Assembly: GCF_030684315.1 (NCBI RefSeq)
Contig: NC_081391.1
Span: 13,617,342-13,681,341, forward strand
Direction of reading: 5' to 3'
Origin: Stegostoma tigrinum
Lineage: Eukaryota
Length of the DNA stretch: 64,000 nt
A program made the position numbers and the translations under genes. The notes under the pieces were generated by a model that worked only from the letters and a program-made list of their open reading frames with translations, ran no database searches and was not told the origin of the DNA. This document shows, in pieces, positions 1 through 64,000 of the stretch (its first letter is position 1; each line of letters opens with the position of its first letter).

Positions 1-241
1 GAATTCTCATTCAGGGCCACTGCAGTGGAATGACTTTTATCCATCACAAGTCAACTCTGCTCCAGTAAATAAACAGCAAGATGAAGCAGCTAAAAAGCAG
101 TTGTCCTCTTTGCACAATTTCTCCAGGCGTTGGCTCTAGTCATCCCTGACAATCTCCCTCCATATGCATGTTTTTCAGTGGGGATTCTGAAGTTGTCTTG
201 GATAGTGTTGATGTACCAAGTGTCATATTCCTCTGTTGCAG

Positions 242-397
242 CTGTGTGACTTCCTGGAGACCCACTATTTGGATGAGGAGGTGGAGATCATCAAGCAACT
301 TGGGGACTACATCACCAACCTGAAGCGCCTGGGAGCCCCTGAGAATGGGATGGGAGAGTACCTGTTTGACAGGCTCTCCCTGGAGGACAGCAGTTAG
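242..397 (+). CDS. Ferritin subunit copy F0, terminal exon 4 only (rest of the gene lies upstream of the window)
   Basis: After acceptor ...ctctgttgcag it reads [51 protein letters not shown], the ferritin D/E helices. AATAAA at 524-529. Confidence 0.93.
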
Positions 398-1487
398 TGT
401 GGCCTGGAGTACTGTCTGCTTGTCTGAATGCATTCCCCACTTCACCCTGGGCAATCTGCCTCTCTCCAGGGAGAAAGGACTTTGAGCAAAGAATGTAATG
501 GCTGTACCAGCCGAATGGAAATGAATAAAATGATCTCTTGATCTCAGTTACTGTGCATCATTTTGAGACCACTGATACCGCTTTGGTCAAGCAAGCTTTC
601 TTGCCTCACTTCACCATTGCTTTTCCCCAACCCCCTGTGGACAGACTCCAGGCCTATGGGAGCCAGTTGGGGTTCAAATGGGGCCTGTGACCGACCCTGA
701 CGACAACCATCAACTGGTGGCCCTGCTGACCAGTTCCCTTTGTCACTGAAGTCTGCTGCTCCTCCCAGGGGCCCTTGGGTTTTCTGAACTTTCTTGGTTC
801 AACTGCATAGATTTGTTTTTCCCCCAGAAGGAATCCAAAATTCCTTCAAGTGGCTTCCTCAGTTTTTTGCTTTCTTTCCTTCGCCCTGGGCTCAGTCCCT
901 CCCCATAACTGGAAGTCCACCAGCCCTGAGCTGGGGAAATTCAGCCCAAACATTCTGAACAGTCACATTCCAGAGAATCATCTCCAGATTCTCTGGGGCT
1001 ACTTGATTGATAGTGGATGCTCTTGATACCATAAATACAAGGATTGGTGACCTGGGGCTTGGATGATTGCCCATGGTTCAAAATACTCACATTTGGTTTA
1101 TGCTTGCAGCTACAACTGGCCTCTGACTGTTGAAGGGTTTGTACAAAAAGCTGCTACCTTGGTTCTTGGAACCTTTCCATGGGCTGATGAAATTTTTTTT
1201 TTGACCCAGTGAGGGAGCAGGGATTTCTGGGGAAGATGGGGGCTGTCTCCTTCAGTCAAGATGCCTGGACATGCTGACTTTGCCTTACAGCTGTTTCCTT
1301 GATCATTCAAGGTGTCTGATCATGGGTTAGGGAGGGTGTGATCAGAGACAGCCCGGAGATTATCTTGAGTTTTGGCACAAGTGCACACTGTAGCCTTAGG
1401 AAGAGTGTGGGTCATTAAGGTACTGAATAGATTTGTTCCATCACAAAAATCCTTGTTGTTTGGCCCAGTCTCTATCCTTGGTGATAG

Positions 1488-2560
1488 AATCCCTGCTCTC
1501 TGGCAAGAGGCCATTTGACCCAGGTAGCATCAACCTTCTGACCAGAATCCTGCTCAGTCCCACCCCAGTCCTTTAACCCTGTGTCTTCCCCATGGCTAAT
1601 CCAGCTTGCCCCTTGTCAATATCACCAACTTAGCATTGCCTATCCACTTGACCAGCAAATAGTTCAGATGGTGGGTGGGAAACCAAACAGACACTGTAAA
1701 TGTACAAACTCCCCAGGGTGCCCTAAGGCTGTAATAAATCCCATGTCGCTGTGAGGTAAGTGTTCGCTACTGAGACACTGTCTCACCCGAAAGTACCGAA
1801 CAAAGGAATATGCTGTTGCATACTGTCAGAGTCCTACAGCAGAGATACAGGTTGTTTGGCTCAAACCGTCCAGGTCGAGCAGTGTTCCAAATCTGAACTA
1901 GTTGTGTTTGCCCCATATCCCTCAACCAGTCCTTTCCCTGGAAATCACCAAATGTCTTTTAACAACTGCAATTGCACCTACTTCTCGTGCTTTATGTAGC
2001 CACTCATTCTTGACATAAACCATTTTCTGTGGGGCAAAGCTGTTCTTCAGCTTCCCTCCCTCTCCACCCCCCTTCCCCCCCCCCCCCCCCCCAAACTCCA
2101 CATGCCTGTGTGTGAAAACATTACCCCTACCACCCCTAGTTTTGGACTCCACGACCCTGTCCCAGCATGCTTACTGTATGCAGTCAATCGTGAGTCTGCC
2201 AAGGGCAAGGCCACATTTAGTGCTCAGCAAGTGTTACACTTCAGGAGGTGGTGATGAGCTGGTCATTACAGTCCACCTGGTGTCGGAGAGACCGGAATGA
2301 TAATGTTGCCGAGGAAGGGCTTCTGGGATTTTCATTCGCAAACAGGAATATTTTCCCAAGTCAGGATGGTGACAGACTTACATGGAGCTGCTTGCATGTT
2401 GTTGGTGCTGCCTCCAGCCAGAACATTGAAAACTGTTCCAGCATTACTCACTCCTAACTTCAGTCTTATTGATGGTGGACCGGCTTTGGAAAGTTAGAAG
2501 TTGCGTAATCACAACAGAATTCCCTGCCTCTGACTTCCCAATTTTTGAGTTGTTCACTCT
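1488..2560 (-). mobile_element. Old composite of degenerate V-SINE, CR1 3' fragment and L2-type LINE 3' fragment (ancestral part of the repeat unit)
   Basis: Homologous to better preserved copies at 19726-20740 and 54990-56020. Boundaries approximate. Confidence 0.55.
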
Positions 2561-2930
2561 ACAGAATGCAATGAAAACTGTAACAGATACTGTCACCTTG
2601 GAAACATGCTGGCGTTAAGCGCTGATTCAACTTCAACAATGTAAAACCAAACATGGAGACAGAAATGTTCAACGTGCGATACATTTCTAGCAGCAGCTGA
2701 GACACAGAACCCTGAGGCCTACTGTGTATAAGAGGCACTCAGCACATTTAGCATCTTGCTTTTCAAACTGGGCTTCATGCGACCCTAAGTCACGCTGATC
2801 ACAGCAGATTCAGAATGGATCTACAAAGGACATCGGTTGCCTGTATCAGACGATCCAAAAGCACGTTATTCTGTCGCTGCACAGAAATAGGAAAATGTTC
2901 ATATCAACCAAATCAGGGCATTTTACAAAG

Positions 2931-4391
2931 ATGAGGATTGCAAATGTCATTCCCCTGTTCAGAGGATAGCAAATGTGGTTCCCCTGTGCAAGAAGGGGAG
3001 TAGAGACAACCCTGGTAATTGTAGACCAGTCAGCCTTACCTCAGTTGTTGGGAAAGTGTTGAAAAAGGTTATAAGGGATAGGATTTATAATTATCTAGAA
3101 AAGAATAAATTGGTTAGGGATAGTCAGCACGGTTTTGTGAAGGGAAGGTCGTGCCTCACAAACCTTATTGAGTTCTTTCAGAAGGTGAGCAAACAGGTAT
3201 TTGAGAGTAAACCGGTTGATGTGGTGCATATGGATTTCAGCAAGTCGTTCGATTAGGTTCGCCACAGTCGGCTATTGTACAAAATGCGGAGGAATGGAAT
3301 TGTGGGAGATATAGCAGTTTGGATCGGAAATTGGCTTGCTGAAAGAAGACACAGGGTGGTAGTTGATGGGAAATGTTCATCCTGGAGACCAGTTATTCGT
3401 GGTGTACTGCAAGGGTCGGTGTTGGGTCCACTGCTGTTTGTCATTTTTATAAATGACCTGGATGAGTTTGTAGAAGGATGGGTTAGTAAATTTGCAGACG
3501 ACACTAAGGTCAGTGGAGTTGTGGATAGTGACGAAGGTAGCTGTAGGTCGCAGAGAGACATAGATAAGCTGCAGAGCTGGGCTGAGAAGTGGCAAATGGA
3601 GTTTAATGCAGACAGGTGTGAGGTGATGCACTTTTGTAGGAGTAACTGGAAGGCAAAGTACAGGGCTAATGGTAAGATTCTTGGTGGTGTAGATGAGCAG
3701 AGAGATCTCGGTGTCCATGTACACAGATCCTTGAAAGTTGCCACCCAGGTTGACAGGGTGGTTGAGAAGGCATACAATGTTTTGGCTTTTATTAATAGAG
3801 GGATTGAGTTCCAGAACCAAGAGGTTATGGCGAAGCTGTACAAAACTCTGGTTAGGCCGCACTTGGAGTATTGTGTACAGTTCTGGTCACCCCATTATAA
3901 GAAGAATGTAGAAGCTTTGGAAAGGGTGCAGAGGAGATTTACTAGGATGTTGCCTGGTATGGAGGGAAGGTCTTAAGAGGAAATGCTGAGGGACTTGAGG
4001 CTGTTTTCATTCGAGAGAAGAAGGCTGAGAGGCGACTTAATTGAAACATATGAAATAATTAGAGGGTTGGATAAGGAGAGCCTTTTTCCTAGGATGGTGA
4101 CAGCGAGCACGAGGGGGCATTGCTTTAAATTGAGGTGTGAACGATATAGGACAGATTTCAGAGGTAGTTTCTCTACTCAGAGTAGTGAGGGAATGGAACG
4201 CTTTGCCTGCAACGGTCGTAGATTCGCCAACTTTAGGTACATTTGAGTCGTCATTGGACGAGCATCTGGACGTACATGGAATAGTGTAGGTTAGATGGGC
4301 TTCATATCGGTATGACTGGTCGGCACAACATCGAGGGCCGAAGGGCCTGTACTGTGCTGTAATGTTCTATGTTTTATGTTCTATATTCTAT
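2931..4391 (+). mobile_element. 5'-truncated CR1-clade LINE (ORF2 reverse transcriptase, disrupted)
   Basis: ORFs 2975-3256, 3275-3976 and 3983-4246 contain PGNCRPVSLTS, QHGF, QGSVLGPLLF, KFADDTK and RPHLEYCVQFWSP. In-frame stops at 3254 and 3974. The 3' end is a (TTCTAT)-like repeat. The empty site is visible in other units (e.g. ~21113). Confidence 0.95.
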
Positions 4392-4575
4392 GGCTCCAAC
4401 ACCAATGTTCAAAAGTTATGACGACTAATCCCTCAGATTAACAATCCGACGAAATTGTGCAAATCTGTGATGACTGAGTCTTAACGCACAACCTCAGATA
4501 CACAAGTGAAGGTTTAGAGTATATTTTATTGTCATTTTCTGGCAAATACATTTACAGAATGTGCACTTGTACAGG

Positions 4576-4763
4576 AGGTCAAAGCTCATTCAGCAATTCC
4601 ATCATCGACCAGTTGTCAACTGTGTTTCGTTTCTGGATCCAGTTCCCATCCTGCACTGATTGGACGTGGCAGCTGATCAACTGATCATCAAGAGTGATTG
4701 GCCATCACTGATGATGTCATTTCCTGCTTCATAAAAAGAGGGTCTGCCCCTGGGGTATAAATA
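4576..4763 (+). promoter_or_regulatory. Promoter of F1
   Basis: DR1 AGGTCAAAGcTCA 4576-4588, inverted CCAAT 4658-4663 and 4696-4701, ACGTG 4664-4668, CAGCTG 4670-4675, TGATGTCA 4712-4719, TATAAATA 4756-4763. The block recurs before every copy. Confidence 0.75.
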
Positions 4764-4848
4764 GAGTCCCACGGGAATGATGTTGATTGTTCTTCCTAAT
4801 TTTGTTATTTTGGTGGTGAGGAAAATAAAAGAAATTTATTGTCACAAG

Positions 4849-7800
4849 ATGGCCTCCCAGATCAGTCAGAACTATCACCAGGATTGTGAAGCTGCTGTCA
4901 ACAAGCAGATTAATGTGGAGCTCACTGCCTCCTATCTCTATCAGTCTTTGGTGAGTGCTGTCTCTCGGGGTTAAACATATAAATCTGTTCTGTTGAAGTA
5001 AACTCTTTGCCTGGCCTCTAGTGAAGCTGACAATCTAGTAGATTGAGGTTTTGTGGCTCCTACCCAAATATCAGTTCAGGATAGAGGTGGTGTTACTATC
5101 ACGATGGTGTAGGATACTGATGTATGTTAACTCAGGTCCCAGTTGGCCTTCAGTGGTATCTGGAGGGTAAAAGCCTCTTGCTTTTGTTTTCTTTCTGACA
5201 CAAGTTTCCTGACTTCATTTGCCTGATCTCTGTGGTGGTCCTAAACAAACATGCTGATTTTTTTTAACACTGACAATAACAATAACTTCCCTGTTGCAGT
5301 GGCCCTTGTTAGTCTGAACAAACCTGAGGCTAGTCTGTGACTGGTATCTATTTTATGTAGATCTCCTTCATTGAGGCTGACTTGGCTTTACTTGTATTTA
5401 TTCAAGAGGTGGGTGTGGCCTATCCCGTCCCTACTGAGAGTTGATCTGCCGTGTGTGAGAAATGTTGGATCCCCTCTCTGCCCCCTCTCCTCCCCACCCC
5501 ACCCCACACTGGGGCTGCGGGAATGTGGTGAGGCTATTAGCCCAGTGACATTGAAGAAATGGAGGTTGTTCCCATATCATTTAGCTTGACCTAAAACAAA
5601 ATGTCCCCTCTATCCTGGTGGTGATGTGACTGTGCCCTTCCAAGGAGTAGAATGTGCTTGGAAGGTATGTGTTGAAGTAACCTTGGTGAGTGCTGCAGGG
5701 GACCTGGTAGGTAATGGACCCTGAAAGGAGGTGGTGAATGCAGTCCCCATGAAGTGGGCTGCCCTGTCCTGGATGGTGTCTGCTTCTTGCATGTTGTAGC
5801 TCCCCTTCTACAGACACATGGGGAATATTTATCTCCCTCTGGGCTTGTGCCTATTGGAAGGAAGTTGTCTTGTAATGAGGACTAAGTCCCTATAAGCCTC
5901 ACTTGGGAGGTGGGACCGCTTTATTGGTGAGCCAGTTGTTGGGGTTTAATCACTGTGTCCCACCTCAACTGGCACATGCTTCCCAAGGATAAAATCCCGA
6001 CTATCTTCTGCCACAACTTGTAACTACCCACTGAAACCACAGATATTTGCTTGCCTGAGTGTGGTTTTTGGATTTGAGGATTAAAGTAACTTTACAGGAG
6101 TCCTTCCCCAGAATGTAATTCTTAGCTGATGCTTCCAATAGCGAGCATTAGCTCTTAAACCCTTACATCGAATTGTGAACGTGACAGTTTAGATATGAGT
6201 CACATGGGCTGAAAACCTACAGGATTTTTTGCCTGTTTGGGTAAAGTCAGGGCAAGTGTTTTTCCAGGTTACTGTTTTCACTAGTGACGTTATCTACAGG
6301 CCACTAATAGTTGACATTTGATCATTTGTTTTGCAATTTGTTTCAGTCATGTGACTTGGTGCAAGCTTTTGACAGCCTGCGTTTGCACTACTTAGGCAGA
6401 GCAATAACCCACTGCTGCAACGATCCAAAGGCTGTTACTGGGCAGGCTTTCCTCGGCATTATCTTAGTGCCAAACTCCAAACTGGAGACAGCACACCTTT
6501 GTAGAGTTCATGTGTACACTTACATCCCAATCTCGTTGATCCTGGGTTTGCAGAAAACATGCTCCCTACTAGTCGTTGACTACAGCAGGGTTTCAACATC
6601 TTTTTTTCCAGTTTTCCCCAAAGGCAAAACATAGTACCTTGCGTCTTGTAGTTGAGAACTGGAATGGGGAGTGAGCCAGTGATGTCTGATGTAATTTTAA
6701 CTTGATCTTCCAGATGTCCTACTTTGACCGGGACGATGTTGCCCTCGCCCATTTCTCCCGGTTCTTCAAAGATCAGTCCCAGGAGAAGCGGGAACATGTA
6801 GAAAAGCTGCTGAAATTCCAGAATCAGCGTGGAGGCCGAGTCCTCCTCCAGGATGTGAAGGTTGGGGTTGGGTGGTGGGGGAGTGCAGGGGGGAATGGCT
6901 GCTCTTGCGGTGTCATCTCCAGTGACAAGATTTTCAGATCCTGAGCGAGTGTGAGAAGTTCTTTTGCTTGGCTTCCCTGTTTGCTCTCCTCCATCTCCAG
7001 TGTTTCAGCATTTATGCAAGCCCTCTGGTCCACCAGGCCTATGCTGACCCAGCAAAGACCGAACTGTACTCACCCTGTTCTTGGTCCAGGCCCTACTATA
7101 CCCTAGTGTTAGCACTCGCCCAGCTAGTCCTTTAAACAGTGCTGCAGTAGCCGTTTCCAGCACTTTGTTCTTCCGTTCCCCAACACACCCACCAAATTTC
7201 CTCCAATCCCCTCTATCCTGCTTCCTCAAACCTGTGCCCTCTGGTCTGAGTGTCTGCCATGGGGAAGACATTTTCCCCATCTACTGTCCAGACTTCCTTG
7301 TCTTCCATCAAACAACCACCTCAGCCTCACCTGCTCAAAGGAAACCCCCCAGCCCATCCAATCTCTCTCCTCAATGGATTTTCTGTCTTGGGGAAACAAC
7401 CTGGGGACCCTCACCAGCACCCCCTGCAGTACCATCCTGTCCTTCTGACTAGTGAGGCCAACGATAGAATGCAGCAGAGGCCGGAAGAACAATTTTCATA
7501 AAATGTGTTCAAAGGACTTGTCCCTGTGCTGTTCCTCACAACCCTGCCCCAAACTAACACATGTTACTTGGCCTATGTCCCCTTTCACACACAGTTTGCC
7601 TTGTGTGAGCATTGAGGGATCGATGATCCTGTGTTTATTGTAAGCACTTTACTGCCCCCCACAATGAATTCAAGTAATGATGGTTCTGACCATGCTGCTC
7701 GGGCATGTATGAGGCCACAAGCACAAGTGAGACTTGAACCTCAGCCTTGTCAACCGAAGCTTGGGACACGACCGCTACTTCCCCCACAGCCCTTGGGATT

Positions 7801-9012
7801 CACTCCTGAATATCCTTTTTAAGACTCCAGCAGATGGACACTAGTGCAAATGACTAATCTGGTACATATTTATTCCCTGTGGTACAAGGATATGTTCCTG
7901 AGCTTCCGGCTTCAGGTCAAGGATAAATGGGGCAAGGTGAAAGGAGTCACCAAGTAGCTAATGTTTTCTTTATCTGGACTTCAGGGATGGCACAGTGGCT
8001 CAGTGGTTGGCACTGTTGACTCAGTGCCAGGGGCACCAGTTTGGTTCTGGCCTGTGACAAGAATTTAAACGTTATCCCAAAGCATGGCTTCCCCACACAG
8101 TAGAAAAGAGGATTGGCAACTTGAAATGCAGGTTACACGAACAGGGTGGGAATGGGACCAGATGGGATGCTCTTCAGCAGTTATGGTCTCAATGGGGTGA
8201 ATGGCCAGCTCCCATGCTGCAGGGATTCTGTTTCTGAAGCTTACCTGTCCTTCTCTCCATCCCCAGAAGCCAGAGAGGGATGAGTGGGGTAACAGTCTGC
8301 AGGCAATGCAGGTTGCCCTGAATCTGGAGAAGAATGTGAACCAGAGTTTGCTGGATCTACACCAACTCGCCACAGCCCAGACTGACCCTCATGTAAGCTT
8401 CACCTCCTCATTCACATCACTGCTAGACCCTCAGGGTAACATTTCATTGGTTGGTCTGTGTGGATTGGAAATTCACTGATGTAACACTTTCCATCCATTA
8501 CTTTCCTGAACTATTGTAACATTGTAATCAGTATGATCCCAAGTGATCAATGAGGTATAAGGGGAATTTGATCTATAATCTAGTGGAAGTGCTGAAATGA
8601 CGTTGGCCACTGAGTTCTTCATTAGTATCATTGCAGTGGAATGATCATTGTCCATCACAATCCAACTCAGCTCCATTTCACAAACAGCAAGATGCAGCAG
8701 CTGACATGTTGTCCTCACTGGCACAAATTCTCCAGGTGTTAGCTCGCTTTTCAGGGCTGTCCAGAGCTAGTCATGGCTAAGTCTGTCTTGCAGAGGGAAT
8801 TCTGAAATTGTCTTGGATAGTATAAATGTACCAAGTGTCATATTCCTCTGTTGCAGCTGTGTGACTTCCTGGAGACTCACTATTTGGATGAGGAGGTGGA
8901 GATCATCAAGCAACTTGGGGACTACATCACCAACCTGAAGCGCCTGGGAGCCCCTGAGAATGGGATGGGAGAGTACCTGTTTGACAGGCTCTCCCTGGAG
9001 GACAGCAGTTAG
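4849..9012 (+). CDS. Ferritin subunit (heavy/middle-like, L-type Lys62/Glu141) copy F1, intact; exons 4849-4950, 6714-6860, 8267-8392, 8857-9012; 176 aa
   Basis: Spliced at GT-AG junctions with vertebrate ferritin exon boundaries: [129 protein letters not shown]...DSS*. Confidence 0.95.
5395..5985 (-). mobile_element. Degenerate L2/CR1-group LINE 3' fragment in intron 1 (counterparts in intron 1 of all copies)
   Basis: Minus-strand [13 protein letters not shown] resembles the C-terminal ORF2 motif LDTIQDKAARLIG of this LINE group. Also at ~13985, ~40015, ~49975 and ~57500. Confidence 0.6.
7984..8229 (+). mobile_element. Degenerate tRNA-derived V-SINE in intron 2, just upstream of exon 3
   Basis: Head gggatggcacagtggctcagtggtt (A box) and tail atgctgcagggattct. 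Same position in F2 (~16608), F3 (~25750), F4 (~34055), F5 (~42604), F6 (~52604) and F7 (~60508). Confidence 0.7.
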
Positions 9013-9139
9013 TGTGGCCTGGAGTACTGTCTGCTTGGTCTGAATGCATTCCCCACTTCACCCTGGGCAATCTGGCTCCATCCAGGGAGAAGGGACTTGT
9101 AGCAAACAATGTAATGGCTGTACCAGCTGAATGGGAATG

Positions 9140-9145
9140 AATAAA
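9140..9145 (+). terminator. Polyadenylation signal of F1
   Basis: AATAAA ~130 nt after the stop. Same position in F0 (524), F2 (17738), F3 (26861), F4 (35179), F6 (53805) and F7 (61666). Confidence 0.8.
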
Positions 9146-11212
9146 ATGTATTGATGTTGCTTATTGTCCATCATTGAGACCCTTGATATTAAAGAGCTTT
9201 TGAGAGCTTCAAGCCTTTAATTTTGGCTAATGAAATTATCAATAATTTGACAAAATATTTCCCTGGTCTTCTCTCCAACACACCCCCGCCTCAGTCTCGG
9301 AAATCCCGAGGAACTTCCTCTGTTATGAATCAAAGTTATTCCTCCAGCCAGAGCATGAGGTTGGGGCCTGTGGGGTGTAAAATCACTTTGTACTATTATC
9401 TCACACCCAGGAATGATGAATACACGTGCAGCTAAAATTTTGTATTGTTTTCAAAAGAGAAAACACGCCTGCATGTGCAAAAGAAAGACTTGACACCCAC
9501 TTTCAGAGAAACAGGGCTGTTGGATGCTTATTTTCATGTCTAGCTTGCATAGCAATAGCTTCCCTGTCAACCTCCACCAACCTAGACTGATGCTGAAGTC
9601 AACTGAAATCACAAGTTGATGCCAACATAAATTATGTGCTGGCTGGCTCAGCTTTCCTCAACAAGAGCTTAAGGGAAGAGATCCATCAGCGACCCCCTCT
9701 CTAGCCTTGTGGAGGAGCCAGCAATGCTGGGAGCAATAATATTAAACTTAGCAACTGGGATCTGCCACACCTGGTCTATTCTACTCCAATCATTTTTATT
9801 ACTTTGTGCTGAGAGTGCATCCTAGAACTTGAGGTTGGGGCCTGTGGGCAGGAAAATCACTTTTTGCTATTATCTCACAGCACGTACAATGAATACACAT
9901 GCAGTTAAGATTCTCGGTGAGCCAGTTGAGGTTCAAGCCAAGACCAGCCGTGTGCCCTGCTGACCACCGCCACCAACTGCCTGCCTCAGGACAGCCATCA
10001 GCAGTTGCTCACAGTGACCAGTTCATTTGTTCCTTCGCCTGAGGAACATGCGCTGCTCTCCCCGGGGATGTGGATTAAATACCCATTGTAGCTCGACAAG
10101 AGAATTCACACGGGGGGAACCGTTTGCCATGAGTAATCCAAAGCTGTCCTAATGTGGCTTTGCTCCATTTACTTTCTTGCTCTCTGCCAAGTCTTGGTCA
10201 AAAACCCCACCACGCCTAGTAATAAACTTCAGGCCGGCCAGCCCAGAGCTGGGAATATTCAGCCCAAGTCTGCTTGAAAAAATTCACCTGAGCTGGATGC
10301 ACTTAATGGCACCTACAGCAGGATAATAGTGACCTGGGAATAACACAGCAACGCTCCTGGTTAAATGCTGCCATTTGATTGGCTCTTGCTGCTAAAGCCA
10401 GCATTGAGCCCACTAAGCTGCTCCCTTGGTTCCTCTGAGCTTCCCCCACGGGGAGGGTTACTCCTGATGCAGGTTGATTTCACCCGATCACATTGAAGGA
10501 GCAGTGTGACTCAGGGAGGAGAACTGGAGATGCTGACTTTCCTGAATGGCTGCTTCCTTTATCTTTCGAGGTGTCAGAGATCGTGGTTTAGGGTGGGGGC
10601 TGTCAGAGACATCCTGGGGAATGTTTCAGGGAGTTTTGTAGCGAGTGCACACTGCAGCCTTCACTGAGGTGTGGGTCTTTAAGGCACTGAATGTATTTGT
10701 TCCACCACATAAAGTGTTTTATTTTAAACAATCTTGAGTCTTGGCTGTAGAATCCCTGTCGTGCAGGAAGAGGTTTTTCAGCTCATTTCGTCTGCACTGA
10801 TCCTCTGAACAGCATCTTGTTCAGACACACCCTGCCTTCTTACGCCATCTTTCCCATGGCCAGTCCAAAATAAACTGCATGTCTTTGGACTGTGGGAGGA
10901 GGTCCACACAGGCACGGGGAGGATGTGCAGCCTCGACACGTGACTGGAATTGACCCCAGGTCCCTGGCACGAGGGTTCAGTAATGCTAACCATTAAAATA
11001 CCCTGTTTGCATACAATTAGAGTTAATGACTCATTCCATATGCAAACAGACCCTTCGGCTACTCCAGCATTATTCCTAACTTCAGTCTTATCGATGGTGG
11101 ACAGACTCTGAAAAGTCTGATGTAGAGTTATTCGCAACAGAATTCCCAGACTCTGACTTGGTCTCAAAGCCATGAGCTCATTAATTAGGATTGACCTTTG
11201 CCCATGGTTTCT

Positions 11213-12420
11213 TAGAAAATAGAACCTAGAACAGTACAGCACAGTTCAGGCCCTTCAGCCCACGATGATGTGCCGAACGTTTATCCTAAACCCAAGGCCT
11301 GTCTCACCTCCACTACTTTATGCTATCATCCATATGCTTATCTAATAGCCGCTTAAATGCCCCTAACGAGGCCGACTCCACTACACTCTCCGGAAATGCA
11401 ATCCATGCCCCGGCCACTCTCTGAGTAAAGAACCTACCTCTGACGTCTCCTCTGTATCTACCTCCACTCACTTCAAAACTATGCCCCCTCATAATAGCTA
11501 ACTCCATCCTAGGAAAAAGTCTCTGGCTGTCTAATCTGCCTATACTTATGATCATTTTGTACACCTCTATCAAGTCACCTCTCATCCTTTGTTCTGAAGA
11601 GAAAAGCCCTCGTTCTCTCAACCTTTCCTCGTAAGACCTTCCCTCCATTCCAAGCAACATCCTGGTAAATCTCCTCTGCACCTTTTCTAACGCTTCCACA
11701 TCTTTGCTGGAATGAGGTGACCAGAACTGGACACAATACTCCAGATGTGGCCGAACCAGGCTTTTGTCTAGCAGGAGCATAACTTCACAGCTCTTGAACT
11801 CAATCCCTCTATGAATGAAAGCTAACACACCACACGCCTTCTTAACAACTCTATCCACCTGGCTGGCAGCTTTCAGGGAACTGTGGACATGAACCCCGAG
11901 ATCCTTCTGCTCCTCCACACTGCCAAGAATCTTTCCATTAACCCTGTATTCTGCTTTCAAATTTGTCCTTCCAAAATGAATCATTTACCAAAATCATAAA
12001 TAGAAGAGGACCCCGAACAGACCCTTGAGGTACACCACTCATAACTGAGCACCATGTTGAATATTTTCAGTCAACTGTCACCCATGTCTTCCATGGGTCA
12101 GCCAATTCTGAATCCAATCTGCCTCATTTCCCCCGTCGCATGCCTCCTGACTTTCTGCCCGAGCCTGCCATGGGCAACCTGATCAAACGCCTTACTTCAA
12201 TCCATGTATCCCACATTCACTGATCTACCTTCATTCACATGTTTGGTCATCACTTCAAAGAATTCAATCAGATTTGTGAGGCATGATGTGATCATTAATT
12301 CTGTTTCTTAGAGTCCTTCCCATTAATTTGCCAACCACTGGCATAAGACTAGCTGGCCTGTAATTTCCAGGGTTACCCCGATTCCCTTTTTTGAACACAT
12401 GAATAATATTCACATTTGTC
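11213..12420 (-). mobile_element. 5'-truncated CR1-clade LINE with internal deletions
   Basis: ORF 11313-11984 contains [23 protein letters not shown] and RGRFFTQRV. The TTCTA-type tail is at ~11213-11230. Confidence 0.93.
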
Positions 12421-13179
12421 CTTCAAAGCAAAAAGATAGCACTAGACTGCAACCTGCTATTTGAAGCAGATATTGAGTAAAAGTAACTTGCTTCCACCAG
12501 TCTGTACATCAGTGCTGTGATCATACTCGAACGTTCATTGGGGATCCTCAATTCCCAAAGCCTCACAGGCCACCAGTGCATGGGAGGCTGCTCCATTCAA
12601 CGCAGTTGCTGAGCCATACATTCTACAGAATGTAATGTAAACAGGACCAGAAACTCTCCACTTGGAAACATGCTGGAGTTAAGCTCTCGATCTACTTCAA
12701 ACAATTAAAAATCAAACTTTGCGATAGAAAGTTTGCATGTGCTATACATTTCCAGCAGCAATGTAGACAGGGAGGTGTGAGGTCTACTATGCAGGAGAGG
12801 CACTCAGCACATTTAGCACCTTGCTTTTCAAACTGCACTTCATGAACCCAACGTCAAGGAGATCACAGCAGATTCAGAATGGATCCACAAAGGAATGAGC
12901 TTCCTGTATGAGATAACCCAAAAGCACATTGTTTCTGTCGCTGCACAGCAATAAGAAAATGTTTATTGTTAACAAAATCTGGCCATTTTTCAATGTGCTC
13001 CAACGCTGTTATTCAACAAGTACAAAGACTAATCCCTCAGAGTAACAAACTGACAGAATTCTGCCAATCTGTGATGAGTGTGTCTTAAGATATAATCTCA
13101 GACACAATTGTGAACTTCTAGAGTATATTTCATTGTCATTTTCTCATAGAAATACTTCCAGAATTTGCACTTGTGCAGG

Positions 13180-13365
13180 AGGTCAAAGGTCATTCAGCAA
13201 TTCCATCATCGACCAGTTGTCAATTCTGATCGTTTTCTGGATCCAATTCCCATCCTGCACTGATTGGACGTGGCAGCTGATCAATTGATTAACAAGAGTG
13301 ATTGGCCATCACTGATGATGTCATTTCCTGCTTCATAAAATGAGAGTCTGCTCCTGGAGTATAAG
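13180..13365 (+). promoter_or_regulatory. Promoter of F2
   Basis: Perfect DR1 AGGTCAAAGGTCA 13180-13192, two inverted CCAAT boxes, TATAAG 13360-13365. Confidence 0.65.
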
Positions 13366-13464
13366 TAATGCCCCAAGGACGTTATGTTTTTTTGTCTAGT
13401 TGATGTTGGTTCTAAATTGGTCACTTATGTCGTGAATAGAGTAAAACAAACTCCTCATCACAAG

Positions 13465-16400
13465 ATGGCCTCCCAGATTAGTCAGAACTATCACCAGGAT
13501 TGTGAAGCTGCTGTCAACAAGCAGATTCATGTGGAGCTCACTGCCTCCTATCTCTATCAGTCTTTGGTGAGTGTTGTCCCTAGGGGGTTAAAACTTGATC
13601 TATGTAGTTGCAGTAAATGGTTTCTCTTGAATTTAAATAACTGGACACTCTCTCTGGTCGACTGAGTTTTGTGGTCCTTTCCTAAATATTAATTCAGGAT
13701 AAGGGCAATGTTACTATACCAATGGGGTTTGATAATGATGTACTCTGAAGCTGGGTCCCAGTTGGCATTTGGAGATATGTGGAGGTTTAAGTGTCCCTGG
13801 AGATATTTGCCAGTTTTGATTGGCAGTAGATGTCATTCCCTCTAAGATTACACAGCAGGCTGAGCAGGATGGCTGATGTTTTGGGGCTTGACCCTTCTGA
13901 AGGTGTGTCTAGGCCCAAAACATCAGCTTTCCTGCTCCTTTGCTTGGCCTGATGTGTTCATTCAGCTCTACATCATTGTATCTCAAGGGGTAGAGTGTGT
14001 TTGGAGGTTGTGTTGAAGTAACCTTGGTGAGTGCTGCAGGGGACCTGGTAGATAATGGACCCTGAAAGGAGGTGGTGAATGCAGTCCCCATCAAGTGGGC
14101 TGCTCTGTCCTGGATGGTGTCTGCTTCTTGCAAGTGGCAGCTCCACCTCCACGGACACATGGAGAAGCTTCATCACACTCAGCTTTTGTCTCTTAGAAAG
14201 AAGATGCCTCATGACAGATGGATGAAGCCTGTGTAAACTCCATTTGGGAGGTGGGTACAGCTTTCATTGGTGAGCTAGTTGATGGGTGTTAATTCCTGAC
14301 CAGGGTCCCAATTCCCTTGGGCAACATGTGTGCCAATTCTAAAATCCTTCCTATTCTCTCCTGCCACAGCTTGTCCCTACCCCAATTAAACAGCCAAGAA
14401 ATTTTGTTTGACTGCTTCTGCTTCAAGAAAGTAACTTCCCACCAGGTTTCCTCAACAACAAAACCCTTAGCTCCTGTTTCAAATATCAGAAGAATAGCCC
14501 TTCATAAACCTCAAGGCATTGGATTGTGAATATCTCGGTTCGGAAGTGAGTCACATATGGGTGGACAAACAACAGAACGCTGCCTGCTGGAATAAGCCAA
14601 ACTCTGGTGTCCAGCTTTGTGTTAACTAGTGATGTTAGATCAGCCATTATCTGGAGGTACATGTCGCATTGGCCTGCTCCCTCTCTCTCTCCCCCCCCTG
14701 CGTGCTCTTGTGGTCATGTGACCCTTGTTTTCTCCCCCCTGACCCCTTCTGGATGTGAGTGCACTAATTTTAGTGTGCTATAAACTATAGCTGCAACAAT
14801 CCAGAGGCTGTTACTGGGTAGGTTTTCCTTTGCACTACTTGTTGTTGCTTTCTCTCATTCGCCGCTACTATATCTTGTAGTAATAAAATATACCGTACAC
14901 TCAATCTCCCTGGTTTTGAGGCCGCAGAAACCTTGCTTCCTCCTGGTTATATTGTTACAGCAGTGTCTAACATGCATTTCCATGCCAGCCCCAAAGGAGC
15001 AATAGTGTTGCAGCTCCGCTACTCAACTATAGCCTGCACTCCAGCTCCTGGTGCTTGTTTCAGCTGTTTTTTAGGCTCTAAATTTGTCCAATTCAGATGA
15101 AGGTTAGTGAGTGAAAACATGGCTGGATGTAAGAAGAGCTATAATGCTGTGCCAGACAGCCTGAGCAATTCACTGTTTTAAGCCAAACTTTTGCCAGTTT
15201 CCAATAGGAAATTGGGATTGTTGTTAGTTCCCAGTTGAAGGATCCGCTGGCCAGCTGGATATCAGTGGATTCTCAACCATGTTCACATACCACGCAGTTA
15301 ACAGCTAACTGAGCAGTTAGCTTGCTGCAGAAGGCTGAACTAGAATTTGGAGTCAGTGCTGTGTTCAATGGGCTTTAACATGTTCTCTCCCTTCCAGATG
15401 ACCTACTTTGACTGGGATGATGTGGCCCTCCCCCACTTCTCCCAGTTCTTCAAAGATCAGTCCCAGGTGAAGCAGGAACCTGCAGAGAAGCTGCTGAAAT
15501 TCCAGAATCAGTGTGGAGGCAGAGGCTGAGTCCTCCTCCAGGATGTGAAGGTTGGAGTTGTGTGGGAGGGTTGCAGCTGTGGGGAAGAGAATGGCAGCTC
15601 TTGTGGTGCTGCTTCCTGTTGGGATGTAAAAATCCTCTTTTGGCCTGGCTTCCCTGTTTGATTTCTTTTGAAGGCAGTTTCTAAACTAGCCCTATTGTCC
15701 ACCATGTCTATGCTGCCCACAAACCTCAAACTACATTAACACAATTTCCTTGCACTTAGTCCACAGCCTACTATCTTCTGGCATGAAGAAGTTGTTGAGA
15801 TTAGGCTTAAATGTTGCTGGAGTAACTTCCTCCACTGACCCCTCAGGTCATGCATCCCATACCTCTCCCACCCTCCATTATCCTCCAATCTCCTCAAACC
15901 TGTGCCATCTGGTCTTCATGTCTGCCACAGGGACTGTCTATTGTCCATGCTCCCTGATCTTCCACACTTCCATGAGATAACCATCCCAGTCTATCCAACC
16001 TCCCTCTCATCATTGTTTTTTTTGTCAGTTTTCTTCCCCCATCTTGGGCCAACATCCTGATGACACTCACCTGTACCCCCTCCAGTGTCACCCTGCCCCT
16101 CTGATTGTGGTTCTGGTCACCACACTACATTCCATCTTTGGTCTGGCCAATGCTGCCATGTTTATGGCAAGACTCATCCTTTTTACTGATCCCCAACTCC
16201 TGGAGACCAGCATCCATGTCAGCCCCTTCCCCACTCTGTCTACCGTTGCTGAACCTTGAGGGATGGCCTTGGGCATTTGTTGCTTGTCCCTTTTACTGTA
16301 AGCACATTGCTGCTCCCTTCAATGAATTAAACAGCAGTGATGTCTGATCATCCTGCTCAGACATGTATGAAGCCACTGGCACAGGTGAGACATAGATGCC

Positions 16401-17610
16401 TGGCCTGCAAGGTCTAGATTGGTACTCTACCTCAAGAGCCCTTGAGACGAAGGTGTGAATGTCCTGATCTAAATGACAAATGGGCACTGGTGCAAACAGT
16501 TTAACTTTGTGTGAAATAAATCCCTGTCCCCACAATGACTTCATGCTTCAGATCAAGGATAAATGGAGCAAAGTGAAGTCACCTACAAGTCATCAATGTG
16601 GGTTTTAGGGGTGGCACAGTTGCTCAGTGGTTAGCACTGCTGCCTCAGTGCCAGGGACACAGGTTTAGCTCTGGCCTCTAGTGACTGGTGCTGACATGAT
16701 CAGTTTCTTCCTACAGTCCAAATATGGGCAGGCTGGGTGAAGTAGCTGTGGGGGAAATGCAGGGCTATGGGATCAGGTAAATCTGAGATCTGCTTCAGAA
16801 GGTTGATTGCAGACTCAATGGGCTGAATGGCCTGCTCCCATGCTGCAGGAAGTCTGATTCTGAGGCTTAACTGTTCTTCTTTCCCCCCTCCAGAAGCCAG
16901 AGAGGGATGAGTAGGGTAACAGCCTGCAGGCAATGCAAGTTCTCCTGGATCTGGAGAAGAACGTGAACCAGAGTTTGTTGGATCTACCCCAACTCGCCAC
17001 AGCCCAGACTGACCCTCATGTAAGCTTCACCTCTTCATTCTCACCACTGCCATGCCTCCTCAACTTCATTGGTTGATCTTTGTGGAGTGGAAAGTCACAC
17101 ACGTAACTCTGTCCAGATGCTACATTGTCATCATAATTATGTTATTAAGGTACAATGTTACAACTGCTCAACACTGAACTGAAATAGGAATTTGGATTAC
17201 AGTCTAGTGGGAATGCTGATGTGATTTTTGGCTGCTGAATTGGGATTGTTGCACTATACAATACAACTTGGAGCTCTTTAAGAAGGTGAGATGGATCAGC
17301 TGAAATGTTGTCGTCACTGGCATCAATTCTCCACCTGGTAGCAAGATTTTCAGGGCTGTCTAGAGCAAGTTATGGCTAAGGGTTTTTCAGTGGGAATTGT
17401 ACAATTGTCTTGGATAGTGTTAATGCACCCAGTTGTCATATTCCTCTGTTGCAGCTGTGTGACTTCCTGGAGACTCACTATTTGGATGAGGAGGTGGAGA
17501 TCATCAAGCAACTGGGTGACTACATCACCAACCTGAAGCACCTGGGAGCCCCTGAGAATGGGATGGAAGAGTACCTGTTTGACAGGCTCTCCCTGGAGGA
17601 CAGCAGTTAG
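13465..17610 (+). pseudogene. Ferritin pseudogene F2; exons 13465-13566, 15398-15550, 16894-17019, 17455-17610
   Basis: Exon 2 has a 6-nt duplication followed by an in-frame TGA (15527-15529, from CGA). Exon 3 has TGG>TAG (16912-16914). Also H65P and several other missense changes. Confidence 0.92.
13846..13975. repeat. Palindromic element derived from Penelope termini, in F2 intron 1
   Basis: gctgatgttttgggg..gacccttc pairs with gaagg..ctaggcccaaaacatcagc. The arms match the end of the Penelope copy at 50462-50540. Confidence 0.7.
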
Positions 17611-17872
17611 TGTGGCCTGGAGCACTGTCTACTTGGTCTGAATGCATGCCCCTCTTCACCTTGGACAACCTGTCTCCTTCCAAGGAGAAGGGACTTGGAG
17701 CAAAGAATGTAATGGCTGTAGCAGCCGAATGGGAATGAATAAAATGATGTGTTGATCTTGCTTATTGTCCATCATTCAGAGAACTGAGTGGTGTCTCTCG
17801 AGAGCTTGAAGCCTGTAATCTTTCTGTAGTTTGATTGGCTGGTCCAATTACAATTGGACATGAGACTAATTT

Positions 17873-18171
17873 GGGGCGGCACGGTGGCTCAGTGGTTAGC
17901 ACTGCAGCCTCACAGCGCCAAGGACCCGGGTTCAATTCCCACCTCAGGCGACTGTCTGTGTGGAGTTTGCACATTCTCCCCGTGTCTGCGTGGGTTTCCT
18001 CCGGGTGCTCCGGTTTCCTCCCACAGTCCAAAGATGTGCAGGCTAGGTGGATTGGACATGCTAAATTGCCTGTAGTGTTCAGGGTTATGGGGGCATGGGC
18101 CTGGATGGGATGCTTCAAAGGGCGGTGTGGACTTGTTGGGCCGAAGGGCCTGTTTCCACGCTGTAGGGCAT
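17873..18171 (+). mobile_element. Young full-length tRNA-derived V-SINE (HE1-like)
   Basis: A box TGGCTCAGTGG, B box GGTTCAATTCC, V-domain gtgtggagtttgcacattctccccgtgtctgcgtgggtttcc. Tail gggccgaagggcctgt is shared with the CR1 3' end. Flanking direct repeat CTAATT at 17866-17871 and 18172-18177. Confidence 0.92.
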
Positions 18172-19725
18172 CTAATTCACTGGGTCTTTTGACAATTTCC
18201 CCACCTCACTGGTCAGGGATAATGAGATGGAGTGCCTCCTTTGTGTGAAACAAGATATTCCCCTCCCACCAGAATTTGAGGTTGTGGTTTGATGCTGTTG
18301 GCCGAGAAAACGTTTTCGACAATGACTAGCATACTGTTGGATGTGGTGTGCACAATTGTAGTTAACAGAACGTGGAATTCCTTTTGCAAAAGCAACTTCC
18401 CACACCTTTTATCAAAAGCTGGGACCAGGCCCCAACATTCTGAAAATTAGGGAAATTTTAACTTGTACATGGATAAGGCATGGAAAAATTAACGTTAAAT
18501 ACCTTTCCTCATCAGCCTCCCTGAACAGTACCTTACACTCCAAGTGACAGAAATCACAATTTGACGACAAAACTAACTAATCTGCTGGCTGGATCAGCTC
18601 AGCCGAAGGAGGTGAGATATCGGGATGTGTTTCCTTGCCCGGGGCAGGAACCAGCTCATTGGGAGAGGATACCACTTCAGCTGGTCTGCTATTCATTGTG
18701 ACTCGGGCCCTAACATGACGTGACGAGTATATTCTATTCTCAGTTCTCAGCATTGTTGTCTCCTTTGTTTCTGTTACTTTTTTCTTTACACCCCCCTCCC
18801 CCACAACCATGTGTGCAGCCCAACAGCGTTGGGTGCTGGTAAAGGGTCAAACCAGGACCAGCAGTCAAGGTGGTGGGGGGTGGGGTGCCACGTGCCACTC
18901 TCTAAAACCCATTCACCCTTCCCTTGTTACACGTCTCCACCAGTTGGCAATGCTCACCAGTTGATTCCTCCTTCAGTCTGAGTTACCACACGGTGACACT
19001 TCAGGGGATTTTATATCCACTTCAGCTCCAAAAGGAGTCAATGCCCATGGTTGCTGGGGGCAGTATGCGCAGAAGCAATCCCAATTTGTCCGAATGTGGC
19101 TCCCTTATTCCACTTTCTTTCCCTATCCTTGCACTTACTCTACCGCTTCATCCAAGGAAAAATTTTCAAGCCTACCACCCCCAAGGCCTGGGAAAGTGCA
19201 GCCCAAATTTTCACAGCAGCCTCTATCAGACAGTCAGCTCACATTCACCTGAGCTGTATGGGCGTATAATGCCTGCTCTTGATGCCACCCACAGTGGCAG
19301 TGTCTTGAGCATAGCATAGCACAGCAGCGCTCCTGGTTAAATGTTGCCATTTGATTGGCTCTTGCTGCTAAAGCCTGCATTGAGCGCACTAAGCTGCTCC
19401 TTTGGTTCCTCTGAGCCTCCCCCACGGTGAGCGTTACTCCTGATGCAGGTTAATTGGGTGAAATCACATTGAAGGAGCAGTGTGACTCAGAGAGGAGACT
19501 TGGAGATGCTGATTTTCCTGTCCCCCTGCTTCCCTTATCTTTCGAGGGGTCAGAGATCCTGGGTTAGGGAGGGGGCTATCAGAGACATCCTGAGGATTGT
19601 TCCAGGGAGTTTTGTAGCGAGTGCACACTGCAGCCTGCATGAGGGTGTGGGTCTTTAAGGCACTGAGCGTGTTTGTTCCTCCACAGAGAGCAGTTTAATT
19701 GCAGCAAATTGAAGTCTTGGCTGGA

Positions 19726-20740
19726 GAATCCCAATAGTGCAGCAAGAGGATATTAGGCCCATTAAATCTGCATCGACCCACTGAACCACATCCTGCTCAG
19801 ACCCAACCCATTTGCTTAACCCCACGGACAATCGAATTACCTTGGATGCGCATTGTCACTATGGGGCTATTTAGTATTACCAACCCACCTACCCTGCAAA
19901 TCATTGGGCTGTGTGAAGAAACTCAAGCACCTGGAGGAAATCCACGCAGGCCATCAGCCAGGGGTAGAATCGAACCTGGGTCCCTGGCACTGAGGCGCCA
20001 AAACATTCTAAAGTACCAAAGGGAAGGAATGCACTGTGGCAAACTACGTCATGGGAATAGACTCTGCAGCCCAGCCCGAACTTGCAGACCAGGTTTTCAT
20101 AAACTGTGTAGTGCCATTTGCCTACATTTGGCCCATCTTTCTCTAAACCGTTCCTTTCCATGTAAATCTCCAAATGTCACTTAAATGTTGTAATTCTATC
20201 CACCTCGACCACTTCCTCTGGCAGCTCGTTCCATGCACGTACCACCCTCTGTGTGAAAATGTTGTCCCTCACGCCCCTTTTAAATCCTTCCCCCTCTCCC
20301 ATCAAACCGGTGCCCTCTAGTTTTGGACCCCCCTACCCTGTCCCAGCATGCTTTTTATATACAGTCAATCTTGAGTGTGCCAATGGCAAGGCTACATTTA
20401 GTGCTCAGCAACTGTTCCACTTCAGGAGGTGGTGATGAGCTGCTTATTACAGTCCACCTGGTGTAGGAGAGACCGGAATGATGCTGCTGCTGCTGCTGAG
20501 GAGGGGCTTCTGGGATTTTCGTTCACAAACAGGGATAGTGTTCCAAGTCAGGATGGTGACAGATTTACATGGAGCTGCTTGAGTGTCGTCGGAGCTGCCT
20601 CAAGCGAGAACATTGTAAACTATTCCAGCACTACTCCCAACTTCAGCCTTATTGACGGTGGACAGGTTTTGGAAACTCAGGAGTTGAGTACTTCCTGACA
20701 GAATTCCCAGCATCTGAATTCCCAGTTTCTGAGCTGTACC
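19726..20740 (-). mobile_element. Composite of degenerate V-SINE (~19726-20000), CR1 3' end (~20030-20335) and L2-type 3' end (~20345-20740)
   Basis: CR1 C-terminus-like YMERNGLEKDGPNVGKW. L2-type LGIL..TQLLSFQNLSTVNKAEV and tail motifs caccatcctgacttggaa and gcagctcatcaccacct. Repeated at ~28200-29220, ~45275-46350 and ~63000-64000. Confidence 0.7.
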
Positions 20741-21298
20741 ATCTACAGAACGCAATGTATACAGGACCAGAAATTCCTCACTTGGAAACCTGCTGGGGTT
20801 AATCGCTAGTTCTACTTCAAACAATGAAAAACGAAACTGGGAGACAGAAATGTTCAACGTGCGATACATTTCTAGCAGCAACTGAGACATAGAGGCCTGA
20901 GGCCTACTGTGTAGAAGAGGCACTCAGCACATTTAGCGTTTTGCTTTTCAAACTGGGCCTTCAAGGTCAAGGTCAGGGAGATCACATCAGATGCAGATTG
21001 GATCCACAAAGTACATCAGTTGCCTGTTTTAGATGATCCAAAAGCACATTATTTCTGTTGCGGCACAGAAATAGGAAAATGTTCAGATCAACCAAATCGA
21101 GCCATTTTTCAAAGAGCTCCAACACCAATGTTCAAAAATTATGACGACTAATCCCTCAGAATAACAATCTGACAGAATTCTGCAAATCTGTGATGAATGT
21201 GTCTTAACGCACAACTTCAGATACAGACGTGAAGTTTTAGAGCATACTTTATTCTCATTTTCAGGGAGATGTCCTCCCAGAATTTGCACTTGTTCAGG

Positions 21299-21487
21299 AG
21301 GTCAAAGATCATTTCAGCAATTTCATCATCAACCACTCATCAATTCTGATTGGTTTTTTGACCCGATTCCCATCCTGCACTGATTGGATGTGGCAGCTGA
21401 TCAATTGATTAACAAGAGTGTTTGGCCATCACTGATGATCTCATTTCCTGCTTCATAAAATGAGTGTTGGCTCCTGGAGTATAAATA
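21299..21487 (+). promoter_or_regulatory. Promoter of F3
   Basis: DR1 AGGTCAAAGaTCA 21299-21311, inverted CCAAT, CAGCTG, TATAAATA 21480-21487. Confidence 0.7.
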
Positions 21488-21573
21488 GAGTCCCAGGGCA
21501 GGGATGTTTATTGTTGTTCTTAACTTTGTCATTTTTGTGGTGTGGAAACTAAAGCAAGCTTTTCCTTTATATG

Positions 21574-24500
21574 ATGGCCTCCCAGATCAGTCAGAACTAT
21601 CACCAGGATTGTGAAGATGCTGTCAACAAGCAGATTAATGTGGAGCTCACTGCCTCCTATCTCTATCAGTCTTTGGTGAGTGGTGTCTCTGTTGGGTGAA
21701 ACATACTTCTGTTCTGTTGAAGTGAACTCTTCCCCTTGGATGTAATTAAGTTGTCTATCTTCTAGACTGAGTTTTGTGGCTCCTACCTCTTTCTCAATGC
21801 AGGATGAGTGTGATGTTACTGTAACAATAGTTTGGTGTCCAATGTTACTCTAACTTGGGTCCCAGTTGGTTGTCAGTGAGATGTGGAGTGTTCTTGTAGT
21901 TACTTGCCTGTCCCATGATGGTGCTGTGACTGGTGGTAATTATAGCTTCCTGTGGCTGTTTGAAACTTGAGGGAACTAATTTAAAAATGAATTGGGACTA
22001 ACCATTGTGGGAATGGAAGCACCATCAGCTAGTCACTGCTCTTCTTTTCCTTCTTGTATCCTTGCTTGTATTTGAATTTTGTGGTGATCCCAACTTAACA
22101 TCTCAAATAATCTTGAGAATCTTGATTTCCTATTGCAATCAGCTTAGAATAGGCTTGTTCTAGCCCTACAGAGCTGGGCTGAGAGGTGGCAAATGGAGTT
22201 TAATGCAGACAAGTGTGAGGTGATGCACTTTGGTAGGAGTAACCGGAAGGCAAAGCACGAGGCTAATGGTAAGATTCTTAGTAATGTAGATGAGCAGAGA
22301 GATCTCGGTGTCCACGTAAACAGGTCCTTGAAAGTTGCCATCCAGGTTGACAGGGCGGTTAAGAAGGCAGTGTTTTCTCTTTGATTAATAGAGGCATTGA
22401 GTTCTGGAACCAAGAGGTTATGGTGAAGCTGTACCAAACTCTGGTGTGGCTGCACTTGTAGTATTGTATACAGTTCTGGTCACTGCATTATAAGGATGTG
22501 GAAGCTTTGGCAAGAGTGCAGAGGAGGTTTACTAGGATGTTGCCTGGTATCGAGGGAAGACTGAGGGACTTGAGGCTGTCTTCATTGGTGAGAAGGTTGA
22601 GAGTTGACTTAATTGAAACATATAATATTCTGAGGGTTGGAAAGGGAAATCCTCTTTCTGCGGACGGTGAGCATGAGGGGGCATAGCTGTAAATTGAGGG
22701 ATGATAGATATAGGACAGATGTCTGAGGTAGTTTCTTTACTCAGTAGTAAGGGAATGGAATGCTTTGCCTGTGACGGTAGTAGATTTGCCAACTTTAGGT
22801 ACATTTAAGTCGTCATTGGACAAGCATATGGACGTACAGGGAATAGTCTAGGTTAGATGGGCTTGAGATCAGTATGACAAGTTGACACAACATCTAGGGC
22901 CTGTACTGTGCTGTTATGTTCTAGTTTCAGATTAAACTGGGTGAGGTTGTGACTGGTATCTGATCAAGCAGATCTCCATTTGAGATCTACTTTGCTTTTT
23001 TTCATACTCATGAGGTGGGTGTGGGCTGTCGGTATATGAAGTGTTGGAGCTTTTCCAAGGCACGGCACTGCCGTGGGGCTGAGAATGTGCGGAGGGTACT
23101 GACCCAGTGAATATGGTAAAAAAGCTTATTCCTGTTGTATTTGGCCTGACTCTAACTAGCCCCTCTTTCCCCAGGTGGTTGGGTGCCTGTGCCCTTCCAA
23201 GGGGTAGAATGTGTTTAGAAGGTGTTAGAAGTAACCTTAGTGAGTGTTGCCGGGTGCTCTCTGGGCTTGTGCTTGTCAGCAGGAAGTCCTCTCATGATGA
23301 GGATCAAGTCCCTGTCAGCCCCACTTTGGGAGGTGGCAACAGCTTTCATTGAGCCAGCAGTTCAGTTTTAATCGCTGACCCATGTTCCTAACACAACTTG
23401 GAAGCATGTCCCAAGAGTAAAATCTCCACTATTCTACATCTTCTAACTGCCCATTTAAATGGGCAATGATAAATTGTGCTTGTGTTTGCATTTGACAATT
23501 AAAGCAACTTTTTTCAGCAGGATTCCCAAGAATGTGTGTCTTAGTAGCTGCTTCCAATAGCAGACCTGGTAAACCTGAATACATTGAATTGTGAACATCC
23601 TGGTTTAGAAATCTACAGGACTTTGCCTGTTGGATTAAGTCAACAGTAGCATTTCCACGTTACTGTTTTAATAAGTGATGTTGTCTAGAGAGTAGGTGAT
23701 CTGCAGGTCACTGTCATATTTGTCATGTGATCAGTTTGTTTTGTCAATCATTGTTTCATGTGTAATGGTACAAGTTGCTAGCAGTCTCAGTACAGCTGTT
23801 TTAGTTGCAGCAGTAAACTGTATCTAGAACAATCCAAAGACTGTCCCGAGGCAGGCTTTCCTTGGCAGATTCTTGGTGCCCATGTCCTTCATTCATCCCT
23901 TCCCCCTCATCCCAGCCACCCCACTACTGCAGCCCTTGTCAACCTAATACAGTGCATCCAATTGCATTGATCCTGACTAAGCAGAAAATGTGCTCCTTCC
24001 TAGCTGTTAGTTGCAGTGATGGGATCTGTTTTCTGGCCTTTGCCAAAGGAGCAATAGCGTGCCCTGCAGCTGTTCTATTGGTGCACATCCTGCATTCCAG
24101 CTTCTGGCATTTCTTGAAACCCTATTCAATCAGTAATTTATCCCATTTCTGGTGGAGGTTAATCAGTAAAAACATCAATTCACACTTGTTCTCACCCAAT
24201 GCTGTGCCAGACCCACTGAGCAATTTGCCAGGAGTTTCAAACCAAAATAAAACACATGGTGTTTACAGCTTACCTGGAGGAAGCTGGGATTGTTTTGATT
24301 TTTCCAATTCAACAGGAACTGCTCAAAACTGGGTTCTGAATTGTTAATGCATCAGGTACTTAACAGCTTATTGTCAGTCTGATTTTGAGAATGCTCAAGT
24401 AGCCCTGGAGCTCTGAACTAAAATTGGCCCGTGACTTGTTAATGGGCTTTACCTTGATCTCCCTTCCAGATGTCCTACTTTGACCGGGATGATGTTGCCC

Positions 24501-26731
24501 TCCCCCATGTCTCCCGCTTCTTCAAACATCAGTCCCAGGAGAAGCGGGAACATGCAGAGAAGCTGCTGAAATTCCAGAATCAGCGTGGAGGCCGGGTCCT
24601 CCTCCAGGATGTGAAGGTTGGAGTTGGGTGGGGTGGGGGTTGGGATGGTAATGGCTGCTCTTGTGGTGTGGTTTCAAGTCAGTGACAAGGTTTTCATTTG
24701 AGTCAAAACTTTGTTCGGCCTGTTTGATCTCCTTTTTGAAGCCAGTGTAGAAAGAAGCCCTTTGGCCCACCATGTCTTTGCTGACCCCCCCAAACACTAA
24801 AGCACATTAATCCCATTTATCTTCCCTTGGTCCACAGGCCACTGTCCTGGCACTATGTACTTGTCCAGCTGGACCTTAAACTGATCTGGAGTAGCTGACT
24901 CCACCACCATCCAACCCTTTATGTGGTTCATCTCATATTTCTAACCTCCCCCTCGGAGGAGGGTGAAGAGAACGTTTCCTCCAATCCCCTCTAACCTGCT
25001 TACTCCACAAACCTGGTTTCTCTCTGGTCTTGGTGTCTGCCATGGGGAAGACATTCCATCAACTGGCCACTCTCTATTCTTCAATAGTTACATCAGGTCA
25101 CTCCCTCAGCCGTTCCTGCTCCACAGAAAATCCCAGCCTATCTAACCTCCAATCAATGGATCTTGGGCAACAGCCTGGGCAACCTCACCAGCTTCCCCCT
25201 GCAGTGCCATCCTGTCCTTGTGACTGGTGAGGCCAAAGAGGGAATAATGTGGTGACTAGAAGAACAAACTGTGACAAGACTGGCCCCCTTCCTGTTCCAC
25301 CACACCCAACTAATAGAGGTTGCTTGCCCTCTGTCACTGTTACACCCTGTTGACCTTGTCTGAACTTTGAGGGATCTATGGTTGTGGGCCTTTCTTAACT
25401 GTTAGCAGCACAACACACTTTGCAAACACCTCGCTGTCCCTTGGATGAATTAAATAGCCGTGATGTTTCTGATCATCCTGCTCAGGCATGTATGAAGCCA
25501 CCAGCACAAGTGGTACTTGAACCTTGGCCTTGTCAGCCAGAGACAGGGGCACTACCACTGTACCATGACAGCATTTAGGATTCACTTGTGAATATCCTCG
25601 CAATTCCATCAGATGGACCCTGATGCAAATCTTGTCATTATCCCCCACAATGACCTGTTATTCACCTTCCTCCTTCAGATCAAGGACCGACAGGCAAGGT
25701 GAAAGCAATTCTGAAGGAACTGTTCTTCAGCTGTGCTCCAGGGCTCCCTCAGGGGCTAGCAGTGTTCTCAGTGCTAGGGACGCAGGTTTTGATCTGGCCT
25801 CTGGTGAGGGACTGGTGTTTACATGTCCTCCCCATGTCTGCGTTGGTGTCCTCATAGTATAAGAGGATTGGCCATCTGAAATGCAGGGTTACAGGAATAG
25901 AGGGGGAGTGGGATGAGCTGGGATGCATTTCAGAGCAGTTCTGCACTGATCGATGTTGTAGAGATTCTGAAGCTTCACTTTCCTTCTTTCCATCCTCAGA
26001 AGCCAGAGAGGGATGAGTGGGGTAACAGCCTCCAGGCAATGCAGGTTGCCCTGGATCTGGAGAAGAATGTGAACCAGAGTTTGCTGGATCTTCACCAACT
26101 TGCCACAGCCCAGACTGACCCTCATGTAAGCTTCACCACTTCATTCTCTTCACTGCTGGTCACTCAGGGCAACACCTTCAATGGTTGGTCTTTTGTGGAT
26201 TAGAAGTTGCCTGCTGTCTCAGACAAGTACAATTTGGATCTCTTCAGATCTGTACCAATGCTTATAATCTGATCAGCTCAGCAATCAAGTAAAATGGGAA
26301 TTTGGATTATAATCTAGTAGGAGTGATGAAGTGATATTGGCCACTGAATGCTCATCCAGGATTATTGCAGTGGAATGATCACTATCCATCATAATCCAAC
26401 ACAGCATCACTTAACAAACTGCAAGAGCAGTTGAAATACATGGTCCTCACTGGCATAGTCTCCAGGTGTTAGGTTTTCAGGGTAGTCTCGAGCTCATATG
26501 GCTGAGTGTTTTGCAGTAGGAAATCTGAGGTTGTCTTGGATAGCATTAATGTAGCAAGTTGTCATATTCTTGCAGCTGTGTGACTTCCTGGAGACTCACT
26601 ATTTGGATGAGGAGGTGGAGATCATCAAGCAACTCGGGGACTACATCACCAACCTGAAGCGCCTGGGAGCCCCTGAGAATGGGATGGGAGAGTACCTGTT
26701 TGACAGGCTCTCCCTGGAGGACAGCAGTTAG
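21574..26731 (+). CDS. Ferritin subunit copy F3, intact; exons 21574-21675, 24470-24616, 26000-26125, 26576-26731
   Basis: 102+147+126+156 nt open frame with GT-AG introns. Exon 2 reads [49 protein letters not shown]. Extra in-frame ATG at 21571. Confidence 0.94.
22167..22925 (+). mobile_element. CR1 LINE 3' fragment in F3 intron 1
   Basis: [16 protein letters not shown] and [12 protein letters not shown] with frameshifts. Tail ctgtgctgttatgttcta. Confidence 0.9.
25462..25572 (-). mobile_element. Short degenerate tRNA-derived SINE head in intron 2 (counterparts in most copies)
   Basis: The minus strand reads tggtacagtggtagtgcccct...ggttcaagtaccac, with A- and B-box-like motifs. Homologues at ~7680-7790, ~33770-33880, ~42300-42410 and ~60240-60335. 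Confidence 0.55.
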
Positions 26732-29700
26732 TGTGGCCTGGAGTACTGTCTGCTTGGTCTGAATGCATTCCCCACTTGACCCTGGACAACCTGTCTCCTT
26801 CCAAGGAGAAGGGACTTTTGTAGCAAAGAATGTAATGGCTGTACCAGCTAAATGGAAATGAATAAAATGATGTGTTGATCTTGCTTATTGTCCATCATTC
26901 AGAGCTCTGAATACTTTGGGTGATAGCTCTTGCTTGAAGCCAATTTGTTTTCTGTCATTTGATTGGTCCAATTTCTAATTGGATTAGGCAACCCTTCACA
27001 GAATCGCTCACTATCCCCACATTAGAATGTAACTAGATGGAGTGTTTTTTTGGTTAGTCCTGTGGAAATTGAAGGTGTTTCTCCTCCAAATAGGATAAGG
27101 TTGGGATTTGTCAATTGTGGCACTGGCTTTCTTCTAGAGGACAATTAGTGCGCTTCTGGATATGGTGGGTTCAACTGTAGCTCAAAGAAATTGTCTTCCT
27201 CTGGTGCCAGGAAGTTCCCACACCGTCCAAAGAGACTTCTCTACCCAGCCTGATAGAATTTGGGATAGTGGTGTTCAATTGCACATTTCCCTTGAAATCT
27301 CTTCCCCGCCTCAGCCATCCTGCGTACTCAATTATTGCCTGAATGATGACAGCAACAAAAAGTGAAGACAGCCCTTTATCTACTGACCCAGCTTCCTGAT
27401 CACAAAGGTCTAAAGGAAGAGGCCCAGCAGGCTCTGATTTCAATCCAGCTGGCGGAAGCAGCAGAGCTGTGAAACAATCTCGACTGCCTGGTATATCTTT
27501 TTTTTTCCCCATTGGGCCCTACCCTGACAAATAAAACACTATATTCTCAGTATTGTTACTTTTGGTTTCACCATCCCAAACTGTGGCTGGAGCTCTTTCT
27601 CTTCCGCTTCTCCTCACTTCGCTCACCCCGCCCTCCCCCCACCCGACCTTTTCTATCCACGTGCCCCACCAGCCTAAACATTCACCACAGCCCCTTTCCC
27701 TGCGAGTCAGCTCAAGACATTCACCTGAACTGTACTGGATTAGAATGCAGGGCCTCATTGCTGCTTACAGCAGGATAACAGGGACCTGGGAAGAACACAG
27801 CAATGCACCTGGTTAAATGCTGCTGTTTGATTGGCTCTTGTTGGTAAAGCCAGCATTGAGCACACTAAGCTGCTCCCTTCGTTCCTCTGAGCTTTCCCCC
27901 ATGGTGAACATTACTCCTGATGCAGGTTGATTGGGTGAAATCACATTGAAGGAGCAAAGTGGCTCGGAGAGGAGACATGGAGATGCTGACTTTCCTTTAC
28001 GGCTGCTTCTTTTATCTTTCAAGGTGTCAGAGATCATGGGTTCGTGAGGGGGCTATCAGAGACATCCTGAGGATTGTTCCAGGGAGTTTTGTAGCGAGTG
28101 CACACTGCAGCCTTCATCAAGGTTGGCGGGGGGGTGCTGCAGAGTCAAAAGGCGCTCAACATATTTGTTCCACCACATAAAGCAATTTATTTTCGGTGAA
28201 AATAAGTCTGGGCTACAGTAACCCTCAAGTGCAGGAAGGGACCATTAGGCCCATTAAATCTGCATCGACCTTCTGAACAGCATCCTCCTTAGACCCAACC
28301 CCTTTGCCTTAACTCCACATTTCCCACGGCTAATCGACCTAGTCTGCAGGCCCCTGCTCACGATCGACAATCTGCAAATCATTGGGCTGTGTGAGGAAAC
28401 TCAAGCACCTGGAGGAAATCCACGCAGTCCATCACCCATGGGTAGAATTGAACCTGGGTGCCTGGCACTGAGGCGCCAAAACATTCTAAAGTACCAAAGG
28501 AAAGGAATACACTGCGGCAAACTACGCCATGGGAATAGACTCTGCAGCGCAGCCCGAACTTGCAGACCAGGTTTTCATAAACTGTGTAGTGCCATTTGCC
28601 TACATTTGGCCCATCTTTCTCTAAACCGTTCCTTTCCATGTAAATCTCCAAATGTCACTTAAATGTTGTAATTCTATCCACCTCGACCACTTCCTCTGGC
28701 AGCTCGTTCCATACACGCACCACCCTCTGTGTGACAATGTTGTCACTCACGCCCCTTTTAAATCTTGCCGCTCTCCCCTCAAACCGGTGCCCTCTAGTTT
28801 TGGACACCCCCTACCGTGTCCCAGCATGCTTTTTATATACAGTCAATCTTGAGTGTGCCAAAGGCAAGGCTACATTTAGTGCTCAGCAACTGTTACACTT
28901 CAGGAGATGGTGATGAGCTGGTTATTACAGTCCACCTGGTGTCAGAGAGACCGGAATGATGCTGATGCTGCTGCTGTTGCTGAGGAGGGGCTCCTGGGAT
29001 TTTCATTCACAAACAGGGATATTGTTCCAAGTCAGGATGGTGACAGAGTTACATGGAGCTGCTTGAGTGTCGTTGGTGCTGCCTCCAGCGAGAACATTGT
29101 AAACTAATTCCAGCACTACTCCCAACTTCAGCCTTATTGAGGGTGGGCAGGTTTTGGAAACTCAGGAGTTGAGTACTTCCTGACAGAATTCCCAGCATCT
29201 GAATTCCCAGTTTCTGAGCTGTACCATCTAGAGAACGCAATGTAAACAGAACCAGAAATTCTTCACTTGGAAACATGCTGGGGTGAATCACTAGTTCTAC
29301 TTCAAACAACGAAAAACGAAACTGGGAGACAGAAATGTTCAACGTGCAATACATTTCTAGCAGCAACTGAAACATAGAGGCCTGAGGCCTACTGTGTAGA
29401 AGAGGCACTCAGCACATTTAGCGTTTTGCTTTTCAAACTGGGCTTCAAGGTCAAGGTCAGGGAGATCACATCAGATGCAGATTGGATCCACAAAGTACAT
29501 CAGTTGCCTGTTTTAGATGATCCAAAAGCACATTATTTCTGTTGCTGCACAGAAATAGGAAAATGTTCTGATCAACCAAATCGAGCCATTTTTCAAAGAG
29601 CTCCAACACCAACGTTCAAAAATTATGACGACTAATCCCTCAGAATAGCAATCCGACAGAATTCTGCAAATCTGTGATGAATGTGTCTTAACGCACAACC

Positions 29701-29782
29701 TCAGATACAGACGTGAAGTTTTAGAGTATATTTTATTCTCATTTTCAGGGAGATGTCCTTCCAGAATTTGCCCTTGTGCGGG

Positions 29783-29971
29783 AGGTCAAAGGTCATTTCA
29801 GCAATTTCATCATCAACCAGTTGTCAATTCTGATTGGTTTTTTGACCCGATTCCCATCCTGCACTGATTGGATGTGGCAGCTGATCAATTGATTAACAAG
29901 AGTGTTTGGCCATCACTGATGATCTCATTTCCTGCTTCATAAAATGAGTGTTGGCTCCTGGAGTATAAATA
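29783..29971 (+). promoter_or_regulatory. Promoter of F4
   Basis: Perfect DR1 29783-29795, inverted CCAAT, CAGCTG, TATAAATA 29964-29971. Confidence 0.72.
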
Positions 29972-30057
29972 GAGTCCCACGGGAGGGATGTTTACTGTTG
30001 CTCTTAACTTTGTCATTTTTCTGGGGAGGAAAATAAAGCAAGTGTTTCCTTTATGAG

Positions 30058-33000
30058 ATGGCCTCCCAGATCAGTCAGAACTATCACCAGGATTGTGAAG
30101 CTGCTGTCAACAAGCAGATTAATGTGGAGCTCACTGCCTCCTATCTCTATCAGTCTTTGGTGAGTGGAGTCTCTGTTGGGTGAAACATACTTCTGTTCTG
30201 TTGAAGTGAACTCTTCCCCTTGGATGTAATTAAGTTGTCTATCTTATAGACTGAGTTTTGTGGCTCCTACCTCTTTCTCAATGCAGGATGAGTGTGATGT
30301 TATTATAACAATAGTTTGGTGCCTAATGTTACTCTAACTTGGGTCCCAGTTGGTTGTCAGTGAGATGTGGAGGGTGGAGTATTCTTGTAGTTACTTGCCT
30401 GTCCCATGATGGTGCTGTGACTGGTGGTAATTATAGCTTCCTGTGGCTGTTTGAAACTTGAGGGAACTAATTTAAAAATGAATTGGGACTCACCATTGTG
30501 GGAACGGAAGCACCATCAGCTAGTCACTGCTTTTCTTTTCCCTCTTGTATCCTTGTTTCTATTTGAATTTTGTGGGGATCTGAAGTAAACCTGCCAATTG
30601 TGACTGAGAATCTTGATTTCCTATTGCAATCAGCTTAGAATGTTGAAAGTTGCCACCCAGGTTGACAGGGCAATTAAGGCAGTGTTTTGTCTGTTATTAA
30701 GAGGATTGAGTTCTGGAACCAAGAGGTTATGGTGAAGCTGTACAAAACTCTGGTGCATACAGTTCTGGTCACTGCATTATAAGGATGTGAAGCTTTGGAA
30801 AGGGTGTAGAGGAGATCTGCTAGGATGTTGCCTGGTATGGAGGGAAGATCTTATGAGGAAAGGCTGAGGGGCTTGAGGCTCTCTTCATTAGAGAGAAGAA
30901 GGTTGAGAGGTGACTTAATTGAAACAATAAAATAATCAGAGGGCTGGATAGAGAGAGCCTTTTTCCTAGATGGTGATGGTGAGCATGAGGTGGGGTAGCT
31001 TTAAATTGAGGGCTGATAAATATAGGACAGATGTCAGAGGTAGTTTCTTTACTCAGTAAGGGAATGCAATGCTTTGCCTGTGACAGTAGTAGATTTGCCC
31101 ACTTTAGGTACACTTAAGTCATCATTGGATAAGCAAATGGGCATACATGGAATAGTGTAGGTTAGATGGGCTTGAGATCAGTATGACAAGTCGGCACAAC
31201 ATCAAGGGCTGAAGGGCCTGCACTTTGCTGTTATGTTCTATGTTCAGATTAAACTGGGTGAGGTTGTGACTCTTATCTGATTAAGCAGATCTCCTTTTGA
31301 GATCTACCTTGCTTTTCTTGATACTCCATTAGGTGGGTGTGGGCTGTCTGTATGTCAAGTGTTGGAGCTTTTCAAAGGCACAGCACTGCCATGGGGCTGA
31401 GAATGTACTGAGGGTACTGACCCAGTGACTCTGGTAAAAAGTTTATGCCTGTTGTATTTGGCCTGATTCTAAACTAACTGGACCCTCTTTCCCCAGGTGG
31501 GGTGCTTGTGCCCTTCCAAGGGGTAGAAGGTGTTTATGTAACCTTAGTGTTTGTTGCAGGGTGCTCTCTGGGCTTGTCCCTGTCAGCAGGAAGTCCCCCT
31601 CCTGATGAGGATCAAGCCCCTGTCAGCCCCAGTTTGGGAGGGGGAACAGCTTTCATTGAGCCAGCAGTTGGGTTTTAATCACTGACCCATTGTCCCAACA
31701 CACCTTGTAAGCATGTGCCAGGAATGAAATCCTTACTATTCTACATCTTCTAACTGCACATTTAAATCGCAAAGATAAATTGTGCTTGTGTTTGCATTTG
31801 AGAATTGAAGCAACTTTTTTCAGCAGGATTTGTAAGAATGTGCTTGTTACTGGCTGCTTCCAATAGCAGACCTGCTAAACCACAATACATTGAATTGTGA
31901 ACATCCTGGTTTAGAAATCTACAGGACTTTGCCTGTTGGATTAAGTCAACAGTGGTTTTTCCAGGTTAATGAGGGATCTTGTCTGGAGAGTAGTTGATCT
32001 GCAGATCACTGTCATACTTGTCATGTGATCAGTTTGTTTTGTCAGTCTTTCTTTCATGTGTAATGGTACAAGTTGCTAGCAGTCTGAGTCAGTGCAGCTG
32101 TTTCAGATGCAGCAACAAACTGTTGCAGTAACAATCCAAAGGCTGTCCTTCGGCAGGTTTTCCTTGGCAGATTCTTGGAGCTAACGTCCTTCATTCATCT
32201 CCTCATGCGCCCCCCCCCAGCCACCCCAATACTGCAGTTCTTGTCAAACTAATAGATACAGTGCATCCAATTGCATTGATCCTGACTCAGCAGAAAATGT
32301 GCTTCTTCCTAGCTGTTAATTGCAGTGTCTAGGATCTGTTTTCTGGTCTTTGCCAAAGCAGCAATACAGTGCCCTGCAGCTGTTCTATTGGTGTACATCC
32401 TGCACTCCAGCCCCTGGCATTTCTTGAAACCCTATTCAATCAAAGATTTATCCCATTTCTGGTGGAGGTTAATCAGTAAAAACATCAATCCACACTTGTT
32501 CTCACCAAATGCTGTGCCAGACCCTCCTGGGCAATTTGCCAGGAGTTTCAAACCAAAATAAAACACATGGTATTTACAACTTACTGGAGGAAGCTGGGAT
32601 TGTTTTGATTTTTCCAATTCAACAGCAATTGCTCAAAACTGGGTTCTGAATTGTTAATGCATCAGGTACTTAACAGCTTATTGTCAGTTTGATTTTGAGA
32701 ATGCTCAAGTAGCCCTGTAGTTCTGAACTGAAATTGGCCCATGACTTGTTAATGGACTTTACCTTGTTCTCCCTTCCAGATGTCCTACTTTGACCGGGAC
32801 GATGTTGCCCTTCCCCATTTTTCCCAGTTCTTCAAACATCAGTCTCAGGAGAAGCGGGAACATGCAGAGAAGCTGCTGAAATTCCAGAATCAGCGTGGAG
32901 GCGGAGTCTTCCTCCAGGATGTGAAGGTTGGAGTTGGGTGGGGTGGGGAATGGGATGGTAATGGCTGCTCTTATGGTGTGGTTTCAAGTCAGTGACAAGG

Positions 33001-35052
33001 TTTTCATTTGAGTCAAAACTTTGTCCAGCCTGTTTGATCTCCTTTTTGAAGCCAGTGTGGAAAGAAGCCCTTTGGCCCACCATGTCTATGCTGACCCCAC
33101 AAACACTAACAACATTAATCCCACTTACCTGCCCTTGGTCCACAGGCCACTGTCCTGGCACTAAGTACTTGTCCAGCTGGACCCGAAACTGATCTTGAGT
33201 CGCAGTCTCCACCACCATCCAACCCTTTATGTGGTTCATCTCATATTTCAAACAGCCCCTCAGAGGGGTGGGGGTGGGGTGAAGTTTCCTCCAATCCCCT
33301 CTAACCTGCTTACTCCACAAACCTGGTTTCTCTCCTGTCTTGGTGTCTGCCATGGGGAAGACATTCCATCAACTGGCCACTCTCTATTCTTCAATTACAT
33401 CAGGTCACTCCCTCAGCCGTTCCTGCTCCACAGAAAATCCCAGCCTATCTAACCTCCAATCAATGGATCTTGGGCAACAGCCTGGGGAACCTCACCAGCT
33501 TCCCCCTGCAGTGCCATTCTGTCCAGGTGACTGGTGAGGCCAAAGAGGAATAATGTGGTGACCAGAAAAACAAACTGAGAAGACTGGTCCCCTTCCTGTT
33601 CCACCCCCACCAAACTAATAGAGGTTGCTTGCCCTCTGTCACTGTTACACCCTGTTGACCTTGTCTGAACTTCGAGGGATCTATGGTTTTGGGCCTTTCT
33701 TAACTGTTAGCAGCACAACACACTTTGCAAACACCTCGCTGTCCCTTTGATGAATTAAATAGCCGTGATGTTTCTGATCATCCTGCTCAGGCATGTATGA
33801 AGCCACCAGCACAAGTGGTACTTGAACCTTGGCCTTGTCAGCCAGAGACAGGGGCACTACCACTGTACCATGACAGCATTTAGGATTCACTCGTGAATAT
33901 CCTCGCAATTCCATCAGATGGACCCTGATGCAAATCTTGTCATTATCCCCCACAATGACCTGTTATTCACCTTCCTCCTTCAGATCAAGGACCGACAGGC
34001 AAGGTGAAAGCAATTCTGAAGGAACTGTTCTTCAGCTGTGCTCCAGGGCTCCCTCAGGGGCTAGCAGTGTTCTCAGTGCTAGGGACACAGGTCTGGATCT
34101 GGCCTCTGGTGAGGGACTGGTGTTGACATGTCCTCCCCATGTCTGCGTTGGTGTCCTCAGAGTATAAGAGGATTGGCCATCTGAAATGCAGGGTTACAGG
34201 AATAGGGTGGGAGAAGGACGAGTTGGGATCCTCTTCAGAGCAGTTACAGACTGATCCACGTTGTAGAGATTCTGAAGCTTAACTGTCCTTCTTTTCCCTC
34301 CTCCAGAAGCCAGAGAGGGATGAGTGGGGTAACAGCCTGCAGGCAATGCAGGTTGCCCTGGATCTGGAGAAGAATGTGAACCAGAGTTTGTTGGATCTAC
34401 ACCAAGTCGCCACAGCCCAGACTGACCCTCATGTAAGCTTCACCTCCTCATTGACTTCACTGCTAGGCCCTCAGGGCAACACGTTCATTGGTTGGTCTTT
34501 TGTGGATTAGAAATTCAGTTAGACTTTGTTTTTGTGCAGATGACATGGATCACTTCAGATCCATAGTGATTACAAAATCATTGCTGAGCAGTTGACTCCA
34601 AGTCTGTATTTTAACTTGTAAACCTGTGGGGAGGACTGAGGCGATATTGGTGACTGAATTCTCATTCAGGGCCACTGCAGTGGAATGACTTTTATCCATC
34701 ACAAGTCAACTCTGCTCCAGTAAATAAACAGCAAGATGAAGCAGCTAAAAAGCAGTTGTCCTCTTTGCACAATTTCTCCAGGCGTTGGCTCTAGTCATCC
34801 CTGACAATCTCCCTCCATATGCATGTTTTTCAGTGGGGATTCTGACGTTTTCTTGGATAGTGTTAATGTACCAAGTGTCATATTCCTCTGTTGCAGCTGT
34901 GTGACTTCCTGGAGACCCACTATTTGGATGAGGAGGTGAGGATCATCAAGCAACTTGGGGACTACATCACCAACCTGAAGCGCCTGGGAGCCCCTGAGAA
35001 TGGGATGGGAGAGTACCTGTTTGACAGGCTCTCCCTGGAGGACAGCAGTTAG
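30058..35052 (+). CDS. Ferritin subunit copy F4, intact; exons 30058-30159, 32780-32926, 34307-34432, 34897-35052
   Basis: Open 531-nt spliced frame with GT-AG introns. Exon 2 ...[15 protein letters not shown]...[10 protein letters not shown]; exon 4 ...[10 protein letters not shown]... Confidence 0.94.
30641..31243 (+). mobile_element. CR1 LINE 3' fragment in F4 intron 1 (same insertion site as in F3, shorter 5' end)
   Basis: Both follow ctattgcaatcagcttagaat and end before ttcagattaaactggg. Confidence 0.88.
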
Positions 35053-37578
35053 TGTGGCCTGGAGTACTGTCTGCTTGTCTGAATGCATTCCCCACTTCAC
35101 CCTGGCCAATCTGTCTCTCTCCAGGGAGAAAGGACTTTGAGCAAAGAATGTAATGGCTGTACCAGCCGAATGGAAATGAATAAAATGATCTCTTGTTCTC
35201 AGTTACTGTGCATCATTTTGAGACCACTGATACCTCTTTGGTCAAGCAAGCTTTCTTGCCTCACTTCACCACTGCTTTTCCCCAAACCCCTGTGGACAGA
35301 CTCCAGGCCTATGGGAGCCAGTTGGGGTTCAAATGGGGCCTGTGACCGACCCTGATGACAACCATCAACTAGTGGCCCTGCTGACCAGTTCACTTTGTCA
35401 CTGAAGTCTGCTGCTCCTCCCAGGGGACCTTGGGTTTTCTAAACTTTCTTGGTTCACTGCATAGATTTGTTTTTCCCCCAGAAGGAATCCAAAATTCCTT
35501 CAAGTGGCTTCCTCAGTTTGTTGCTTTCTTTCCTCCGCCCAGGGCTCAGGCCCTCCCCATAACTGGAAGTCCACCAGCCCTGAGCTGGGGGAAATTCAGC
35601 CCAAACATTCTGAACAGTCACATTCCAGAGAATCATCTCCAGATTCTCTGGGGCTACTTGATTGATAGTGGATGCTCTTTATACCATAAATACAAGGATT
35701 GGTGACCTGGGGCTTGGATGATTGCCCATGGTTCAAAATACTCACATTTGGTTTATGCTTGCAGCTACAACTGGCCTCTGACTGTTGAAGGGTTTGTACA
35801 AAAAGCTTCTACCTTGGTTCTTGGAACCTTTCCATGGGCTGATGAAATTTTTTTTGACCCAGTGAGGGAGCAGGGATTTCTGGGGAAGATGGGGGCTGTC
35901 TCCTTCAGTCAAGATGCCTGGACATGCTGATTTTCCTGTACAGCTGTTTCCTTGATCATTCAAGGTGTCTGATCATGGGTTAGGGAGGGGGTGATCAGAG
36001 ACAGCCCGGAGATTATCTTGAGTTTTGGCACAAGTGCACACTGTAGCCTTAGGAAGAGTGTGGGTCATTAAGGTACTGAATAGATTTGTTCCATCACAAA
36101 AATCCTTGTTGTTTGGCCCAGTCTCTATCCTTGGTGATAGAATCCCTGCTCTCTGGCAAGAGGCCATTTGACCCAGGTAGCATCAACCTTCTGACCAGAA
36201 TCCTGCTCAGTCCCACCCCAGTCCTTTAACCCTGTGTCTTCCCCATGGCTAATCCAGCTTGCCCCTTGTCAATATCACCAACTTAGCATTCCCTATCCAC
36301 TTGACCAGCAAATAGTTCAGATGGTGGGTGGGAAACCAAACAGACACTGTAAATGTACAAACTCCCCAGGGTGCCCTAAGGCTGTAATAAATCCCATGTC
36401 GCTGTGAGGTAAGTGTTCGCTACTGAGACACTGTCTGACCCGAAAGTACCGAACAAAGGAATATGCTGTTGCATACTGTCAGAGTCCTACAGCAGAGATA
36501 CAGGTTGTTTGGCTCAAACCGTCCAGGTCGAGCAGTGTTCCAAATCTGAACTAGTTGTGTTTGCCCCATATCCCTCAACCAGTCCTTTCCCTGGAAATCA
36601 CCAAATGTCTTTTAACAACTGCAATTGCACCTACTTCTCGTGCTTTATGTAGCCACTCATTCTTGACATAAACCATTTTCTGTGGGGCAAAGCTGTTCTT
36701 CAGCTTCCCTCCCTCTCCACCCCCCTTCCCCCCCCCCCCAAACACCACATGCCTGTGTGTGAAAACATTACCCCTACCACCCCTAGTTTTGGACTCCACG
36801 ACCCTGTCCCAGCATGCTTACTGTATGCAGTCAATCGTGAGTCTGCCAAGGGCAAGGCCACATTTAGTGCTCAGCAAGTGTTACACTTCAGGAGGTGGTG
36901 ATGAGCTGGTCATTACAGTCCCCCTGGTGTAGGAGAGACCGGAATGATAATGCTGCCGAGGAAGGGCTTCTGGGATTTTCATTCGCAAACAGGAATATTT
37001 TCCCAAGTCAGGATGGTGACAGACTTAAATGGAGCTCCATTGCGTGTTGTTGGTGCTGCCTCCAGCCAGAACATTGAAAACTGTTCCAGCATTACTCACT
37101 CCGAACTTCAGTCTTATTGATGGTGGACCGGCTTTGGAAAGTTAGAAGTTGTGTAATCACAACAGAATTCCCTGCCTCTGACTTCCCAATTTTTGAGTTG
37201 TTCACTCTACAGAATGCAATGAAAACTGTAACAGATACTGTCACCTTGGAAACATGCTGGCGTTAAGCGCTGATTCAACTTCAACAATGAAAAACCAAAC
37301 ATGGAGACAGAAATGTTCAACGTGCGATACGTTTCTAGCAGCACCTGAGACACAGAACCCTGCGGCCTACTGTGTATAAGAGGCACTCAGCACATTTAGC
37401 ATCTTGCTTTTCAAACTGGGCTTCATGCGACCCTAAGTCACGCTGATCACAGCAGATTCAGAATGGATCTACAAAGGACATCGGTTGCCTGTATCAGACG
37501 ATCCAAAAGCACGTTATTCTGTTGCTGCACAGAAATAGGAAAATGTTCATATCAACCAAATCAGGGCATTTTACAAAG

Positions 37579-39010
37579 ATGAGGATTGCAAATGTGGTTC
37601 CCCTGTGCAAGAAGGGGAGTAGAGACAACCCTGGTAATTGTAGACCAGTCAGCCTTACCTCAGTTGTTGGGAAAGTGTTGAAAAAGGTTATAAGGGATAG
37701 GATTTATAATTATCTAGAAAAGAATAAATTGGTTAGGGATAGTCAGCACGGTTTTGTGAAGGGAAGGTCGTGCCTCACAAACCTTATTGAGTTCTTTCAG
37801 AAGGTGAGCAAACAGGTATTTGAGAGTAAACCGGTTGATGTGGTGCATATGGATTTCAGCAAGTCGTTCGATTAGGTTCGCCACAGTAGGCTATTGTGCA
37901 AAATGCGGAGGAATGGAATTGTGGGAGATATAGCAGTTTGGATCGGAAATTGGCTTGCTGAAAGAAGACAGAGGGTGGTAGTTGATGGGAAATGTTCATC
38001 CTGGAGACCAGTTACTAGTGGTGTACTGCAAGGGTCGGTGTTGGGTCCACTGCTGTTTGTCATTTTTATAAATGACCTGGATGAGTTTGTAGAAGGATGG
38101 GTTAGTAAATTTGCAGACGACACTAAGGTCAGTGGAGTTGTGGACAGTGACGAAGGATGCTGTAGGTCGCAGAGAGACATAGATAAGCTGCAGAGCTGGG
38201 CTGAGAAGTGGCAAATGGAGTTTAATGCAGACAGGTGTGAGGTGATGCACTTTTGTAGGAGTAACTGGAAGGCAAAGTACAGGGCTAATGGTAAGATTCT
38301 TGGTGGTGTAGATGAGCAGAGAGATCTCGGTGTCCATGTACACAGATCCTTGAAAGTTGCCACCCAGGTTGACAGGGTGGTTGAGAAGGCATACAATGTT
38401 TTGGCTTTTATTAATAGAGGGATTGAGTTCCAGAACCAAGAGGTTATGGCGAAGCTGTACAAAACTCTGGTTAGGCCGCACTTGGAGTATTGTGTACAGT
38501 TCTGGTCACCCCATTATAAGAAGGATGTAGAAGCTTTGGAAAGGGTGCAGAGGAGATTTACTAGGATGTTGCCTGGTATGGAGGGAAGGTCTTAAGAGGA
38601 AATGCTGAGGGACTTGAGGCTGTTTTCATTCGAGAGAAGAAGGCTGAGAGGTGACTTAATTGAAACATATGAAATAATTAGAGGGTTGGATAAGGAGAGC
38701 CTTTTTCCTAGGATGGTGACAGCGAGCACGAGGGGGCATTGCTTTAAATTGAGGTGTGAACGATATAGGACAGATTTCAGAGGTAGTTTCTCTACTCAGA
38801 GTAGTGAGGGAATGGAACGCTTTGCCTGCAACGGTCGTAGATTCGCCAACTTTAGGTACATTTGAGTCGTCATTGGACGAGCATCTGGACGTACATGGAA
38901 TAGTGTAGGTTAGATGGGCTTCATATCGGTATGACTGGTCGGCACAACATCGAGGGCCGAAGGGCCTGTACTGTGCTGTAATGTTCTATGTTTTATGTTC
39001 TATATTCTAT
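37579..39010 (+). mobile_element. 5'-truncated CR1-clade LINE (duplicate of 2931-4391)
   Basis: Same RT motifs, same two stops, same junctions. Confidence 0.95.
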
Positions 39011-39194
39011 GGCTCCAACACCAATGTTCAAAAGTTATGACGACTATTCCCTCAGATTAACAATCCGACGAAATTGTGCAAATCTGTGATGACTGAGTCT
39101 TAATGCACAACCTCAGATACACAAGTGAAGGTTTAGAGTATATTTTATTGTCATTTTCTGGCAAATACATTTACAGAATGTGCACTTGTACAGG

Positions 39195-39382
39195 AGGTCA
39201 AAGGTCATTCAGCAATTCCATCATCGACCAGTTGTCAACTGTGTTTCGTTTCTGGATCCAGTTCCCATCCTGCACTGATTGGACGTGGCAGCTGATCAAC
39301 TGATCATCAAGAGTGATTGGCCATCACTGATGATGTCATTTCCTGCTTCATAAAAAGAGGGTCTGCCCCTGGGGTATAAATA
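39195..39382 (+). promoter_or_regulatory. Promoter of F5
   Basis: Perfect DR1 39195-39207, two inverted CCAAT boxes, ACGTG, TATAAATA 39375-39382. Confidence 0.75.
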
Positions 39383-39467
39383 GAGTCCCACGGGAATGAT
39401 GTTGATTGTTCTTCCTAATTTTGTTATTTTGGTGGTGAGGAAAATAAAAGAAATTTATTGTCACAAG

Positions 39468-42400
39468 ATGGCCTCCCAGATCAGTCAGAACTATCACCAG
39501 GATTGTGAAGCTGCTGTCAACAAGCAGATTAATGTGGAGCTCACTGCCTCCTATCTCTATCAGTCTTTGGTGAGTGCTGTCTCTCGGGGTTAAACATATA
39601 AATCTGTTCTGTTGAAGTAAATTCTTTGCCTGGCCTCTAGTGAAGCTGACAATCTAGTAGATTGAGGTTTTGTGGCTCCTACCTAAATATCAGTTCAGGA
39701 TAGAGGTGGTGTTACTATCACGATGGTGTAGGATACTGATGTATGTTAACTCAGGTCCCAGTTGGCCTTCAGTGGTATCTGGAGGGTAAAAGCCTCTTGC
39801 TTTTTTTTTCTTTCTGACACAAGTTTCCTGACTTCATTTGCCTGATCTCTGTGGTGGTCCTAAACAAACATGCTGATTTTTTTTAACACTGACAATAACA
39901 ATAGCTTCCCTGTTGCAGTGGCCCTTGTTAGTCTGAAAAAACCTGAGGCAAGTCTGTGACTGGTATCTATTTTATGTGGATCTCCTTCATTGAGGCTGAC
40001 TTGGCTTTACTTGTATTTATTGAAGATGTGGGTGTGGCCTATCCCGTTCCTACTGAGAGTTGATCTGCCGTGTGTGAGAAATGTTGGATCCCCTCTCTGC
40101 CCCCTCTCCTCCCCACCCCACCCCACACTGGGGCTGCGGGAATGTGCTGAGGCTATTAGCCCAGTGACATTGAAGAAATGGAGGTTGTTCCCATATCACT
40201 TAGCTTGACCTAAAACAAAATGTCCCCTCTATCCCGGTGGTGATGTGACTGTGCCCTTCCAAGGAGTAGAATGTGCTTGGAAGGTATGTGTTGAAGTAAC
40301 CTTGGTGAGTGCTGCAGGGGACCTGGTCGGTCATGGACCCTGAAAGGAGGTGGTGAATGCAGTCCCCATGAAGTGGGCTGCCCTGTCCTGGATGGTGTCT
40401 GCTTCTTGCATGTTGTAGTTCCCCTTCTACAGACACATGGGGAATATTCATCTCTCTCTGGGCTTGTGCCTATTGGAAGGAAGTTGTCTTGTAATGAGGA
40501 CTAAGTCCCTATAAGCCTCACTTGGGAGGTGGGACTGCTTTATTGGTGAGCCAGTTGGTGGGGTTTTATCACTGTGTCCCAACTCTATTGGCACATGCTT
40601 CCCAAGGATAAAATCCCGACTATCTTCTGCCACAACTTGTAACTACCCACTGAAACCACAGATATTTGCTTGCCTGACTGTGGTTTTTGGATTTGAGGAT
40701 TAAAGTAACTTTTCAGGAGTCCTTCCCCAGAATGTAATTCTTAGCTGATGCTTCCAATAGCGAGCATTAGCTCTTAAACCCTTACATCGAATTGTGAACA
40801 TGACAGTTTAGATATGAGTCACATGGGCTGAAAACCTACAGGATTTTTTGCCTGTTTGGGCAAAGTCAGGGCAAGTGTTTTTCCAGGTTACTGTTTTCAC
40901 TAGTGACGTTATGTACAGGCCACTAATATTTGACATTTGATCATTTGTTTTGCAATTTGTTTCAGTCATGTGACTTAGTGCAAGTTTTTGACAGCCTGAG
41001 TTTGCACTATTTAGGCAGAGCAATAACCCACTGCTGCAACGATCCAAAGGCTGTTACTGGGCAGGCTTTCCTCGGCATTATCTTAGTGCCAAACTCCATA
41101 CTGGAGACAGCACACCTTTGTAGAGTTCATGTGTACACTTACATCACAATCTCATTGATCCTGGATTTGCAGAAAACATGCTCCCTACCAGTCGTTGACT
41201 ACAGCAGGGTTTCAACATCTTTTTTTCCAGTTTTCCCCAAAGGCAAAACATAGTACCTTGCGTCTTGTAGTTGAGGACTGGAATGGGGAGTGAGCCAGTG
41301 ATGTCTGATGTAATTTTAACTTGATCTTCCAGATGTCCTACTTTGACCAGGACGATGTTGCCCTCGCCCATTTCTCCCGGTTCTTCAAAGATCAGTCCCA
41401 GGAGAAGCGGGAACATGCAGAAAAGCTGCTGAAATTCCAGAATCAGCGTGGAGGCCGAGTCCTCCTCCAGGATGTGAAGGTTGGGGTTGGGTGGTGGGGG
41501 AGTGCAGGGGGGAATGGCTGCTCTTGCGGTGTCATCTCCAGTGACAAGATTTTCAGATCCTGAGCGAGTGTGAGAAGTTCTTTTACTTGGCTTCCCTGTT
41601 TGCTCTCCTCCATCTCCAGTGTTTCAGCATTTATGCAAGCCCTCTGGTCCACCAGGCCTATGCTGACCCAGCAAAGACCGAACTGTACTCACCCTGTTCT
41701 TGGTCCAGGCCCTACTATACCCTAGTGTTTAGCACTCGCCCAGCTAGTCCTTTAAACAGTGCTGCAGTAGCCATTTCCAGCACTTCGTTCCTCCGTTCCC
41801 CAACACACCCACCAAATTTCCTCCAATCCCCTCTATCCTGCTTCCTCAAACCTGTGCCCTCTGGTCTTCGTGTCTGCCATGGGGAAGACATTTTCCCCAT
41901 CTACTGTCCAGACTTCCTTGTCTTCCATCAAACAACCACCTCAGCCTCACCTGCTCAAAGGAAAACCCCCAGCCCATCCAATCTCTCTCCTCAATGGATT
42001 TTCTGTCTTGGGGAAACAACCTGGGGACCCTCACCAGCACCCCCTGCAGTACCATCCTGTCCTTCTGACCAGTGAGGCCAACGATAGAATGCAGCAGAGA
42101 CCGGAAGAACAATTTTCATAAAATGTGTTCAAAGGACTTGTCCCTGTGCTGTTCCTCACAACCCTGCCCCAAACTAACACATGTTACTTGGCCTATGTTC
42201 CCTTTCACACACAGTTTGCCTTGTGTGAGCATTGAGGGATCGATGATCCTGTGTTTATTGTAAGCACATTACTGCCCCCGACAATGAATTCAAGTAATGA
42301 TGGTTCTGACCATGCTGCTCGGGCATGTATGAGGCCACAAGCACAAGTGAGACTTGAACCTCAGCCTTGTCAACTGGAGCTTGGGACATGACCGCTACTT

Positions 42401-43632
42401 CCCCCACAGCCCGTGGGATTCACTCCTGAATATCCTTTTTAAGACTCCAGCTGATGGACACTGGTGCAAATGACTAATCTGGTACATATTTATTCCCTGT
42501 GGTACAAGGATACGTTCCTGAGCTTCCGGCTTCAGGTCAAGGATAAATGGGGCAAGGTGAAAGGAGTCACCAAGTAGCTAATGCTTTCTTTATCTGGACT
42601 TCAGGGATGGCACAGTGGCTCAGTGGTTGGCACTGTTGACACAGTGCCAGGGGCACCAGTTTGGTTCTGGCCTGTGACGAGAATTTAAACGTTATCCCAA
42701 AGCATGGCTTCCCCACACAGTAGAAAAGAGGATTGGCAACTTGAAATGCAGGTTACACGAACAGGGTGGGAATGGGACCAGATGGGATGCTCTTCAGCAG
42801 TTATGGTCTCAATGGGGTGAATGGCCAGCTCCCATGCTGCAGGGATTCTGTTTCTGAAGCTTACCTGTCCTTCTCTCCATCCCCAGAAGCCAGAGAGGGA
42901 CGAGTGGGGTAACAGCCTGCAGGCAATGCAGGTTGCCCTGGATCTGGAGAAGAATGTGAACCAGAGTTTGCTGGATCTACACCAACTCGCCACAGCCCAG
43001 ACTGACCCTCATGTAAGCTTCACCTCCTCATTCACATCACTGCTAGACTCTCAGGGTCATGTTTCATTGGTTGGTCTGTGTGGATTGGAAATTCACTGAT
43101 GTAACACTTTCCATCCATTACTTTCCTGAACTATTGTAACATTGATCACTTGGGATCATACTGATTACAATGAGTTAAAAGGGGAATTTGATCTCTAATC
43201 TAGTGGAAGTGCTGAAATGACGTTGGCCATTGAGTTCTTCATTCGTATCATTGCAGTGGAATGATCATTGTCCATCACAATCCAACTCAGCTCCATTTCA
43301 CAAACAGCAAGATGGAGCAGCTGACATGTTGTCCTCACTGGCACAAATTCTCCAGGTGTTAGCTCGCTTTTCAGGGCTGTCCAGAGCTAGTCATGGCTAA
43401 GTCTGTCTTGCAGTGGGAATTCTGAAATTGTCTTGGATAGTATAAATGTACCAAGTGTCATATTCCTCTGTTGCAGCTGTGTGACTTCCTGGAGACTCAC
43501 TATTTGGATGAGGAGGTGGAGATCATCAAGCAACTCGGGGACTACATCACCAACCTGAAGCGCCTGGGAGCCCCTGAGAATGGGATGGGAGAGTACCTGT
43601 TTGACAGGCTCTCCCTGGAGGACAGCAGTTAG
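39468..43632 (+). CDS. Ferritin subunit copy F5, intact; exons 39468-39569, 41333-41479, 42887-43012, 43477-43632
   Basis: Open 531-nt spliced frame and near-identical duplicate of F1. Exon 2 [31 protein letters not shown]... Confidence 0.95.
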
Positions 43633-45292
43633 TGTGGCCTGGAGTACGGTCTGAATGCATTCCCTACTTCACCCTGGGCAATCTGTCTCCTTCCAGGGAG
43701 AAGGGGCTTGGAGCAAACCATGTAATGGCTGTACCAGCTGAATGGAAATGAATACAATGTATTGATGTTGCTTATTGTCCATCATTGAGACCCTTGATAT
43801 TAAAGAGCTTTTGAGAGCTTCAAGCCTGTAATTTTGGCTAATGAAATTATTAATTTGACAAAATATTTCCCTGGTCTTCCCTCCAGCACCACCCCAGCAT
43901 CAGTCTCGGAATTCCCGTGGAACTTCCTCTAAGTTAGGAACCCAAGTTATTCCTCCACCCAGAACTTGAGGTTGGGGCCTGTGGGGTATAAAATCAGTTT
44001 GTACTATTATCTCACACCCAGGTATGATGAATACAGGTGCAGTTAAAATTTTCATTGCTCTCAAAAGAGAAAACACCCTTGCTTGGCTGAAAGAAAGACT
44101 TGACACCCACTTTCACTGAAACAGGGCTGTTGGATGCTTTATGTTCATGTCTAGTTTGCTTAGCAATAGCTTCCCTGTCAATCTCCACCAACCGAGACTT
44201 ATTGCTAAAATCCACACAAATCACAAGTTGATGCCAACGTAAATTCTGTGCGAGCTGGCTCAGCTTGCCTCAAAACGAGCTTAAGGGAAGAGATCCAGCA
44301 GCGTCCCCCCTCTAGCCTTGTGGAGGAACCAGCAATGCTGGGAGCAATAATATTAAACGTAGCAACTGGGATCTGACTCACCTGGTCTATTCTATTCAAA
44401 TCAATGTTATTACTTTTTCCTGACAGTGCATCCTAGATTCACTCAGACCCAGTTGAGGTTCAAGCCAAGACCAGCCCTGTGGCCTCCTGACCCCCACCAC
44501 CAACTGCCTGCCTCAGGACAGCCATCAGCAGTTGCTCACAATGACCAGTTCATTTGTTCCTTCGCCTGAGGAACGTGCGCTGCTCTCCCAGGCGATATGG
44601 ATTAAATCCCCATTGTAGCTCGACAAGAAAGCTCACACTGGGGGAACCATTTCCCAGGAGTAATCCAAAGCTGTCCTAATGTGGCTTTGCTCCATTTACT
44701 TCCTTGCTCTCTGCCAAGTCTTGGTCAAAAACCCCACCACGCCTAGTAATAAACTTTAGGCCTGCCAGCCAAGAGATGGGAATATTCAGCACAAGTCTGC
44801 TTGAAAAAATTCACCTGAACTGGATGCGCTTAATGGCACCGACAGCAGGATAACAGTGACCTGGGAATGACACAGCAACGCTCCTGGTTAAATGCTGCCA
44901 TTTGATTGGCTCTTGCTGCTGAAGCCTGCTTTGAGCGCACTCAGCTGCTCCCTTGGTCCCTCTGAGCTTCCCCCACGGGGAGGGTTACTCCTGATGCAGG
45001 TTGATTTCACCCGATCACATTGAAGGAGCAGTGTGACTCAGGGAGGAGACCTGCAGATGCTGACCTTCCTGAATGGCTGCTTCCTTTATCTTTCGAGGTG
45101 TCAGAGATCGTGGTTTAGGGAGGGGGCTATCAGAGACATCCTGGGGAATGTTTCAGGGAGTTTTGTAGCGAGTGCACACTGCAGCCTTCACTGAGGGTGT
45201 GGGTCTTTAAGGCACTGAATGTATTTGTTCCACCACGTAGAGTTTTATTTTAAACCATCTTGAGTCTTGGGTGTAGAATCCCTGCAGTGCGG

Positions 45293-45415
45293 GAAGAGGT
45301 TGTTCAGCCCATTTAGTCTGCACTGATCCTCTGAAGAAGTTGTTCAGCCCATTTAGTCTGCACTGATCCTCTGAAGAAGTTGTTCAGCCCATTTAGTCTG
45401 CACTGATCCTCTGAA
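45293..45415 (+). repeat. Tandem repeat, 3 x 40 bp
   Basis: Unit gaagaagttgttcagcccatttagtctgcactgatcctct starts at 45293, 45333 and 45373. Confidence 0.95.
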
Positions 45416-46406
45416 CAGCATCTTGTTCAGACACACCCTGCCTTCTTACGCCATCTTTCCCACGGCCAGTCCAAAATAAACTGCATGTCTTTGGACTGTG
45501 GGAGGAGGCCCACACGGGCACGGGGAGGATGTGCAGCCTCCACACGTGACTGGAATTGACCCCAGGTCCCTGGCACTATGAGGCAGTAATGCTGACCATT
45601 AAAATACCCTGCCATCCAAAAGTTACAAAAAACAGGAACACTCTGTTGCATAGAATTAGAGTGAATGACTCATTTCTTACGGAAACAGACCCTTCGGTCC
45701 TACCGGTCCATGCTGACGAGGTTTCCCAACCTGACATAGTCCCACTTGCCTGCCTTTGGCCCATATCCTTCTAAACCATGCCTTTCCATGTAAATCTCCA
45801 AATGTCACTTAAAATGTTGTAATTCTAACTACTTCCACCACTGTCTCTGACAGCTCGTTCTAAACATACACACCACCTTCTGTATGAAAATGTTGCCCCT
45901 CATGTCCCCATCAAATCTTACCCCTCTCCCCTCAAACCGATGCTCTCTAATTTTGGACCCCCCCCCCGACCCTGTCCCAGCATGCTTTTTATATACAGTC
46001 AATCTGGAGTGTGCCAATGGCAAGGCTACATTTAGTGCTCAGCAACTGTTACACTTCAGGAGGTGGTGATGAGCTGCTTATTACAGTCCACCTGGTGTAG
46101 GAGAGACCGGAATGATGCTGCTGCTGTTGCTGAGGAGGGACTTCTGGGATCTCCACTCACAAACACTGATATTATTCCAAGTGAGGATGGTGACGGATTT
46201 ACTTGGAGCTGCATCAGTGTCACTGGGGCGGCATTGAGCTGGAAAATTGCAAACTACTCCAGCATTATTCCCAACTTCAGTCTTATCGATGGTGGACAGA
46301 CTCTGGAAAGTCTGAAGTAGAGTTATTCACAACAGAATTCCCAGACTCTGACTTGGTCTCAAAGCCATGAGCACATGAATTAGGACTGACCTCTGCCCAT
46401 GGTTTC

Positions 46407-47842
46407 TTAGAAAATAGAACCTAGAACAGTGCAGCACAGTTCAGGCCCTTCAGCCCACGATGTTGTTTCGAACTTTTATCCTAAACCCAAGGCCTATCTC
46501 ACCTCCACTACCTTATACTTATCATCCATATGTTTATCTAATAGCCGCTTAATTGCCCCTAACGAGGCCGACTCCACGACACTCTCTGGCAATGCATTCC
46601 ACGCCCCAGCCACTCTCTGAGTAAAGAATCTACCTCTGACATCCACCCTATATCTACCTCCACTCACTTCAAAACTATGCCCCCTCATAATAGCTAACTC
46701 CATCCTAGGAAAAAGTCCCTGGCTGTCTAATCTGCCTATACTTATGATCATTTTGTACACCTCTATCAAGTCACCTCTCATCCTTTGTTCTGAAGAGAAA
46801 AGCCCTCGTTCTCTCAACCTTTCCTCCTAAGACCTTCCCTCCATTCCAAGCAACATTCTGGTAAATCTCCTCTGCACCTTTTCTAACACTTCCACATCTT
46901 TCCTGGAATGAGGTGACCAGAACTGGACACAATACTCCAGATGTGGCCGAACCAGGCTTTTGTACAGCTGGAGCATAACTTCACAGCTCTTGAAATCAAT
47001 CCCTCTATTAATGAAAGCTAACACACCACATGCCTTCTTAACAACTCTATCCACCTGACTGGCAGCTTTCAGGGAACTGTGGACATGAACCCCGAGATCC
47101 ATCTGCTCCTCCACACTGCCAAGAATCTTTCCGTTAACCCTGTATTCTGCTTTCAAATTTGTCCTTCCAAAATGAATCACTTCACGCTTTTCAGGGTTAA
47201 ACTCCGTCTGCCACTTCTCAGCCCCACTCAGTACCCTATCAATGTCCTTTTGTAACCTAGAACAGCACTCCACACTATCCACAAGTCAAATCACCTTCGT
47301 ATCTTCCAAAAACTTACTAATCCGCCATTCCACTCCTGCATCCAAATCATTTACCAATATCATAAATAAAAGAGGACCCCGAACAGACCCTTGAGGTACA
47401 CCACTCGTAACTGAGCGCCATGTTGAATATTTTCAGTCAACTGTCACCCATGTCTTCTATGGGTCAGCCAATTCTGAATCCAATCTGCCACGTTTCCCCT
47501 GTCGCATGCCTCCTGACTTTCTGCCCGAGCCTGCCATGGGGAACCTTATCAAACGCCTTACTTCAATCCATGTATCCCACATTCACTGATCTACCTTCAT
47601 CCACACGTTTGGTCATCCCTTCAAAGAATTCAATCAGATTTGTGAGGCATGATGTACGCCTCACAAATCCGCACTGGCCATCACAAATCATACTGTGCCC
47701 ATCCAAGTGATCATTAATTCTGTTTCTTACAGCCCTTCCCATTAATTTGCCCACCACTGGCATAAGACTAGCTGGCCTGTAATTTCCAGGGTTACCCCAT
47801 TCCCTTTTTTGAACACATGAATAATATTCACATTTGTCATTC
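46407..47842 (-). mobile_element. 5'-truncated CR1-clade LINE (more complete paralogue of 11213-12420)
   Basis: ORFs 47563-47844, 46827-47282 and 46494-46817 contain PGNYRP, SCLTNLIEFF and RPHLEYCVQFWSP. Confidence 0.94.
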
Positions 47843-48597
47843 AAAGCTAAAAGATAGCACTAGACTGCATCCTGCTTTTTGAAGCAGATATTGAGTGAAA
47901 GTAACTTGCTTCCACCAATCTGTACATCAGTGCTGTGATCATACTCGAACGTTCATTGGGGATCCTCAATTCCCAAAGCCTCACAGGCCACCAGTCCATG
48001 GGAGGCTGCTCCATTCAATGCAGTTGCTGAGCCATACATTCTACAGAATGTAATGTAAACAGGACCAGCAACTCTCCACTTGGAAACATGCTGGAGTTTA
48101 GCGCTCGATCTACTTCAAACAATTTAAAAGCAAACTTTGCGAAAGAAAGTTTGCATGTGCTATACATTTCCAGCAGCAATGTAGACAGGGAGGTGTGAGG
48201 TTTACTATGCAGGAGAGGCACTCAGCACATTTAGCACCTTGCTTTTCAAACTGCACTTCATGAACCCAACGTCAAGGAGATCACAGCAGATTCAGAATGG
48301 ATCCACAAAGGAATGAGCTTCCTGTATGAGGTAACCCAAAAGCACATTGTTTCTGTCGCTGCACAGCAATAAGAAAATGTTTACTGTTAACAAAATCTGG
48401 CCATTTTTCAATGGGCTCCAACGCTGTTATTCAACAAGTACAAAGACTAATCCCTCAGAGTAACAAACTGACAGAATTCTGCCAATCTGTGATGAGTGTG
48501 TCTTAAGATATAATCTCAGATACAATCGTGAACTTTTAGAGTATATTTTATTGTCATTTTCACAGAGAAATATTTCCAGAATTTGCACTTGTGCAGG

Positions 48598-48786
48598 AGG
48601 TCAAAGGTCATTCAGCAATTCCGTCATCGACCAGTTGTCAATTCTGATCGTTTTCTGGATCCAATTCCCATCCTGCACTGATTGGACGTGGCAGCTGATC
48701 AATTGATGAATGAGAGTGATTGGCCATCACTGATGATGTCATTTCCTGCTCAAGAAAACGAGGGGGCTGCTGCTCGAGTATAAAAA
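48598..48786 (+). promoter_or_regulatory. Promoter of F6
   Basis: Perfect DR1 48598-48610, two inverted CCAAT boxes, TATAAAAA 48779-48786. Confidence 0.65.
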
Positions 48787-48894
48787 ATGTCCCAAGAGTG
48801 TGATGTATGTGGTGTAGTTGATCATCTTTCCAAGTTTGTTCTTTGATTGTAGAGGAAAAGGAAAGGTTTCCCCCCCCCACCCCACCCCCACCCC

Positions 48895-49174
48895 NNNNNN
48901 NNNNNNNNNNNNNNNNNNNNNNNNNNNNNNNNNNNNNNNNNNNNNNNNNNNNNNNNNNNNNNNNNNNNNNNNNNNNNNNNNNNNNNNNNNNNNNNNNNNN
49001 NNNNNNNNNNNNNNNNNNNNNNNNNNNNNNNNNNNNNNNNNNNNNNNNNNNNNNNNNNNNNNNNNNNNNNNNNNNNNNNNNNNNNNNNNNNNNNNNNNNN
49101 NNNNNNNNNNNNNNNNNNNNNNNNNNNNNNNNNNNNNNNNNNNNNNNNNNNNNNNNNNNNNNNNNNNNNNNNNN
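48895..49174. other. Assembly gap (280 N) covering the start codon of F6
   Basis: Run of N. Sequence resumes at codon 5 (ATC AGT CAG) of exon 1. Confidence 0.99.
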
Positions 49175-52100
49175 ATCAGTCAGAACTATCACCAGGATTG
49201 TGAAGCTGCTGTCAACAAGCAGATTAATGTGGAGCTCACTGCCTCCTATCTCTATCAGTCTTTGGTGAGTGCTGTCTTGATGGAGTTGAAATTAAATCTA
49301 TTCTGCAAATATGAGCTGATCCTCTTGTTTCTAATTAACTTCATAGTCTTGTAGATTTGAGGTGTTCAAGTTCTTAGCTTAAAAATCATTTTGGGATAAA
49401 TGTGATGCCCTTTGGTAACAATGGATTTTGATATTGATGTAGAATAACTAATTCACCAGCTGGGATTGAGTGATAGATGGAGGGCAAATTGTTCTGTCAA
49501 TTATTTTACAATTTACTGCCAGGCCTTTGCCTGGTGGTAACTGTCTATTTTCTCCCCAGAATTGACCAACCTTTACTAAAAATAGATGTAATGGTTTTGG
49601 GAGTTGTAGGCACCCCTTGGCTAGTCATCCTGAAACATTTTAATATACCTTGATCACACTTTATTTGTCCTCTGATCCTAAATAAACATCATGCCAGTTT
49701 CCATTCTGTGATGGAGAATGATGGTGGTGACTGGCTTCTGAGCGTATTCACTTGTAATTTGCATTGAGGAGGCCTCAGATGTGGACTAGTTGGCTTTCTG
49801 CCTTCTCCATTCACGAATGGACTGTTAGTGGTCAGGAAGTCACTTGTTGTCCATTCCTCCAACAGATCAATGCTCTCCTGTGAGTGCATGCACAGGGTGT
49901 CTAGAATAACCTGAGGTTTTTATTTCAATAAATATGAAGAAATGGGAAATGGCCCCTTTCTCCACGTAGTACTGTGCCCATGCCCTTCCAAAATGGAAGG
50001 ATGTAATGGTTTGGAAATGTTGAAGCAGATTTTGAAGGCTGCTGGGTACCTAGTAGGTAGTGGACACCAGGAGTGCATTCACTCACTCCCTTCAATGAGG
50101 TGGGCTGCTCTATCCTGCACAGTGTCTACTTTGTGCATGTTGCAGCTCCACTTCTTGGGACAAGGGGACAATATTTATCCCTTGTGGGGCTTATCACTGA
50201 GAAGCCATCTCTTCCCACTCTTTCAGGATGAAATCCCTGTACCCTTCCCTTTAGCAGGTGGGAACAGCTATCACCAATAAGCCTTTTGGGTCTTAACTGT
50301 CAGTGGTGTCCCTCATCAATTGGGCAGCATGTGCCCAAACAACCCACTATCCTCCATCTGTAAGATGCAGCTACCCAAGTTAAGCCAGAGAAATTTACAC
50401 AACTGTTTTTTGACAAAAGAAGCTTCTTAGCCTGATCAGTAGGAACTAGATAACCTGCTTTAACAAGGTGTCAAGCTGGATGAACACAGCAGGCCAAGCA
50501 GCATCAGGGAAGCTGATGTTTTGGGCCTGGACCCTTCAGAAATGGGGAGGGGAATGGGTCCCTGACATAGGAAGGGGTGGGGAGGTGGATGGATGAGGGA
50601 TAAAGAAACAGATGGTGAGGAGACAGAGGTCTGAGGTGAGGATAGGGCCAAAAAGGCCAAATGAGTTGGGTAGGCTTGTCCAGGGAGGTGGGGATGGGTT
50701 TTGAGGTAGGGGTGGTGTGGGGAAGTAGGTGGGAGGAAGGATGGACAAGCTAGGGAGGTGGGGACCAGCTGGGCTGTGATTGGGGGCAGGGAGATCTTTC
50801 AGCTTAAGTCCTCACTGATACCATTGGGCTGCAGGGTTCCCAAGCAGAATACAAGGTGCTGTTCCTGCAACCTTTGGGTGGCATTGGAGGCCCAGAATGG
50901 ACATCAACTGTCCCCTCCTGCTCCTCTGAAGGGGAAGTAGTTTGTGACTGGGAGGTGCAGCTGCCAGTCATGAGCCAAGCATGGGTGCTCCACAAAGTGG
51001 AGTCAAGCCTCTGCTCGGCTTTCCTGATGTAGAGAAGGCCACATTAGGAACAGTGGATACAGTATACATCACTGCAGATGTGTAGGTGAACATCTGCTTG
51101 ATGTGGAAGGTCTTGGGCCCTGGGATGGGGGGGGAGGTGTAGCACTATCTGTGTGGCAGTTAAAGCCCTGGCTGGAGGGGCTAGTGGAATGGACAAGGAA
51201 TCAGTGGTCTCTCCAGAAGGCAGCTAAGGTTGGGGAGGTAAAAAATGTCTTGGCCAGATCGCAGATGGTCGAAGTGCCAGAGGATGATGCATTGGATCCA
51301 GGCATTGAGGCGGTACTGAAGGATGAGAGGATTCTGTTTTGGTTGTGTGCGGGATAAGTTGCAAGACGCTGTTGTGTTTTTCTTCAACTGAAGGTAAGTT
51401 ACACTTCATTGGAAAATGAGGACATCTGGGATGCCCAGGAGTAGAATGCCTCCCCTCAGGGCTGGAGGTGAAGGAATTGGATTAGGAGATGGCACTTTCC
51501 TTCCACAGGAAGGTGGGTGAGGTGTATTCTAGGTAGCTGTAGGAGTCAGTAGGTTAGAAATATATCCAAGGATATATCGAAGATTGATAGATCAACTTAA
51601 GGTTGAGGTAGAAGGTTCTAATGAATTAGAGGAACTGTTCAAGCTCTTTGTGGGATGTAATAGAGGAAGATGTGGAGTTTATGGCCCATCTCGCTGTAGA
51701 AGGATTGTTCCACATATCCTACCAAGAAGCAGGCACAGCTTGTACCTATGGCCACCCCCTTCCTCTGTAGGAGTTGGGAGGAATTGAAGGAGAAGTTGGG
51801 GGTGAGGATGAGTTTGCTAGGTGGACAAGGTTGTTGGTGAACAGGGACCAGTCAGGCCTGCAGGACGAGAGAAGCAGAGGGAATTAGGCCATCTCCATGG
51901 GGAATGGATGAGGTTGGAGGCTGTGGGTGGGAGGTAACCTCCAGTGAGGTTGTGGATGGACTAGGAGATGGTTTGGTGGTCAGCGGTGGAGTCATGATCA
52001 AGGTGGGTAGGTGGTAGGAGGCATCGGCTGCTCTTCCACACAACTACATGTGGCACTCCAGCTCCTGGCATTTCCTTTAAACCCTGTTCAGTCACGAACT

Positions 52101-53677
52101 TCATCCAATTCTGATGGTGCTTAGAGTGGATATGTTCTTCTCTCTACAGACAAGAACAGGCCTGGTCAATTCACAGGTTTTTGTAAAGGAATTTTAAAAA
52201 ATAGGGTATTTGCCTGGTTACCAGGAGGAGGCGAGGGTTGTTTTTGATGATTCTTGAACTGGAGCCACTGGCTAACTGGACAATGGTTCTCCTCCAACTT
52301 GATGTATCTAATATTTATTGACTTCTCAATTTGAAGGTGAAACCAGTCATGTCTGGCACCAATTGTATGATGTTTAATGGATGTAACTTGTTTTCTCCCA
52401 GGTGTCGTACTTTGACCAGGATGATGTTGCTCTCCCCCATGTCTCCCGGTTCTTCAAAGATCAGTCCCAGGTGAAGCAGGAACGTGCAGAGAAGCTGCTG
52501 AAATTCCAGAATCAGCGTGGAGGCCAAGTCTTCCTCCAGGATGTGAAGTTTGGAGTTGGGTTTTTGGGGTGGGGGGAGTTGGGTGGTAGAGTGGCTGCTC
52601 CTCAGGGATGGCACAGTGACTCAGTGTTTACCATGCCTGCCTCAGTGCCAGGGATCCAAGTTGGTTCTTGGTTCTAGGCTCCAGTGAATGAGTGATGTTT
52701 ACTTGCTCTTGCCATGTCCACATTGGCTTCACAGTTCAATGATGTGTGTGTTAGAAGGATTGCCATTTAAAATGCAGGGTGACAAGAATAAGGTGGGATT
52801 CTTCACGGAGAAGGGCCTTGTCGCAACAAACGTAGTGGCTGTACCTGCTGATCGGGGATGAATGAAATGATGCAGTGACCTTGGTTATTGTCACCATGAG
52901 TCAAATAGCCTGTTCCCATGCTGCAGAGATTGTGAAGCTTACCTGTCCTCTCTCCATCCGCAGAAGCCAGAGAGGGATGAGTGGGGTAACAGCCTGCAGG
53001 CAATGCAGGTTGCCCTGGATTTGGAGAAGAATGTGAACCAGAGTTTGCTGGATCTCCACCAACTCGCCACAGCCCAGACTGACCCTCATGTAAGCTTCAC
53101 CTCTTCATTCTCATCACTGCCATGCCTCTTCAACTTCATTGGTTGGTCTTTGTGGAGTGGAAATTCGCAGACGTAACTTTGTCCAGATGCTACATTGTAC
53201 CTTTGTCATCATAATTATGATGACAATGTTAAACTGCTCAACACCGAACTGAAATAGGAATTTGGATTACAGTCTAGTGGGAATGCTGATGTGACTTTTT
53301 TGACTGCTGAATTGGGGATTGTTGCACTATACAAGACAACTTGGAGCTCTTTGAGAAGGTGAGATGGAGCAGCTGAAATGTCCTCACTGGCACAAATTCT
53401 CCACCTGTTAGCTAGATTTTCAGGGCTGTCTAGAGCTAGTTATGGCTCAGTCTTTTTCAGGAGGAATTGTGAAGTTGTCTTGGATAGTATAAATGTACCA
53501 AGTGTCATATTCCTCTGTTGCAGCTGTGACTTCCTGGAGACTCACTATTTGGATGAGGAGGTGGAGATCATCAAGCAACTTGGGGACTACATCACCAACC
53601 TGAAGCGCCTGGGAGCCCCTGAGAATGGGATGGGAGAGTACCTGTTTGACAGGCTCTCCCTGGAGGACAGCAGTTAG
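49175..53677 (+). pseudogene. Ferritin pseudogene F6; exons <49175-49264, 52402-52548, 52964-53089, 53524-53677
   Basis: The exon 2 donor is AAG|TT instead of AAG|GT. Exon 4 lacks 2 nt (ctg tga c) and gives a stop at 53527-53529. Exon 2 carries QSQVKQER. Confidence 0.85.
50462..52030 (-). mobile_element. Degenerate Penelope-like retroelement (RT plus GIY-YIG endonuclease relic) in F6 intron 1
   Basis: With frameshifts, the minus strand gives GPKTFHIKQMFT..VYCIHCS*CGLLYI (GIY-YIG, ~50990-51120), HSYLEYTS (~51520-51540) and GVAIGT..ACFLVGYVEQS (RT, ~51700-51760). Confidence 0.85.
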
Positions 53678-54989
53678 TGTGGCCTGGAGTACTGTCTGCT
53701 TGGTCTGAATGCATTCCCCACTTCACCCTGGACAACCTGTCTCCTTCCAGGGAGAAGGGACTTGGAGCAAAGAATGTGATGGCTGTACCAGCTGAATGGG
53801 AATGAATAAAATCATGTATTGATCTTGTTTATTGTCCATCATTCAGAGCACTGGATATTTTGGGAAATGTCTTATTGAGCGTGAAGGCAGTCCTCTTTCT
53901 GTAGTTTGGCTGACCCAATTACTAATTGGACATGAAAACAACTTTTCAATGGATGTATTTACTAACTCTCGATCATTGCACAGTAACTAGTTGGACTTGC
54001 TTTTTCTCATGACACAGACTCAAGACTTTCCCCTCTTAATAGGATGAGGTTGGTGTTTCCACAATTGTGGGATGGAAAATCTTCCAGAGGTCAATTAGTA
54101 CACTTCTGGATACTGTAGGTTCAATTGTAGTTCAGAACTTGTCTTCCTTTTTGAAACAGGAAGTTCCCGTACCTTCTCTAAGGGATAAACCAGACGCCCA
54201 TTCCATAGAATCTGGGATATCTACGTTCAATGCCAGGTTTCCCTTCCTACAGCCTCCCCTCAGTCACCACTCAGTCACCACGAGCAATGAGATTTGTCAC
54301 TCGGACACTAATCTAATGGGAAGACAAGTCTGTGATCTGGAGGCTGGATCAGTTGACAAAATGCTGGCGGGAGTAGATATATCAAGTTCTGCTCTCAATC
54401 CAGTTGCAGGAACCAGCTAAGTTAGGAAAGACACAGGCTTGATTCATCTGGTGTAACCTCCCCAGCGAGGCCCTACCATGACCAGTATTTTCTATTCTCA
54501 GCGTTGTTGTTTTTGGCCTCCTGTGGATGTAGCCTAGGGATCTTGGAGCCGGTTATGGATCAAAGCAGGACCAGCACTGGAGGCCTGTGACCTTCTCTTT
54601 CTCCCCATCTCTTGTTCCAGCTAACTGCAGTTGCACCCCCTGCCTGGTTCAATCCCTCTTGACAGTTCTGAGGAAGGGTGGCTGGACTCACTGTGGGTTC
54701 GCTTTTTCATTCCTCCATCTGAGTAACATAGCCCGCTCCATCTTTGCTCACGAAGGAGTCAGTCCACACTGGCGCTGAGCTTTTCCCAATAGCAATCCAA
54801 AATTGTCTTTAATGTGGCATCCTCCCCTTCTTCCTCCACCACACCCCCCTTCTCTTCCCAGCGTTCACTCCAACAAGCTACCCAGCCCAGATCTGGGAAA
54901 ATTCAGCACAAACGTTTGCAGAAGCCACTTACCAACAGGTCAGCTGGAATTCCCCTGATCTGTATGAGATTACAATGTCTGCTCTTGAT

Positions 54990-56020
54990 GCTAACCTCCT
55001 GCTCAGGGACACCCTGTTCCCTTAATCCCACATTTCCCATGGCTAATCTAACAAATCCGAATGCCCCTTGTCACTGTCAGCAATTATCTTTGCCAATCGA
55101 CCTAATCTGCAACCCATTGGACTAGGGGAGGGAGTCGGAGCAGATGGTGGAAATCCATGCAGACGCAGGGAGAATGTGCAAACTCCACTCATGTTGCCAA
55201 AGGCTCGAATTGAACCAGAGTCCCTGTGGCTGTGACGTATCAGTGCTCACCACTGAGCCCCCATCACGCCCAAAAGTACCAAACAAAAGGGGGAGGCAGT
55301 TGCACAGTCATCAAGTCGTACATCATGGAAATAGACTCTTCTGCCCACACAGTCCCTACACACCAGGTTTCCAAAACTCTGTAGTGCCATTTGGCCCATC
55401 TTCCTCGAAGCCATTCCTTCCCCCATAAGTGTCCAAATGTCTCATCAAAGTGGTAATTATACGCACCTCGACCGCTTCTTCTGGCAGCTCGTTCCATACA
55501 CACACACACCACCCTCTGTGTGAAAACATGGTCCCTCATGTCCCTTTTAAATTTTTGCCCCTCTCCCCTCAAACCGATGCCCTCCAGTTTTGGACTCCCC
55601 TAATCTGTCCCAGCATGCTTTTTATATACAGTCAATCTCGAGTGTGCCAAGGGCAAGGCTACATTTAGTGCTCAGCAACAGTTACACTTCAGGAGGTGGT
55701 GATGAGCTGCTTATTACAGTCCACCTGGTGTAGGAGAGACCGGAATGATGCTGCTGCTGCTGCTGAGGAGGGGCTTCTGGGATGTTCATTCACAAACAGG
55801 GATATTGTTCCAGGTCAGGATGGTGATAGATTTACATGGAGCTGCTTCAGTGTTGCTGGGCCTGCACTGAGCTATAATTGTGAACAATCCCAGCACTATT
55901 AATTAATACTTCCTCACTCCGGTCTTAAAGATCGCAGACAGGTTTTGGACAGTCAGGAAGGAGTTGAGAAGTTCACAGCAGAATTCCTAGCCTGTGACTT
56001 CCCAGTTTCTGAGCTGTTCG
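54990..56020 (-). mobile_element. Composite of V-SINE, CR1 3' end and L2-type 3' end upstream of F7
   Basis: V-domain complement gcagggagaatgtgcaaactccac at ~55165, CR1-like DMRDHVFTQRVV and L2-type tail. Confidence 0.7.
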
Positions 56021-56593
56021 TTCTACAGAATGCAATGTAAATAGCTGCAGAAACTCTCTGCTTCAAAACATGCTGGAGTTAAGTACCAGTTGTCCTTGAA
56101 ATTGTTAAGAACTGAATACAGAGATAAAAATGTTGAACATACAATACATTTCCAACAGCTGACAACTGGGCCATTTAAATATAGAGGCCTGAGGCCGACT
56201 GTGCGCCTGAGGCACTCAGAATATTTAAAGTTTTAATTTTCGAACTCGGTTTCGTGAGATCTAAAGTCAATGACAATCTGGCAGATTCAAAATGGATCCT
56301 TTAAGGACATCAGTTTCCTGTATTAAATGGTCCGGAAGCACATGAATTTTGTTGCTGCACAGCGATAGGAAAATGTTTACTGTCAACAAAATCTGGCCAT
56401 TTCTCATTGGGCTCCAACACTGTCGTTCAAAAGGTACAAAGAGTAATCCCTCAGAGTAACAAACTGACAGAATTCAGCAAATCTGTGATGAGCGAGTCTT
56501 CATACATAAACGCAGATACAAAAGTGAAGTTCTCGAGTCTATTTTATTCTCATTTTCAGGTTAATAAACTTATACAATTTGTTCTTGCACAGG

Positions 56594-56781
56594 AGGTCAA
56601 AGGTCAGTCAGCAATTCCATCATCGACCAGTTGTCAATTCTGATCGGTTTCTGGATCCAATTCCCATCCTGCACTGATTGGACGTGGCAACTGATCAATT
56701 GAGTAACAAGAGTAATTGGCCATCACTGATGATGCCATTTCCTGCTTCACAAAGTGAGGGTCTGCTCCTGGAGCATAAATA
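56594..56781 (+). promoter_or_regulatory. Promoter of F7
   Basis: Perfect DR1 56594-56606, inverted CCAAT plus ACGTG, CATAAATA variant 56774-56781. Confidence 0.65.
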
Positions 56782-56876
56782 ACGTCCTAAGAGAATGCTG
56801 TTTTAGGTGTAGTTGGTTTTCTTTTTCTAGTTATAATTTGATTGTGAAGGAAAAGGAAAGTTGTTTCTATCACAAG

Positions 56877-59800
56877 ATGGCCTCCCAGATCAGTCAGAAC
56901 TATCACCAGGATTGTGAAGCTGCTGTCAACAAGCAGATTAATGTGGAGCTCACTGCCTCCTATCTCTATCAGTCTTTGGTGAGTGTCCCTGTAGTGTTGG
57001 ATTTAAATCTGTTATGAAGTGAACTTTTTCTTAAAAAACTAGATTAACACTCTTGTAGACTTTTCTTTGTATCTCTTGCCTATTTCTTGAGTCAGGGTAA
57101 ATGTGATGACAATGGGATATGATACTGATATGCAGCAACTGAGGCCCCAGTTGTCTCAATGATATAGGGAGGGTGAAGCATCTTGTGATTTATCTTAAAA
57201 TTCCTTTTAGGGCTGTGATTGCCTATAACTGACCGTGGTTCTCCATAATTTTCTAAACTACTGTCAAGTTTTGATGATCAAGATAACATTTGGCTAATTA
57301 CCTTTTTTAAATCTGCCTTGATGTATCTATTTTAATTTTCAGCATGTAAATAAACAAACAAACATACTGATTTTGGTATTTACAATGAAGTGTTGTAGTA
57401 ATTTGACCAATCAGATTTGGTTAAGCTGAACTCTAGTCCTCCAGGTAAAACAGGCTGCTACCTACTTAAGTAGGTCTCCTATATTTTGGCTTCTTGTACT
57501 CTATCATGAGGTGGGTTTGATCCATCACTTCACAACCTATAGATAGTTGACTTGTGGGTGCCCTGCACCCACCCCCGCCCCACCAGGGCTGCTGGAACAT
57601 GCTGAGGCTATTGACTTCAGGGGTGAAGAAATAAATGTTCCTTTACCATTTAACCAGATAAAAAAAACAAACTGGCCCCTCCCACCAGGTGGTGGTGTCC
57701 CTGTGCCCTTCCAAGGAGTAGAATGTGTTCAGAAGGTGTTGCAGTCCCCTTGGTGAGTGCTGCAGGGGACCTGGTAGATAATGGACCCTGAAAGGAGGTG
57801 GTGAATGCAGTCCCCATGAAGTGGGCTGCTCTGTCCTGGATGGTGTCTGCTTCTTGCATGTGGCAGCTCCACTTCTTCAGACACATGGAGAATATTCATC
57901 ACTCTCTGGGCTTGTGCTTGTTGGAGCGAAGCTGCCTCTAAATGACATGAGGATCAAGCCCCTATAACCTACCTTTTTGGGAGGTGGAACAGCTTTAACT
58001 AGTGAACCAATTGTTGGGTTTTAGTCACTGACCACTGTCCCAACTCAATAGGGAATCTTGTGTGCTGATAATAAAATCCCCACTATTCTACACCTTCTAT
58101 GACTTAACTACCCCATTAAACCACTTTTTTTTAACTTTTTTTGTTTTTATTTGAGGATTAAACTAACTTTTCACCAGGATTCCACCCAAGAACGAAATCT
58201 TCTTTTGAAGAAGTCAATAGACTACTCCTAATCAACAATAACTTGTTGGATTGTGAATCTCAGTTGAAAAGTGAGTGAAATGAGTGGGGAAACAATAGTT
58301 TAGATCTTGGAATAAGCTAAATTGAGCTCTCCAGCTTTGCAATCTATAGATCATGTGACTTGTTCATAGTCCTGCAGATACTATTAGGTCTCCTGAACAT
58401 TCGATCTTGTTTCAGTTGTGAATTTTTTTAATGCTTTGCTTTGCAAGCTTCTGGCAACCTGAGTGCACTGCATAAACAAATGTGATAAACTATTGCTGCA
58501 ACAAGCCAAAGGCTATCACTGGGCAGGCTCTCCTTTAGCACCAAGATTCTCCAAATTGCCCTCATTCTCCTGCATACTGCAAACAGCATCTCTTGTAGAG
58601 CTGCTTTATGTAAAGAAAAAATACAGTACATCTGATCCAACTGGTTGCAGAAGACCTGTACCTACTCGCTACATTCATGTCCAGCATCTGCATGCTACTC
58701 TAGCACCAGGGGAGACATGTAATGACTTGAAGTTGCCTGACCCTGTGCACATCCTGCATTCCAGCTCCTGGCACTTGGTTAAACCCTATTCAGTTACCAC
58801 TTCCATCCAATTCTGGAGGCTAGATGGCAGAAATGTGCATTCAGCTTTTCTATCTAGGCTGTGCCAGACCCACACCCCCAAACAATTCAGCAGGGTTTAT
58901 AAACCCAAACACTGAAATTGTATCTTACATGGAAGAAGCTGGGGTTGTTTGGTTTCCTCCAATTAAAGGAGCTGCTGGCTAACTTTGCAACACCATTAGT
59001 GAACATTGTAAGGTGTCAACAATTTTCAGCTGATTGAATCATTAGTTTGCTTTAGACTAAACCAGTCCTCCAGTTCTGAGCATGAGAAATGGGGTCAATG
59101 ATGTGTTTAATGGGCTTTAACTTTTGTTCTCCCTTCCAGATGTCCTACTTTGACCGGGATGATGTTGCCCTCGCCCATGTCTCCCGGTTCTTCAAAGATC
59201 AGTCCCAAGAGAAGCAGGAACATGCAGAGAAGCTGCTGAAATTCCAGAATCAGCGTGGAGGCAGAGTCCTCCTCCAGGATGTGAAGGTTGGAGTTTTTGG
59301 TGGGGGGTTGTGTGGCAGTGTGCAGGAATGGCAGCTCATGGTGTTTTCTGTCATTAGTGACAGGATTTTCACGTGGTAAAGGGTGTGTAGGTTAGAGTTG
59401 GAGAACTTAGGCAGTGGGGAGGAGATGTGAGAAATGGCTGCTTGTGGTGAGGTTTCATGTCCTGAAAGAAAGTGAAAACTGTTCTTGTTTGGCTCCCCTC
59501 CTTTTGACTAAAAGGGAAGATCCTCGAAACAAGCCTCTTGGCTCCCCTCCACCTGCTGCTTCTCCACACCGCGCCCCCCCCCCCCCCACCCCATGCTGAC
59601 CCAACAAACACCAAACCACATTCATCCCATTTACTGCACTTGGTCTCCAGCCCCCATGGCATTGGTAGTTGTCTAGAAGCTGCTTCAATATTGCAGCAGT
59701 AGATGCCTCCCCCACTGCCCCACCCCCCCATATTATTTTTCCACTACCCTCTCGGCAAAGGATTCCTCTAACCTGCTTACTCCTCACATCAGTGCCCTCT

Positions 59801-61536
59801 GGTCTTAATGTCTCTTTCTCCCCACCCCCTCATAGCAGACACTCCCCATCTACTATCAAGACTCCACACTAATCAAATGCCATCACAGAAACATCTCAAC
59901 TGACTTCACTCTGGGGATTGGAGTGAGAAATCTAATCTCTCCTTTTAATGGATTTTTCAGTCTTGGGGCAACATCCTAGTGACCCCTTCCAGTGCCATTG
60001 TGGCTCTGGTCACCACACTGTATTCCACGTTTGCATGGCCAATGCTGCAAAGTTTGTGACAAGACTGGAGTCCCTGGACTGCACCCCAGGAAATGGGGAC
60101 AGGCATTGTGGAAGCCAACTTCCCCATCCTGTCTACACTTATGGATCCTTGAAATATCTTTAGTCTTGTGCTCTTGGTTCCTTTATTGTCAACATATTGC
60201 TGTCCCTTCAATGAATTAAATAGTAGTGCTGATTTTCATCATTCAGGTCAGTCCTATATGAAGCAATAGGCCCAGGTTGAAGTCCCACTTGTGCTTATGC
60301 TCCAAGCCTAGGGACAGTACCACTGCATAACAAGCCCCGGGCTCAAGTTGTGAATATCCTCCTTGGGATGCCATCAGATGGGCACTGACAATTCTGTGCA
60401 AGCATAACTCTTATCCCCACTATGACCTGGTCATGAATTGACTCTCCTTTCGGAAGAAGCAAATAGGGCTAGGTGAAAGGAATTCTTAAATAACTGATCT
60501 GGGCTTCAGGGATGGCAGTGGTTAGCACAACTGCATCAGTGCTTGGGGCACAAGCTTAATTCTGGCCTCTGGTGACTGACTGGAATTTACATGTTCACCA
60601 CATCTCTACATAGGTTTCCTCCCACAGTCCAATGATGTGCAGGTTAGGATAGGCCATGAAAAATGCAGGATTACATGGCTAGGTCTAGGACCAGGTTGGA
60701 TGCTCTTCAGACGGTCATGAGTGGGCAGAATGGCCTGTTGCATGCTGCAGGGATTTTTGTTTCTGAGGCTTAACTGTCCTTCTGTCCATCCTTAGAAGCC
60801 AGAGAGGGATGAGTGGGTAACAGTCTGCAGACAATGCAGGTTGCCCTGGATCTGGAGAAGAATGTGAACCAGAGTTTGCTGGATCTACACCAACTCTCCA
60901 CAGCCCAGACTGACCCTCATGTAAGCTTCACCACTTCATTCTCATCACTGCGAGACCCTCAGGGTAACACTTCATTGGTTGGTCTGTGTGGATTGGAAAT
61001 TCACAGGTGTGCACTGATCACTTCGGGTCCATGCTGCTGAGCAGTTGTTACATGGTGATCAGTAATGAAGTGAAATGGGAGTTTGGAAGGCAATCCATTG
61101 GGAGTGATGAAGTGATATTGGCCATTGAATTCCCATTCTCACTTGGGAGCATTACAGTGGGATGATCATTGTCCATCACCATCCAACTCAGCTCCACTTC
61201 ACAAACAGCAAGATGGAGCAGCTGAAATCCTATTGTCATCACCGACACAGATTTTCCAGGTGTTAGCTAAATTTTCAGGGCTGTCTGGAACTAGTATGGT
61301 AAAGCCTGTTTTTCAGTGGGAATTCTGAAATTGTCTTGGATAGTGTTAATGCACCCAGTTGTCATATTCCTCTGTTGCAGCTGTGTGACTTCCTGGAGAC
61401 TCACTATTTGGATGAGGAGGTGGAGATCATCAAGCAACTCGGGGACTACATCACCAACCTGAAGCGCCTGGGAGCCCCTGAGAATGGGATGGGAGAGTAC
61501 CTGTTTGACAGGCTCTCCCTGGAGGACAGCAGTTAG
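56877..61536 (+). pseudogene. Ferritin copy F7, frameshifted as assembled (may be intact); exons 56877-56978, 59140-59286, 60796-60920, 61381-61536
   Basis: Exon 3 is 125 nt (gagtgggtaac versus gagtggggtaac), giving a stop at 60865-60867. All other exons and splice sites are intact. Confidence 0.7.
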
Positions 61537-64000
61537 TGTGGCCTGGAGTACTGTCTGCTTGGTCTGAATGCATTCCCCACTTCACCCTGGACAACCTGTC
61601 TCCTTCCAAGGAGAAGGGACTTGTGTAGCAAAGAATGTAATAGCTGTACCAGCTAAATGGAAATAAATAAAATTATGTATTGATCTTGCTTATTGTCCAT
61701 CATTCAGAGCTCTGAATACTTTGGGTGATAGCTCTTGCTTGAAGCCAGTTCTCTTCTGTAATTTGATTGGTCCAATTTCTAATTGGACTGGGCAACCCTT
61801 CACGGAATCGCTCACTATCCCCACATTAGAATGTAACTAGATGGAGTGTTTTTTTGGTTATTCCTGTGGAAATTGAAGGTGCTTCTCCTCCAAATAGGAT
61901 AAGGTTGGGATTTGTCAATTGTGGCATTGGCTTTCTTCTAGAGGACAATTAGTGCGCTTCTGGATATGGTGGGTTCAACTGTAGCTCAAAGCAATTGTCT
62001 TCCTCTGGTGCCAGGAAGCTCCCACACCGTCCAAAGAGACTTCTCTACCCAGCCTGATAGAATTTGGGATAGTGGTGTTCAATTGCACATTTCCCTTGAA
62101 ATCTCTTCCCCGCCTCAGCCATCCTGCGTACTCAATTATTGCCTGAATGATGACAGCAACAAAAAGTGAAAACAGCCCTTTATCTACTGACCCAGCTGCC
62201 TGATCACCAAGGTCTAAAGGAAGAGGCCCAGCAGGCTCTGATTTCAATCCAGCTGGCGGAAGCAGCAGAGCTGTGAAACAATCTCGATGGCCTGGTATAT
62301 CTCTTTTTTTTTTTCCCCATTGGGCCCTACCCTGACCAAAACACACTATATTCTCAGTATTGTTACTTTTTGGTTTCACCATCCCAAACTGTGGCTGGAG
62401 CTCCTTCTCTTCCGCCTCTTCCCCGCTTCTCTTTCCCCCCGCCCGCAACCCAACCTCTTCTTTCTTTTCTTTCCACGTGCCCCCAGCAGCCTTAACCTTC
62501 ACCACAGCCCCTTCCCCTGGGAGTCAGCTCAAGACATTCACCTGAACTGGACTGGATTATCATGTAGAGCCTCATTGCCGCTTACAGCAGGATAACAGGG
62601 ACCTGGGAATAACACAGCAATGCACCTGGTTAAATGCTGCTGTTTGATTGGCTCTTGTTGCTAAAGCCAGCATTGAGCGCACTAAGCTGCTCCCTTGGTG
62701 AACATTATTCCTGATGCAGGTTGATTGGGTGAAATCACATTGAAGGAGCAAAGTGGCTCGGAGAGGAGACATGGAGATGCTGACTTTCCTTTACGGCTGC
62801 TTCTTTTATCTTTCAAGGTGTCAGAGATCATGGGTTCGTGAGGGGGCTATCAGAGACATCCTGAGGATTGTTCCAGGGAGTTTTGTAGCGAGTGCACACT
62901 GCAGCCTTCATAGAGGTTGGCGGGGGGGGAGGGGTTGCTGCAGAGTCAAAAGGCACTCAACATATTTGTTCCACCACATAAAGCAATTTATTTTCGGTGA
63001 AAAAGTCTGGGCTACAGTAACCCTCAAGTGCAGGAAGGGACCATTAGGCCCATTAAATCTGCATCAACCTTCTGAACAGCATCCTCTTTAGACCCAACCC
63101 CTTTGCCTTAAATCCACATTTCCCACGGCTAATCGACCTAGTCTGCAGGCCCCTGCTCACGATCGACAATCTGCAAATCATTGGGCTGTGTGAGGAAACT
63201 CAAGCACCTGGAGGTAATCCACGCAGGCCATCACCCATGGGTAGAATCGAACCTGGGTCCCTGGCACTGAGCCGCCAAAGCATTCTAAAGTACCAAAGGA
63301 AAGGAATACACTGCGGCAAACTACATCATGGGAATAGACTCTGCAGCCCAGCCCGAACTTGCAGACCAGGTTTTCATAAACTGTGTAGTGCCATTTGCCT
63401 ACATTTGGCCCATCTTTCTCTAAACCGTTCCTTTCCATGTAAATCTCCAAATGTCACTTAAATGTTGTAATTCTATCCACCTCTACCACTTCCTCTAGCA
63501 GCTCGTTCCACACACGCACCACACTATGTGTGAAAATGTTGTCACTCACACCCCTTTTAAATCTTGCCCCTCTCCCCTCAAACCAATGCCCTCTAGTTTT
63601 GGACCCCCCCTACCCTGTCCCAGCATGCTTTTTATATACAGTCAATCTTGAGTGTGCCAATGGCAAGGCTACATTTAGTGCTCAGCAACTCTTACACTTC
63701 AGGAGGTGGTAATGAGCTGCGTATTACAGTCCACCTGGTGTCGGAGAGACCGGAATGATGCTGCTGCTGTTGCTGAGGAGGGGCTTCTGGGATTTTCATT
63801 CACAAACAGGGATATTGTTCCAAGTCAGGATGGTGACAGAGTTACATGGAGCTGCTTGAGTGTCGTTGGTGCTGCCTCCAGCGAGAACATTGTAAACTAT
63901 TCCAGCACTACTCCCAATTTCAGCCTTATTGAGGGTGGGCAGGTTTTGGAAACTCAGGAGTTGAGTACTTCCTGACAGAATTCCCAGCATCTGAATTCCC
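61537..64000 (+). repeat. Spacer duplicated from 26732..~29205 (offset ~34.8 kb), leading toward a further unit beyond the window
   Basis: Collinear and near-identical (e.g. ORF-track peptides at 27162 versus 61966 and 27959 versus 62753). Confidence 0.9.

Follow-up and report, generated by a model that had tools for sequence, protein, structure and literature searches.

The window, a 64,000-nt stretch of zebra-shark (Stegostoma) DNA, carries a tandem array of ferritin genes whose product is a cytosolic-type four-helix ferritin in which the bridging di-iron ligand Glu62 has become Lys, opposite a retained Glu107. Residue numbers are those of the human H chain, transferred via the macaque H chain (P0422). 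Since Glu62 has been swapped for the Lys of non-catalytic light chains, these proteins are probably cage-building partners, perhaps in the ovary. The reading we lean toward is an L-type, catalytically weak structural subunit, IRE-free, that would co-assemble with the active class nearby to form a ferritin made at high dose, probably in the ovary.

Layout, duplication and upstream regions of the array

Eight ferritin copies lie in tandem on the + strand (F0–F7; Table 1), as the earlier note had counted (at least eight). One is cut by the window edge, four (F1, F3, F4 and F5) are intact and three are broken, which leaves only four of the seven complete copies intact. The four-exon, three-intron layout of vertebrate cytosolic ferritin genes (PMC4117605, available in part) was seen in the array copies. 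Exon matches had E values of 1e-50 to 1e-111 and the Pfam Ferritin match (PF00210) had an E value of 7e-36, which excludes a chance likeness. The copies correspond to annotated zebra-shark proteins: the F4 protein is identical to XP_059496544.1 (P0131), and exons 2 and 4 of F3 are 100% identical to XP_059496503.1 (P0010). Tandem Repeats Finder showed no relevant repeat.

Table 1. Ferritin copies and promoter cores in the window.
Feature	Position	Strand	Remarks
F0	242..397	+	exon 4 only, rest left of window; Glu141, Ile144, Leu173
F1 promoter core	4643-4731	+	TATA-like box after core, ending 4763
F1, intact gene	4849..9012	+	exons 4849-4950, 6714-6860, 8267-8392, 8857-9012; Lys62/Glu141; polyA signal 9140
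F2 promoter core	13247..13335	+	
F2, pseudogene	13465..17610	+	exons 13465-13566, 15398-15550, 16894-17019, 17455-17610
F3 promoter core	21367..21455	+	
F3, intact gene	21574..26731	+	exons 21574-21675, 24470-24616, 26000-26125, 26576-26731
F4 promoter core	29851..29939	+	
F4, intact gene	30058..35052	+	exons 30058-30159, 32780-32926, 34307-34432, 34897-35052
F5 promoter core	39262..39350	+	
F5, intact gene	39468..43632	+	exons 39468-39569, 41333-41479, 42887-43012, 43477-43632
F6 promoter-core motif	48678..48697	+	just left of 280-N gap 48895-49174
F6, probable pseudogene	49175..53677	+	start codon hidden in 280-N gap 48895-49174
F7 promoter core	56661..56749	+	
F7	56877..61536	+	exons 56877-56978, 59140-59286, 60796-60920, 61381-61536

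The lesions differ among the broken copies. Stop codons interrupt exons 2 and 3 of F2, which also shows E61V and H65P but has kept Lys62 and Glu141. F6 has lost the GT of its exon 2 donor site (GT>TT) and 2 nt from the beginning of exon 4, and has E61V and H65R as well. The single-nucleotide deletion in F7 falls inside a G run of exon 3, and this copy could be a pseudogene or reflect a homopolymer sequencing error. A recent duplication of ∼34.6 kb relates the F0/F1 block to the F4/F5 block at 97–98% identity; within it F0 is the sister segment of F4, and F5 is a recent duplicate of F1 (97% over 6.9 kb). This pair of blocks could be partly haplotypic. An assembly artefact as the main cause of the array was rejected, because non-sister introns differ by ∼20% and the class is multi-copy in the annotations of other species. 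The exons of the array are homogenised relative to the introns. Among the intact copies pN/pS was 0.18–0.40 (all six pairs), by which measure the class is under purifying selection.

Upstream of the copies lies an 89-bp promoter core that is 94.5% identical, vs. 70–82% in flanking and intron DNA, and the 3′UTR is conserved as well as the core. In F1 the core (4643-4731) contains what we take to be two reverse CCAAT boxes, an E-box and an ETS-like site. These motifs are generic, and their likeness could be kept by gene conversion. Rfam at the gathering threshold gave no hits over the whole window, hence no IRE. Relaxing the cut-off to E ≤ 10 for 4300-5000 likewise brought up no IRE, only seven unrelated sub-threshold snoRNA/miRNA matches. 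An IRE hairpin regular expression found none in any upstream region, its single match being intergenic and on the minus strand, and in F1 no IRE was found between the promoter core/TATA-like box and the ATG. The 5′UTR IRE of vertebrate ferritins is thus not seen here, though an additional upstream exon is possible.

Ferroxidase-centre residues and the Lys62 class in sharks

Codon 62 is AAG (Lys) in all seven exon 2s, in agreement with the earlier note, and the exact motif QSQEKREH that it quotes is found in four of them. Its reading of exon 4 held for all eight copies (codon 141 GAG for Glu, Ile144 and Leu173), as did the retention of Glu27, Tyr34, Glu61, His65, Glu107, His118, Cys130, Asp131 and Glu134 in the four intact copies. 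Glu140 is conserved too, alongside the 3-fold channel residues, Glu27, Glu61, His65 and Glu107. The complete ferroxidase centre of H and M chains (Glu27, Tyr34, Glu61, Glu62, His65, Glu107, Gln141) is absent, Lys62 and Glu141 being present throughout. As expected of a 24-mer maxi-ferritin subunit, the copies have the ferritin domain (PF00210) with the four-helix bundle plus E helix and the 3-fold channel residues. The predicted fold (pLDDT 89) superimposes on frog M and human H ferritins with TM 0.92–0.95, frog M chains being the best structural matches.

Lys62 occurs together with Glu107 as in tetrapod L chains, a pairing that would form their salt bridge. Glu141 together with Leu173, also a tetrapod L combination, is shared by the window copies and the carpet-shark class members, whereas class members of other sharks have Gln141. 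The mammalian L features (loss of Glu27 and His65, and the Glu57/60/61/64 nucleation patch) are lacking, and so is the M-chain combination of the nucleation residues Glu57 and Glu64 with a ferroxidase centre. Positions 57 and 60 in the Lys62 class are Asp or His and Gln, respectively; both are Glu in platypus and tree-shrew L, and Glu57 is present in the neighbouring active shark class. Leu173, taken previously as an L-type mark, is not L-specific because it recurs in lamprey and bird M-type ferritins and in the active class of sharks; as L markers, Leu173 and Ile144 were rejected or found weak on residue comparison.

Members of the Lys62 class were found in nine shark genera, including Heptranchias and galeomorph sharks, with Lys62 in 103 of 105 class domains. 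A co-amplified active class has Glu62 in 131 of 144 domains, and E62K occurs sporadically elsewhere (five Heptranchias active-class domains). The distinct amplified class on an H/M-like scaffold that had been proposed from the window alone is upheld by the trees, which recover one clade across sharks (support 100/100); by this evidence the class is old and shark-wide. Glu141 is fixed in all 63 carpet-shark class domains covering that position, and the 30 class domains from other sharks all combine Lys62 with Gln141; by these counts Glu141 is a late addition, confined to carpet sharks. Glu27 and His65 are nearly invariant across the class, His65 being Arg, Cys or Tyr in some members. The 19 ray/skate domains included no class member and the 26 sawshark domains showed no Lys62, both samples being biased, so the class is not clearly needed by all elasmobranchs.

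Three ferritin classes are annotated on one 26,869,179-bp Stegostoma sequence (P0010, P0178, P0316, P0616): the Lys62 class, the amplified class with an intact ferroxidase centre, and a canonical, apparently single-type ferritin. In white shark, too, all three classes occur together, the Lys62 members lying on a single 33.1-Mb sequence. Judged from sequence lengths, a single chromosome-scale sequence per species holds the class members in Stegostoma, Carcharodon, Cetorhinus, Scyliorhinus, Heterodontus and Heptranchias. A library search at 50% identity returned mostly unnamed ferritins, the only new leads being marsupial and lizard Lys62 proteins; no Greenland-shark proteins were among the homologue matches.

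Proposed role and alternative explanations

The Lys62-Glu107 pairing, as in mammalian L, would very probably preclude fast Fe(II) oxidation and stabilise the cage. In L chains this salt bridge takes the place of the iron site and has a stabilising effect (PMC11396501, seen in part), and H-chain ferroxidase activity is abolished by E62K+H65G (PMC6929972, seen in part). Since that known null is a double mutant, and the array copies have acquired Glu141 while still carrying Glu27 and His65, residual activity is possible. Co-assembly with the active Glu62 class would be expected to give mixed 24-mers that keep the 3-fold iron entry channels and have fewer catalytic sites. Both classes are amplified and, it seems reasonably likely, would be made under developmental rather than iron control to fill a long-lasting iron store, with oocytes as the most likely site. 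The shark ovary adjoins the blood-forming epigonal organ, on which it sits, so that "ovary" expression need not mean oocyte. The nucleation role suggested earlier is doubtful because the nucleation glutamates of mammalian L are partly missing; lacking Glu57 and Glu60, the Lys62 subunit probably serves less to nucleate mineral than to dilute the active chains and stabilise the cage.

The absence of a detected IRE, the incomplete ferroxidase centre and the lack of the nucleation residues Glu57/Glu60 would also suit a non-storage ferritin resembling FTHL17 or the invertebrate "atypical" forms. Such a protein would act independently of the active class, as a homopolymeric, iron-poor bulk cage buffering Fe(II) or other metals, or as a stable germ-cell or embryo protein. 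There are precedents in the X-linked mouse Fthl17 family, which is clustered, expressed in germ cells and embryos and without ferroxidase activity, and in sponge atypical ferritins with E62K and no IREs. However, the 3-fold channel residues, Glu27, Glu61, His65, Glu107 and Glu140 are all conserved, unlike in sponge HdF2, and the active class has been amplified alongside the Lys62 class on their common chromosome. We consider this explanation unlikely.

The three broken copies among seven complete ones count against a functional subunit. Together with the recent ∼34.6-kb duplication, the homogenised exons and the sporadic E62K changes elsewhere, they could indicate a mostly neutral birth-and-death array in which a handful of copies are important and the others are products of turnover, with Lys62 as a tolerated GAG>AAG change spread by duplication and gene conversion. 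Against this stand the retention of Lys62 from Heptranchias to galeomorph sharks, a pN/pS well below 1 and the conserved promoter core and 3′UTR, which make a neutral array quite improbable. Least probable is a subunit that is still a ferroxidase, with site A kept by the nearly invariant Glu27 and His65 and the carboxylate lost at 62 replaced by the fixed carpet-shark Glu141 in a rearranged di-iron or mono-iron site: the published null did take two changes, but tetrapod L chains have the same Lys62 and Glu141, His65 is itself replaced in some members, and the Lys62 with Gln141 of other sharks means that the class long existed without such compensation.

Known ferritins, origin and significance of the class

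Amplification, which the earlier note had recognised, is real and had already been reported: an ancient ferritin expansion in Greenland and white sharks comprises 155 "FTL" and 179 "FTH1" copies, and the largest cluster is ovary-specific in Greenland shark (Sahm et al., bioRxiv 10.1101/2024.09.09.611499, available in part). The array in the window belongs to this giant cluster, and the Lys62 class, like the cluster, is shared across shark orders including white shark. In the available part of that account the copies are not divided into residue-level classes, nor are the state of the ferroxidase centre and the presence of an IRE given; its ovary result concerns another shark species with classes not separated, and the identity of at least 90% to human orthologs stated there disagrees with the 63–65% to mammalian H and L found here. 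A second Greenland-shark preprint does not mention ferritin. No description of a shark Lys62 ferritin class was found in the literature searched, subscription papers being mostly outside its reach; relative to that literature the division into two classes is new. Tandem amplification for dosage is also known from hadal snailfish fthl27 (14 copies), which differs in being recent, species-specific and expressed in most tissues; the available text makes no mention of Lys62 (PMC10746142).

In overall scaffold the class comes closest to the M chains of frogs and teleosts and to the Glu62 class amplified with it in sharks (65–74% identity); these differ in having Glu62 and Gln141, hence a complete ferroxidase centre, and in most cases Glu57. 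Among amphibians, proteins annotated "ferritin light chain, oocyte isoform" (such as Xenopus tropicalis P0383, Mantella P0382 and Bufo P0373) share Lys62, Glu107, Glu141, Leu173 and Glu27 with the shark class; His65 is kept in P0383, P0382 and P0411, and P0383 also has Ile144. At 62–65% identity, they differ from it in Glu57/Glu60 and often Lys61, and fall within the tetrapod L clade (support 98–100), apart from the shark class in free trees. Mammalian and reptile FTL share Lys62/Glu107, Glu141 and Leu173 but have lost Glu27 and His65; mammalian L has the full Glu57/60/61/64 patch and is typically single-copy and IRE-regulated (source seen in part). A marsupial "FTHL17-like" ferritin (P0437 cluster) resembles the shark class in Glu27, Glu61, Lys62, His65, Ile144 and Leu173. 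In a tree without mouse Fthl17 it fell on a long branch among tetrapod M chains, outside the shark clade, indicating a separate origin of Lys62 rather than common descent. Because frog oocyte L chains and the marsupial ferritin share it, the combination of Glu27, His65 and Lys62 is, on residue comparison, a recurrent state and not a unique intermediate.

Four free trees placed the shark class apart from tetrapod L. A constrained clade with tetrapod L was not rejected in any of three AU tests (p = 0.136, 0.266, and 0.559), and with trait columns included the constrained tree was better by 0.85 log-likelihood units; the class may thus be either the shark counterpart of tetrapod L by descent or a convergent copy. 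Diagnostic columns numbered 6 vs. 4 vs. 5, six being common only to L and the shark class. The free tree has as many as three gains of E62K, a number that falls to two should the shark class be orthologous to L. The matches listed included no ferritins from chimaera, lungfish or bichir. Tentatively, the Lys62 class might be a true tetrapod-L orthologue; sharks would then have amplified M-type and L-type genes to make an ovarian ferritin without an IRE, and Glu141/Ile144/Arg172 would have re-evolved independently in carpet sharks. Taken jointly, we hold this to be rather doubtful. If the orthology were true, a system of three subunits (H, M and L) would go back to the ancestor of jawed vertebrates, M and L, often called orthologues, would instead be tandem paralogues, and the initial stage of L evolution, with Lys62 ahead of the loss of Glu27 and His65, would survive in sharks.

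The biochemistry of an L-type partner subunit is of a known kind, so the interest is mainly for specialists in ferritin and shark reproduction. The class assignment corrects automatic "heavy/middle subunit-like" labels and bears on the timing and number of origins of non-catalytic L subunits. Because the classical null mutant needed two changes, the Lys62 class is a natural single-site test of Lys62 alone. The shark expansion, in the literature searched only a copy number, can now be split between a Glu62 class that is active and a Lys62 class that is IRE-free, and this two-class model offers a concrete scheme for iron provisioning in sharks, probably to their very large eggs.

Ferritin copies in the array

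Eight ferritin copies (F0 to F7, left to right) were found on the + strand of the window by six-frame motif scan, exon BLAST and exon alignment, in agreement with the at least eight tandem copies proposed earlier. They lie ∼8–10 kb apart with four exons each, F0 being truncated at the window edge to exon 4. F1, F3, F4 and F5 have intact reading frames of 176 residues. Three of the seven complete copies are broken: F2 by two stops, F6 by loss of a donor site and a 2-nt deletion, and F7 by a 1-nt deletion. The F6 promoter, which ends in a C-rich run, sits to the left of an assembly gap. A block of ∼34.6 kb is present twice (94–98% identity), and the fragments of LINE-type reverse transcriptase that precede F1 and F5 were duplicated together with the array; similar pieces occur in intron 1 of F3 and F4. 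Such a fragment, found in one of four non-ferritin ORFs scanned, was the sole other coding match.

Coordinates of features in the array
Feature	Position	Remark
LINE-type reverse transcriptase fragment, decayed	3257–3973	upstream of F1; RVT_1, E 1e-12
LINE-type reverse transcriptase fragment, decayed	37876–38592	upstream of F5
Promoter-core end, first example	4722–4733	equivalents at other copies
F1 exon 1	4849–4950	contains position 22
F1 segment, exon/intron comparison (example)	8267–9012	compared with F4
F4 segment, exon/intron comparison (example)	34307–35052	compared with F1
F4 exon 4	34897–35052	Arg143
N gap	48895–49174	280 N; covers F6 5′UTR and start codon

Codon 62 (human-H numbering, read off the macaque H chain) is AAG (Lys) in 7/7 exon 2s, 8/8 exon 4s have GAG (Glu) at codon 141, and the other ligands and the 3-fold channel residues are all present in the four intact copies, as the earlier note had read them. 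F4 carries Arg143 where the remaining copies have Glu143; in carpet sharks Lys143 has mostly changed to Glu, adjoining Glu141. The F4 protein is XP_059496544.1. F3 matches another annotated Stegostoma tigrinum protein, the "ferritin, middle subunit-like" XP_059496503.1, at 100% identity over exons 2 and 4. The AlphaFold model of XP_059496503.1 is a normal ferritin subunit (pLDDT 89; TM 0.92–0.95 vs. frog M and human H chains).

All six pairs of intact copies gave pN/pS of 0.18–0.40. Between non-sister copies, fourfold sites differ by 5–10% vs. 19–23% for intron 3 (Fisher p 0.0008–0.054, five pairs), and thus either exons have been homogenised or synonymous sites are constrained. Exons and 3′UTRs are far closer between copies than introns, in pseudogenes too, and F3 and F4 are 95% alike in intron 2 and only 77% in intron 3, a pattern suggestive of mosaic copies and of gene conversion biased towards exons.

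The 89-bp promoter core is 94.5% identical over six copies, compared with 70% between the TATA-like box and the ATG and 73–80% in introns. Its central 20-bp motif occurs seven times, once ahead of each complete copy. Within the core lie an E-box, an ETS-like site and two CCAAT boxes in reverse orientation; motifs of these kinds are generic and are used in oocyte promoters. The end of the core resembles the canonical iron-responsive element (IRE) of ferritin in its 5′ arm, but is located upstream of the TATA-like box and had no IRE match in Rfam even at E ≤ 10; it may be an ETS site or some remnant. No IRE was found in the array by Rfam or by hairpin search; vertebrate ferritin mRNAs are reported to carry one normally (PMC4117605).

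Shark ferritin classes and the origin of the Lys62 class

Classes were called by nearest reference, with positions 62 and 141 ignored, for 304 domains of 262 named cartilaginous-fish proteins, a set skewed by the queries used. Glu62 was present in 13/13 domains of the canonical-looking class A and in 131/144 of the amplified class B, and Lys62 in 103 of the 105 domains of class C, to which the window copies belong. In this query-biased sample class C occurred in Stegostoma, Rhincodon, Chiloscyllium, Hemiscyllium, Scyliorhinus, Mustelus, Carcharodon, Cetorhinus, Heterodontus and Heptranchias; none was seen in 19 ray/skate domains, nor Lys62 in 26 sawshark domains. Among class C domains covering the site, Glu141 was found in 63/63 from carpet sharks vs. 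0/30 from other sharks, and was therefore acquired late. The Stegostoma annotation places all three classes on one 26,869,179-bp sequence. Many annotated shark ferritins of 260–350 aa (P0002–P0005, P0007, P0009) combine exons of adjacent copies and are probably faulty gene models within the array. Five NCBI records labelled as Salmonella or Aeromonas ferritin (P0036, P0206, P0602, P0605, P0611) are shark-type in sequence, one being identical to a white-shark Lys62 protein; contamination or mislabelling is likely.

Trees were built from 81, 81 and 55 named rows picked from the matches, leaving out unnamed, fragmentary and fused records. Class C was a single starred clade (100/99–100) in 4/4 trees. 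Of the earlier suggestion of an intermediate or independently derived class, the trees bear out a distinct clade. They placed class C apart from L when run free, but no AU test rejected a joint clade with L (p 0.136 and 0.266 after removal of seven trait columns; 0.559 with these kept, the constrained tree being slightly better). Free trees grouped class C weakly with class B (88–94/65–75, not starred) and joined tetrapod L to bony-vertebrate M; one, with long branches dropped, needed three changes for Lys62 and two for Glu141. Diagnostic columns numbered six for C+L, four for C+B and five for L+M. On these alignments the chances of an origin shared with tetrapod L and of an independent one appear roughly even. 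M-type and L-named ferritins lie on equal-sized scaffolds in Varanus (P0038/P0366, 5,994,773), Crocodylus (P0050/P0288, 117,929,553) and Nanorana (P0334/P0396, 187,299), which suggests that tetrapod M and L are neighbouring paralogues, not orthologues.

The intermediate residue state of the window copies is not without precedent. In frogs, "light chain, oocyte isoform" proteins likewise keep Glu27 with Lys62 and Glu141, some also His65. A marsupial "FTHL17-like" protein, which groups with M chains, has Glu27, Glu61, Lys62 and His65; marsupial proteins annotated as FTHL17 (P0437, P0570–P0579) carry Lys62, fall among tetrapod M chains and may represent an M gene that survives in mammals. Mouse Fthl17 is described as a clustered ferroxidase-less family (PMC13149808, PMC2887969), and atypical sponge ferritins with E62K as lacking IREs (PMC8395497). 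The Lys62 class is real, conserved and within the large shark ferritin expansion already reported (Sahm et al., bioRxiv 10.1101/2024.09.09.611499); in the Greenland shark, expression of the largest cluster of that expansion is reported to be confined to the ovary. No description of it was found in the searchable literature, outside which most subscription journals lie, and it is apparently undescribed so far.

Proposed role of the Lys62 subunits

The likeliest reading, which we hold to be somewhat better than even, is that the window copies encode an L-type structural subunit of shark ferritin. Lys62 would take away the bridging ligand and probably pair with Glu107; in the L chain, a Lys62-Glu107 bridge is reported to replace the iron site and stabilise the cage (PMC11396501). 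In the H chain, the double change E62K+H65G is reported to abolish ferroxidase activity (PMC6929972). Iron would still enter by the intact 3-fold channel, and in mixed cages the co-amplified class B could provide catalysis. Amplification together with IRE loss would give a large, developmentally timed output, probably ovarian; vertebrate ovaries and amphibian eggs are reported to be rich in ferritin (PMC1488847). Class C would work like L, but departs from several features that define mammalian L. Its Asp or His57 and Gln60, vs. Glu at both positions in platypus and tree-shrew L, count against the nucleation-partner role proposed earlier; class B, unlike class C, has Glu57.

That the same subunits form a cage with a non-storage function seems unlikely. 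Neutral turnover of the array, to which the proportion of broken copies lends support, is improbable. Least probable is that ferroxidase activity is retained through Glu27, His65 and Glu141.

Both amplified shark classes have Lys22, and canonical H, M and L and shark class A have Arg. Arg22 on H chains is reported to be bound by NCOA4 in ferritinophagy (PMC11719527), and since this arginine is replaced, turnover of Lys22 cages may be reduced.
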